Source of the DNA: Brevundimonas sp.
GTDB taxonomy: Bacteria > Pseudomonadota > Alphaproteobacteria > Caulobacterales > Caulobacteraceae
Assembly (NCBI RefSeq): GCF_041919755.1
Contig: NZ_JAYRTD010000004.1
Coordinates: forward strand, 185,916-225,915
DNA: 40,000 nt
Reading direction: 5' to 3'
The notes under the pieces: generated by a model
Told to the model about the DNA's origin: nothing
The model's input: the letters and a program-made list of their open reading frames with translations, nothing else
Databases searched by the model: none
Shown here: positions 1-40,000 of the stretch, in pieces
Layout of the letters: every line of letters starts with the position of its first letter
How positions within the stretch are numbered: position 1 is the first letter of the stretch
Program-made: the position numbers and the translations under genes

Positions 1-3000
1 GCCAAGACTCCCAACTTGCGTCGATGGGCGTCCATAGAATGGTGGCGAGGCGGTAGAGGTCCGAAACGACGCCGGGGTCCTGGAGGTAGCCTTCCAGATC
101 TGCGCGCAGCTTGTCCTGCACGTTGCCGTGGGCGTCAGCGTCATCCACCATCGCTGACTGGAAGAGAACCAGCAGGGTGGCCTGGAGCGACAGATCCGCG
201 AGATCCCGCTGCAGGTTGAGGGCCGCTTCTTCCAGAGTGACGCCTTTGAGAACAGCTTCTCCGGTCAGGGCGCAGATCAGGATTTGCGCCAGCCATTCGC
301 GGGCGAAGACATTGTCCACCGCAGCGAGGAAAGGCCCCTGCCGCGCCTGGTGATGGAAACGGGCCGTCCGGATGGCCCGATACAGCGCGCCGTCCTCACC
401 ACCCAGCGAGGACCATAAGTCGGTCGGGCAAGCGATGCCCAGCCGCAAGGCGTCGACAGCCAGGGTGAAGCCGACCGCAGCCTGTGTCTCCTGGTTCTCG
501 AAGGTGAAGGTCTTGGTGGTGGTTGATCCGTCCCGGAACCGGATGTCGGCATGGCTCGCAATGGCGAAGCGCCTCATTTCGATCGGCGACAGATTCTGGT
601 GAGTGAGGAACCGCACCTCTGTCACCAGATCGGACCATGGATTGTTGCGAGGAAGCGGCAAGGCCATTCCTGCAAAGCGCGTCACGATCTGGGTCCGCCA
701 CTCGAGTATCGCCTGGGAGGTGTCGAGCACATTCGGCGGCGTCTGCGCCGTCCTGATCGCCAGGGGACGCAGCACCGGAAGGCTGAACACTGTATCGCCC
801 GACCACATCGACCAGTGGCCCAGCACGTCCGCCTCCATGACGGTGGAGACGTCGATCGCCTGACTGATGCTGTCATTGAGAACGGGACAGACCCAATGTC
901 GCTCTCCGCCATGCTGTAGCGCGTAACGCCGCGAGACACGTCCAGGGGCGAAGTCGCGCATGGCCTGCAAGATCGGCATCACCCTCGGATCGGCGTCCCC
1001 GCCATTGATCGGCGGGAGATGGATGACGACCTCGGGCAGGTTTAGATCGCTGAACAGGTTGGCCGGGACGAACTCCGGGAGCGGTGAGTTGTTGATCACC
1101 GTCTCGGTCATCGGCGGCGTCTGGGTCCACCGGGTTTCAAGGCGCCGCAAGGCTGTGGGCAGCACCTCGGTCAGTAGCGGACGCGGCTGGTCCCAGAGTA
1201 GAAGATCGATCTCTCCCGGGTCTAGACGAAGCGCTCTGGCGAGATACTGGGCGTATCGATCCCGCTCCGCCGGTTCGTTGAGGATGCGCGAGATCGCCTG
1301 GGCGAGCCGGGCCTGACGGGTCCGGTTGTCCGCCCAGTCGGACGCCTTGACGAGGTCGCGCCAGACGCTGCCCTTGGGCGCTCCTCCGAGTTGCTCGCTC
1401 AGATAATCGAACGTGGCGTAGACCGACTGAATCCGACGGACGTATCGATTGCTCGTGGGTAGACTGCGGACGGAGAGCTCCGGATCGAACAGCAGATCGT
1501 ACGCCTGATAGGCGATGCGATCGCGACCGTAGTCAGAGAGAACCACCACGGTCCATGGACGCATGCGTCTCGAGCGGCCCGCCCGACCCTTGCGCTGGAG
1601 AAACTGGGCGACGTCTCGTGGAGCCTTGTGCTGAATGACAGCACCGACGCGCGGGTCGTTGAACCCGACCTCCAGAGTCGCGGTGGCCACGACGATATCG
1701 AGGTTCTTTCCTACGCCCGGGTCCAGCGACATCACCCTGCCGACGGCCTTTCGATCCGTCGGGGTCAGGGGATGGCCGATCTCCTGCGGAACTGCCCAGT
1801 CCTGGCCGTGGAGCTTGCGCTGACGGTTGGGCATCGGACGACGAAGGACGGCGAGTCCACCCCGGGGGTGGCGGTTCATGTCATGCCGCGCGGCCGAGTT
1901 GCGCCCCTCGGCGTCCAGCATCGCGAAGTACATGCGATTGGTGACGTCGAGGTCGTCGGTGAAGAGGAACAGTCGCTCGCCGAAAATCCCTTCGCTCTTG
2001 CGCGTGAGCGGCGCATCGAGCGTTCGGGACGTCAAAATCGCCGCTTGGATGGTCGTGGAGAGGAGTGCGGTCCGCGACACCGGATCGCCTCTCAGGGCGA
2101 GCATGTATTCCGCACCCTCCTCGACCATCTGGGACGAGACGGGAGCGATCTCCAGAGATGCCTGCTCGTTGAGCCCGGTCAGGCGCGCGAAGAAGCGGGA
2201 GCCATCGCGCAGTGTCGCCGACAGACCGACGAAGCTGACAGGCTTGCGCAGCATCTTGCGCCAACGCCTGAGGAGAAATGCGACCTGCGCCCCCGAGCGG
2301 CCCGAGTAGGTGTGCACTTCATCAAGCAGCATCATCTCGACGGCGCGCTCGGCCCGACCGCCGAGGCCGAAAAGATGGCGATACTGGGAGTCTCCCATCC
2401 GCTGGTTCAGCATCTCCGTGGTCGTGAAGAGGATGTCGGGGCTGACCGCCTCGAGACGATCCCTGGTGAGGATGATTTCGTCGCTGCCGATGTGATGACC
2501 GCAGGTGTCGCAATGGAGGCTCTCGACCCGATTCTCGCGATCGCCGGTTCGCCATACAAGGTCGCCGCCGCAGCCTTCCGTCGGACAGCGGATGTATTCG
2601 CAGATCAGTCCGTCAGGGTGGGGCGGCCACTTGTCATGGCCGGTCGCGACACTCTTGTGCGATTGGGGCGTCGGTCCGAAAAGCGTGCCGATGAGGATCT
2701 TTCGCCGCCCCTTGGCCGCGAGTTCGGCGTCGAGCGATCGCGCCTGCTCATAAACTTCCGCGAACTGGTCCTTCAGCAGTTCATTGCGCGGATAGAGAGC
2801 CAGGACCTTCACCCAGCGGCTCTCCGGTTCGTCGCGTTGGATGTGGGTCGCCACGCGGGCAAGCGCCGGGAGGTAAAAGGCGAGCGTCTTGCCGCTGCCC
2901 GTCCCGGCGCTGACAAGGGTGGCGCGGGAATAGGGCTGGCTGAAGCCGGAGAGGATCCTCTTGGCGGCCTCGACCTGGAAGTTGGCGAGCCTGAACTTGG

Positions 3001-3493
3001 GCCCGTATCGACCGATCAGCGCGGACAGGGCGGAGCGGGTTTCAGGCTCATCCGCCGCGCTGCCGATGTCGGACAGCGCCTGGGCGGGCATGATCTCGCG
3101 CCGCGGATATCGCCTTCTCCGCCATATGAACCGGAAGTCGGCGACCAGGGTTGGGGCGACTTGCCAGCCGTTCGCTCCGTCGTGTTTGGGGAACAACTGC
3201 CGCAGACGAAACATCAGCCGGACGCTCTCGGCCATTCGCGACCGATACCGTTCGCCTGGATCCTCGCCCACGTCGAAGACGAGCCCGAGCGCGACTAGCC
3301 GATCGACGACGGCGTCCACTGTCGTCAGCGTCAGCCCCTCGAAGGATGCAAGCTGGTCGATCTGATCCCCGACGATCGCCTGCAGGTCGGCATCGGGTAT
3401 GAAGGCATCCACCAGTCCCCAGGACAGGAGGCGAGCTTCCAGTTGCTCCACCTGGTCCAGAACGGCGAAAACGAGGGCGTCGTCAGGACTCAT
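1..3493 (-). CDS. dpdJ: DEAD/DEAH-box superfamily-2 helicase, DpdJ-like (5' part; C-terminus lies beyond the left edge)
   Basis: Hand translation of the minus strand from ATG 3491-3493 is open to position 2 (1164 codons; absent from the ORF track because there is no in-window stop). Motif I VSAGTGSGKTLAFYLPAL, motif II LLDEVHTYSG, GLSATL, VVATATLEVGFND, QRKGRAGRS. Cys-rich insert CPTEGCGG...CDTCGH. ATGA overlap with the upstream gene. Last position in a dpdE-F-G-H-I-J gene order. Confidence 0.8.
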   Translation of the reverse strand, partial: MSPDDALVFAVLDQVEQLEARLLSWGLVDAFIPDADLQAIVGDQIDQLASFEGLTLTTVDAVVDRLVALGLVFDVGEDPGERYRSRMAESVRLMFRLRQLFPKHDGANGWQVAPTLVADFRFIWRRRRYPRREIMPAQALSDIGSAADEPETRSALSALIGRYGPKFRLANFQVEAAKRILSGFSQPYSRATLVSAGTGSGKTLAFYLPALARVATHIQRDEPESRWVKVLALYPRNELLKDQFAEVYEQARSLDAELAAKGRRKILIGTLFGPTPQSHKSVATGHDKWPPHPDGLICEYIRCPTEGCGGDLVWRTGDRENRVESLHCDTCGHHIGSDEIILTRDRLEAVSPDILFTTTEMLNQRMGDSQYRHLFGLGGRAERAVEMMLLDEVHTYSGRSGAQVAFLLRRWRKMLRKPVSFVGLSATLRDGSRFFARLTGLNEQASLEIAPVSSQMVEEGAEYMLALRGDPVSRTALLSTTIQAAILTSRTLDAPLTRKSEGIFGERLFLFTDDLDVTNRMYFAMLDAEGRNSAARHDMNRHPRGGLAVLRRPMPNRQRKLHGQDWAVPQEIGHPLTPTDRKAVGRVMSLDPGVGKNLDIVVATATLEVGFNDPRVGAVIQHKAPRDVAQFLQRKGRAGRSRRMRPWTVVVLSDYGRDRIAYQAYDLLFDPELSVRSLPTSNRYVRRIQSVYATFDYLSEQLGGAPKGSVWRDLVKASDWADNRTRQARLAQAISRILNEPAERDRYAQYLARALRLDPGEIDLLLWDQPRPLLTEVLPTALRRLETRWTQTPPMTETVINNSPLPEFVPANLFSDLNLPEVVIHLPPINGGDADPRVMPILQAMRDFAPGRVSRRYALQHGGERHWVCPVLNDSISQAIDVSTVMEADVLGHWSMWSGDTVFSLPVLRPLAIRTAQTPPNVLDTSQAILEWRTQIVTRFAGMALPLPRNNPWSDLVTEVRFLTHQNLSPIEMRRFAIASHADIRFRDGSTTTKTFTFENQETQAAVGFTLAVDALRLGIACPTDLWSSLGGEDGALYRAIRTARFHHQARQGPFLAAVDNVFAREWLAQILICALTGEAVLKGVTLEEAALNLQRDLADLSLQATLLVLFQSAMVDDADAHGNVQDKLRADLEGYLQDPGVVSDLYRLATILWTPIDASWESW

Positions 3494-4215
3494 TGGGTAT
3501 CCACGGCCCGGATCCGGTAGCCGTTCATGCCGTTGCCGTCCTTCAACCAGACCAGCACGTCGTCTGTCAGCATCGCCAATGGCGCGCCGCCGGCCTGAAC
3601 GGCTGCGAGGAAGGCTTTCACGTCCGGATTGACGTTGTAGTCGAACCGCTCGGCAATTCGCACCAGTTCTGCGGCGAGCGCACGAGCCCTTTCGATAGCC
3701 GCCGGTTCCGTCGGCAGGGACTGGAAGTGCTGCATGAACTTCTCGTGGGTCACCCGATAGGCTTCGAGGGCGTCGGTATTTTCCTTCGTGCCTGCGAGTA
3801 CGCTGCGGATCTTGCCCGGCGCCTCACCCGAGAACAGGGTGGCTCGATAGTCGCGCCAGGCGTCGTGCAAAGCCTTGTCGACATCGACGATGGCGACGGC
3901 GGCTTCATCGACCATGAGACGCCAGCCTTGTCCCTTCTTCAAAGTGGTAGCGGTCCGGTCGGCTTTGAACCTTTCACGCACCGTGCTGGCTTTGCGGCGC
4001 AGCCTGCCGAGGCTGTCCGGGCTGCTCACTGGAACAGAGGCCTGTTCAAGGAGCCTCCGGCGCGCCGAGAGGCTGCCAAGGGACTGCGCCGGCGCGGCGA
4101 GATCGGCTCTCAGGCCCGCGAGTTCACTGGCCTCGGCCTGCTTGCTGGAAAGGGCCTGCAAACGCCCGAGCTTATCCCGCAGTTCAGCGACCCGGGTCGG
4201 GAGGGTCAAGCTCAT
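3490..4215 (-). CDS. dpdI: DpdI-like protein (241 aa, no recognisable catalytic motif)
   Basis: ORF with high GC3. ATGA overlaps at both ends (4212-4215 and 3490-3493). Name assigned from position and size within the dpd restriction module only. Confidence 0.6.
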   Translation of the reverse strand: MSLTLPTRVAELRDKLGRLQALSSKQAEASELAGLRADLAAPAQSLGSLSARRRLLEQASVPVSSPDSLGRLRRKASTVRERFKADRTATTLKKGQGWRLMVDEAAVAIVDVDKALHDAWRDYRATLFSGEAPGKIRSVLAGTKENTDALEAYRVTHEKFMQHFQSLPTEPAAIERARALAAELVRIAERFDYNVNPDVKAFLAAVQAGGAPLAMLTDDVLVWLKDGNGMNGYRIRAVDTQ

Positions 4216-7200
4216 GACGCCGCTCCATCGATGGCAGGGTTCGGATGCACATCGAAGCTGGCCAGAAGATCGTCGATCTCATTGGCGATACGATCCGGGT
4301 CGGCCTGGTCGCTGAGCGCGTACTTCCTATCCACATTGCTTTGGGCGAGGGTGACGATCTTCTCGGCGGCTTCAAGGAAAGACCGTGTGCGGGCCAGTTG
4401 GGTCAGGTCAAGTGAACCCAGAGCATTGAGCAGCTTGTGCACCTGATCCGCGGACGCTTCGTCCGCGATCCTTGCCTTGTCGACCAGTTCGACGATGGGA
4501 CTGGTCCTGAAATCTTCGATGAGTTGCGTGAAGGCCTTGACGCCGAGGTCCGCACGTTCCGGCCAGGTGCTGGTCTCGGACAGGAGGCGGACAATCGCCT
4601 TCAAATCCTCGATAAATTTCGCCTTGTCGAAATCGTCGTCGACGTACACCGCCAGTTCTGCCCGGAACTGGCGAAGCTTGGTGATGAGCGGCTGAAGTTG
4701 CAGCCAGACGCGCTTATCACCGAAGGGTCGAAGATAGTTCAGGATATCCGGGCTGACATCCTCGGCGAGGGATTGGTCTTCCGGCGTCCGGCCGAGGCTG
4801 TCGAGCAAGCGAACGCTATCGATGGCGAAGGGGGTGCCGCCACTCCCCTGGAATACGGAGAGCAGTCCGTGAAGCTCCGCCTGCAGCAAGTCTCGCGCTG
4901 GGCGTCCGCCGATGGGTGATCGAACGCCCTCTCTCAGCGAATCCCAACCCGGCTCGAAGTCCTGGCGCTTGAATTCCGGAAGGGGGTCAAAGAGGCCCTT
5001 CAGCGTTGCGCTGACGTTTCCGGGTTTAAGCGGAGGAGCGAGGCCGCCGATCCGGGCCTGGACGAGCAAACCCTGCGCCAGGGTCTGGACCTGCAACTCC
5101 GCATCCTGAACAGCAATCTGCTCCGCCTGGGCTACCAGCCGATCGATGATCGCATGAACGGCGACATAGTCGTCATCGGCTTCGGGGTAGGTCCAGCCGC
5201 ACCGCCTTTCCTCGTACCGAAGGGCGCCGAGGAACCCCGCGCGAATGGCGCCGTCCTCATCCTCGGATGTCTCGCAGACTTGAAGGGCCCGTTTGGGAGG
5301 GTTGCCCCTGGCATTGGGGATCGCGAGACTGGTGGCGGGTATGGCGCGCTTGCGAACGCGCAGACGGGGCCACTCCATCGATCTCTCAAGATGTGGCAGA
5401 AGGGCGTTGCGGATCGACCGCGCGTCACTCTGGCCAAGTTCAACGCCCCGCGCCCAGTCGTCGAGCACCGACAGCCATCGGGTGACGAAGGGGTCGCCGT
5501 CCGGTGTAGGGACGGGCTCTGCCTGTGCGCTCGCGTTGCTGGTCGCCGATGCGGCTTGCGAGGCAGCGTCTGTCGCGGGTTCGACGAAGGCGATGCTGGC
5601 CAGTTTGTGCGGCGTCGGGAGGCCGAACGCGTCGAAGAGGCCATGCGGCAGATGTGATAGTCCGTCCTCGTCGGACGGATTGCCGCCCCAGACCGGCAGG
5701 AAGGCTGCCAATCTGTGACGAATGCTCTCGCTCTGGTTCGTACGCTTGATCCAGCCGGCGAGGAAGGCGTTCGGGACGAAGGTCTTCTGATCCGCCGACG
5801 GGAAGTTGTTGGCTTCGTAAAGGCGACGAAGCAGCAGGGTATTGCGAAGCAACTCGTTGATGATCTTGCGCGGGTTGAAAACCAGGACGCCGTTCTTGAT
5901 CAGGTGGGTCTCGGCGAGGACCGAGATCGCCTGCCGGTTAAAGGGGAACAGCGGCGCGCCGGCCGCTGAGTAGCCAAAGGCGTTGAGCAACGTCTGGTCC
6001 CGGTCGGCGTCGTTGTCGTCGCGCCAGATCGGCAGCCAATCGCTAGCCGTCCCGGTAGCGGTCGGCTTGAACAACCGTTGCAGTTCCGTCTCGCCCCACC
6101 GCGCGGCGTTGAGGTAGGCGCCGACCAGGTTGACGGTCGCATCCTTGATTTCGGCGTCGTTCAGGTCGCGGCCGCCGACGACCCATTCCTTTTGCGCCCG
6201 AGTGAACATGGTGTCCCGGAAGGACAGGACGCCGTCTGTCAGCGCGATGGCGGTCCGCATCGTGGCGCGGACCGTCTTCCCACCATAGCTGCCTTCCTGG
6301 ATGCAAACCTTCAGGAGGGCATCCTGGATACCGGACAGGGCCGCGAAATCCTCAACGAGGAGGACGAGGTCCTTACCCTCCTGAAGGAGGGTTTCCCGAA
6401 CCGCCAGGATGATGTCCTGGAAGGTCATGCCTCCGGTGGATTGCTGGAGTTGGAACACGTTGCCGATCGCCGGATCAATCGCATCATTCAGCAGATCGAC
6501 GGCGATCTTGATCTTCGACGGGTCAGCCGAGGCAAGGTTGCGCTGGAAATAGCTTTTAACCGCCAGCGCCGCCTGGTTCAGGTCGACGTGTTGCGGCAGT
6601 TCAAGGTCTTCCGGCACGAACCGGCTCTTCCGGTCGTCCTCCTCCGTGCTCGTCTCGGCACGTCCCTTGAGCGCCCGTTGCACGATCCGGGACAGCACCT
6701 TTTCCAGGAAATGATCAGCCAGAGCGGCGTCCGCGAAGAGCTTGGGCAAGTCGCGGGAATGACCGATCCGGAGGCGCAGGTCCGTCCGGTCAGGGTTTTC
6801 TCGGTACTCGGTTTCGAGGCGCGCGCCGATCTCCTTCAGGGTGATCTCGAGGTGGGCGCGGAAGGTGACGGCGGCGGCCTCGATATCAACAGCAGCCACC
6901 GCTTTGGTGAGTTCGCCGCGAGCCTTCGCGTAAGCCGGGTTGTCCGCCAGCGGTTCAAGGATCCGTTCCACGACCGTGCGTAGGCTGGCGCTCTTGGGAA
7001 TCCGGATGATGTGGAGGCGATCGCGTTTCGCCGACCGCTGGAGTTGGGCATCCAGCCATCGGATCATGTGCGATTTGCCGACACCCGAGGCTCCGGTGAT
7101 CGGAAAGAGCAGGAAACCTGCTGGCACATCGTCGGTGAGGAAGGCCTCGAGGAGCGCCTCCTCTGAAACTTCACTTTCGAGGCCCGAGCCCACGTCCCGG

Positions 7201-7316
7201 GTGGTCAGGGGCGAGGGCTGGTGGACCGCGAGCAGCACGGCCACATCGGCGGTCTCCGCCTCGTTCTTAATGCAGGCGTTCACCTGCGCGGCGTTCGGCC
7301 AGTAGGCGTCGATCAT
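4212..7316 (-). CDS. dpdH: DpdH-like large P-loop NTPase (about 1034 aa)
   Basis: Walker A ITGASGVGKSHMIRWL. Start moved to ATG 7314-7316 (MIDAYWPNAAQ...), which forms an ATGA overlap with the dpdG stop. The track start at 7349 would overlap dpdG by 37 nt. Confidence 0.7.
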   Translation of the reverse strand: MIDAYWPNAAQVNACIKNEAETADVAVLLAVHQPSPLTTRDVGSGLESEVSEEALLEAFLTDDVPAGFLLFPITGASGVGKSHMIRWLDAQLQRSAKRDRLHIIRIPKSASLRTVVERILEPLADNPAYAKARGELTKAVAAVDIEAAAVTFRAHLEITLKEIGARLETEYRENPDRTDLRLRIGHSRDLPKLFADAALADHFLEKVLSRIVQRALKGRAETSTEEDDRKSRFVPEDLELPQHVDLNQAALAVKSYFQRNLASADPSKIKIAVDLLNDAIDPAIGNVFQLQQSTGGMTFQDIILAVRETLLQEGKDLVLLVEDFAALSGIQDALLKVCIQEGSYGGKTVRATMRTAIALTDGVLSFRDTMFTRAQKEWVVGGRDLNDAEIKDATVNLVGAYLNAARWGETELQRLFKPTATGTASDWLPIWRDDNDADRDQTLLNAFGYSAAGAPLFPFNRQAISVLAETHLIKNGVLVFNPRKIINELLRNTLLLRRLYEANNFPSADQKTFVPNAFLAGWIKRTNQSESIRHRLAAFLPVWGGNPSDEDGLSHLPHGLFDAFGLPTPHKLASIAFVEPATDAASQAASATSNASAQAEPVPTPDGDPFVTRWLSVLDDWARGVELGQSDARSIRNALLPHLERSMEWPRLRVRKRAIPATSLAIPNARGNPPKRALQVCETSEDEDGAIRAGFLGALRYEERRCGWTYPEADDDYVAVHAIIDRLVAQAEQIAVQDAELQVQTLAQGLLVQARIGGLAPPLKPGNVSATLKGLFDPLPEFKRQDFEPGWDSLREGVRSPIGGRPARDLLQAELHGLLSVFQGSGGTPFAIDSVRLLDSLGRTPEDQSLAEDVSPDILNYLRPFGDKRVWLQLQPLITKLRQFRAELAVYVDDDFDKAKFIEDLKAIVRLLSETSTWPERADLGVKAFTQLIEDFRTSPIVELVDKARIADEASADQVHKLLNALGSLDLTQLARTRSFLEAAEKIVTLAQSNVDRKYALSDQADPDRIANEIDDLLASFDVHPNPAIDGAAS

Positions 7317-8218
7317 CTCCGCGCTCCCGGCGCTTGGGCAGGTCGCCACACGTGGGTGAAGGATCGCCAGAGACGGCCGTTCACGCCTGTCAATTGGAGT
7401 CCGTCCGCGGCATCGGCCTTCTGTTCGATCGCCAGTTCGCCGGCCTGAGCCAGTCTTTCGATCGCCCTCGAGAACGAGGTCGAAAGCCGGTTCTCAGCCG
7501 GCTTCGACCAGGCTTTGTCGTCGAGCACGCCCTCCACCATCTGGCGGTAGATCCCGTGGTCCAGGACCGGCAGGAGCTCGACGACCCGTCCCAGGAAGTC
7601 GCGAGCGGTGATCTGCGACGAGTTGGGAAGGACATCCGGCAACACGTCGCGCAGGGCAGGCGTCGGATCGATCGTGAACGCGTCCCCTCGCCCGAACCCG
7701 AGGTAGGTGGCCCAGGCCTTGAGGCCGTTCCAGCGCGTGTCGTTCTGCAGCACGAGCTTGGACTCCTCGCGAACCTGGTCGCGTTCGAGCGCCTCGATCG
7801 CGTAATGGGAAGAGGTGTCGATGGCGTAGACGTCCTGAGCCAGAAGCCACGCGAGCGCGCGCGTCAGGTCGGCGCTTTTGTTCTCCTTCGCCTCCCAGAA
7901 GCGTTGGTTGTTCTCCGGTTTCAGGACAATTTCGCGGGCCACGGCCTGAAGCCCGGCCTCCGCCTTGTCCGGGTCCTTTCCGAGTCGCTTTCGATAGGGC
8001 TCGCTGAGGACCGTGGAGCCATCCGGCGCTTCGAAGAGGCCCAGTTCATGCCAGCGGATGAACGTCGAATTGAGCTTGCTGGAATCCACCCCGGGGGCGT
8101 CCGCCCCGCATATCGCTAACAGTTCGGCCCGCTCGCGAGGGCCGAACCTCACCGACGCACGCACCAGGGCGATGAGAACATTGAACTGACCATCACTGGC
8201 TTGGTTGAGAACGCTCAT
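7313..8218 (-). CDS. dpdG: DpdG-like protein (about 301 aa)
   Basis: ORF with high GC3. Start moved to ATG 8216-8218 (MSVLNQASDGQ...), giving an ATGA overlap with the dpdF stop. Name from synteny and size. Confidence 0.6.
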   Translation of the reverse strand: MSVLNQASDGQFNVLIALVRASVRFGPRERAELLAICGADAPGVDSSKLNSTFIRWHELGLFEAPDGSTVLSEPYRKRLGKDPDKAEAGLQAVAREIVLKPENNQRFWEAKENKSADLTRALAWLLAQDVYAIDTSSHYAIEALERDQVREESKLVLQNDTRWNGLKAWATYLGFGRGDAFTIDPTPALRDVLPDVLPNSSQITARDFLGRVVELLPVLDHGIYRQMVEGVLDDKAWSKPAENRLSTSFSRAIERLAQAGELAIEQKADAADGLQLTGVNGRLWRSFTHVWRPAQAPGARR

Positions 8219-10794
8219 GAGCGAGAGCCTGATCGAAATTGCTCGAGAGTAAGGGTGTTGGCGCCGACGTCGCCGAGGCGGCGTCCCGGATGCCACGGAT
8301 CGGGTGTGTCGGCCCCCGCGACGATTATATGCAAGGGCCGGTCAAGCTCCAGCAGATGAGCAGGTATCGGACCCGCCGCGACGACGCTGATCCGCGCGAC
8401 CGGGTAGAGCGTCGGCATGATCGCCTCTTCTGCGAGATCCTGGATCATGACGAACGGATTCTCGGCCTTGCGATGTAGCGTACTGAGCCGCGGAAGGGCG
8501 ACGCGGGTATCCTCGGTGACGCCGATCTCCCTGATGTTGAACAGGGAGACAGCCTCTCCCAGGACGGACCCGACCTGGATCAGGTCGATGGGGTCGGGGA
8601 GAACAAGGAAAACGATCCGGTTTCGCGCCAGATGCGGGAAAGTGTCTCGCCAGACGCTCAGGTCCTGACTTGTGACCCGTTCGATCCCGAACACGGCCGG
8701 TTCGGAGTAGTCGACGTCCCGGACGCCTTCGCGGCGATGGACCGGGCAGCCGCCGCACGATGATGACACGACGACCATGCGGCCCGGCGCATAGTGCTGG
8801 TAAAGGTCCTTCAGAAGGGCGCCGACTTCCTGGTCTCCAGTGATCAGTCGGCGCAGCCGTTCCACATTTTGATGGGCATTGTCGAAGGAGGTCTGTCGTT
8901 CTTCCTGAAGGCGAGCCGTGAAGGTCGTCTGGTCGCGATGCCCCGCCTCGTGAATCTCGACGACGCAGCGCATGTAGTATTCGGCCCAGTAAGCCTCAGC
9001 CCGATCCTCGAAAGCGGCCTTGTCTTCGTCGGCGTCACGCTGGAGGAGTTCCGGCGCTGACGCGTCGAGTTCCAGCATGCCGGCACGCGCCATCAGGATG
9101 ATGGTGCGCATGTTCCAGGCGGCATTGTAGTCCGTCTGCTGTCTGAGACGCGGCGGAACCGTGGCGAGATCGATCTCGAGGCGGAGCCCGACATCGTCAA
9201 GCCGCCGGGCGTTTCGCACCATGGCGTCCCAACGCTCGAAAGCCAGCTCCTCGCTGATGAGCGACGGGGTTCCGATGCGCTCGGCGACCCCGAGGTCCTT
9301 GGCCGAGTAGATCAGAAGAGACCCGGACGCCGCGCCGTCCCGCCCGCCTCGTCCGACTTCCTGGTAGAACCGATCGACGGTCTCGGGCACCGCGGCATGC
9401 ACGACGGTCCGGACGTCGCTCTTGTCGATGCCGACGCCGAAAGCGGATGTCGCGACGATCACGTCGATCTCATTGCGTGACCACGCTCCGATGATCCGGT
9501 CGCGGTCCACGTCCGGCGTTTCGCCATGGAACATATCGACCCGGTTGTAGCCTTCGGCTTTCAGACGCCTGCACCACGTTCGGGCGTCGGCCCGTTTCGT
9601 GACGTAGAGGATGACGGGCCTGGGAGCGTGCCGGATCACCTCAAGAACCTTGTCCTCCTTCAGTCGGTCATCATCTTCGCGCGAAATCCAGTATTGCGGT
9701 TCGGGCCGGATGTGCACCGACGACACCATTTGCACGGCGCCGGGCGGGCCGAAGAGGGTGTCGATCGTATCGATCGCTTCCGCGGTCAGCGTGGCGGACA
9801 TCAGGATGGTGCGGAAGCCAGAGCCCGGACACTCCCGCAGGAGACCACGGCGAACGCCGGCGGCCATCTGGAACGCAGGCCGGAACCCGTCGCCCCACTG
9901 GCTGACCAGATGCGCCTCATCGATGATCAGGTAATCCAGAAGTCCCGCCCTGGCCGCGGCGTAGAGCGAGGGCAGCAGGGCGCCGGTCATGGCCTCTGGT
10001 GAGCAGTAGAGAATGCCCTGGCGTCCCTCGCGGATCGCCGCCTTGATCTCACCCTTCTCCTCGGCTGAAAGGCCGGAATGCCAGGCGAGGATGGGCCGAA
10101 CGCCGGACAGCAGTTTCGAAGACAGCATGCGCAACGTCTGACGGGCCTGATCCAGGGCGAGCGCCGTGGTGGGGACGACGCACAGGCTCAGTCCGCCTTC
10201 GAGTCCTCGGGCGATCACCGGAGCCTGGGCGACGAAGCTCTTGCCTGACCCGGTCGGCAGGCAGACCAGCAGGGTTTCGCCCGGAGGCATGAGAAAGGCG
10301 CTGCGCACGGCCTCCCGCTGACCCGGCGTGACGTAGGTCGAAAAGCCGCTTGCCTCCGCCAGGAAGGGATCGATCAGTGTAGACCAGTCCCGACGAGCAC
10401 GGGTCTCGGCGAAGGCGTCATCGAACAGGGGCCGATCCGTGTCGGCCAACCAGTCGGGTCGATGCGCCCGCCCTTCGATCAGAATGTGGGTTTCGGTGCT
10501 GCTGTGCGCGTTAAGACCGTATCGCGACCAGGTCTGAACATCAGGCCATGGTGCGCCGATCGGCACGCGCAGTTGAGCGGGCGCGCCGGTCTGCAGCGTC
10601 TCCCGCCTCAGCAGGTGTTTGAGCATGGGCGCCAGATCATCCATGCGATCGGCGACACCGCTGTCGCGAGCCGAAACTAGGATTTGCCGCACCCGGTCGA
10701 ATACGCCGTCGTATGCATGATTGGGAATGGCTGCGTCGGGCCACCGTTCAAGGACGACCGACAGGCCGTCAAAGTCGAGCGCGCTCTCCGTCAT
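8215..10794 (-). CDS. dpdF: RecQ-like DEAH helicase, DpdF-like (about 859 aa)
   Basis: Motif I LVCLPTGSGKSFVAQAP. Motif II and RecQ signature LIIDEAHLVSQWGDGFRPAF (compare RecQ DEAHCxSQWGHDFRP). VATSAFGVGIDK, QEVGRGGRDG. Start moved to ATG 10792-10794 (MTESALDFDGL...), giving an ATGA overlap with the dpdE stop. Confidence 0.8.
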   Translation of the reverse strand: MTESALDFDGLSVVLERWPDAAIPNHAYDGVFDRVRQILVSARDSGVADRMDDLAPMLKHLLRRETLQTGAPAQLRVPIGAPWPDVQTWSRYGLNAHSSTETHILIEGRAHRPDWLADTDRPLFDDAFAETRARRDWSTLIDPFLAEASGFSTYVTPGQREAVRSAFLMPPGETLLVCLPTGSGKSFVAQAPVIARGLEGGLSLCVVPTTALALDQARQTLRMLSSKLLSGVRPILAWHSGLSAEEKGEIKAAIREGRQGILYCSPEAMTGALLPSLYAAARAGLLDYLIIDEAHLVSQWGDGFRPAFQMAAGVRRGLLRECPGSGFRTILMSATLTAEAIDTIDTLFGPPGAVQMVSSVHIRPEPQYWISREDDDRLKEDKVLEVIRHAPRPVILYVTKRADARTWCRRLKAEGYNRVDMFHGETPDVDRDRIIGAWSRNEIDVIVATSAFGVGIDKSDVRTVVHAAVPETVDRFYQEVGRGGRDGAASGSLLIYSAKDLGVAERIGTPSLISEELAFERWDAMVRNARRLDDVGLRLEIDLATVPPRLRQQTDYNAAWNMRTIILMARAGMLELDASAPELLQRDADEDKAAFEDRAEAYWAEYYMRCVVEIHEAGHRDQTTFTARLQEERQTSFDNAHQNVERLRRLITGDQEVGALLKDLYQHYAPGRMVVVSSSCGGCPVHRREGVRDVDYSEPAVFGIERVTSQDLSVWRDTFPHLARNRIVFLVLPDPIDLIQVGSVLGEAVSLFNIREIGVTEDTRVALPRLSTLHRKAENPFVMIQDLAEEAIMPTLYPVARISVVAAGPIPAHLLELDRPLHIIVAGADTPDPWHPGRRLGDVGANTLTLEQFRSGSRS

Positions 10795-13700
10795 ATCCGC
10801 GCCAACGCTGTGGCGACGGCCAGGTCGGCACTGACAAAGCAGGCGCAAACGGCGTCGAGCGAGATCTTCGGTGTTCGGATGCCGTCGATCAGTTGCGCCG
10901 CCAGATCGCTTTCAAGCCGCAGGTCGCGTTCGTCACTGCCTTCGGACTGTCCCGTTCGCGCCGCTCTCGCCTGCAGCAATCCGAGGCGGCCCGAGGCGAG
11001 GGTTTCAGCCCGGCGCGCCGCGACCGCCAGTTCTTCATTGAGCGCCGGCAGGCTTCGCAAGGCGGCTTCGGCGGCGGCGCGGGCTTCGCTGCACAGATCC
11101 GCCCAATCGGAGAGATGGTCGACGCCGAGCGTCTTGAGCGCGCGCCATCGTCTGGGGTTGATGTTGAAATCCCGACCGCCCCGATCGGTGGCATTCACGC
11201 GATAGGGTGCTTCGAGCGCGGACAGAAGTTCGGCGTCGAAGACGATGCGCCGTTCGCTGTCCAGCCAGATCGTGTGGAAGCTCGGCTCCAGCGCCATGTC
11301 GCCACGACGCTTGAGGGAGGAGGCCGCGGCTGGCGTCAGCCGATTGCCCAGTTCGAGAATGTCGTACGCCGGAGCGATGTCGGCCTCCACGACGAAATCG
11401 AACCGGAAATACAGTCGTGGCGAGCCGCCTTCGGACTCCGGAAGATGCCGCCAGAACGCTGTGGACCGACCGCGTTCGTCACGCTCCGCCAGAGACCGCA
11501 GACCGGTCACAAGGGGATCGCCGTAGCGGAGCAATCGGGTCCCGAGACTGCGTCCCTGGCGGGACAGGACGGACAGCCGACGATAGCTGTAGGGTGTTGT
11601 CCATACGTCGCGTGAGCGGGTGACCCGGACATCCCGATCAATAGCCGGCTCGCAGTGTCTGAAGAAGGCGTCCAGGGGCAGAAGGGTGTGTTGGGCCCCT
11701 GTCAGATACCGGTAGCGGAATGCGCCGCCCAGGCCTGACGGAGCCTCGCCGGGGGGCTCCGGGTTGCGACCGAACATCAGGGTCGTCTGGATCCATCCGC
11801 CCAGATCAGCCTCGATCTGACGCCATTCGTCGTCGATGTCGGTCAGGGCGTCCAGCGTGTCCGCGGGGGGCGATCCGAGGGCGTCCAGAGCATCCTGCTG
11901 GTTGATGTTTCGGATCTCGCGGGCGATGCGCCCGCTGTCTCCGCCATCCTGCGCCAGCAGGTCGACAAGGCCCTCGGCACCCTCCGTGAGAAGCAGGGCC
12001 GGCAGATCGTGGACGGTCTTCTCAATGAGATACTGCAGACTGGCGATCGATCGGTCGAACACCTGCAGGCCCTCGTCGACGTAGCGACTCCAGGCCAGTT
12101 CGGTGACGTCGTCCTCGCAGCACAGCAGGAGGGATTTCACCGAGGCGCCGGAACCATAGCGATCCGCGCGACCGAGACGTTGTTCGATCCTGTTGGGATT
12201 CCACGGAAGATCGTAGTGGACGATGGTTTTTTCACCGCCCTGCAGGTTGAGGCCTTCCTCCGCACGGCGATCGCAGACCAGCACGGTCCGCGTGGGGTCG
12301 TCTCCGAAAGCCCGCCAGTCGTCGCTCGCCGGGTCGTGACGATCGACGGGGCGATCAAGAGACTGCTTCAGCGAACTCGCGATCTCGTCGGCGGTCTCCG
12401 GGTCCGAACAGAAGACGATAAACTGGCTCTTCGTCGTCAACCGGTCACGCAGGGCGATGCCCAGTTGATCGATCCGATCGCGGGCGCGCTGGGAAGCGAT
12501 CGTCGACGTCAGCGTCTGATGATACTCGGCCCGCGCCCGGGGGCCTTGGGGTGGAGGTTCGGAGGCCGGGTTGATGGCGTAGGTCGCCTGGCGCTCGGCG
12601 AGATCCCGGGACGCGGACAGGCTGCCGGCATCGACCGCCGTCGCGTCTTGCCCGACCATCTCCGCGAACCGCCAGTTCTCGCTCGCCGCCGCAGCCGCAC
12701 CGCTGGCCGCGGACCGGTATCGGACGACCTCGGCGCCCGCGCGATCCGGCGTCAGGCCGGCGACGTTCCGGCGCCGATGGCGCAACACCCGCCGGTGGAG
12801 GCGATACACCTCGCTGAGATGGTCGCGCACAAGATCGATCGCCGTGATCAGGTCCGGATCATCCTCCTGCGGCATTGTCACGATGATCTGACGCAGGCGC
12901 CCCGCCTCGCTCATGAGCCGGACATCGTCCGGGAACATCTCGGAGAGTTGGTCGAGCGTATCGTCCAGATACAGGGCGTTGTCGGGCGTCAGCGAGGCGA
13001 CGATTTCCGCAAGAGCCTGACGTCCCTCGATGCGCTTGCGGAAGGCCGCCTCGCCGTCCAGCGGGTAGCCGGTCGGGTCCAGGAGGTGGAGCATCCGCAG
13101 GAATCCGCGCTCGTTGTGCAGAGCCGGCGTGGCGGACAGGAGCAGGACCCTGTCGATGGCCGGCGCCGCGGCCACGACTTCGCTGTAGAGCGCGGCCTCC
13201 GGCGCCCGGGAGTCCGTGGTGAGATGGTGAGCTTCATCAATCACCAGCATCGTCGCGGCAGCCAGATGGCGGCGGATCTTGTCGGGCCGAGCTGACAGCG
13301 GCGCCACGATGATCGTGCTGTCCAGGAGGTCGCCGACGAAGAATTTGGTGGTGAGCTCCGCCCGCCATTGAGACACGAGGGCGTCAGGCGCCAGGATGAC
13401 GACGACGGCGTCGTCCCGATCGTCGAGAACGCACTGTCGGATCAGGACGCCGGCTTCGATGGTTTTGCCCAGGCCCACCTCATCCGCGAGCAGATAGCGC
13501 TGGATGGGGTCCTGGAGAACGCGACGAACCACCTCGACCTGGTGTGCTTCCAGTTCGATTGCGGATGAGGCGAGGGCGGACATGCCCAGCGAAGCCGCGC
13601 GCTGTCGCAGCAACGATCGCATGAACGGCGCGCGACCGTCCGTGAAACGGGGTGTTTCGGTGATCCCGGCGGACAGGAAACGGGTCGGATCGATGATGGG

Positions 13701-14081
13701 GCGATCCCAACGAACGTACACGGACCCCACGTCGAGGTGTCGCGTCATGTCGTTCGGGAACCGGACGAGCTGAGTGTCGCCATGGTCATCCAGGAGGCGG
13801 CCGATTTCCCAGGCCGCGAGTCCCGAATTGTAGGAATAGACCCGGGTCTGAGACGGCAGGGTCAGGCTCCGAATGTCGGCGGCCAGACACTGATGAAGGA
13901 CTGGCTCGTCCATCGGCGTATCGAAATATTCGACGGTGCAGTCGGGGCCATTCTGGGCGATCAGCTTGCCGATCCCCCAGTGGCGCGCCTCGCCCGCGAT
14001 GGCGGTTACGAACACTGGACGACGAGCCTCCGGTCGCCGATTTCGATGGCGAAAGCGCACTCGAAAGCCCGCCGGTCGCAC
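10791..14081 (-). CDS. dpdE: SNF2/Rad54-family helicase, DpdE-like (up to 1096 aa)
   Basis: LLADEVGLGKTIEAG (motif I), LVIDEAHHLT (II), LLLSATPALHNE (III), VLVCDRRAEEGLNLQ, HYDLPWNPNRIEQRLGRADRYG (VI). The GTG start at 14081 is uncertain; an in-frame GTG at 14015 is an alternative. Confidence 0.8.
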   Translation of the reverse strand: MRPAGFRVRFRHRNRRPEARRPVFVTAIAGEARHWGIGKLIAQNGPDCTVEYFDTPMDEPVLHQCLAADIRSLTLPSQTRVYSYNSGLAAWEIGRLLDDHGDTQLVRFPNDMTRHLDVGSVYVRWDRPIIDPTRFLSAGITETPRFTDGRAPFMRSLLRQRAASLGMSALASSAIELEAHQVEVVRRVLQDPIQRYLLADEVGLGKTIEAGVLIRQCVLDDRDDAVVVILAPDALVSQWRAELTTKFFVGDLLDSTIIVAPLSARPDKIRRHLAAATMLVIDEAHHLTTDSRAPEAALYSEVVAAAPAIDRVLLLSATPALHNERGFLRMLHLLDPTGYPLDGEAAFRKRIEGRQALAEIVASLTPDNALYLDDTLDQLSEMFPDDVRLMSEAGRLRQIIVTMPQEDDPDLITAIDLVRDHLSEVYRLHRRVLRHRRRNVAGLTPDRAGAEVVRYRSAASGAAAAASENWRFAEMVGQDATAVDAGSLSASRDLAERQATYAINPASEPPPQGPRARAEYHQTLTSTIASQRARDRIDQLGIALRDRLTTKSQFIVFCSDPETADEIASSLKQSLDRPVDRHDPASDDWRAFGDDPTRTVLVCDRRAEEGLNLQGGEKTIVHYDLPWNPNRIEQRLGRADRYGSGASVKSLLLCCEDDVTELAWSRYVDEGLQVFDRSIASLQYLIEKTVHDLPALLLTEGAEGLVDLLAQDGGDSGRIAREIRNINQQDALDALGSPPADTLDALTDIDDEWRQIEADLGGWIQTTLMFGRNPEPPGEAPSGLGGAFRYRYLTGAQHTLLPLDAFFRHCEPAIDRDVRVTRSRDVWTTPYSYRRLSVLSRQGRSLGTRLLRYGDPLVTGLRSLAERDERGRSTAFWRHLPESEGGSPRLYFRFDFVVEADIAPAYDILELGNRLTPAAASSLKRRGDMALEPSFHTIWLDSERRIVFDAELLSALEAPYRVNATDRGGRDFNINPRRWRALKTLGVDHLSDWADLCSEARAAAEAALRSLPALNEELAVAARRAETLASGRLGLLQARAARTGQSEGSDERDLRLESDLAAQLIDGIRTPKISLDAVCACFVSADLAVATALARI

Positions 14082-14177
14082 ACCGGTCGGACCGGCTGGA
14101 CCGGACTCATCGACACTCCCCGAACTGAGCGGTGACGCTCGCGCGGATGAAGTTGATTTGCAACCGTAAAGTGAGAG

Positions 14178-14879
14178 TTACGCTTGTGTCGCGAGGCTCG
14201 CCCAGCGTTCAAAGCCGCTCCGGCGGAGGTCGCAGGCTGGGCATTCGCCGCAGCCTCTGCCCCACGGGTTCATCGTGTCGACGTCACCCTTGTAGCAGGT
14301 GAGGGTTTCGGCGCGGATCAACTCGACGAGTTCAGCGCCGCCGAGCGCGTCGGCCAGGGCCCAGGTCTGCGCCTTGTCGATCCACATCAGCGGCGTCTCG
14401 AGCACGTGCCGGGATTCCATGCCGAGGTTGATGGCGACCTGCAGCGCCTTGATCGTGTCGTCCCGGCAGTCCGGATAACCGGAGTAGTCGGTTTCGCAGA
14501 CCCCCGTCACGACATGCTTTAGGCCGCGCCGGTAGGCGATCGCGGCGGCGAAGGTGAGGAACAACAGATTGCGGCCGGGCACGAAGGTGTTCGGCAGGCC
14601 CGAGGCTGCCGTGACGATCTCCACGTCCTGGGTCAGGGCGGTGTCGCTGATCTCGCCCAGGACGCCGAGATTGAGGATCCGGTCCTCGCCGAGTTTGTCG
14701 CCCCAGTCCTTCAGCGCGCGGATCCGGTCGAGGACAACCGTGCGGGCGTCAAGTTCAGCGCGGTGTCGTTGGCCGTAGTCGAAGCCGATGGTTTCGACGT
14801 GGTCGAAGCGATCCAGCGCCCAGGCCAGGCATGTGGCGGAGTCCTGTCCGCCGGAGAACAGGACAAGGGCGCCGCTCAC
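14178..14879 (-). CDS. queC: 7-cyano-7-deazaguanine (preQ0) synthase QueC
   Basis: N-terminal PP-loop [18 protein letters not shown]-terminal Zn cluster CYKG...[10 protein letters not shown]. 233 aa. GTG start overlaps the queD stop (GTGA at 14876-14879). Confidence 0.93.
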
Positions 14880-15265
14880 GCCGCCTCGCCGAAATAGGTG
14901 ACCTGATCTTCGGTCGAGTCGCGCAGCACCGTGACGCTGAACAGGGTGGGGATGTCATCCTCAAGCTTGCGCCAGATGTAGGCGCAGAGGTTCTCCATCG
15001 TGCCGGGGCCGAGGTCGTTGATCTCATCGAGGAAGCGGTGGTCAAGCGCATCGCGCGCCTGGGCCAGCTTCATCGCCAGCAGGGAGGTGTCGATAATCAT
15101 GCCGCTGACCGGGTTGGGCTTGCCGCGCAGGGTCACCTGGGCGCGGTACGAATGGCCGTGAATGCGCCGGCTGCCCTCGGTCTCCACGACACGTTCGAGG
15201 GTGTGGGCGCAGTCGAAGCGGAATTGTTTGGTCAGTTCATACATGGCGTGGCGAGAGAAGATCAT
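14876..15265 (-). CDS. queD: 6-carboxy-5,6,7,8-tetrahydropterin synthase QueD
   Basis: [15 protein letters not shown]...RIHGHSY (Cys plus His-Gly-His metal and active-site signature). The track start at 15424 overlaps dpdB and is Pro/Arg-rich junk. A realistic start is ATG 15265 (MIFSRH...) or ATG 15244 (MYELTK...). Confidence 0.88.
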
Positions 15266-15287
15266 GAGTCGCGGGTTTGGCGCAGCG

Positions 15288-16376
15288 TCATGCGTCGGCG
15301 GCCTCGGCCGCGGCGGCGCGTCTGGCGCGCAGGTCCTTGCGGACGATGCCGTCGAGGTATCGCGCCAGCATGGAGATGTCGCCGGCGGTGACATTGATCG
15401 CTTTCCAGAACCGGACATCGCCATTGCCGAAGTCCCATTGGCCTGAGGTCCAGGCCGTCCGACCCTCCAGGCAGGCGAGCCCGTCGAGGAACTGGCTCCA
15501 GGTGCGGGCGCCGCCGAGTTGGGCGAGGGTTTCCATCACGTAGCCGAGCGACTGGATGCCGGCGCCGCCGACCAGGCGGGAGGTCGAGGGCTTGTGGCTG
15601 TACCAGTCCGTGGGGAAGGCCATCTTCACGGCCTTGTAGAACTCGCTGATCAGATCGAAGCACTGCCGTTCGCCGTTCGGCTCGGTGATCATCGCCCGCA
15701 TGATGCCGTCGCTGAGTGAGTTCATCAGCACCTTCTGGATCGCCGTGTCCTTGATCACGCCCGACGGATTCGTGTGCAGATGGATCATCCCATGCAGGGA
15801 GGACGACTGATTGAAGTTCAGCCGGTCGGTCAGCTTGGACGCCAGTTGCCGGCTCTGCATCCGGTCGGGCAGGCCGTCTACGGTCGGCAGCAGTTCGTAG
15901 ATCAACGACTTCGGCAGCGGACGGGTGTTGTTCACCAGCACGAACTGGCGGCGCAGCTCAGCCTCGTCCTGGCAGATCATCAGCGACACGAAGAGCTGGA
16001 AGTCCTTGCGGGAGGACAGCCCCAGTGCGGTCAGTCGCTGCTGGCCGTCCACGACCAGGCCTTTGGGCCCGTCCGTGAGGTCGATCGTGACCTTGCAGAT
16101 CCCGTCCCCCATCTCCTCGAGTGTCACGCCTTCGGTGAAGGCGACCACGATGGCGTTGGGAATGATGGCGGTCGGCGTCTCCAGGTAGTCGCGGATCTCG
16201 CGGATATGGCCGGCGATCTGGGGGCGCTGGAAGCCGCTCAGGACGCCTTCGCCATCCCGGCTGACGCGGTCGATCTCGGAGAAACTCAGGACTTGTTCGG
16301 CGGTCGCGGCGAACGTCAGCACGTCGTGGACGGCGCTCTGTTTCGCGCGCGCCGCCATGAAGCTCAGGGTCGTCAT
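15288..16376 (-). CDS. dpdB: DGQHR-domain (ParB/DndB-like) protein, DpdB
   Basis: GFQRPQIAGHIREIRDYL...PNAIVVAF and VVDGQQRLTAL (DGQHR-type motif, here DGQQR). Immediately downstream of dpdA with an ATGA overlap at 16373-16376. Confidence 0.8.
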   Translation of the reverse strand: MTTLSFMAARAKQSAVHDVLTFAATAEQVLSFSEIDRVSRDGEGVLSGFQRPQIAGHIREIRDYLETPTAIIPNAIVVAFTEGVTLEEMGDGICKVTIDLTDGPKGLVVDGQQRLTALGLSSRKDFQLFVSLMICQDEAELRRQFVLVNNTRPLPKSLIYELLPTVDGLPDRMQSRQLASKLTDRLNFNQSSSLHGMIHLHTNPSGVIKDTAIQKVLMNSLSDGIMRAMITEPNGERQCFDLISEFYKAVKMAFPTDWYSHKPSTSRLVGGAGIQSLGYVMETLAQLGGARTWSQFLDGLACLEGRTAWTSGQWDFGNGDVRFWKAINVTAGDISMLARYLDGIVRKDLRARRAAAAEAADA

Positions 16377-17659
16377 GCGGCTTGGTCCTTGGCGGGTGTG
16401 AGAGCGTCGACGACGGTCTTGAAGGCGGCGAGGTTATGGATGCCGCGGCGCTTGTTGCGGTTGCTGGCGCGGAAGATCATCACCTCGATGCCGACGTCCT
16501 TGCAGATTCGGCAGCCGCAGCGGCGCCAGGGTTTGTCGGTCAGGGTCTCTCGGTAGCGCGACCGCAGCTTTTCCATGGTCGGCTTGTCGCGAACAAACTC
16601 GTAGGCCTGTCCAGTCGCCAGCACGGCGTTGTACTCGAGAACCGTCTCAAGAACCGCTTCGAGATCCTGGTCGTCGTGGTCGTAAGCCCGTAAGGCCGCC
16701 AGAGCGCTGGTCTCCATGCGGGTGAGGTGCTCCGCCTTGAAATCCCCTTGGCGTACGTGGCGCTGCAGACGCGGGTTCTCGATCGCCTGGGGAACGCGGA
16801 TCGCCGTGTAGTAGGACAGTCGGGGGCCGTCTCCGAGCCAGTAGTTCTGTTTGTCGTCCTTGAAGGCGCGGATCAGCGGCGAGGTCGTGTCGACGCTGGT
16901 GACGTTGAACGGCACGAACTCGTGGATCTCGTTGGGCTTGGCGAAGCCGAGAATATGAAGTCGGGTCGAGGGCGGGACGGCGTCCCGGATCGCCATGAGG
17001 CACCGCTTGATCTGCTCGGCCTTCAGCGGAACCATGCCTCCGATGGCGAGGTAGTCGTACCCCATGGCGACGAGGCGCCGGGCGGCTTCGGCCATGCTGT
17101 CCGGCGACCAGCCCTGGATGACGCCCATCGGCGTGAAATCCTTCACGCTCCGGGCCTCGCGCAGGAAGGCGTCCGCGTTCTCCAGAGTGATGTCGTAACG
17201 CCGGCGCGCTTCGGCCGAACCGCCGGTCATTCCGAAGACGCTCTCGTCGAAGTCGAAGATGATGTGGTCGACCGAGCAGCCGTGGGTGAACCCGCAGTCG
17301 TGGTAGAACTCCACCGTGTCGGCTGGGGTGTAGGGCGGATTGTCGTCGGCGACGTAGGTGAAGGCGCCGCAATCTCCGAACAGGTCCAGATCCGCGAACT
17401 CCGGCTTGTTGAGGCGCAGAAACTCGCGCGCGCCGACCCGACGGAAACGCATGGCCTGCGCTTCGGTGTACTTGCCCCTGACCGGCCCGTCTCCGACGAT
17501 CCCCCGCGAGACCAGCATCCCGTGATAGGGCGCATAGCCGAGGATCTCGTGCGGATAGGCATCGTCCCAATATGGCTTGCGGCCCGGGGTGTTGCGATCG
17601 TTGATGAAGTCGTAGCCCGGATCCACGAAGTCCAGGCTGTCGGCATAGATGAACTTCAA
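16373..17659 (-). CDS. dpdA: tRNA-guanine-transglycosylase-like DNA transglycosylase DpdA
   Basis: 428-aa TGT-superfamily protein. C-terminal Zn motif CGCRIC...(22 aa)...H, as in TGT CxCxxC-H. Embedded between DGQHR genes next to queC and queD. Apparent TTG start forms a TTGA overlap with the upstream stop. Confidence 0.85.
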   Translation of the reverse strand: MKFIYADSLDFVDPGYDFINDRNTPGRKPYWDDAYPHEILGYAPYHGMLVSRGIVGDGPVRGKYTEAQAMRFRRVGAREFLRLNKPEFADLDLFGDCGAFTYVADDNPPYTPADTVEFYHDCGFTHGCSVDHIIFDFDESVFGMTGGSAEARRRYDITLENADAFLREARSVKDFTPMGVIQGWSPDSMAEAARRLVAMGYDYLAIGGMVPLKAEQIKRCLMAIRDAVPPSTRLHILGFAKPNEIHEFVPFNVTSVDTTSPLIRAFKDDKQNYWLGDGPRLSYYTAIRVPQAIENPRLQRHVRQGDFKAEHLTRMETSALAALRAYDHDDQDLEAVLETVLEYNAVLATGQAYEFVRDKPTMEKLRSRYRETLTDKPWRRCGCRICKDVGIEVMIFRASNRNKRRGIHNLAAFKTVVDALTPAKDQAA

Positions 17660-18756
17660 CGGGTCGGCCTCGAAAGCTCTCGGTCGAGTTTGAGCAGATG
17701 CTCACTCAGACCTTTGACGTGTTTGCTGGTGGCTTGAATGTCGTCCCAGGCCCAGCCCAGCCCTTCCCAGTCGCCGCTCGTCCAGCGACATCGGGGCGCG
17801 ATGCGGTCCAGGGCGGCTGCGACTTCCGCGGCCGGGTCGGCGCTGGCGTCGGCGCGGGTCCAGATCGGATCCATCAGGGCGCCCATCGCCTGGATGCCGG
17901 CCGAATGCATCAGGCGGCTGTCCTCGGAGGACAGGCCCCAGGCGTCGGGGAAGGCGTCGCGGACCGCGCTCCAGTAGATGCAGAGCGCCTGGAATGCGGC
18001 GTCCGTCCCGCCCTCGAGATCATAGGCGCCAAGCGCGCCGGCCGGACGCAGATTGGCCGCGATCGCCCGCGTCAGGCCGGAGTCGGTCACCACGCCTTTT
18101 GCGCCGTCACTCTGGGATTCGCGTTTGATGAGCCCCACGAACGGAGACTCGGGATGGTCCGCCAGCGCGGCGCACAGGGCGCTGGGGACCTGTCTCGGCT
18201 TGAGCGACTTGGGTAGGGCGATCGACATCGCTGGCAGCAGTTCGTCGATCAGTCGGGACGACAGCGGTTTGGCCTTGTTCACGAGGATGAACTGCGCCCT
18301 CTGGGTCTCGACTTCGTCCGAGATGAAGGCGACGACCGGCACTTGCAGTTGGGCCTGCTTGGCTTTCGACAGTGCGAGCGATCGTTGTTGGCCGTCGACA
18401 ATCCATGCGGCCCTCTGCCCTTCCGCCCGGATCGGGATGTGGAGCACTCCGCTGCGGACGTCGCCCCGCTCGGCAGCGGGACCGCGGGCGGACTCGAACC
18501 GGACCTGAGGAGACAGCGCCAGGATGATAGCGTTCGGGAAAAGGACGGGACCCTGGCTCAGGAACTCGGCGATCTCCGAGACGTGGGCCCGGATCTCTTT
18601 ACGCTGGAAGCCTTCGAGATTGCCCTCGCCCCGTCGCAGGCGGCTGATGTCGGCGACCTCGGTGACCTGATCGCCGGGCAGGAAGAAGGCGTACACTTCA
18701 ATGTCCGGACCTTGCCGGGTCTTGAGCGCGCGAACCGAGAGCTTGGCCCCCTTCAT
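17656..18756 (-). CDS. Second DGQHR-domain (DpdB-like) paralog
   Basis: GFQRKEIRAHVSEIAEFL...PNAIILAL, IVDGQQRSLAL, FILVNKAKPL, SRLMHSAGIQAMG and RWTSGDW all align with the dpdB product at 15288-16376. Start moved to ATG 18754-18756 (MKGAKLSV...), giving an ATGA overlap with the upstream stop. Confidence 0.8.
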   Translation of the reverse strand: MKGAKLSVRALKTRQGPDIEVYAFFLPGDQVTEVADISRLRRGEGNLEGFQRKEIRAHVSEIAEFLSQGPVLFPNAIILALSPQVRFESARGPAAERGDVRSGVLHIPIRAEGQRAAWIVDGQQRSLALSKAKQAQLQVPVVAFISDEVETQRAQFILVNKAKPLSSRLIDELLPAMSIALPKSLKPRQVPSALCAALADHPESPFVGLIKRESQSDGAKGVVTDSGLTRAIAANLRPAGALGAYDLEGGTDAAFQALCIYWSAVRDAFPDAWGLSSEDSRLMHSAGIQAMGALMDPIWTRADASADPAAEVAAALDRIAPRCRWTSGDWEGLGWAWDDIQATSKHVKGLSEHLLKLDRELSRPTR

Positions 18757-19667
18757 CGAACACGTCCGTTTTTTCTGGCGGCGGAGACGAGCGCGAACAG
18801 ACGTTTGAACCGCCCTTGCTCGCAAGCTGTGGCCAGGTCGTCGCGCAGCCGTCGCAACATGGCCCCCGACCGCCCCTGGACGATGTCCCAGTCGCGTTTG
18901 ATGATGGCCGTGATCTCCTCGTCCGACCTCTTCGCTCGCGTGGGAAGTTGGCGAGCGAAGTATCCCGCCAGGCTCGCTTCCACGGCGCGACGATGCTCAT
19001 CCTGGGTGCCTTCGGCGGCAATGGCGGAGGCGAAGTGCCTGAGCGCGCGCTGAGCGAAGTCGCTTTGGGTGCCGGCATGTCCGTTCCCCAGGGCGTCGAG
19101 ACGATCGTCATAGGGCATCCAGGCGGGCAGGAGATCTTCCGCCGCGCCGTGGGGTTGCTCTTTCGTGAAAAGGCGAAGGCGATCGCGGCGCTCTGACGGC
19201 CACTGGGCCCACTCTTCGGCGACCATGGCGAGGTAGCCGGACGAGAGCGCCGCCAGGATCAGTCCATCCTCGGTCTCGACGGCGGTGGTGTGAAAGGGGG
19301 ACTGGGTCTGGATTGACGCCCACCATTCCGATGGCGTGCTGGCGGTTTTCACAAGGATGCCGTCCGGATCACCGGCGGCGGTCGTCAGGCTGTAGGAGGG
19401 AACAGACGTCGTTCCAGCGACCAACCCGAGGCCAGCGGACACGATGGCGAGACGGGCGTCGAGCGACTTCGCGGTTTTGGCCGCGTCATGAAAGGCCCGT
19501 CCGCCATAGAGTTCGCCAGCCAAGACGGTCGGCTTCGCAGCCCGCAGACGTTTGGCCCACGCCGTCGCTACGGTGGCCGAAGACCCCTCCGCCAAGGCGC
19601 CAGCGTGCAGCGTCGGGTCGAGCGGGGTCCGCTTTCTTTTGCTGCAGTTGGAGATAACGAGGGTCAC
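18753..19667 (-). CDS. dpdC: Candidate DpdC (about 304 aa; first gene of the modification module)
   Basis: High-GC3 coding starts at GTG 19665-19667 (VTLVISNCSKRKR...). The 42 codons between ATG 19796 and this GTG have only 19/42 G/C at third positions, so the track start 19841 and ATG 19796 are unlikely. Function assigned by position next to dpdA and dpdB only. Confidence 0.5.
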   Translation of the reverse strand: MTLVISNCSKRKRTPLDPTLHAGALAEGSSATVATAWAKRLRAAKPTVLAGELYGGRAFHDAAKTAKSLDARLAIVSAGLGLVAGTTSVPSYSLTTAAGDPDGILVKTASTPSEWWASIQTQSPFHTTAVETEDGLILAALSSGYLAMVAEEWAQWPSERRDRLRLFTKEQPHGAAEDLLPAWMPYDDRLDALGNGHAGTQSDFAQRALRHFASAIAAEGTQDEHRRAVEASLAGYFARQLPTRAKRSDEEITAIIKRDWDIVQGRSGAMLRRLRDDLATACEQGRFKRLFALVSAARKNGRVR

Positions 19668-19740
19668 AGTTTCCGCGCCAGGTTTGTTACGATCTGCTGC
19701 AGTTTCTGCGAGCAAATCACGATTTCGAGGCGCAGTTTCC
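19666..19740 (-). promoter_or_regulatory. Three phased CAGTTTC (minus strand GAAACTG) motifs in the dpdC leader
   Basis: ACAGTTTCC at 19666-19674, GCAGTTTCT at 19699-19707, GCAGTTTCC at 19732-19740. Spacing is exactly 33 and 33 bp. The promoter-distal copy abuts the proposed GTG start. Confidence 0.3.
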
Positions 19741-19873
19741 CACGCGGTCGCGGCCGAATCCAGTGAGTCTCGGAAGCAACTGTGGCGATAGATCATCTGC
19801 CGGCCGTGCCGAGCGTTCGCTTCACCGTCGGGTTTGTCCAACGGCGGAGGGCGGAAGATTGGCGCTGCCAGGT

Positions 19874-20083
19874 TCAGGGTTTCTGCAGGAGATCCAGCGG
19901 GTCCACCCGCAGGGCGCTCGCTATGCGCTCAACAACCGCAAGCGTCGGGTTTCGCCGTCCGCGCTCGATCTCACCAACATAGCTGTACGACAGGCCCACA
20001 TCATGGGCGAGCGCCTCAAGCGTCACGTCCTGCTCAGCCCGAACGCGCCGAACATTCTTGCCGAAGACTTGAGCCAAACCCAT
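19874..20083 (-). CDS. XRE-family HTH regulator, 69 aa (copy 1; C-protein-like controller candidate)
   Basis: MGLAQVFGKNVRRVRAEQDVTLEALAHDVGLSYSYVGEIERGRRNPTLAVVERIA... is a classic Cro/C1-type HTH. Same strand as, and directly upstream of, the dpd operon. Confidence 0.85.
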   Translation of the reverse strand: MGLAQVFGKNVRRVRAEQDVTLEALAHDVGLSYSYVGEIERGRRNPTLAVVERIASALRVDPLDLLQKP

Positions 20084-20116
20084 GGCCCAAGCGCACTAGA
20101 AAGCTCATATCGAACC

Positions 20117-20132
20117 AGTCACTATAGTGACT
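20117..20132. promoter_or_regulatory. Perfect 16-bp palindrome AGTCACTATAGTGACT (operator candidate, copy 1)
   Basis: Exact inverted repeat 34 bp upstream of the xre ATG, in a stretch where I counted 24 G+C in 60 nt (20101-20160). Confidence 0.6.
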
Positions 20133-20279
20133 AATCGAGATGTCCCGATATGATTTTGGAGTGGTTGATTTGCATCGCGGGCACGTCAGTAGGAGAGCAA
20201 TTTGTCAGACAGTGCAGGGCGTTCGCTTCACCGTCGGGTTTGTCCCACGGCGGATGGCAGAAGATTGGCGCTGCCAGGT

Positions 20280-20489
20280 TCAGGGTTTCTGCAGGAGATC
20301 CAGCGGGTCCACCCGCAGGGCGCTCGCTATGCGCTCAACAACCGCAAGCGTCGGGTTTCGCCGTCCGCGCTCGATCTCACCAACATAGCTGTACGACAGG
20401 CCCACATCATGGGCGAGCGCCTCAAGCGTCACGTCCTGCTCAGCCCGAACGCGCCGAACATTCTTGCCGAAGACTTGAGCCAAACCCAT
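20280..20489 (-). CDS. XRE-family HTH regulator, 69 aa (copy 2, 100% identical to copy 1)
   Basis: Nucleotide-identical to 19874-20083 at offset 406. Confidence 0.85.
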   Translation of the reverse strand: MGLAQVFGKNVRRVRAEQDVTLEALAHDVGLSYSYVGEIERGRRNPTLAVVERIASALRVDPLDLLQKP

Positions 20490-20522
20490 GGCCCAAGCGC
20501 ACTAGAAAGCTCATATCGAACC

Positions 20523-20538
20523 AGTCACTATAGTGACT
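20523..20538. promoter_or_regulatory. Perfect 16-bp palindrome AGTCACTATAGTGACT (operator candidate, copy 2)
   Basis: Second copy, inside repeat unit 2. Lies in the divergent region between xre copy 2 and the ECF sigma gene. Confidence 0.6.
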
Positions 20539-20607
20539 AATCGAGATGTCCCGATATGATTTTGGAGTGGTTGATTTGCATCGCGGGCACGTCAGTAGGA
20601 GGGCAAC

Positions 20608-21105
20608 TTGTCAGACAGTGCAGGAAGCCTGAACGATCGGCAGAGCCCCACACTCGCCAAATTCTATGAGAAGTACGGCACTTGGCTTAAGGGCCAAGTT
20701 CGCCGGCGGTTTGGCGCCGATCGTAGCGAGGACATCCTTCAAGAGACTTGGCTAAGCATGGCCAAGCTTCATTCGATGGATGCCATCAGACACCCGAAGT
20801 CATTTCTTCTCAAAGTGGCGGTGAACTCTGCGACGACCGAGACCAGAAAGCAGGTCGCTCTGGAGCGGGCGGAATCTGCCTCGCCGTATCCCGGTGATCT
20901 GGTAGGTGCAGAACAACACGAAACGTTGCTCCTCCGCGAGACAATCCTTGGCTTGCCACAACCTCTCCGCGATGTCTTTGTGTTGTCTCGGCTCGGCGGG
21001 CTCACGAATGACCAGATCGCCGAGCATCTGGGTATCAGGCCGAAAACGGTTGAGTGGCGCATGACCAAGGCGTTGGCGCACTGCGCAGCCAAGCTCCGGC
21101 GATAA
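20608..21105 (+). CDS. ECF (FecI-type) sigma-70 family sigma factor
   Basis: 165 aa. Region 2 EDILQETWLSMAKL; region 4 HTH LTNDQIAEHLGIRPKTVEWRMTKAL. TTG start preceded by AGGAGG six nt upstream. Followed by FecR and a TonB-dependent transducer. Confidence 0.88.
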   Translation: MSDSAGSLNDRQSPTLAKFYEKYGTWLKGQVRRRFGADRSEDILQETWLSMAKLHSMDAIRHPKSFLLKVAVNSATTETRKQVALERAESASPYPGDLVGAEQHETLLLRETILGLPQPLRDVFVLSRLGGLTNDQIAEHLGIRPKTVEWRMTKALAHCAAKLRR

Positions 21106-21107
21106 CT

Positions 21108-22094
21108 ATGGGGCGCGACATGGCCAACCCGAACACCCGGGTTGCTGCGGCGGATACAGAGGCGGCCGAGTGGCACTCCCGACTCGGCGTCCGCAGCGTT
21201 TCGACCCAGACGCTGGAGGAGTTCTTCGCCTGGCGGTCGAAACCCGCCAATGCGGAGGCGTATCGGCGCGTCGAAAAGGTCTGGGCCGCTTCAGGACGAC
21301 TGTCCGGCGACCCCCAGATGCATGATGTCCTGACCGAAATCATGGATCGAAAGCCGGCCTCCGGGATGCGCGAGCGCATACGGGGCTCGCTCTACGGCGT
21401 CGTCAGCGTTCTGGCCGCCGCCGCACTCGCCCTTGGCGCTTGGGCCTGGATGGACAGCCGGTCTGTCTATTCGACCGGCGTTGGCGAACAGCGGCTCCTG
21501 CAGTTGACGGATGGATCGACGGTCCGGCTCGACACAGCGACACGGGTTCGGGTCCAGATGTCCGGCGAAGAGCGACGGATCATCCTGGAGGAAGGGCAGG
21601 CGCTGTTCACGGTCGCGCATGATCGCGCCCGTCCGTTCATTGTCAGCGCGGGGTCGACTGACGTCACCGCGGTCGGCACGGTTTTCGATGTCCGGCGGTC
21701 GGATGATGATGTGCGCGTGACCCTCGTGTCGGGAGCGGTCGATGTTGTGAGACGCGCAGGCGCGCCGCCCGCGCGAATGTCCCCGGGGCAGCAGGCCAGG
21801 GTGTCGGCCCAACGGGTGACCACCAGGGCCGTCGACGCCCGCACCGAAACGAGTTGGACCGTGGGACGCCTGGTGTTCGAGGACACGCCGCTCCGGACCG
21901 CGGTGGACGAGGTCAACCGCTACCTGGACGACCCGATCGTTCTTGAGGGCGGCGATCTTGGCGAGGTGCCGGTCAACGGTGTGTTCCGTACAGGAGATCG
22001 GGATGCTTTCGCCTCGGCGACGTCCGAAGGGCTGGACCTCGCCATGCGCGATCGTTCAGACGGCGCCCTGATCCTCTCAAGGCGGACAAAATAA
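21108..22094 (+). CDS. FecR-family anti-sigma / transmembrane sensor
   Basis: N-terminus AAEWHSRLG...LEEFFAWRSKPANAEAYRRVEKVW (FecR N-terminal pattern), a single TM segment (LYGVVSVLAAAALALGAWAW), and a periplasmic FecR domain. ATG lies 3 nt after the sigma stop (alternative ATG at 21120). Confidence 0.85.
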   Translation: MGRDMANPNTRVAAADTEAAEWHSRLGVRSVSTQTLEEFFAWRSKPANAEAYRRVEKVWAASGRLSGDPQMHDVLTEIMDRKPASGMRERIRGSLYGVVSVLAAAALALGAWAWMDSRSVYSTGVGEQRLLQLTDGSTVRLDTATRVRVQMSGEERRIILEEGQALFTVAHDRARPFIVSAGSTDVTAVGTVFDVRRSDDDVRVTLVSGAVDVVRRAGAPPARMSPGQQARVSAQRVTTRAVDARTETSWTVGRLVFEDTPLRTAVDEVNRYLDDPIVLEGGDLGEVPVNGVFRTGDRDAFASATSEGLDLAMRDRSDGALILSRRTK

Positions 22095-22176
22095 ATCAGT
22101 CGGGCTCCGGGGTTCGGGCGCCTGCCGCCCGTCTCTCCCACGTCGCCAGATGGCGTCGAGGGGAGGAGACAATATC

Positions 22177-25119
22177 ATGAACCGATTGAACCTGCTGACC
22201 GGAAGCGCCCTGGTCGCCTGCGTTCTGGCCGCCGGGCCCGTCAGCGCCCAGGAGGCTCGAGACTTCAACATCGCGGCGGGCTCGCTACGGGACGCCCTGA
22301 ACGCGTTCGCCGCCCAGTCCGATCAACAGATCTTCGTGCCGGGGGACCTGGTCGCGGGCCTTCGGTCCGAGGGGCTCCGCGGACGACACGCGCCGGCGGC
22401 CGCTCTCGATCTGCTGCTGCGGGGGTCCGGCCTGACCTGGAGCCAGAGCCGGCCGGGAGTTTTCGTTGTGCGTCGTTCGGGAGCGCAGGCCGCGCTGGAA
22501 GCGCCGACGACCGAACTCGGCGATGTGGTGGTTACTGGCACTCTGCTCCGATCGTCCGGAGAACTGGCGTCGCCGGTCGTCGCCTTGAGCCGGGATGAAC
22601 TCGACAGGCGCGGATTTGCGACGGTCGCCGAGGCGCTCACGGATCTGCCCCAGAACTACTCCGGATCGGGAACGCCGGCGGCGTTGCTGTCGCGTGCGGA
22701 CCCTGCCGGTTCCAACAGCGTGGCGGCGACCGGAATCAATCTGCGGGGGCTCGGGGCGGATGCGACCCTGGTCCTCATCAACGGCCGACGGATGGCGGGC
22801 ACCGGTTCGCGCGGGGAGTTCGCCGATGTGTCGGCGTTGCCATCCGCCGCGGTGGAGCGGGTCGATGTGCTGCTCGATGGCGCCTCGGCCCTATACGGCT
22901 CGGACGCCGTCGCGGGCGTCGTCAACGTCATCATGCGCCGATCGCTCGACGGCCAGGAGAGCCGAGTGCGCGTGGGCGCCGCGCGAGGCGGCGCCGAGGA
23001 TGTGACGGTGTCCCATATCGCCGGGACCACCTGGTCGGGCGGGAGCGGGTATCTGTCGTGGGAGTATCAGGACGCCAATCCGCTGGGCGCGGGGGATCGA
23101 GCATTCACACGCGATGGCGATCTGCGTCCGTTCGGAGGCTCGGACCGGCGTATGCTCTACAGCGTGCCGGGCAATATCGTCGCCGTCGATCCCGGCACTG
23201 GCGGATATGTCTCGGCCTGGGCCATTCGGCCAAACAGTTCGGGGACGGCGCAGAGCCCGTCGGACTTCGTCGCCGGCGCCACCAATCTCAGTGGCCAGAT
23301 CGCGGGGGTGGACCTTCTGCCCGAAGTGAACCGACACAGCGTCTACGGTCGCGTCCGCCAATCAATCGGCGACCGGCTCGACCTGTCAGCGGATCTGCGC
23401 TTCAGCCAGCGGGACTACGGCTTCGCCAATACGGGGTCTGTGACGATCTTTCAGGTCACCTCGGCCAACCCCCATTTCGTATCGCCCAATGGATCGACGC
23501 GGCATTTGATCGGCTACTCCTTCCTGGAGGATCTGGGAAACAGTCGGCAGGAAGGCGAGTCCCGGAGCCTCGGCTTCACAGCCGGCGCTGACTACGATCT
23601 CGGGAACGGCTGGACGTTGGACGGTTATCTCGCCTGGGCCGAGGAGCGGGGCGAAAAGCGAACGTTCGGCATCGTGAACTCGGCCTTCCTCAATGAGGCT
23701 CTCGGCAATACGCTGGAAAATCCCGCCACCGCCTATTCCGCGTCTCGTGACGGCTTCTTCAACCCGTTCGGCGCGGGCGACGCCAATGGCGCCGCGGTGC
23801 TCGACTTCATCAGTTCGGGCTACTCGGCCTCACTGGATCGCAGTCGGTCCCAGTCCGCCAACCTCCTGCTTCAGGGATCAGCCCTGTCTTTGCCCGGCGG
23901 CGATGTCGATGTGGCGGTCGGCCTGCAGATGCGTCGCGAGACGTTCGACACCCGACTGTCGACGCTGACCGGTTCGGTCGCGCCCTTGGACATCGTGTCC
24001 CCTTCGAGTGACCGGACGATTTCAGCGCTCTTCGCGGAAGTGCGCGTGCCACTGGTGGGAGAAGCCAACGCCCGTCCGGGGATCGAACGGCTCGAACTGT
24101 CGCTGGCGGGGCGCGTCGAGGACTACGAGGACTTCGGCAGAACCTCCAACCCGAAGGTGGGCGTGGTCTGGTCGCCTGTGTCGGGTCTTAACCTGCGGGC
24201 CTCGTGGGGCACGTCTTTCCGGGCGCCCTCCTTGCCGCAGCTGAACGATGCGGATCAGTCCGCGCCGACTTTCGTGACGCGAGGTGACGGCGCCTCGATC
24301 CTGTCGCTGTACCGCTACGGCGGCAATGCGGGGCTCCAGCCGGAAACGGCGGAAACCTGGACGCTCGGAGGCGACTACGAGGGAGGCGGCGGTCTTCGCC
24401 TGAGCGTCAACCTGTTCGACACGCGGTTCGACAACCGCATCTCCCAACCCGTCAACGAGCACCTCGACGCCGCTCTGACAGATCCGGCCCTGGCCCCGTT
24501 CGTCCGCATCATCGATCCGGCGAACAGCGCGGCGGACCTGGCGCTGATCCGCTCGTTCACCGACGATCCCGCCTACGCCTACGGATCGTTGTTCCCGCCA
24601 GTATCCTATGGCGCGATCCTGGATGCACGCTGGGTCAATGCGGCGGCGGTTCGCGTCCGGGGCCTCGACTTTCAGGCCTCGCGACCCTTCGCGTTCGGGG
24701 ATCACAGGGTCACGATCGAGTCCGGGGCGTCCTGGCTGCTCGACTACGAGACACGGCTGACACCCACGGCGGAGGGCCAGTCCGTCCTTGGCCGGATCGG
24801 TTACCCGGTCCGACTGCGGGCGCGAACGGGCGCGGTCTGGACGTGGGCTGATTTCAGCGCCGGGCTTCACTGGAGCCATGTGTCGGCCTACCGGGATGAC
24901 GCCGACCGCCGGATCGAGGCATGGAACACCGCCGACCTGCAGGTCGGATGGTCTCCGGCGTCTGGCGTTCTCGCGGGCTGGCGGATTCTCGGAACCGTCC
25001 AGAACCTCTTCGACCAGGACCCGCCTTTCTACGATTCCCCGACGGGCTTCGGCTACGATCCGGGCCAGGCGGACCTTCTGGGCCGTGTCGTGAGCCTGCA
25101 ACTGATCCGTCGCTGGTGA
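22177..25119 (+). CDS. TonB-dependent transducer (FecA-like receptor with N-terminal STN signalling domain)
   Basis: Signal peptide MNRLNLLTGSALVACVLAAGPVSAQE. STN-like FNIAAGSLRDALNAFAAQSDQQIFV. Plug INLRGLG...LVLINGRR. C-terminal aromatic residue (...LIRRW). GGAGGAG Shine-Dalgarno 7 nt before ATG 22177. Confidence 0.9.
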   Translation: MNRLNLLTGSALVACVLAAGPVSAQEARDFNIAAGSLRDALNAFAAQSDQQIFVPGDLVAGLRSEGLRGRHAPAAALDLLLRGSGLTWSQSRPGVFVVRRSGAQAALEAPTTELGDVVVTGTLLRSSGELASPVVALSRDELDRRGFATVAEALTDLPQNYSGSGTPAALLSRADPAGSNSVAATGINLRGLGADATLVLINGRRMAGTGSRGEFADVSALPSAAVERVDVLLDGASALYGSDAVAGVVNVIMRRSLDGQESRVRVGAARGGAEDVTVSHIAGTTWSGGSGYLSWEYQDANPLGAGDRAFTRDGDLRPFGGSDRRMLYSVPGNIVAVDPGTGGYVSAWAIRPNSSGTAQSPSDFVAGATNLSGQIAGVDLLPEVNRHSVYGRVRQSIGDRLDLSADLRFSQRDYGFANTGSVTIFQVTSANPHFVSPNGSTRHLIGYSFLEDLGNSRQEGESRSLGFTAGADYDLGNGWTLDGYLAWAEERGEKRTFGIVNSAFLNEALGNTLENPATAYSASRDGFFNPFGAGDANGAAVLDFISSGYSASLDRSRSQSANLLLQGSALSLPGGDVDVAVGLQMRRETFDTRLSTLTGSVAPLDIVSPSSDRTISALFAEVRVPLVGEANARPGIERLELSLAGRVEDYEDFGRTSNPKVGVVWSPVSGLNLRASWGTSFRAPSLPQLNDADQSAPTFVTRGDGASILSLYRYGGNAGLQPETAETWTLGGDYEGGGGLRLSVNLFDTRFDNRISQPVNEHLDAALTDPALAPFVRIIDPANSAADLALIRSFTDDPAYAYGSLFPPVSYGAILDARWVNAAAVRVRGLDFQASRPFAFGDHRVTIESGASWLLDYETRLTPTAEGQSVLGRIGYPVRLRARTGAVWTWADFSAGLHWSHVSAYRDDADRRIEAWNTADLQVGWSPASGVLAGWRILGTVQNLFDQDPPFYDSPTGFGYDPGQADLLGRVVSLQLIRRW

Positions 25120-25129
25120 GAGGCGGATC

Positions 25130-27658
25130 ATGTTTGCTCACAACCGCCTCGCGGCGGCGCTGGCGCTCGCCTGCCTGACGTCCGCTGGCCCGGTCCTCGC
25201 CTTGCAGGACGGCCCGCCCGTCGCCGCACCGGGCCGAACCCTGTCCCTGGACGATGTCCTCTCGATGGAGACCTTCGGTACGGCTTCGCTCTCTCCGGAT
25301 GGACAATGGGTCGTCTATGAACGGCGGCGTCCCTACGATACCGCGCCCCGGTTCGATCGGTCCCACCGGTCGGGTTGGGCCGTCAGCGACCTGAAGATCG
25401 CCCGAACCGACGGTGGGGCGCCGGAAGACCTCCTGCCCTCGGAGCCAGGCGTTGGCCTCTTGCTGGGGTCATGGTCGCCGGACGGTCGTCGTCTTCTGGT
25501 CCACCGGTTGAGCGGGGATCGGCTTGAGATCGGCGTCGTGACTCTGGCGGATCGATCGGTGAGGTGGACCGGTCTCACGCCGGACCTAGTCAACGGGGTG
25601 ACGAGTGCATGGCTGGACGCGGACCGGCTGGCCCTCACCATTCGGCCGGGCGGGGATCTGCCCTGGCTTCTGCGTTTCGATGGCACGGGCCAGTCGGAGA
25701 TGGACCAACGGTGGACGCGGACGGCCGAGGGGCGCGAGCCGTCCCGGACCCGGGTCGAGACGCGCGCCGGCCAGGTGACGACGGACGCCGCGGCGCCGCC
25801 GGTCCGTCTGATCGTGCTCGATGTGCGGACGGGGCTGCAACAGGTCCTCGCCGAGGGAGCGATACGGGACTTCGCACCGTCCCCCGCCGGAGACCGGATC
25901 GCGGTCCTGACATCCGGGGCGCCGGTGGCGAGGGTCCCACTGAGCTCGATCGCCCAGAGCGCGGTCCAGACCCGTAGCCGGTTGACCCTGGTAGCGGTTG
26001 GGACGGGAGAGGCGGTTCGTCCGGGCGATGACCTCGACGTGGCTCCGCATCTCCTGCGCTGGTCTCCCGCCGGTGACGCCGTGCTGATTTGGGCGCGTCG
26101 GGACGGGGAGGGATGGGGCGCCGCCACGTTGCTCGCGGCCGGCATCGACGGCGATCTGAAGCGGTTCGAGACGGCTGGGCTGCGCCCCTTCGAAGAGGGG
26201 CGGGACGTGGATGAAGTCCGGGTCGTTCAGGCCGACTGGCTCGGGCGGGACGCCATCCTGCGGGCCCGACGACCCGGGTCCGACCGGTTCGACTGGTGGA
26301 CGCTCGGCGCGGGCGCGCCGCTCAATCTGACGGAGGGGATGGCGTCATCTCCGTCGCGGCTGTCCGCCGTGCTCGATGACGAGGCGTTGGCGTTCGCCGG
26401 AGGACGACTGTGGTCTCTGGGGCGCGGCGGCGAAACAAGGCCGCTGTCCGCCGAAGGCGATACCCTGAGCGATGGCCGCACCTTCACGCTCATGACCCCG
26501 TTCCGGATCCAGGCGAACGAGCCCCCGAGGCAGTCCTGGATCGCGGCGCGATCGCCCTCCGGGACGCGCATTCTGGATCGAGGCGGAGCCACAGGGATAA
26601 CCTCGACGCAGACCTGCGACGGCACCCTGATCGGGCGGTCTGTTGTGCGGACGGGAATCCTGACGGCATGTCTGGATCAGGGTGTGGAGACCCTCGCCCT
26701 GGCCACGCCGGGGGTGGATCGGGTGCTGGATCGCGTGAATGCTGACCTGGCCGAGGTCGCCATCCCTCAGGCGAAACCGATCCATCATCGCGATCCGTTC
26801 GGACAGGCCGTGACCAGCTATCTGTTCCTGCCGCCTGGTCGGACGGCGACCGAGGTCAGGGGGCTTATCGTCATGGTCTACCCCGGGGTCGTGGAGGATG
26901 GCCGCTATGTGGAGGCGACAGGCCTCCAGTCTCTGGGGCCGCGCGCGCAAATCCTCGCCACCGAAGGCTACGCGGTCCTGTCCGCGGCCCTGCCCGACGA
27001 AAGTCAGACGACACGGCCGACGATGTTTGACGACTTTACCCGTGCGACGGACGCGGCGGTCGACGCCGCGCTCGCCGAAGAACCCGGCTTGCCGTCGAAC
27101 CGGCTGGCCCTGCTGGGCCACAGTTTCGGGGGATACACCGCCCTGGCGATCGCGACACGGTCGCCGCGATATCGAAGTGTGGTCGCCTGGGCCGCGCCGA
27201 CGGATCCGGCGGCCAAATGGGGCGAACTGCGACCCCATGCCTGGCTTTGGCCGGAGTATGCGATGTCGCTCGATACTGCACCGGGCGCCGTCGAGAACGG
27301 GCAGGCCAGACTGGGCGGTCCGCCCTGGTCCGAGGCCGATCAGTATGCAGGCGCCAGCCCTTACATGCAGGCGGACCGGATCGTCGCGCCGCTTTTGCTG
27401 ATCACCGCCGATCGAGACTATGTGCCCATGGCAAACGCCCAGCGCATGCTGTCCGCGATGCACCGGCAGGGCAAATGGGCGCGACTGGCGACCTATTGGG
27501 GCGAGAGTCACTCCAACGCCAGTCCGGCCAATGTGCGCGATGTTTATCGGGAGATCTTCGACTGGCTCGACCGCACGCTCGGCGATGAGGCGCTCAACCT
27601 CCCGGTAGGCGCCGCTCCCATGCCCGGACCCAACTCTCGATCGCAGCCGTCGTCATGA
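25130..27658 (+). CDS. S9 prolyl-oligopeptidase-family serine hydrolase; lasso-peptide isopeptidase candidate (AtxE2-like)
   Basis: 842 aa. Sec-type signal peptide, N-terminal propeller-like region, and C-terminal alpha/beta hydrolase with LLGHSFGGYTA (GxSxG), ITADRDYV (Asp) and WGESHSN (His). Starts 10 nt after the receptor gene and converges on the lasso A-B-C genes. Confidence 0.8.
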   Translation: MFAHNRLAAALALACLTSAGPVLALQDGPPVAAPGRTLSLDDVLSMETFGTASLSPDGQWVVYERRRPYDTAPRFDRSHRSGWAVSDLKIARTDGGAPEDLLPSEPGVGLLLGSWSPDGRRLLVHRLSGDRLEIGVVTLADRSVRWTGLTPDLVNGVTSAWLDADRLALTIRPGGDLPWLLRFDGTGQSEMDQRWTRTAEGREPSRTRVETRAGQVTTDAAAPPVRLIVLDVRTGLQQVLAEGAIRDFAPSPAGDRIAVLTSGAPVARVPLSSIAQSAVQTRSRLTLVAVGTGEAVRPGDDLDVAPHLLRWSPAGDAVLIWARRDGEGWGAATLLAAGIDGDLKRFETAGLRPFEEGRDVDEVRVVQADWLGRDAILRARRPGSDRFDWWTLGAGAPLNLTEGMASSPSRLSAVLDDEALAFAGGRLWSLGRGGETRPLSAEGDTLSDGRTFTLMTPFRIQANEPPRQSWIAARSPSGTRILDRGGATGITSTQTCDGTLIGRSVVRTGILTACLDQGVETLALATPGVDRVLDRVNADLAEVAIPQAKPIHHRDPFGQAVTSYLFLPPGRTATEVRGLIVMVYPGVVEDGRYVEATGLQSLGPRAQILATEGYAVLSAALPDESQTTRPTMFDDFTRATDAAVDAALAEEPGLPSNRLALLGHSFGGYTALAIATRSPRYRSVVAWAAPTDPAAKWGELRPHAWLWPEYAMSLDTAPGAVENGQARLGGPPWSEADQYAGASPYMQADRIVAPLLLITADRDYVPMANAQRMLSAMHRQGKWARLATYWGESHSNASPANVRDVYREIFDWLDRTLGDEALNLPVGAAPMPGPNSRSQPSS

Positions 27659-29339
27659 TGTCGACGTAGCCGCCACGCCAGGCGAGGGACTCCCGGGTCA
27701 GGGCGACATCGCCCCTGTCGCGATCGATCAGCCCCATGGCCGCCAGGCGCCCGTCGAGCAACCAGGGCCGAAGGACGTCCAGCCCGTCGGCGATCAGGTG
27801 ACCATAGAAGGCGGTCATCTCACCCTTGGACCTTCGGGTGGTGATCGCGTCTGGCAGGCGATCGGAGAAGGCCCGGCGGGCGAGCGCGCGATCTCGCCGT
27901 CCGAGGGTCAACTGGGGGGTTGGCAGGGCGAGGCAGACTTCGGTCACCGGTTGGGCGAGAAGGGGATGGAACACGGTCGCCACTTCGGTCTGGAACGACG
28001 CCCCGTGAAGGCCGCATCCCTGGACCAGACCCAGGATCTGGCGTCGCTTGGCCGGTCCGAGATCGTCGATGCCCTGAAGCCAGGGATGGCGCGCGATCTC
28101 CGGGTGGATGCGGGGACGCAGCAACGGATTGGGATCATCGATCGCCGCCGGCGTATACCTGGGCCGACGGGCGGCCCCGATCAGCGTCCAGACCGATCGC
28201 TCGTTCCAGCGTGCGAGGTCGATGTTGGCTCTGGAGAGGAACGCGCGCCATCCCCGTTGACGATGGAAATCGACAAAGACGCCGGCGTCCGCTGGCTGGA
28301 TGAACATCGAGTCCCCGCCCTTGCCTGTGATGACCGTGTCTATGCCGGCGGCCACGAACCGCCGCGCCCAGTCGGCGTCATGAAGGGCATCCATGGCGGC
28401 CAGTCCGGGCCGGATGCCCAGCGTGAGATGGGTCAGCATCTCCAGGGTCAGCCGGCCGGTCGCACGGGGTTGGCACGTCGCGGTGATCCCGATGTGTGCC
28501 GCCAGAAGATCGACCCAGGGCCGTTCGTCGGCAGTGGCGTCGGGTCCCCAGGCGTTCAGCCAGAGCCGCACCCGGTCGGGCTCGGTCCGCGCCAGTGTCG
28601 CCGCCACGATGCTGGAATCGAGACCGCCCGACACCTCGGCCGCCAGGACGCCGCCAGACTTCAGAACGCCTGCGACGACCTGGTCGAGAGCGTCTCGCAG
28701 TCGCTCTGCGGCCTCGTCGTCAGAAAGGGCGGGCGCTGACCGGGCCAGCCAGTCAGGCCGCCAGAGCTCGCTCACAATCCCGTCGTTCAGGGTCACCATG
28801 GCGCCGGGCAGGACAGCAGCGGGGCCGTCGATAAGGAGATCGCCCGAGGTCGAATATGGATCATGAAGCGCCGCCTCGACGCGGGCGGGATTGATCCGCC
28901 AGCCGGCGCCAGCGCTCCGCGCGAGCCACTCTGGAACCTGGGAGGCGACGAGGGTGACCGGACCCTGCGCCCACCAGAGGCAATCCAGGGCGCCGGACGG
29001 ATCACGCAGGAGCGCGGCCAGTCGTCCCTTGCCGTCCAGACGCACGCCGATGAAGCGCCCCCAAAAGCGGGCGAGCATCTTCTTCTCGTAGGAGGCCGGA
29101 TCATCGTCGGGGATCTGGCGGACGGCGGGATCGTGACGATTGAAGACCTCGCCGACGAGGGTCCAGCCGCCGATCGTTGTGGAGGCGGGGCGGCCGGGGC
29201 CGGCGACAGCCAGCCAGGTTGCGTCGGACAGGGGGGTGATGGTCATGCCCGCGGCGCGCGCCTGCTCCTGAAGCCTAGGTGACAGGGGATGTTCGACCCC
29301 GCAGTCGGCGGACTGGCTGCAAAGCAGATAGGCGCCCAT
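27594..29339 (-). CDS. Asparagine-synthetase-like lasso peptide cyclase (C protein)
   Basis: 581 aa. PP-loop AAEVSGGLDSSIVAA typical of AsnB/McjC-type enzymes. TGATG junction with the B gene. Confidence 0.85.
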   Translation of the reverse strand: MGAYLLCSQSADCGVEHPLSPRLQEQARAAGMTITPLSDATWLAVAGPGRPASTTIGGWTLVGEVFNRHDPAVRQIPDDDPASYEKKMLARFWGRFIGVRLDGKGRLAALLRDPSGALDCLWWAQGPVTLVASQVPEWLARSAGAGWRINPARVEAALHDPYSTSGDLLIDGPAAVLPGAMVTLNDGIVSELWRPDWLARSAPALSDDEAAERLRDALDQVVAGVLKSGGVLAAEVSGGLDSSIVAATLARTEPDRVRLWLNAWGPDATADERPWVDLLAAHIGITATCQPRATGRLTLEMLTHLTLGIRPGLAAMDALHDADWARRFVAAGIDTVITGKGGDSMFIQPADAGVFVDFHRQRGWRAFLSRANIDLARWNERSVWTLIGAARRPRYTPAAIDDPNPLLRPRIHPEIARHPWLQGIDDLGPAKRRQILGLVQGCGLHGASFQTEVATVFHPLLAQPVTEVCLALPTPQLTLGRRDRALARRAFSDRLPDAITTRRSKGEMTAFYGHLIADGLDVLRPWLLDGRLAAMGLIDRDRGDVALTRESLAWRGGYVDIMTTAAIESWVRAWERRLPGG

Positions 29340-29989
29340 CAGACGGCCAGGATCGGGCTGAAGGTGCGGACCCGTTCCGCCGTATCGCCGGCGACGCGGT
29401 CACCGACCTGGACCCAGCAGTGAGCGAGGAACGGCCAGGTGCGCACGCCGAACACCCATCGGGCCGGGATGCCTGATCGATGCAGATGATGATGCAGACG
29501 ATAGCCGCGTTGCAGGCAGTCGCCCTCGAAGGGAATCCAGGGGTGGATGGCCAGGAAGGCGCCGATCGCCCGCGATGCCTCATCGTCGCTGACGTCCCGA
29601 TCCGGAGTGGAGCGGCGCGCGGCCGTGGCGACCAGATGGTCGAACGGGGCGCGGGCGAAGCTGACGCTCGCCGCCAGGCTGTTGACCGCCGCGCCGATCA
29701 GCAGTCGCCGGGGCAGGGCGTCTGTCCACGCCGGGACGTCTCCCACCGGTTCTGGCGGCGCGAAGCGAGCCGGTGAGGGGTGAGCGGCAAGGAGGCCGGC
29801 CGCCAGCAGATCATCGTGCACGTCGCGGGGTACCGTGATCCGCCCCGGATCGGGTTCGAACCGGATCATCGCCGCCGCGTCGGTAAGGAGGGCATAGTCG
29901 TCGCCCAGGATGTCGAGGACCACGATGTCATCGTGGCATCGCGCCAGATGGATGTGGGGCGCTAGGAAAACGGTGTGGTCTTCAGGCAT
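29339..29989 (-). CDS. Lasso peptide leader peptidase, fused B1 (PqqD-like RRE) and B2 (transglutaminase-like Cys protease)
   Basis: N-terminus IHLARCHDDIVVLDILGDDYALLTDAAAMI (PqqD-like). C-terminus FEGDCLQRGYRLHHHL...WVFGVRTWPFLAHCWVQVGDRVAGD (Cys/His/Asp pattern of McjB-type B2). Confidence 0.85.
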   Translation of the reverse strand: MPEDHTVFLAPHIHLARCHDDIVVLDILGDDYALLTDAAAMIRFEPDPGRITVPRDVHDDLLAAGLLAAHPSPARFAPPEPVGDVPAWTDALPRRLLIGAAVNSLAASVSFARAPFDHLVATAARRSTPDRDVSDDEASRAIGAFLAIHPWIPFEGDCLQRGYRLHHHLHRSGIPARWVFGVRTWPFLAHCWVQVGDRVAGDTAERVRTFSPILAV

Positions 29990-30003
29990 GTCCCGGTCGC
30001 TGG

Positions 30004-30040
30004 AAAAAGCCCGGGCGATCGCTTTGACGGCCGCCCGGGC
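30004..30040 (-). terminator. Intrinsic-terminator-like hairpin between precursor 2 and the B gene
   Basis: Minus strand reads GCCCGGGCG-(14 nt)-CGCCCGGGC followed by TTTTT: a 9-bp GC stem plus a U-tract, 14 nt before the B start codon. Confidence 0.55.
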
Positions 30041-30046
30041 AGACGT

Positions 30047-30163
30047 TCAGACGGGCGTCCGGCTGCGCATGACGCCGATCTCGGCCCAGTTGCCTTCGAC
30101 TTCGTGCCGGGTCAGGTCCCGGGCGCGGCCGAGGCGGATGAGTGTCAGTCGGGTCGTTTTCAT
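30047..30163 (-). CDS. Lasso peptide precursor 2 (38 aa)
   Basis: Hand-translated as MKTTRLTLIRLGRARDLTRHEVEGNWAEIGVMRSRTPV. GGAGAG Shine-Dalgarno 6 nt upstream. Leader fits L-x3-G-x5-T-x. Lies immediately upstream of B and C. Confidence 0.8.
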   Translation of the reverse strand: MKTTRLTLIRLGRARDLTRHEVEGNWAEIGVMRSRTPV

Positions 30164-30213
30164 CAGGGTCTCTCCGGTGGTGCGGGAGACGATGAAAGGG
30201 CCCGGATCGCAAA

Positions 30214-30244
30214 GGGCGGTCGCCCCATGGAGAGGCGACCGCCC
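30214..30244 (-). terminator. Hairpin between precursor 1 and precursor 2
   Basis: Perfect 11-bp stem GGGCGGTCGCC / GGCGACCGCCC (30214-30224 and 30234-30244) with a 9-nt loop, followed on the minus strand by TTTG only (weak U-tract). Confidence 0.45.
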
Positions 30245-30252
30245 CTTCCGCG

Positions 30253-30369
30253 TCAGACCGGGGTCTTGCTGCGGTCGAGGCCGATCTCGGCGAACCGACC
30301 CTCGGGCTCGAGTTGGGTCAGGGCCCGGGCGCTGCCGAGACGGACGAGCGCGATCCTGGTGGTCTTCAT
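30253..30369 (-). CDS. Lasso peptide precursor 1 (38 aa)
   Basis: Hand-translated as MKTTRIALVRLGSARALTQLEPEGRFAEIGLDRSKTPV. AGGGAG Shine-Dalgarno upstream. Same leader motif and same length as precursor 2. Confidence 0.8.
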   Translation of the reverse strand: MKTTRIALVRLGSARALTQLEPEGRFAEIGLDRSKTPV

Positions 30370-30461
30370 CGTAGTCTCCCTGGTTGATCGCCACGGATGT
30401 GGCCCGATCAGTCAGCGCCCGGATGAAGCCGCTGCAAAGCTATATCCGGCGTATATCTGCG

Positions 30462-30950
30462 TCAGCGTCCCGGCTTGGGCCGGCGCGAGTTCAGGTCCGT
30501 CCGGCCTTCCTCGAGGAAGGTCTCCGCCTCCTCTGCCCGTCGGCCGCCAACCTCTGCGAGCGCGTCGAACATCTCTCCGAACGCGGCGATCAGCGAGCGG
30601 GCGTCGAGGTCTCGGATGCGGTCTCCCATCTGCCGGTCATAGGCCTGGAGCAGGATGGTGAAGGTGGTCATGAACTTGTTGTCGGCCGTCCGCACGGCGA
30701 ACTCGGGCGATCCGATCGCGATGGCGTGCATGAGGCCGTAGAAGTCGGAGCCTGTGGCGACGCTGAAGCGGTGCAGGTAGTCGAGGTTGAGCCGCCCATG
30801 GCCGGCCTCGAAATGCTCGTAGGTTCGCAGCGGCATGTTGAGCGCGGTCGCCGTTTCTTGCGTGGACAGACCCCGCAGTCTCCGCACGCCCTTCAACACC
30901 GCCGATCGAAGACTCCCGTCGTCCCGAGACTCCAACGAGGTCTCGTCCAT
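30462..30950 (-). CDS. XRE-family HTH transcriptional regulator (162 aa) with an uncharacterised C-terminal domain
   Basis: LKGVRRLRGLSTQETATALNMPLRTYEHFEAGHGRLNLDYLHRF is a Cro/C1-type HTH. Same strand as, and directly upstream of, the precursor genes. Confidence 0.75.
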   Translation of the reverse strand: MDETSLESRDDGSLRSAVLKGVRRLRGLSTQETATALNMPLRTYEHFEAGHGRLNLDYLHRFSVATGSDFYGLMHAIAIGSPEFAVRTADNKFMTTFTILLQAYDRQMGDRIRDLDARSLIAAFGEMFDALAEVGGRRAEEAETFLEEGRTDLNSRRPKPGR

Positions 30951-31191
30951 GATTGCTCCCGGTATGTGATCGACGGTGAGTCATCGTGCGACGGGATCGC
31001 CTTGCGATCAACGCTCGCGTGTATCTGTCCCTAGCTGATTTGTCGCATCCGCAAGAAAGTTGCGGTCCGACCGCCGGTTTATTGCGGGCTTGCCGACGAT
31101 TTCTTGCGGATCGGCCAACCGGGAGATGCAATCCATTGGCGAAGGCCGACGGGCTGACGATAACGCGGAGTCTATCTGTACGGAGTTGGCT

Positions 31192-31815
31192 GTGCCGAGA
31201 GCCCGCGATCCCTTCAGCCTGGCGCTCGAGAACATTCGCGATCGAGCCCTGCGGGGTGTCTACAGCCCGGGCGGGTCCATCGTGATCATCGAGGAGGCGC
31301 GTCGCCTCAATTTGTCGACCACACCGGTTCGCGAAGCGCTCGCCTGGCTCTGTGGCGAAGGCCTCCTGGAGCGCGCGCCGCGTGCGGGCTACCTCGCCCC
31401 GCGGCTCGATGCCGCGATGTTGCGGGATCGGTTCTGGCTCCGCCTGCGGGCGCTGACGACGAGCCTGGAACTGACCATCGATCTGGCCGCCCAGGCGTCG
31501 CCGGCACCGGACCTGTCCGCCGAGGATGCGGTGCGCGAACTCTTCGACCGTCTGGTTCGCGCCACGGGAAATCGGTCACTGGTCGATGCCTTCCGACGGG
31601 TCGACGCCCAGTTGCGCATGCTGGGCGACGCGGAGTTCCGCCTGTTCCCGGATGCCGACGCCGAGGCGGCCCATTTGGCCCATCTCGGCCGCGAGGGCGC
31701 CCGGCAGGATCTGACCGAAGCGGTCACCCGCTATCACCGTCGACGCATGGACGCCTCCGCCCTTCTGGTGCTGGAGGTTGAGCGCCGCGGTCCGCGGTCG
31801 GCGGACGGCGACTGA
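31192..31815 (+). CDS. GntR-family transcriptional regulator
   Basis: Winged HTH LSTTPVREALAWLCGEGLLERAPRAGY. Start placed at GTG 31192, preceded by GGAG 6 nt upstream. The track ATG 31060 adds an implausible N-terminus. Confidence 0.75.
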   Translation: MPRARDPFSLALENIRDRALRGVYSPGGSIVIIEEARRLNLSTTPVREALAWLCGEGLLERAPRAGYLAPRLDAAMLRDRFWLRLRALTTSLELTIDLAAQASPAPDLSAEDAVRELFDRLVRATGNRSLVDAFRRVDAQLRMLGDAEFRLFPDADAEAAHLAHLGREGARQDLTEAVTRYHRRRMDASALLVLEVERRGPRSADGD

Positions 31816-33691
31816 GGTGAGGATCCGGCTGATCCTGCTGGCCCTGGGCTTGCTGCTCGGTTCACAGTCCGCCGGACAGGCCTTTGCCTGGCTTTACGGG
31901 GCCGACCCCGTTCTGGGCCCTGCCTGGCGTCCCGCGCCGGACATCGCCCTTTACCCGCCGTGGTCGATTTATGTCTGGCGCCTTCGGTTTGGTGAGGAGG
32001 CGGCCCGCGCGGTCGGGTCCTGCGCCCCACTCATCCTCCTGGGGGGAATGGGCGGCCTGGGCCTCGGCGTTCTGGTCGACGGCGCCGGCCGGATAAGGCG
32101 GGTCCGGGGCTGGGGCGGAGCGGCCGAGGCCCGCGCCGCCGGTCTGACGGCCCCGGGCGGCTGCATCCTTGGCCTGCTTGGCCGGCAGCTGTTGGCGACG
32201 ACCGATCTGCGCCCGAGTCTCGTGACGGGCGGAACCCGGTCCGGCAAAGGGCGCGGCCATGTCATGCCGACTCTCCTGTCCTGGAACGCCAGTGTTCTGG
32301 TGCATGACCCGAAGGGCGAGCTCTGGAGACTGAGCGCCGGATGGCGGTCCCGCTTCAGCCACGCGCTCTACTTCGATCCCCGCGATCCGGCGTCCGCCTG
32401 CTGGAACCCGCTGGCGGAGATCCTTCCTGGCCCGGGGGAACTCGCTCATGTCCAGCGCCTGGTCGCGATCCTGTCGGACCCCGGGGGAGCGCGGGACGAC
32501 GAGGCGATCTGGGACCGGGCGGCTTCGGAGATCCTCGAGGCGGTGATCCTTCACGTGCTCTACACCGCCGAGGACGGCGACAAGACGCTGCTGACGGTTC
32601 GGGGGCTCCTGGCGGATCTGGACGATGCCGCCGAGGTCATGGGGCGGACGCTGCACCGGATTGGAATATCCGGTTCGCCCGAGGTGCATCCCTTCATCGC
32701 CACGGCCGTGAAAGGCTATGCGGCCATGCACGACCGTTTCCGGACGTCGGTCCAGGGCACGGCTCGGTCCTATCTGAAGTGGTTGGCGGGCGAGGATGTC
32801 GAACGGGCCCTGTCGCGTTCGGACTTCTCGATGGCGGACCTGATGTGCGCCGAGGTGCCTGTGTCCCTCTATGTGCAGGTGGCGCCCGCCGACGCGGCGG
32901 CGCTTCGGCCGCTGGTGCGTCTGTTCTTCTACGCCGCCGCCCAGGCGCTCACGGTGAAGGAGGGGGAGGCGGCGGACGGCCGGCCGAAACAGCATCGGCT
33001 CCTCATGCTCATGGATGAGTTTCCGCTTTTGGGTCGGGTGAGCTTCTTCGAGAAGTCGCTGCGATTGCTGAGCGGCTACGGGGTGAAGGTGATGTTCGTG
33101 GCCCAGTCGCTCAACGACATCGTCGAAACCTACGGGGCCAACAACACCATCCTCGACAACTGCGCCGTCTACACCGCCTTCTCGGCGCTCGATCCGCTGA
33201 CCCAGGACAAGGTCTCCAAGCTCACGGGGACGGTCCTGGAGACCCGGTCGAGCCGGAGCGCGCCGGCGGGTCTCGGGGCCGGGCGGAGTTCGGTGTCGCG
33301 ATCGGAAATCGAGCGACCGCTGGTCGAGCCCGGCGAGATCCGCTCACTGCCGGACGATGTCCAGTTGGTGTTCGCCGCCGGCGTCCGACCGCTTCGGACG
33401 CGCAAGCTCCACTATGACAAGCGTGAGCCGTTTCGCACCCGGGCGCACGATGTGGCGCCGGATCAGTCCATTGGGCTGGATGGCCCGCCTGTCGCGCCCC
33501 ATCCCTGGGCGGGGCGCCGCAGCCGTGGCGAAGACCCGCAAGCCTCCCTGCCGCTGTTCAAGGAGGTCGCGGCGGCGATGGACGAGCGGAAGGTCGCCGC
33601 CCGGGTGGCCGACATCTACGGGCGGGTGGCGCAGGAGATGGCTGCGCAGGACGCGGCTCTGGATCACTTGAGAGGACTGGGTGATGGCTAG
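31778..33691 (+). CDS. traG: Type IV secretion coupling protein TraG/VirD4
   Basis: N-terminal TM segments. Walker A GGTRSGKGRGHVMPTLL; Walker B LLMLMDEFPLLG. A start at GTG 31817 (2 nt after the GntR stop) is as likely as ATG 31778. Confidence 0.88.
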   Translation: MSAAVRGRRTATEVRIRLILLALGLLLGSQSAGQAFAWLYGADPVLGPAWRPAPDIALYPPWSIYVWRLRFGEEAARAVGSCAPLILLGGMGGLGLGVLVDGAGRIRRVRGWGGAAEARAAGLTAPGGCILGLLGRQLLATTDLRPSLVTGGTRSGKGRGHVMPTLLSWNASVLVHDPKGELWRLSAGWRSRFSHALYFDPRDPASACWNPLAEILPGPGELAHVQRLVAILSDPGGARDDEAIWDRAASEILEAVILHVLYTAEDGDKTLLTVRGLLADLDDAAEVMGRTLHRIGISGSPEVHPFIATAVKGYAAMHDRFRTSVQGTARSYLKWLAGEDVERALSRSDFSMADLMCAEVPVSLYVQVAPADAAALRPLVRLFFYAAAQALTVKEGEAADGRPKQHRLLMLMDEFPLLGRVSFFEKSLRLLSGYGVKVMFVAQSLNDIVETYGANNTILDNCAVYTAFSALDPLTQDKVSKLTGTVLETRSSRSAPAGLGAGRSSVSRSEIERPLVEPGEIRSLPDDVQLVFAAGVRPLRTRKLHYDKREPFRTRAHDVAPDQSIGLDGPPVAPHPWAGRRSRGEDPQASLPLFKEVAAAMDERKVAARVADIYGRVAQEMAAQDAALDHLRGLGDG

Positions 33692-34124
33692 GAAGGATGC
33701 CGGCGCCTGCCGCGTGCAGGTCTATCTGACGGATCAGAAGGTGGTCGCGGCCCTGAACCGGGAAGCGCGGGTGGGCAAGGTTCCGCTCAGCCAGGCGGCG
33801 GGACGGGTGATTGCCCGGGGACTCCAGAAGAGTCCGCACGCCGATCCGGATGATCGTCTCCTGCACCTGGACCGCAGTCTTCGCGACCATATGCGCTCGA
33901 CCGCCCGGGACATGCAGATCGTCCAGGAGCTTCTGATCGAGGTCGCCCGGGCCTTCTTCCTGCGCCTGCCCGACGCGGTTGTGGACCAGGACCCGACCGT
34001 TCAGGCGGCCGTCGACCGCCGGATCGAGCGCCTGCTGGACGCGACAGCCGCCAGGATCGTCGCCGGGCGGGCGACGTCGGAGGGCGGCGTGCCTGCAGAG
34101 GAACGATCGTTCGGGCCGAACTGA
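33684..34124 (+). CDS. Ribbon-helix-helix (CopG-like) protein between traG and trbB
   Basis: N-terminus CRVQVYLTDQKVVAALNREAR fits an RHH beta-strand and helix. GAGGA lies 8 nt before ATG 33684. TGATG junction with trbB. Confidence 0.6.
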   Translation: MARKDAGACRVQVYLTDQKVVAALNREARVGKVPLSQAAGRVIARGLQKSPHADPDDRLLHLDRSLRDHMRSTARDMQIVQELLIEVARAFFLRLPDAVVDQDPTVQAAVDRRIERLLDATAARIVAGRATSEGGVPAEERSFGPN

Positions 34125-35080
34125 TGAGCGAAAATCCGCTTATCGCCAATCGAAAGCTGGAGGCGCTCCGTCACGCGCTCGGCGAAACCGTTCTGGAGGC
34201 CCTCGTCGAACCCGCTGTGGTCGAGATCATGGCCAATCCCGATGGGCGTCTCGTCCTGGACAGAAGCGGGGAGGGGCGACGCGACACCGGAGAGAGCCTG
34301 ACCGCCGAGGCGCGTGAACGGGTGGTCCGGTTGATCGCGGACTATGTTGGCGAGACGGTCACGCGCGATGATCCGCGCGTGTCGGGCGTCTTGCCCGGCA
34401 CAGGCGAGCGGTTCCAGGGGCTGCTGACACCCGTGGCGCCGGGCCCGACCTTTTCCATCCGCAAGCGTCCGGCCGTAATCTGGACGCTGGACGACTATGT
34501 GCGCGATGGTGTGATGACCGCTGGTCAGGCCGACGCACTTCGAGCCGCGGCAGCCGGCCGGATGAACATCCTGATTTCGGGCGGGACAGGGTCGGGCAAG
34601 ACCACTCTCGCCAATGCGGTGCTCGCGGAGCCGGCCTTTGCCGGAGATCGGGTGTTCCTGGTCGAGGATACGCCGGAACTGCAGTGCTCGGCCTGGGACG
34701 TTGTCTCGGTGCTCACTCGGCGGCAGCCGATCGTCATCGGCGTGGTGGACCTGGTGAGGGACGCCCTTCGCATGCGGCCTGACCGGATTGTGGTTGGCGA
34801 AATGCGGGACGGCGCCGCCGCACTGGAGACGTTGAAGAGCTGGAACACGGGACACCCCGGCGGTCTGTCGACCCTCCATGCCAACTCGGCCGACGATGTA
34901 CTACGCCGCGTCGAGGACCTCATCGCGGAGGTTTCGGCCCGCACGCCCCGTCGAGCGATCGCTCAGGCGGTCGACCGGATCGTCCATATCCGGCGGACCG
35001 AGACCGGCCGGACAGTCGAAGCCGTGCTCGGGGTCGAGCCGTCGGACGACGGCGGCTACGCGATCACCCGCCTGGCTTGA
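34124..35080 (+). CDS. trbB: P-type conjugative transfer ATPase TrbB (VirB11 family)
   Basis: Walker A ISGGTGSGKTTLANAVL. RIVVGEMRDGAA and WNTGHPG (His box) typical of VirB11/TrbB. Confidence 0.9.
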   Translation: MSENPLIANRKLEALRHALGETVLEALVEPAVVEIMANPDGRLVLDRSGEGRRDTGESLTAEARERVVRLIADYVGETVTRDDPRVSGVLPGTGERFQGLLTPVAPGPTFSIRKRPAVIWTLDDYVRDGVMTAGQADALRAAAAGRMNILISGGTGSGKTTLANAVLAEPAFAGDRVFLVEDTPELQCSAWDVVSVLTRRQPIVIGVVDLVRDALRMRPDRIVVGEMRDGAAALETLKSWNTGHPGGLSTLHANSADDVLRRVEDLIAEVSARTPRRAIAQAVDRIVHIRRTETGRTVEAVLGVEPSDDGGYAITRLA

Positions 35081-35137
35081 GCACCGGAGAATGTGGCTGC
35101 GCACGGCAGGAACGCAGCCGTGGCGGGCTCCAAGCCC

Positions 35138-35248
35138 AAGTCATCGCGAGTTGATGCTGAGTTCTCCCCAAGTCGTTGGACGCAAGTCTCTACAAGTCTT
35201 ATCCTAAGTTGAGACGAGTCGAGCTAAAGTCTTCGAAAAGTCGAGAAG
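35138..35248. repeat. Array of about 8 short (A)AGTC repeats in the AT-rich trbB-trbC spacer
   Basis: AAGTC-type motifs start at 35138, 35170, 35184, 35194, 35206 (AAGTT), 35216 (GAGTC), 35227 and 35238. The last six are spaced 10-12 bp apart. Sub-repeats AAGTCT (x3) and AGTCGAG (x2). Confidence 0.5.
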
Positions 35249-35341
35249 AATATTCACTGCGACCTGTTGACAACCTGTGGGTATATTTGCTTGCAATGTG
35301 TTGCGGCGCGTTGAGATGCGCTGAAACAAAGGAAGTCTGAC

Positions 35342-35662
35342 ATGCGACGGATACTGGGGCGCCGGCTCTTCGGCGCGACGATGACGTGCGGCCTGATGGT
35401 GGCCGGGCCGGTTCTCGCCGGAGGATCGGGAATGCCGTGGGAGGGACCGCTGCAGCAGGTGGTCCAGTCGATCACGGGACCGGTGGTCCAGGCGGCCGCC
35501 GTGGTGGCCGTGGTGATCTTCGGGGCGGGCATCGCCATGAGCGAGAACGGCTCCTCGATGCGCCGAGGGCTGGGCATCATGTTCGGTCTGTCGATCGCTT
35601 TCGCCGCCTCGACCTTCTTCCTCGACTTCTTCGGCTTCGCCGGAGGGGCGGAGATCGGCTGA
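35342..35662 (+). CDS. trbC: TrbC/VirB2-family pilin
   Basis: 106 aa. Signal-like N-terminus plus two hydrophobic helices (VVQAAAVVAVVIFGAGIAM, GIMFGLSIAFAASTFF). AAGGAAG Shine-Dalgarno. Confidence 0.85.
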   Translation: MRRILGRRLFGATMTCGLMVAGPVLAGGSGMPWEGPLQQVVQSITGPVVQAAAVVAVVIFGAGIAMSENGSSMRRGLGIMFGLSIAFAASTFFLDFFGFAGGAEIG

Positions 35663-35940
35663 TGACCGGCTCCGCTCCAGACGGTCGTCCGAACGGTTGG
35701 GATCTGCCGGTCGCGCAGGCTCTGGCCGAGCCCGTCCTGATGGCCGGCATGCCGAGGGACTACGCGATCGCGATGGGCACCATCGCCATGGTGCTGGGTC
35801 TGGCCCTGCGGATCTGGTGGCTGGGCCTGCTGTGGTGGGCCGCCGCCCATGCGATCGGCCTGTGGGCTGCGCGCGCCGACCGGCGCTTCTTCGACGTCCT
35901 GAAGCGGCATCTCGCCCTGCCCGGCCATCTGGACGCGTGA
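35662..35940 (+). CDS. trbD: TrbD (VirB3-like) conjugal transfer protein
   Basis: 92 aa beginning MTGSAPDG... LAEPVLMAGMPRDYAI then a hydrophobic hairpin. TGATG junction with trbC. The track reports it only as the tail of a longer spurious ORF (35386-35940). Confidence 0.8.
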   Translation: MTGSAPDGRPNGWDLPVAQALAEPVLMAGMPRDYAIAMGTIAMVLGLALRIWWLGLLWWAAAHAIGLWAARADRRFFDVLKRHLALPGHLDA

Positions 35941-35947
35941 GGGTCGG

Positions 35948-38371
35948 ATGCGTTTCCTCGACGAACACCGCCGCCGTCCCGCCGCCCTGGCGGATCACCT
36001 GCCCTGGGCCGCCCTCGTCGCGCCCGGCGTCGTGCTCAACAAGGACGGCTCCTTCACCACGGCTTTCCGGTTCAGGGGACCGGATCTGGATTCATCGACC
36101 GAGGACGAGCTCATGGCGGTGCGGGCGCGCCTCAACAACGCCCTGCGACGCCTGGGGACCGGCTGGTGTCTGCACATGGAAGCGCGTCGGCGCGAGGCCA
36201 CGCCCTATCCCGAAAGCCGGTTCGACACCGACATCGCCTGGCTGCTGGACGAGGAGCGTCGCCAACGGTTCGAGGCGGGCGAGCCGGCCTTCGAAAGCGA
36301 CTTCCGACTGGCCCTCACCTGGCTGCCGCCGGCTGACGAAACCCGTCGGATCGAGCGCTGGCTGTTCGACGGCCTGTCCAGGGCGGACGCGGATTGGCGT
36401 CAGGCGCTCGCCGCCTTCGTACGGGAAGCCGCGACCACCCTCGACCTCCTGCGCGACGGCCTGCCCGAGGTGGCGCCGCTCGACGACGCCGATCTTCTGA
36501 CCTGGCTCCATGAGTGCGTGTCGCCGCGCGGCCACCGGGTGGAGCCGCCGGACGAGCCGATGTTCCTCGACGCCTGGCTCGCGGACGCGGACCTCTCGGG
36601 AGGCGTCGCGCCGCGACTGGGCGGGCGTTGGCTCAAGGTCATCTCGGTACGCGGTCTGCCCTCGGTGACCCGACCGGGATTGCTGGACGCCCTGGGCGCC
36701 CTGCCGTTTCCCTACCGCTGGACCGCGCGCTGGATCGGTCTGGACAAGCCGGAAGCGGAGCGGGAGATCGTTCGTCTGCGCAAGCGCTGGTTCGCCAAGC
36801 GAAAGGGCGTCGGCGTCTTGCTGCGCGAGGCCATCACCAAGGAGGAGGTGCCCCTCCTCGACACCGACGCCGCCTCCAAGACGGAAGAATGCGATGGGGC
36901 GCTGGCGGCCTTGGGGGCGGAGAGTTGCGCCTATGGCTATCTGACCCTCACGGTAACCGTGCTCGACGACGAGGAAGCCGGCGCCGCCGCCAAGGCGCGC
37001 GCGGTCGAAGCCGCCCTTAACGCCCAGGGTCTCGTCGCGCGCATCGAGGATCTGAACGCGGTGGAGGCCTGGCTGGGCTCTCTTCCGGGCGAGCCCTACG
37101 CGGACGTCCGGCGGCCGTTGGTGTCGACACTGAACCTGGCCGACCTGCTGCCCGTTTCGGCGGTCTGGGCCGGGCCGATGGGGGATCAGTGCCTTGGCGG
37201 CCCGCCGCTCGCGACCGCGCGGACCACGGGATCGACGCCCTTTAGGCTGGTGCTGCACGTCGGCGATGTCGGCCATGCCATGGTCATCGGACCGACGGGC
37301 TCGGGCAAGAGCGCGCTCCTGTCCTTCCTGGCGCTGCAGTGGTTCCGCTATCCGGACGCCCGGGTCGTGTTCTTCGACAAGGGACGATCCGCTCGCGCCG
37401 CGACTCTGGCGGCCGGGGGACGGTGGCGGGCGCTGGCGCCGGGCGCGGCCTTCTCGCTTCGGCCGTTGGCGGGCATCGATGAGGAGGGTGAGCGCGCCTG
37501 GGCCTCCGAATGGATCGCCGAGACCGTGCGGCTCGCCGGTCTGGAGCCCGTGCCCCGCGTCCGCGAGGAAATCTGGTCGGCCCTCGGCGCCCTGGCCGAG
37601 GCTCCGGTCGGTCAGCGCACCCTGACGGTCTTCTGCGCTCTGGTGCAGGACCGGGCCGTCGCGGCCGCCCTTGAGCCCCTGACGTTGAAGGGGCCGCATG
37701 GCGGCCTGCTCGACGGTGAGGGCGAGGCCCCGGTCCCGACCCGCTTCGACACCTTCGAACTCGAGAGCCTCATGGGCACGCCGTCCGCCGTGGCGCCGGT
37801 TTTGTCGGCCCTCTTCCATCATCTGGAGCGCGGCTTCGACGGACGGCCCACCCTGCTGGTGCTCGACGAGGCCTGGCTGTTCCTGGGCGAGACCGCCTTT
37901 GCGGCCAAGATCCGCGAGTGGTTGAAGACCCTGCGCAAGAAGCGTGTGGCCGTGATCTTCGCGACCCAGAGCTTGGATGATGTCGCCGCCTCGCCGATCG
38001 CCTCCAGCCTGATCGAGAGCTGCCCGACCCAGGTCTTCCTGCCCAATCCCCGGGCGCTCGAACCCGCCTCGGCCCGCCTCTACCAGGGCTTCGGACTCAA
38101 CCGGCGACAATTGGAGCTGATCGCCTTCGCGACGCCCAAGCGCGCCTACTACTGGCGCCAGCCCGCGGGCCGCCGGCTCTTCGACCTGCGTCTGACCGGC
38201 GTGGCCCTCGCCCTGTGCGGCGCCGGGTCGCCCGAAGATCAGACCCTCATCGACGACATCCTCGCACGCGCCGGCGAAGACCGGTTCGCGCGGGAATTCC
38301 TCACAGCCAAGGGAGTTTGCCATGTTGACGCTGTTCTCGACGCCTTCGCCCCGCCGCTCGCGGCGGAGTAA
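35948..38371 (+). CDS. trbE: TrbE (VirB4-family) conjugal transfer ATPase
   Basis: 807 aa. Walker A VIGPTGSGKSALLSFL; Walker B TLLVLDEAWLFL; ATQSLDD. Confidence 0.92.
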   Translation: MRFLDEHRRRPAALADHLPWAALVAPGVVLNKDGSFTTAFRFRGPDLDSSTEDELMAVRARLNNALRRLGTGWCLHMEARRREATPYPESRFDTDIAWLLDEERRQRFEAGEPAFESDFRLALTWLPPADETRRIERWLFDGLSRADADWRQALAAFVREAATTLDLLRDGLPEVAPLDDADLLTWLHECVSPRGHRVEPPDEPMFLDAWLADADLSGGVAPRLGGRWLKVISVRGLPSVTRPGLLDALGALPFPYRWTARWIGLDKPEAEREIVRLRKRWFAKRKGVGVLLREAITKEEVPLLDTDAASKTEECDGALAALGAESCAYGYLTLTVTVLDDEEAGAAAKARAVEAALNAQGLVARIEDLNAVEAWLGSLPGEPYADVRRPLVSTLNLADLLPVSAVWAGPMGDQCLGGPPLATARTTGSTPFRLVLHVGDVGHAMVIGPTGSGKSALLSFLALQWFRYPDARVVFFDKGRSARAATLAAGGRWRALAPGAAFSLRPLAGIDEEGERAWASEWIAETVRLAGLEPVPRVREEIWSALGALAEAPVGQRTLTVFCALVQDRAVAAALEPLTLKGPHGGLLDGEGEAPVPTRFDTFELESLMGTPSAVAPVLSALFHHLERGFDGRPTLLVLDEAWLFLGETAFAAKIREWLKTLRKKRVAVIFATQSLDDVAASPIASSLIESCPTQVFLPNPRALEPASARLYQGFGLNRRQLELIAFATPKRAYYWRQPAGRRLFDLRLTGVALALCGAGSPEDQTLIDDILARAGEDRFAREFLTAKGVCHVDAVLDAFAPPLAAE

Positions 38372-39068
38372 TCCGCTCAGGGCTCTGATCGCCTGTCTGG
38401 CGGCCGCCGGGATGATGGGGGCGACCCCGGTCTCCGCCCAGTTGGTGGTGGTCGATCCCACCAACCACATCACCAATCTGCTGCAGGCGGCTCGCCAGTT
38501 GGAGAGCCTCGCCAACGAGGCCCGGAGCCTGGCCGCCTCGCCCTACAGCCACCTCGCCGACAACAGCCAGTCCCTGCGTGAGATGGCTGAACTGGCGCGA
38601 TCCGCACGAGGCCTGGCCAGTTCAATCGGCGGCCTGGAGCAACAGTTCCGGTCCCTCTATCCCGACGACCTGTCCGGGGCGGACCTCGATCGTCTGCTGG
38701 CCCAGGGCGGGGCGCGCACCGAGACCGCGCGCCGGACCGCCGAGGACGTGGCCCGGACGGCCGCCGAACTGGAGCGGTTGGGACAGGGTCGTGATCGTCG
38801 CCTCAGCGGAGCCCTGTCGGCGAGCGAAGGCGCCACGGGTCAGACGGCGGCCGTTCAGTCCACCAACCAGATGCTTGCGGTCCTCGCCGAAGACCTTGCC
38901 GCCCTGCGCACCATCATGCTCGCCCAGTCCCGCCTGCTCGCCGAAGCCACTGCCAGAGAGGCCGCGGATCGGGCGTCCGGCGACGAGGCCCGCCGTCGGC
39001 GCTGGTCCGGGACGGCCGGAACCGTGGCGCCGCCCAGCTTCGATCCGCTCTCCCACGCGCGCGACTGA
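38322..39068 (+). CDS. trbJ: P-type conjugative transfer protein TrbJ (VirB5-like)
   Basis: Signal peptide then QLVVVDPTNHITNLLQAARQLESL and a coiled-coil body. GGGAG lies 8 nt before ATG 38322. Overlaps the trbE 3' end by 50 nt. Confidence 0.85.
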   Translation: MLTLFSTPSPRRSRRSNPLRALIACLAAAGMMGATPVSAQLVVVDPTNHITNLLQAARQLESLANEARSLAASPYSHLADNSQSLREMAELARSARGLASSIGGLEQQFRSLYPDDLSGADLDRLLAQGGARTETARRTAEDVARTAAELERLGQGRDRRLSGALSASEGATGQTAAVQSTNQMLAVLAEDLAALRTIMLAQSRLLAEATAREAADRASGDEARRRRWSGTAGTVAPPSFDPLSHARD

Positions 39069-39078
39069 GGAGCCGAGT

Positions 39079-40000
39079 CATGTCGGTCGGAGTGGAAACC
39101 CCGAATGAGCTGATGGTGGTGTTCTCCAACACCATCTCGGCCGGGTTCGACGCCCTGCAGGGCTCGGTGAATGGCGTGTTCGGCCTGTTGATCGCCCTGG
39201 TCGTCGCCCTGACCGGCATCCAGTGGGCCTTATCGCCGAACCGGGAGGTGCTGGCCTCGGGCTTCGGCAAGGTGCTGCTGATCGGGGCCTTCGCCTGGCT
39301 GATCAACGACTGGCAGCGCCTGTCCGAGACGATCTACGCCGGCTTCATCGAACTGGGCCTGACGGCGGGCGGGGGATCGCTGAGCCGGGCCGACTTCCTG
39401 AACCCCGGAGCGATCCTCGCCCAGGGCTGGGAGATCGTGAAGGCGCTGGGGGAGACGCCGGCGCCCGTCGACAACCCGCTGGACGTCGTCGGGAACATGG
39501 CCGACGCCCTGATCCTCGGGCTCGCCATGATCGGCATCATGCTGGCCTTCGCCGTGCTGGCGCTCCAGATCGTCGTGGCCCTTCTGGAGTTCAAGATCGT
39601 CACCCTGGGCGGGTTCGTCCTGCTGCCGTTCGGCATCTGGAACCGATCCGCCTTCCTCGCCGAACGACCGCTGGGCTACGTCGTGTCTTCGGGGCTCAAG
39701 GTGCTGGCCCTCGCCATCGTCGTCTCTGGCGCCCGAACGATCTTCGACCAGCTTCAGCCGTCGACCAATCCCGACATCTACGAAGGTCTCAGCATCCTGG
39801 TGGCGGCCATCCTGCTGGCCATGCTCGCGGTCTTCATACCGAACCTCGCCTCGGCGCTGGTCACCGGCGGACCCGCCCTTGGCGCCGGCGCGGCGCTCAC
39901 CGGGGCGCTCGCGGTCGGGGGCGCGGGCGCCTTGGCGGGAGCCGGTGTGGCCGGCGCGGGCGCGGCGGCGGGCGGCGGGGCGGCTCGCGTGGCCGGCCCG
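39079..40000 (+). CDS. trbL: TrbL (VirB6-like) polytopic membrane protein, 5' part (runs off the right edge)
   Basis: Hand translation from ATG 39079 (GAGGA Shine-Dalgarno at 39066-39070) is open to the window end. Multiple TM segments and a Gly/Ala-rich tail. Absent from the ORF track because there is no in-window stop. Confidence 0.8.

Follow-up and report, generated by a model that had tools for sequence, protein, structure and literature searches.

A probably complete Dpd DNA-modification and restriction island in Brevundimonas with two DpdB genes and a QueD-like enzyme lacking the usual catalytic cysteine

Does the minus-strand gene block that opens this 40,000-nucleotide stretch of Brevundimonas DNA (the window) encode a whole Dpd defence system, and how closely does it follow the known ones? 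In Dpd defence a cell's own DNA is marked with 7-deazaguanine bases and unmarked DNA is attacked; for the dpdA-K system of Salmonella enterica serovar Montevideo, Thiaville et al. 2016 is reportedly the reference. We consider it very likely that the block belongs to a complete restriction-modification island of the canonical dpdA-K Dpd (7-deazapurine in DNA) type, whose gene arrangement is alphaproteobacterial and Brevundimonas-like. Gene family membership, conserved catalytic residues, operon integrity and conserved synteny are all directly seen. The locus is an already known defence system, and it is ordinary except for a doubled DpdB gene and a QueD-like enzyme without the usual catalytic cysteine.

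Twelve close-packed genes occupy positions 2..19667 of the minus strand in the order dpdC-dpdB1-dpdA-dpdB2-QueD-like-queC-dpdE-dpdF-dpdG-dpdH-dpdI-dpdJ, with dpdJ cut by the window edge. Adjacent genes share 4 bp at C/B1, B1/A, A/B2, PTPS/queC, E/F, F/G, G/H, H/I and I/J, and the only intergenic gaps among the twelve genes measure 22 bp (dpdB2 to the QueD-like PTPS gene) and 162 bp (queC to dpdE). No internal stops were found in the twelve window ORFs, nor in dpdK and dpdD on an identical contig described below. In profile searches, DpdA, both DpdBs and DpdE, F, G, H and J scored above the NCBIfam equivalog cut-offs; the PADLOC Dpd models agreed with these calls and also matched DpdC. Synteny of the module dpdC-B1-A-B2-(queE)-PTPS-queC extends across ~60 alpha-, beta- and gammaproteobacterial genomes, Brevundimonas being nearest. 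A first-pass annotation had proposed a Dpd island here and listed eleven proteins. The NCBIfam equivalog and PADLOC Dpd models support that identity, and all eleven proteins were found on the minus strand in their proposed places, with sizes that agree when the starts of public gene calls are used. That list omitted a twelfth ORF lying within its span (18753..19667, 304 aa), which is DpdC.

The dpdA gene (16373..17659) encodes a DNA-guanine transglycosylase of 428 aa that scored 555 bits with NF041059 (cut-off 200) and is 44% identical to S. Montevideo (Sm) DpdA (PDB 7ui4; E 1e-99). By alignment, D96, F100, D131, L237, D257 and F266 are the counterparts of Sm D95, F99, D130, L236, D256 and F265; the roles of Asp95, Asp130 and Asp256 in the Sm enzyme have been described (PMC10164549). 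The zinc site C381/C383/C386/H408 (C-x-C-xx-C...H) is present, and the protein carries GGMVPL, a preQ0-type GGhsbb loop. Nucleophile, general acid, base-binding Asp, zinc site and preQ0-specific loop are all conserved. At one position Sm H181 is replaced by Q182, and Gln is likewise found in all 62 relatives, that is, in the whole clade. The first-pass annotation had asked whether this TGT-like protein groups with tRNA TGTs. It does not: the tRNA Tgt model, with its cut-off of 306.75, gave 18.8 bits, and a tRNA TGT identity was rejected. Assignment to the tgt superfamily model (26 bits, cut-off 47.6) was also rejected.

DpdC scored 297 bits (E 5e-89) with PADLOC model PDLC02815. Its identity rests on the PADLOC models together with weak matches to Pfam DUF6884 (20 bits, under the gathering score of 30) and to YaaA/DUF328; the ten NCBIfam Dpd models matched here (DpdA, DpdB, DpdD-K) include none for DpdC. 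By analogy with S. Montevideo, for which the roles of DpdA, DpdB and DpdC were demonstrated in vitro (Gedara et al. 2023, PMC10164549), DpdC is predicted to turn dPreQ0 in DNA into dADG.

Two ParB/DndB-like DpdB paralogues, 31% identical to each other and both bearing the NTPase motif DGQQR, are encoded on either side of dpdA. The first, dpdB1 (17656..18756, 366 aa), scored 418 bits with NF041060 (cut-off 300) and E 1e-124 with PADLOC DpdB, and 59 related loci conserve it on the upstream side of dpdA. The second, dpdB2 (15288..16376, 362 aa, DGQQR at aa 109-113), scored 370 bits with the same model; its ortholog occupies the same position in 63 related loci, with DGQQR in all. Two DGQHR proteins had been anticipated and two are present, but both are DpdB paralogues, DpdC being the separate, unlisted ORF. 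We rejected their assignment to the dnd-associated family (TIGR04172; ~51 bits, cut-off 450). The two paralogues probably act as a heteromer.

Downstream lie the restriction genes. dpdE (10791..14015) encodes an SNF2-family helicase of 1074 aa with the motifs DEVGLGKT and DEAHH (NF041062, 976 bits; cut-off 500), and dpdF (8215..10794) a RecQ-like DEAH helicase of 859 aa (NF041063, 889 bits; cut-off 550). A RecQ identity for DpdF was rejected, the recQ model reaching 182 bits of the 640 required. dpdG (7313..8218, 301 aa) scored 299 bits with NF041064 (cut-off 80) and has a precomputed Pfam assignment to PF28110 DpdG. The product of dpdH (4212..7316) is a BrxC-like P-loop ATPase of 1034 aa with a Pfam AAA_22 match and the Walker A sequence GASGVGKSH (NF041065, 805 bits, cut-off 450; PADLOC DpdH, E 7e-120). 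At the left edge, 2..3493 holds the N-terminal 1164 codons of dpdJ, a YprA-like DEVH helicase that scored 1478 bits with NF041067 (cut-off 800) and covers positions 1-1143 of the 1482 in that profile; the remaining 351 codons, at the C-terminal end, are past the edge. Between dpdH and dpdJ, the 241-aa product of a dpdI-like gene (3490..4215) aligned with the DpdI profile NF041066 from end to end (2-239 of 239) at 105.5 bits, under the cut-off of 150, and matched PADLOC DpdI with E 0.003; it had no Pfam match. The gene's size, its place in the operon and the 4 bp that it shares with each of dpdH and dpdJ agree with dpdI. The letters E to J, first assigned from order and size, were all right, tentatively so for DpdI, which fell short of its NCBIfam cut-off (105.5 versus 150).

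The operon continues beyond the window. A public contig, L005, is 100% identical to window positions 1..14215 and extends left through the rest of dpdJ into dpdK and then dpdD, so that these two genes are known from a different assembly, identical over the overlap. The full DpdJ on this contig is 1515 aa long and scored 1814 bits. DpdK, a PLD-like nuclease, scored 192 bits (cut-off 100) and DpdD 538 bits (cut-off 300); both lie outside the window, in the order J-K-D. The prediction that dpdK would be found just past the left edge thus held on the identical contig. It was also correct that no dpdD stands between the modification and restriction modules, but the gene is present after dpdK; since L005 carries it there, dpdD is not missing but relocated to the operon's 3' end. 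Identical copies of the island occur in several independent metagenome assemblies. A relaxase gene neighbouring the island on the left extension is truncated.

The QueD-like gene (14876..15265) encodes a PTPS-family protein of 129 aa that scored 69 bits with the QueD model TIGR03367 (cut-off 89.25) and 74 bits with TIGR00039 (cut-off 125.5). It aligns with E. coli QueD (PDB 3qn0, 4ntk) at E 1e-15. Like QueD and other PTPS-I enzymes (COG0720), it has the T-fold PTPS fold (Pfam PF01242) and, in E. coli QueD numbering, retains the zinc ligands His16, His31 and His33 and the Asp70-His71 pair; it differs from them in its sub-cut-off NCBIfam scores, in Glu110 to Arg and in Cys27 to Ser. The QueD signature CxxxHGH, in which Cys is catalytic (motif definitions in PMC5041015 and PMC9894224), is replaced by SxxxHGH (SRRIHGH), and none of the PTPS-II (Cx5HGH), PTPS-III (ExxHGH) or QueD2 (Cx4HGH) motifs was found in the protein. 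The QueD call of the first-pass annotation therefore stands as to a PTPS-family gene, but fails on signature motif and model cut-off. The serine is common to 119 of the best 120 homologues, and the protein has a conserved acidic residue six positions ahead of HGH. Wherever the context of such S-type genes was examined, in the related genome loci and in four loci of one database homologue, they were dpd-linked. Here the gene is a neighbour of queC, and related islands have it between queE and queC; canonical CxxxHGH QueD fills the same queE-queC slot in 22 related islands, and one locus, L045, holds S-type and canonical C-type genes side by side. queC itself (14178..14879, 233 aa) encodes a 7-cyano-7-deazaguanine synthase with a C-terminal zinc motif CGECPAC (TIGR00364, 205 bits; cut-off 150.3). 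Although most related islands have queE, none is present in the window, and preQ0 supply would thus rely on unseen host genes.

Upstream of dpdC by 206 bp lies a co-directional XRE-family HTH gene for a 69-aa protein (copy A, 19874..20083, minus strand; Pfam HTH_3, E 3e-14), which may control the operon. The right end given to the island in the first-pass annotation (19873) is the last base before this gene. A second gene (copy B, 20280..20489, minus strand) encodes an identical 69-aa protein. The two belong to a 406-bp tandem direct duplication (19806..20624) whose units are ~98% identical and each hold one HTH gene and one perfect 16-bp palindrome, AGTCACTATAGTGACT, a candidate operator. It stands at 20117..20132, ~33 bp upstream of copy A, and again at 20523..20538, upstream of copy B. 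Two exact matches occur in the window, where 0.01 are expected by chance; at up to 3 mismatches there are no further matches in the window, and the palindrome is not repeated ahead of dpdC or dpdE. Other assemblies of this locus also have the HTH gene ahead of dpdC; no homologue was detectable in most related dpd loci. Controller (C) proteins of type II restriction-modification systems are small XRE/HTH_3 proteins encoded upstream of the restriction-modification genes, with a palindrome at their own gene. As a 69-aa XRE/HTH_3 protein encoded upstream of and co-directional with such genes and preceded by a perfect palindrome, the HTH protein resembles them. It differs from type II C proteins in its two tandem copies and in the absence of the palindrome before dpdC and dpdE.

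All eleven protein families of the S. Montevideo system, DpdA-DpdK, are also present in the Brevundimonas island when the extension is included, the DpdI assignment being tentative. The two share the DpdA catalytic Asp residues, zinc site and preQ0-type loop, the DpdB DGQQR motif and the restriction arm order E-F-G-H-I-J-K. In contrast to S. Montevideo, which has one DpdB and carries dpdD between dpdC and dpdE, the Brevundimonas island has two DpdBs flanking dpdA, dpdD after dpdK, the QueD-like gene and queC between the modification and restriction modules, Gln for His181 in DpdA, an XRE-type HTH pair upstream and a high-GC alphaproteobacterial host. According to the available text of the GATOR-GC dpd survey (bioRxiv 10.1101/2025.02.24.639861), gene content varies, an extra dpdB is the commonest duplication (n=801), PTPS/QueD occurs in 78% of islands and QueC and QueE in >20%, and dpdD and dpdI are the least conserved members. 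The survey already documents both additional dpdB copies and linked que genes. That same portion of the survey does not split the two DpdB paralogues into orthologous lineages or remark on a linked PTPS without the QueD catalytic cysteine for this subtype.

The cysteine-less PTPS raises the question of whether this is a Dpd-like system with chemistry unlike that of Salmonella, in which the protein is a neofunctionalised T-fold enzyme and not a CPH4 synthase, and the base or precursor route is non-standard. SxxxHGH, Glu110 to Arg and the low QueD score would fit, as would the serine in 119 of the best 120 homologues, the dpd linkage of every S-type gene examined and the coexistence of S-type and C-type genes in L045; the phage enzyme DpdL is a proposed precedent for such a T-fold enzyme. 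We nevertheless find this reading rather unlikely. The S-type gene sits in the exact queE-queC slot of canonical QueD, which suggests the same role, and the zinc ligands and Asp70-His71 are retained. The acidic residue six before HGH could serve as base in place of Cys, like Glu in PTPS-III. DpdA carries the preQ0-type loop, and QueC and DpdC are canonical.

It is highly improbable that the locus is a decaying or modification-only remnant whose restriction arm no longer functions. The sub-cut-off DpdI and the lack of queE could be taken that way, and the truncated relaxase nearby suggests a degraded mobile element; however, the twelve window ORFs (dpdJ completed on L005), dpdK and dpdD are full length with coupled starts, the helicase and Walker motifs are intact, and identical copies recur in independent metagenome assemblies. 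Another system with shared folds, such as Dnd/Ssp phosphorothioation (DndB-like), DISARM, BREX or a tRNA queuosine operon, has next to no chance of being correct. Weak cross-matches do occur: the dnd-associated family picks up the DGQHR proteins (~51 bits), DrmD picks up DpdE (140 bits), both DrmA and DruE pick up DpdJ, and the tgt superfamily picks up DpdA (26 bits), but all lie far under the cut-offs (450, 610 and 47.6 bits for three NCBIfam models), whereas the Dpd models exceed theirs. DISARM was rejected with DrmD at 140 bits against 610 for DpdE and DrmA at 16 against 950. Among the ORFs searched, there was no match to DndA, C, D, E, SspA-D, PglX or DrmMI/MII models, and none to a methyltransferase.

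For the complete canonical Dpd island that we favour, we infer dPreQ0/dADG chemistry and restriction activity. The island QueC and QueD-like enzyme would, with host FolE and QueE, supply preQ0, after the S. Montevideo scheme. DpdA would exchange guanine in DNA for preQ0, a step expected to require ATP hydrolysis by DpdB, here present as two diverged, probably heteromeric paralogues encoded on either side of dpdA, and DpdC would then form dADG by hydrating the nitrile. The restriction arm, acting on DNA without the mark, would be made up of DpdE, F, G, H, I and J with DpdK and DpdD, comprising three helicases, a BrxC-like ATPase and a PLD nuclease. The small putative XRE-type repressor, with its own candidate palindromic operator and two tandem upstream copies, probably controls expression.

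A further reading, which we hold to be unlikely yet conceivable, is that these islands form a distinct and widespread proteobacterial Dpd subtype, with an obligate B1/B2 DpdB heteromer in place of a homodimer and an island PTPS paralogue with a new activity. If so, the paralogue could make CPH4 with a carboxylate base; alternatively, a different 7-deazaguanine precursor could be its product or its substrate, in which case the mark in DNA may be something other than plain dPreQ0/dADG. A QueD-like enzyme that is linked to dpd genes and lacks the essential cysteine would represent either a new way of making CPH4 or, for 7-deazaguanine chemistry, one more neofunctionalised T-fold enzyme. We know of no explanation in the literature for the ATP requirement of DpdA/DpdB; the naturally split B1/B2 pair, kept across ~60 genomes, offers a means of separating the roles of the two protomers. 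The annotation should be useful for defence-system catalogues and for transforming or phage-typing Brevundimonas-like strains.

A single, tight co-directional block of minus-strand genes at window positions 1..19873 had been described in the first-pass annotation as a Dpd-type 7-deazaguanine DNA modification/restriction island. Our analysis supports this reading with four corrections, which concern the identity of DpdC, the presence of two DpdBs, the 3′-terminal position of dpdD, and a QueD-like gene that departs from the canonical type. The block is present as claimed, and the motifs quoted for it (CxCxxC...H, DEAH, DEVH and P-loop) were all found. It encodes all eleven proteins originally listed, but the list omitted a twelfth ORF within the same coordinates, which is DpdC. 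Using the gene starts of public gene calls on identical assemblies, verified on the window sequence, the block reads, from right to left and all on the minus strand, dpdC (18753..19667, 304 aa), dpdB1 (17656..18756, 366 aa), dpdA (16373..17659, 428 aa), dpdB2 (15288..16376, 362 aa), a PTPS/QueD-like gene (14876..15265, 129 aa), queC (14178..14879, 233 aa), dpdE (10791..14015, 1074 aa), dpdF (8215..10794, 859 aa), dpdG (7313..8218, 301 aa), dpdH (4212..7316, 1034 aa), a dpdI-like gene (3490..4215, 241 aa) and dpdJ (2..3493, 1164 codons, open at the left edge). Adjacent genes overlap by 4 bp at nine junctions; gaps occur only between dpdB2 and the PTPS gene (22 bp) and between queC and dpdE (162 bp).

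The letters E to J had been assigned from gene order and size, and profile searches bore them out, with E–H and J above and I below the NCBIfam cut-offs. DpdA scored 555 bits against its NCBIfam equivalog (cut-off 200), DpdE 976 (500), DpdF 889 (550), DpdG 299 (80), DpdH 805 (450), the truncated DpdJ 1478 (800) and QueC 205 (150). DpdI covered its profile from end to end, but its score, 105 bits, stayed under the cut-off of 150. Both of the reported DGQHR proteins are present, and both match NCBIfam DpdB (418 and 370 bits, cut-off 300); they are thus DpdB paralogues, and DpdC is the separate twelfth ORF, identified by a PADLOC model (297 bits, E 5e-89). The PADLOC Dpd models agreed with the NCBIfam assignments throughout.

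Several other systems share protein families with this block, and each was weighed on curated cut-offs. The DGQHR proteins might have indicated a Dnd/Ssp system, but the dnd-associated DGQHR match fell far below its own cut-off. A DISARM reading was rejected in the same way, as the DrmD and DrmA matches were far below theirs, and so was a tRNA-queuosine operon, since the TGT-like protein matches tRNA TGT far below its cut-off and does not group with the canonical enzymes. The match to RecQ was likewise far below its cut-off. BREX was also rejected on curated cut-offs; a 2025 preprint describes DpdE as BrxHII-like and DpdH/I as BrxC-like, i.e. BREX-like, and DpdJ as a YprA-family helicase. Because these cross-matches all fell so low, the Dpd reading stands. 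By analogy with the Salmonella system, we infer that the island modifies DNA by the same chemistry and restricts unmodified DNA.

The left end of the operon was recovered from a public 53-kb contig (L005), which carries the exact DpdI sequence and is 100% identical to window positions 1..14215. On this contig the full dpdJ encodes 1515 aa (1814 bits) and is followed by dpdK (179 aa, PLDc_2; 192 bits, cut-off 100), which had been expected just past the left edge, and then by dpdD (763 aa; 538 bits, cut-off 300), the three genes being joined by 4-bp overlaps. The earlier observation that no dpdD lies between the modification and restriction modules was correct, but the gene is not missing; it forms the 3′ end of the operon. 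The PLD motif of DpdK (L005 15267-15806) reads HVKGILLK...GSMN, in which the His and Lys of the classical HxK(x)4D are kept and Lys occupies the Asp position.

DpdA shares 44% identity with the S. Montevideo (Sm) DpdA of known crystal structure (PDB 7ui4, E 1e-99), and we mapped onto our protein the residues named in the structure paper (PMC10164549). The general acid/base D96, the nucleophile D257, and D131, F100, L237 and F266 are all kept, as are the preQ0-selective GGMVPL loop and a zinc site formed by C381/C383/C386/H408. The sole change among the mapped residues is Gln182 in place of Sm His181, which contacts the base. A DpdA scan with one genome per species returned 64 related loci, and Gln occupies this position in 62/62 DpdA relatives, a clade associated with two DpdB paralogues.

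DpdB1 and DpdB2 share only 31% identity, and both retain the DGQQR NTPase motif. The motif is present in all 63 B2 orthologues and, by regular expression, in 56 of the 59 B1 orthologues; in the remaining three, a GFQR-type motif upstream was matched first. In a tblastn map of the related loci, nearly all B1 and B2 genes flanking dpdA best matched their own paralogue, which indicates that the duplication is old and has been maintained. The NCBIfam scores (418 versus 370 bits) do not discriminate which paralogue is the ortholog of the single Salmonella DpdB. Because that protein is a homodimer, we infer, as the obvious reading, that DpdB1 and DpdB2 act as a heteromer.

The 129-aa PTPS protein had been called QueD. 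It does resemble QueD, aligning to the E. coli structures with E 1e-15 and retaining the zinc ligands and Asp70-His71, but Ser replaces the catalytic Cys27 (SRRIHGH), Arg replaces Glu110, and its score lies below the NCBIfam QueD cut-off. None of the published COG0720 signatures (CxxxHGH, Cx4HGH, Cx5HGH and ExxHGH; PMC5041015, PMC9894224) occurs in it. This S-type is not peculiar to the window: among the top 120 homologues in the database, 119 are of this type, and a widely sampled Erythrobacteraceae homologue belongs to a conjugative element, where it sits within a dpdC-B1-A-B2-queE-PTPS-queC module. In related islands this position is filled by a canonical CxxxHGH QueD 22 times, by an S-type 32 times and, in four Xanthomonadales loci, by a YxxxHGH type. 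The shared slot speaks for a common role, CPH4 synthesis; the loss of Cys and Glu, together with the adjacent S-type and C-type genes of one locus (L045, at 13015 and 13492), calls for caution. We therefore consider that the S-type protein probably works like QueD, although neither signature nor cut-off establishes its membership of the family; an acidic residue, conserved at the sixth position ahead of HGH, perhaps serves as the base. A Brevundimonas MAG (L012) has an extra 170-aa ORF, PTPS-like by eye, between an HTH pair and dpdC (7071-7583), and a search of the window found no counterpart.

Many related loci carry queE (e.g. L022 12380-13012), about 45 of them between dpdB2 and the PTPS gene and four others (three Brevundimonas, one Caulobacter) upstream of dpdC. 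A tblastn search of window 1-40000 with the QueE of a related island gave nothing below E 0.1, so preQ0 supply has to draw on a queE of the host.

The proposed right boundary, 19873, falls just short of a 69-aa XRE/HTH_3 gene (19874..20083) on the same strand as dpd. Some 33 bp upstream of it lies a perfect 16-bp palindrome, AGTCACTATAGTGACT. Gene and palindrome form a 406-bp unit that occurs twice in tandem (19806-20624), with ∼98% identity and identical HTH proteins. Several public assemblies of the locus break within this repeat, so its copy number is provisional; in the L012 MAG, however, an HTH gene with 37% identity is likewise duplicated in tandem upstream of dpdC (6327-6880), which argues that the arrangement is real. 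The HTH protein is a putative controller-like regulator of the operon. The palindrome is absent before dpdC and dpdE, allowing up to 3 mismatches. Promoter and terminator predictions across 13900..21000 did not outnumber those in shuffled sequence, and the sole promoter-like matches lie opposite the palindromes, overlapping them on the other strand. Scanned in full against Rfam at gathering thresholds, the window returned no match and hence no preQ1 riboswitch.

Right of the island lie a FecI/FecR/TonB-dependent receptor set (20608-25119) and an adjoining lasso-peptide-like cluster (25130-30400); in a B. vesicularis chromosome, both keep synteny with the dpd module. The cluster encodes an S9 peptidase with weak similarity to the AtxE2 isopeptidase (25130-27658), a cyclase resembling Asn synthase (27594-29339) and a B2-type protein above its NCBIfam cut-off (29339-29989). 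Two tandem small ORFs, one at 30253-30369 and another ending at 30047 and starting MKTTR..., may be lasso precursors. Farther right are the conjugation genes TraG (31778-33691), TrbB-like (34124-35080) and TrbE/VirB4-like (35948-38371), and beyond dpdD on L005 (18118-20581) we found a convergent gene for an RlxS-type relaxase, truncated at its C terminus, and a gene with a YAcAr domain. ARAGORN found no tRNA marking an integration site. The conjugation genes on one side and the relaxase on the other suggest that the dpd island and lasso cluster may travel on an integrative conjugative element with a damaged relaxase.

The closest DpdA relatives are from Brevundimonas (82–90% identity); one B. 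vancanneytii contig (L072) is 99.96% identical over 2.5 kb, the match ending within queC at window 14472. More distant loci occur in Caulobacter, rhizobia, sphingomonads, Methylocystis, Caballeronia and Xanthomonadales. By tblastn map, the module dpdC-dpdB1-dpdA-dpdB2-(queE)-PTPS-queC is present in essentially all the related loci, near and distant, whereas the restriction arm varies, some loci having an E-F-G... arm like the window and some a convergent D-K-J. The closest arm of the former type, in a Caulobacter MAG, is 63–68% identical. The nearest Brevundimonas loci (L011-L016, e.g. L013 13526-20952), which have the most similar modification module (PTPS gene up to 99%), carry a different restriction arm, a divergent dpdF-G-H-I without dpdE, all scoring below cut-off. 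Erythrobacteraceae (L075-L078, 9079-16375) may have another effector arm, since after the modification module they encode a PycTM-like protein, a HAD hydrolase, a protein of 736-762 aa and an AAA_11/AAA_12 helicase of 2105 aa.

Passages of a genome-mining survey of dpd islands (GATOR-GC, bioRxiv 10.1101/2025.02.24.639861) describe variable gene content: dpdB is the gene most frequently duplicated (n=801), 78% of the islands encode PTPS/QueD and >20% QueC and QueE, and conservation is lowest for dpdD and dpdI. Features that seemed odd at first are thus already documented, at survey level, in those passages, and the island is a further example of the known Dpd system. Because relatives combine a similar modification module with differing restriction arms, it reads as a mosaic of a Brevundimonas-type modification module and a canonical-type restriction arm; on these sequence comparisons, the two modules seem to recombine independently.

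Follow-up and report, generated by a model that had tools for sequence, protein, structure and literature searches.

A predicted brevunsin-type lasso peptide cluster of a Brevundimonas-like alphaproteobacterium with leucine- and histidine-initial precursor cores

Lasso peptide clusters of the astexin type (Asticcacaulis excentricus) and those of the caulosegnins and caulonodins (Caulobacter) encode multiple precursors, a fused B protein and a cyclase C, and have no ABC exporter. They adjoin genes for an S9 peptidase, a TonB-dependent receptor and FecR/FecI. In lasso peptide diversification generally, position 1 is as a rule the site that tolerates the least change. Many cyclases are strict here, and some take nearly any residue; PalC accepts any residue except Pro, and a published large-scale survey reported all residues but Pro. 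Lasso peptides with Trp1, Tyr1, Phe1, Glu1 and Asp1 have been characterised, as have the Leu1 peptides citrulassin N and stlassin of Streptomyces, both closed between Leu1 and Asp8.

Brevunsin, which was reportedly described by Kodani et al. in 2018, provides an experimental anchor for the locus considered here. It is reported to have been produced heterologously, in the host Sphingomonas subterranea, and to be a typical, heat-stable lasso. Its locus in Brevundimonas diminuta ATCC 11568 (L017) encodes a precursor in which the leader MNTFKLRLVSFGSAKALTR is followed by the core DGMGEEFIEGLVRDSLYPPAG, and the sequence deposited as PDB 5ZCN (brevunsin) is exactly DGMGEEFIEGLVRDSLYPPAG (DGMGEEFIEG...). 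The mature N-terminus is the residue directly after 'LTR' of the B. diminuta precursor. This match means that, in a characterised member of the family, Thr-x is the last part of the leader to be cut away and the mature start is not Gly. An Asp1-Glu9 ring can be deduced, Glu9 being the only acidic residue at positions 7-9. The table of a review (PMC12427821) gives brevunsin as a Gly1 peptide (GDMGEEVIEGLVRDSLYPPAG, GDMGEEVIEG...). This version is contradicted by both 5ZCN and the B. diminuta genome, and we treat it as a misprint that wrongly suggests Gly1.

In the window, by which we mean the whole stretch of 40,000 nucleotides that was analysed, two small genes, A1 and A2, very probably encode two substrates of a brevunsin-type class II lasso cluster in a Brevundimonas-like alphaproteobacterium. 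An earlier note on this DNA had reported the two precursor reading frames, and both are present exactly so on the minus strand:

30253-30369, minus strand: precursor gene A1, 38 codons, encoding MKTTRIALVRLGSARALTQLEPEGRFAEIGLDRSKTPV
30313-30369, minus strand: A1 leader, 19 aa, with Thr18 at position -2
30256-30312, minus strand: A1 core, LEPEGRFAEIGLDRSKTPV; Leu1 is encoded by CTC (30310-30312), Glu9 by 30286-30288
30047-30163, minus strand: precursor gene A2, 38 codons, encoding MKTTRLTLIRLGRARDLTRHEVEGNWAEIGVMRSRTPV
30107-30163, minus strand: A2 leader
30050-30106, minus strand: A2 core, HEVEGNWAEIGVMRSRTPV; His1 is encoded by CAC (30104-30106), Glu9 by 30080-30082

The two genes are paralogues (66% identity), and a GGAG-type ribosome-binding site can be read 6 nt before the ATG of each. 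Both products consist of a short leader with a penultimate Thr (T18 in each case) followed by the core; within core positions 7-9, Glu9 is the sole acidic residue in A1 and in A2, and Cys is absent from both cores, as expected of class II. A 115-aa open reading frame that starts with GTG and contains A2 was set aside, since it arises simply by reading through the A1 region in a different frame. Over the whole gene, dN/dS comes to 0.69 in A1 and 0.38 in A2; both values are below 1, and purifying selection is the stronger on A2.

The genes that surround the precursors are the following:

29339-29989, minus strand: lasso B protein, 216 aa, in which a putative leader-binding region at the N-terminus precedes a fused B2 domain, a transglutaminase-like Cys protease
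27594-29339, minus strand: lasso cyclase C, 581 aa, Asn-synthetase-like, with the PP-loop SGGLDS at residues 237-242
25130-27658, plus strand: S9-family serine peptidase, a putative lasso isopeptidase, 842 aa (PF00326)
22150-25119, plus strand: TonB-dependent receptor with an STN signalling domain (PF07660, PF07715 and PF00593)
21054-22094, plus strand: FecR-type anti-sigma/sensor protein (PF04773 and PF16220)
20608-21105, plus strand: FecI-type ECF sigma factor
30462-30950, minus strand: conserved 162-aa open reading frame directly upstream of A1, perhaps coding for an XRE-like HTH regulator
31060-31815, plus strand: divergent GntR-family regulator (PF00392, 30 bits), syntenic in relatives

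The B protein is recognised by PF13471 (80.9 bits) and by NF033537, lasso_biosyn_B2 (79.9 bits, cutoff 33). Among 50 homologues its Cys158 and His190 are invariant and its Asp202 is at least 90% conserved, giving a Cys-His-Asp triad, and its AlphaFold model has a pLDDT of 94. No RRE/PqqD match was found by sequence in the N-terminal 95 residues; comparison of the fold of this N-terminal region gave a local match to the lasso RRE TbiB1, which is non-significant (E 0.88). The cyclase matches PF00733 with 87 bits (cutoff 21) and lies under the curated cutoffs of the lasso-specific NCBIfam models (82 bits versus 300, and 46 versus 525). Sequence searches of the PDB with B and with C matched nothing.

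The S9 peptidase begins with what resembles a signal peptide and contains GHSFGG as its nucleophile motif; its gene converges with that of the cyclase and overlaps the 3' end of the latter. Its best NCBIfam match is the AtxE2 lasso peptidase model NF033523, at 56 bits versus a cutoff of 400 and aligned over the C-terminal catalytic domain only. A PDB sequence search with the peptidase retrieved 8wt1 and other S9 or alpha/beta hydrolases, and not AtxE2. Neither the NF033523 cutoff nor homology to AtxE2 places the protein in the AtxE2 family, and what makes it a putative isopeptidase, by analogy, is conserved synteny. The peptidase is 842 aa long in the window and 742 aa in the brevunsin locus, while the AtxE2 model covers 638 positions. 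Judging from these sequences, the lasso-linked peptidases of Brevundimonas may form a distinct subfamily.

In one of the related loci (L003) the TonB-dependent receptor occupies the same position as in the window. The sigma factor scores 57.7 bits on TIGR02937, above the cutoff, and its best matches are FecI models. The 162-aa open reading frame upstream of A1 is syntenic in all loci of the clade, where its orthologues carry weak HTH_3/HTH_31 marks; the window copy has no Pfam match. No ABC exporter or tailoring enzyme was found near the lasso cluster. A1 and A2 are thus followed on the same strand by B and C, with the module of S9 peptidase, TonB receptor, FecR and FecI converging on them, which is the exporter-less, peptidase-associated lasso architecture known from Caulobacteraceae. 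Profile searches confirmed this domain content, and the cluster resembles those of the astexins, caulosegnins and caulonodins in architecture. It differs from them in its cores, which begin with Leu and His, whereas the peptides of those clusters start with Gly, Ser or Ala (sequence table of PMC12427821), and in its peptidase, since astexin clusters carry AtxE2 and the window protein reaches only the low score on the AtxE2 model given above.

The likeness to brevunsin extends further. The two loci share the order TraG/VirD4, GntR-like regulator, HTH open reading frame, A, B, C and convergent S9 peptidase, and over the full length the C protein and the S9 peptidase of the window are 45% (E 5e-164) and 41% identical to those of L017; for B the identity is about 39%. 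The precursors have in common the leader motif, Thr(-2), a start other than Gly, Glu9 and Pro18, and Asp1 of brevunsin falls in the alignment column of Leu1 and His1. In its orthologous B, C and S9 peptidase, its synteny, its Glu9 and its non-Gly position 1, the window cluster is therefore of the brevunsin type. The differences are that brevunsin has Asp1, 21 aa and a tail ending ...DSLYPPAG, whereas the window cores have Leu1 or His1, 19 aa and the ending RS[KR]TPV; and that the window cluster, unlike the brevunsin locus, encodes a pair of precursors, with an S9 peptidase that exceeds its counterpart by about 100 aa.

To place these features, a census anchored on B was made of 80 loci from species-representative genomes, 80 metagenomic loci and the close relatives of the window cluster described further below, for a total of 169 loci with precursors and 159 unique cores. 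Thr is present at leader position -2 in all 169. Nineteen loci had appeared to be exceptions, and inspection showed that they all carry Thr(-2). The 159 cores were selected for an Asp or Glu at positions 7-9; among the 136 unique cores of a first-pass census, this acceptor was mostly Glu9 or Glu8. An alignment of 23 family precursors, brevunsin included, is free of gaps from leader G12 to core P18. Its invariant positions are G12, A14, L17 and T18 of the leader and Glu9 and Pro18 of the core; core Gly5 is at least 90% conserved, and E2, E4, A8, I10, R14, S15 and T17 vary. The motif S-[KR]-x-P at positions 15-18 is kept in most of the 19-aa Brevundimonas cores.

These data bear on most of what the earlier note had proposed for the precursors. 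It placed cleavage after residue 19, leaving 19-aa cores, and allowed that homologous precursors might break the T-x rule; the rule holds at every locus of the census, and the N-terminus of brevunsin agrees with the cleavage site. The 9-membered Leu1-Glu9 or His1-Glu9 ring that it predicted gains support from the invariance of Glu9 in the family alignment. The leader motif L8/G12/T18 stands as regards G12 and T18, and is looser than supposed at L8, a position occupied by L, P, F or I in the family. Likewise, the scaffold xExEGxxAEIGxxRSxTPV is indeed shared by A1 and A2, but it is less rigid than its formula implies, since seven of its positions are among those that vary in the family. One Brevundimonas cluster (L035, at 3626 and 3820) encodes DGFDGPFLELG... 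(Asp1, Glu9) alongside GIDGPFLELG... (Gly1, Glu8). These cores are near-identical and one N-terminal residue apart, which implies that one cyclase makes 9- and 8-membered rings.

Position 1 is occupied by nine different residues among the 159 unique cores (D 61, G 37, A 20, L 17, H 8, Q 7, S 5, T 3, M 1), so that the homologue search which the earlier note had recommended did find this position variable. The same note had taken Gly, and rarely Ala, Ser or Cys, as the proteobacterial norm. This picture is incomplete: brevunsin has Asp1, and Gly1 makes up 23% of the family cores as against 77% for other residues. As judged from these predicted cores, a non-Gly start is the norm in the Brevundimonas family, and the novelty claimed earlier was overstated. 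First residues are mixed in 16 of 49 distinct multi-precursor clusters (His with Leu in 7), which makes tolerance at position 1 a trait of the family. Clusters with Gly1 and clusters without it fall into different genera, so that phylogeny would confound any correlation between columns of the cyclase alignment and the first residue.

The note's statement that Leu1 is known from actinobacteria was correct, the examples being citrulassin N and stlassin. Leu1 forms the macrolactam in these peptides, as it is predicted to do in A1, but they differ from the window system in their actinobacterial origin, split B1 and B2 genes, 8-membered Leu1-Asp8 rings and unrelated cores. The statement that His1 lasso peptides are unknown also stood, in that no characterised one was found in the literature searched, whose coverage mostly stops short of subscription papers. 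No paper printing the exact A1 or A2 core strings was found, and the strings are absent from the genome-mining supplements examined. The novelty is thus modest and confined to His1, a clade-specific and apparently uncharacterised first residue.

The Leu1 and His1 cores occur as a pair in close relatives. B has 113 relatives in the database, mostly labelled Brevundimonas. A search with a concatenated A1 and A2 query returned three A2-like proteins, all of the form ...LTR followed by HEV(E/D)G..AEIG.MRSRTP., and the contigs that encode them have the same synteny plus an A1-like gene with a Leu-initial core. On a 722-kb chromosomal contig of the MAG GCA_002403865.1 a 99%-identical copy of B is accompanied by identical precursors; a blastn search of plasmids with the lasso cluster matched nothing. 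Relatives were then sampled at 50-73% identity of B. Wherever B is at least 59% identical (59-73%), every sampled cluster has a Leu1 precursor followed by a His1 precursor, which amounts to 7 distinct metagenomic or MAG clusters and 8 unique His1 cores. His1 is encoded by CAC in four of these clusters and by CAT in three, Leu1 by CTC, CTG or CTT, and Glu9 by GAG or GAA. In the next clade A1 still has Leu1, and position 1 of the A2 paralogue is Ala, Gln or Ser.

The conservation of the pair upstream of B in at least 7 clusters, the dN/dS values below 1 and the synonymous codon changes together indicate that A1 and A2 are real genes and not chance open reading frames. The codon changes and dN/dS further argue that both are functional and constrained, and that His1 is maintained by selection in its clade. 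In two of the related loci (L003 at 2574-2705 and L004 at 277-408) the A2 leader contains a tandem triplication of TPTRL (MTPTRLTPTRLTPTRLG...), which lengthens the leader at its N-terminus and leaves the G-x5-T-x motif untouched. The public NCBI annotation of the MAG GCA_030656335.1 (L095, 1127-1444) calls neither precursor gene; Leu1/His1 precursors are therefore easily missed by annotation-based mining.

For the formation of the A1 and A2 products we infer both the chemical steps and a threaded topology. The N-terminal part of B would bind the leader through its motif (a hydrophobic residue, then G12-x-A14-x2-L17-T18-x), and the B2 protease, with Cys158, His190 and Asp202, would cleave after residue 19. 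A single cyclase C would then adenylate the side chain of Glu9 and join it to the alpha-amine of Leu1 in A1 or of His1 in A2, so that the products would be 19-residue lassos with a 9-membered ring and a 10-residue tail. Since one B/C pair is to serve both precursors, it must accept first residues of two kinds, aliphatic and imidazole. The candidate plugs, R14 and K/R16, are compatible with the conservation of R14 in the clade and with the S-[KR]-x-P motif.

The cleavage site could be placed differently. The earlier note had itself named a core starting at Gly5 as a finding that would overturn its prediction; LEPE and HEVE would then form the end of the leader, and Asp would be the ring acceptor (GRFAEIGLD in A1). 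The strong conservation of Gly5 is in keeping with such a start, as is the Asp that A1 of the window then has at position 9, and a sub-threshold match of the NCBIfam model lasso_leader_L3 to the precursors (14.7 versus a cutoff of 19, spanning residues 7-25/26) runs past the proposed cleavage site, to residue 25/26. That span, however, probably reflects a model trained on Gly1 precursors. Moreover, A2 (GNWAEIGVM) would be left without Asp or Glu at positions 7-9, and so would most A1 orthologues, which have Gly (L001, L089, L093 and L097), Asn (L003 and L091) or Ala (L096) in place of that Asp. The solved sequence of brevunsin begins right after T-x and not at an internal Gly, and the invariant spacing of Thr(-2) would have to be abandoned. 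We consider a Gly5 start almost certainly wrong. A core beginning at residue 19 (Gln19 or Arg19) was also rejected: it would need a 10-membered ring, and the N-terminus of brevunsin disagrees with it.

Cleavage after residue 19 being retained, the fate of the two peptides could still differ. Only one precursor, for instance that with Leu1, might become a lasso, the His1 paralogue being cleaved but left uncyclised, or acting as a decoy or regulator. The strictness of many cyclases at position 1 and the lack of a characterised His1 lasso peptide in the literature searched lend this some weight, as does the lability of position 1 in the A2 paralogue, which is H, A, Q or S across sister clades. 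Yet A2 is the more strongly constrained of the two genes, its leader, Gly5, Glu9 and tail are all intact, and the retention of His1 through both CAC and CAT in 7 clusters, with B down to 59% identity, would be hard to explain for a peptide that is not a substrate. This alternative is in our judgment unlikely. Even less probable is that both precursors are processed as predicted and give unthreaded, branched-cyclic or heat-labile products for want of adequate steric plugs. The 10-residue tail is short and has no aromatic residue, and the only candidate plugs are Arg14, Lys/Arg16 and, in A2, Met13. Against this, plugs formed by Arg and Lys are known from other lasso peptides, the S-[KR]-x-P motif is conserved across most 19-aa Brevundimonas cores, and brevunsin is reported to be a typical heat-stable lasso. 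The reading in which A1 and A2 both yield threaded, 19-residue lassos is thus preferred.

A secreted S9 peptidase next to a TonB receptor and FecR/FecI suggests that the peptides are taken up, sensed and linearised. A bolder scheme would make the Leu1/His1 pair a functional two-peptide system, in which the imidazole of His1, adjacent to the isopeptide bond, forms a metal site with the ring carboxylates of Glu2 and Glu4. The His1 lasso would then be a ribosomally made, metallophore-like ligand that the STN-domain TonB receptor recognises, with FecR/FecI sensing it and the S9 peptidase recycling it. We regard it as quite improbable; if true, it would give a physiological role to the long-unexplained isopeptidase-type lasso clusters, together with a first natural His1 lasso.

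The cluster may be silent; if expressed, A2 would be the first characterised natural His1 lasso peptide and A1 the first proteobacterial one with Leu1. More useful, perhaps, is that the natural service of Leu1 and His1 by a single B/C pair would point to a cyclase tolerant at position 1. The palassoptide cyclase PalC handles Phe1 and Glu1 from two precursors of one cluster, and the fusilassin cyclase FusC handles Trp1 and engineered variants. For these enzymes the tolerance is experimental, whereas for the window it would follow from the natural Leu1/His1 pair; PalC and FusC are also actinobacterial, with no detectable close sequence relationship to the window proteins. With at least nine first residues in the family, mixed in a third of the multi-precursor clusters, the cyclases appear to be attractive and compact (fused-B) scaffolds for engineering at position 1. 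The understanding of lasso biosynthesis is otherwise unchanged, the Thr(-2) rule, ring size and architecture being conventional.

Precursor mRNA is commonly favoured over enzyme mRNA by the arrangement of RiPP operons, and two hairpins in the A1-A2-B transcript region would fit such an arrangement:

30211-30247, minus strand: GC-rich 16-bp hairpin directly 3' of the A1 stop codon
30004-30040, minus strand: hairpin with UUUUU on its 3' side, located after the stop of A2 and before the start of B

The RNA between A1 and A2 has a folding energy of -58.2 kcal/mol (z = -5.4). The stem of the hairpin after A1 is kept in 8 loci, where 3 of its pairs show compensatory changes, and is probably an mRNA-stabilising or attenuating stem-loop. 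The hairpin after A2 is weak (z = -2.1) and was not detected by a simple terminator scan; it resembles an attenuator or a partial terminator. A scan for sigma-70 promoters detected none. At 30164-30200 on the minus strand (columns 68-83 of alignment A3), a short conserved helix pairs CUCC with the GGAG ribosome-binding site of A2, which suggests translational control of the second precursor.

The remainder of the window holds further features of note. A Dpd-like 7-deazaguanine DNA-modification/defence island extends over 4212-19841 on the minus strand and includes, besides a large AAA protein:

14178-14879, minus strand: QueC
16373-17659, minus strand: TGT-like DpdA
15288-16376 and 17656-18825, minus strand: two DndB-like proteins
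8215-14081, minus strand: DEAD and SNF2 helicases

A 300-nt direct repeat (19806-20105 and 20212-20511, 98% identical, spacing 406 nt) closely precedes the ECF sigma gene, where the window has its one low-GC stretch (0.567). The repeat has no tRNA or Rfam match, and weakly (70%) matches a Shinella plasmid in a gene for an HTH regulator. On the other side, at 31778-38371, conjugative T4SS genes (VirD4/TraG, VirB11 and VirB4) flank the lasso cluster, and the brevunsin locus has the same TraG and GntR-like flank (L017, 388-2271). Across the genus, the lasso cluster seems to travel with, or to sit beside, an integrative conjugative element.
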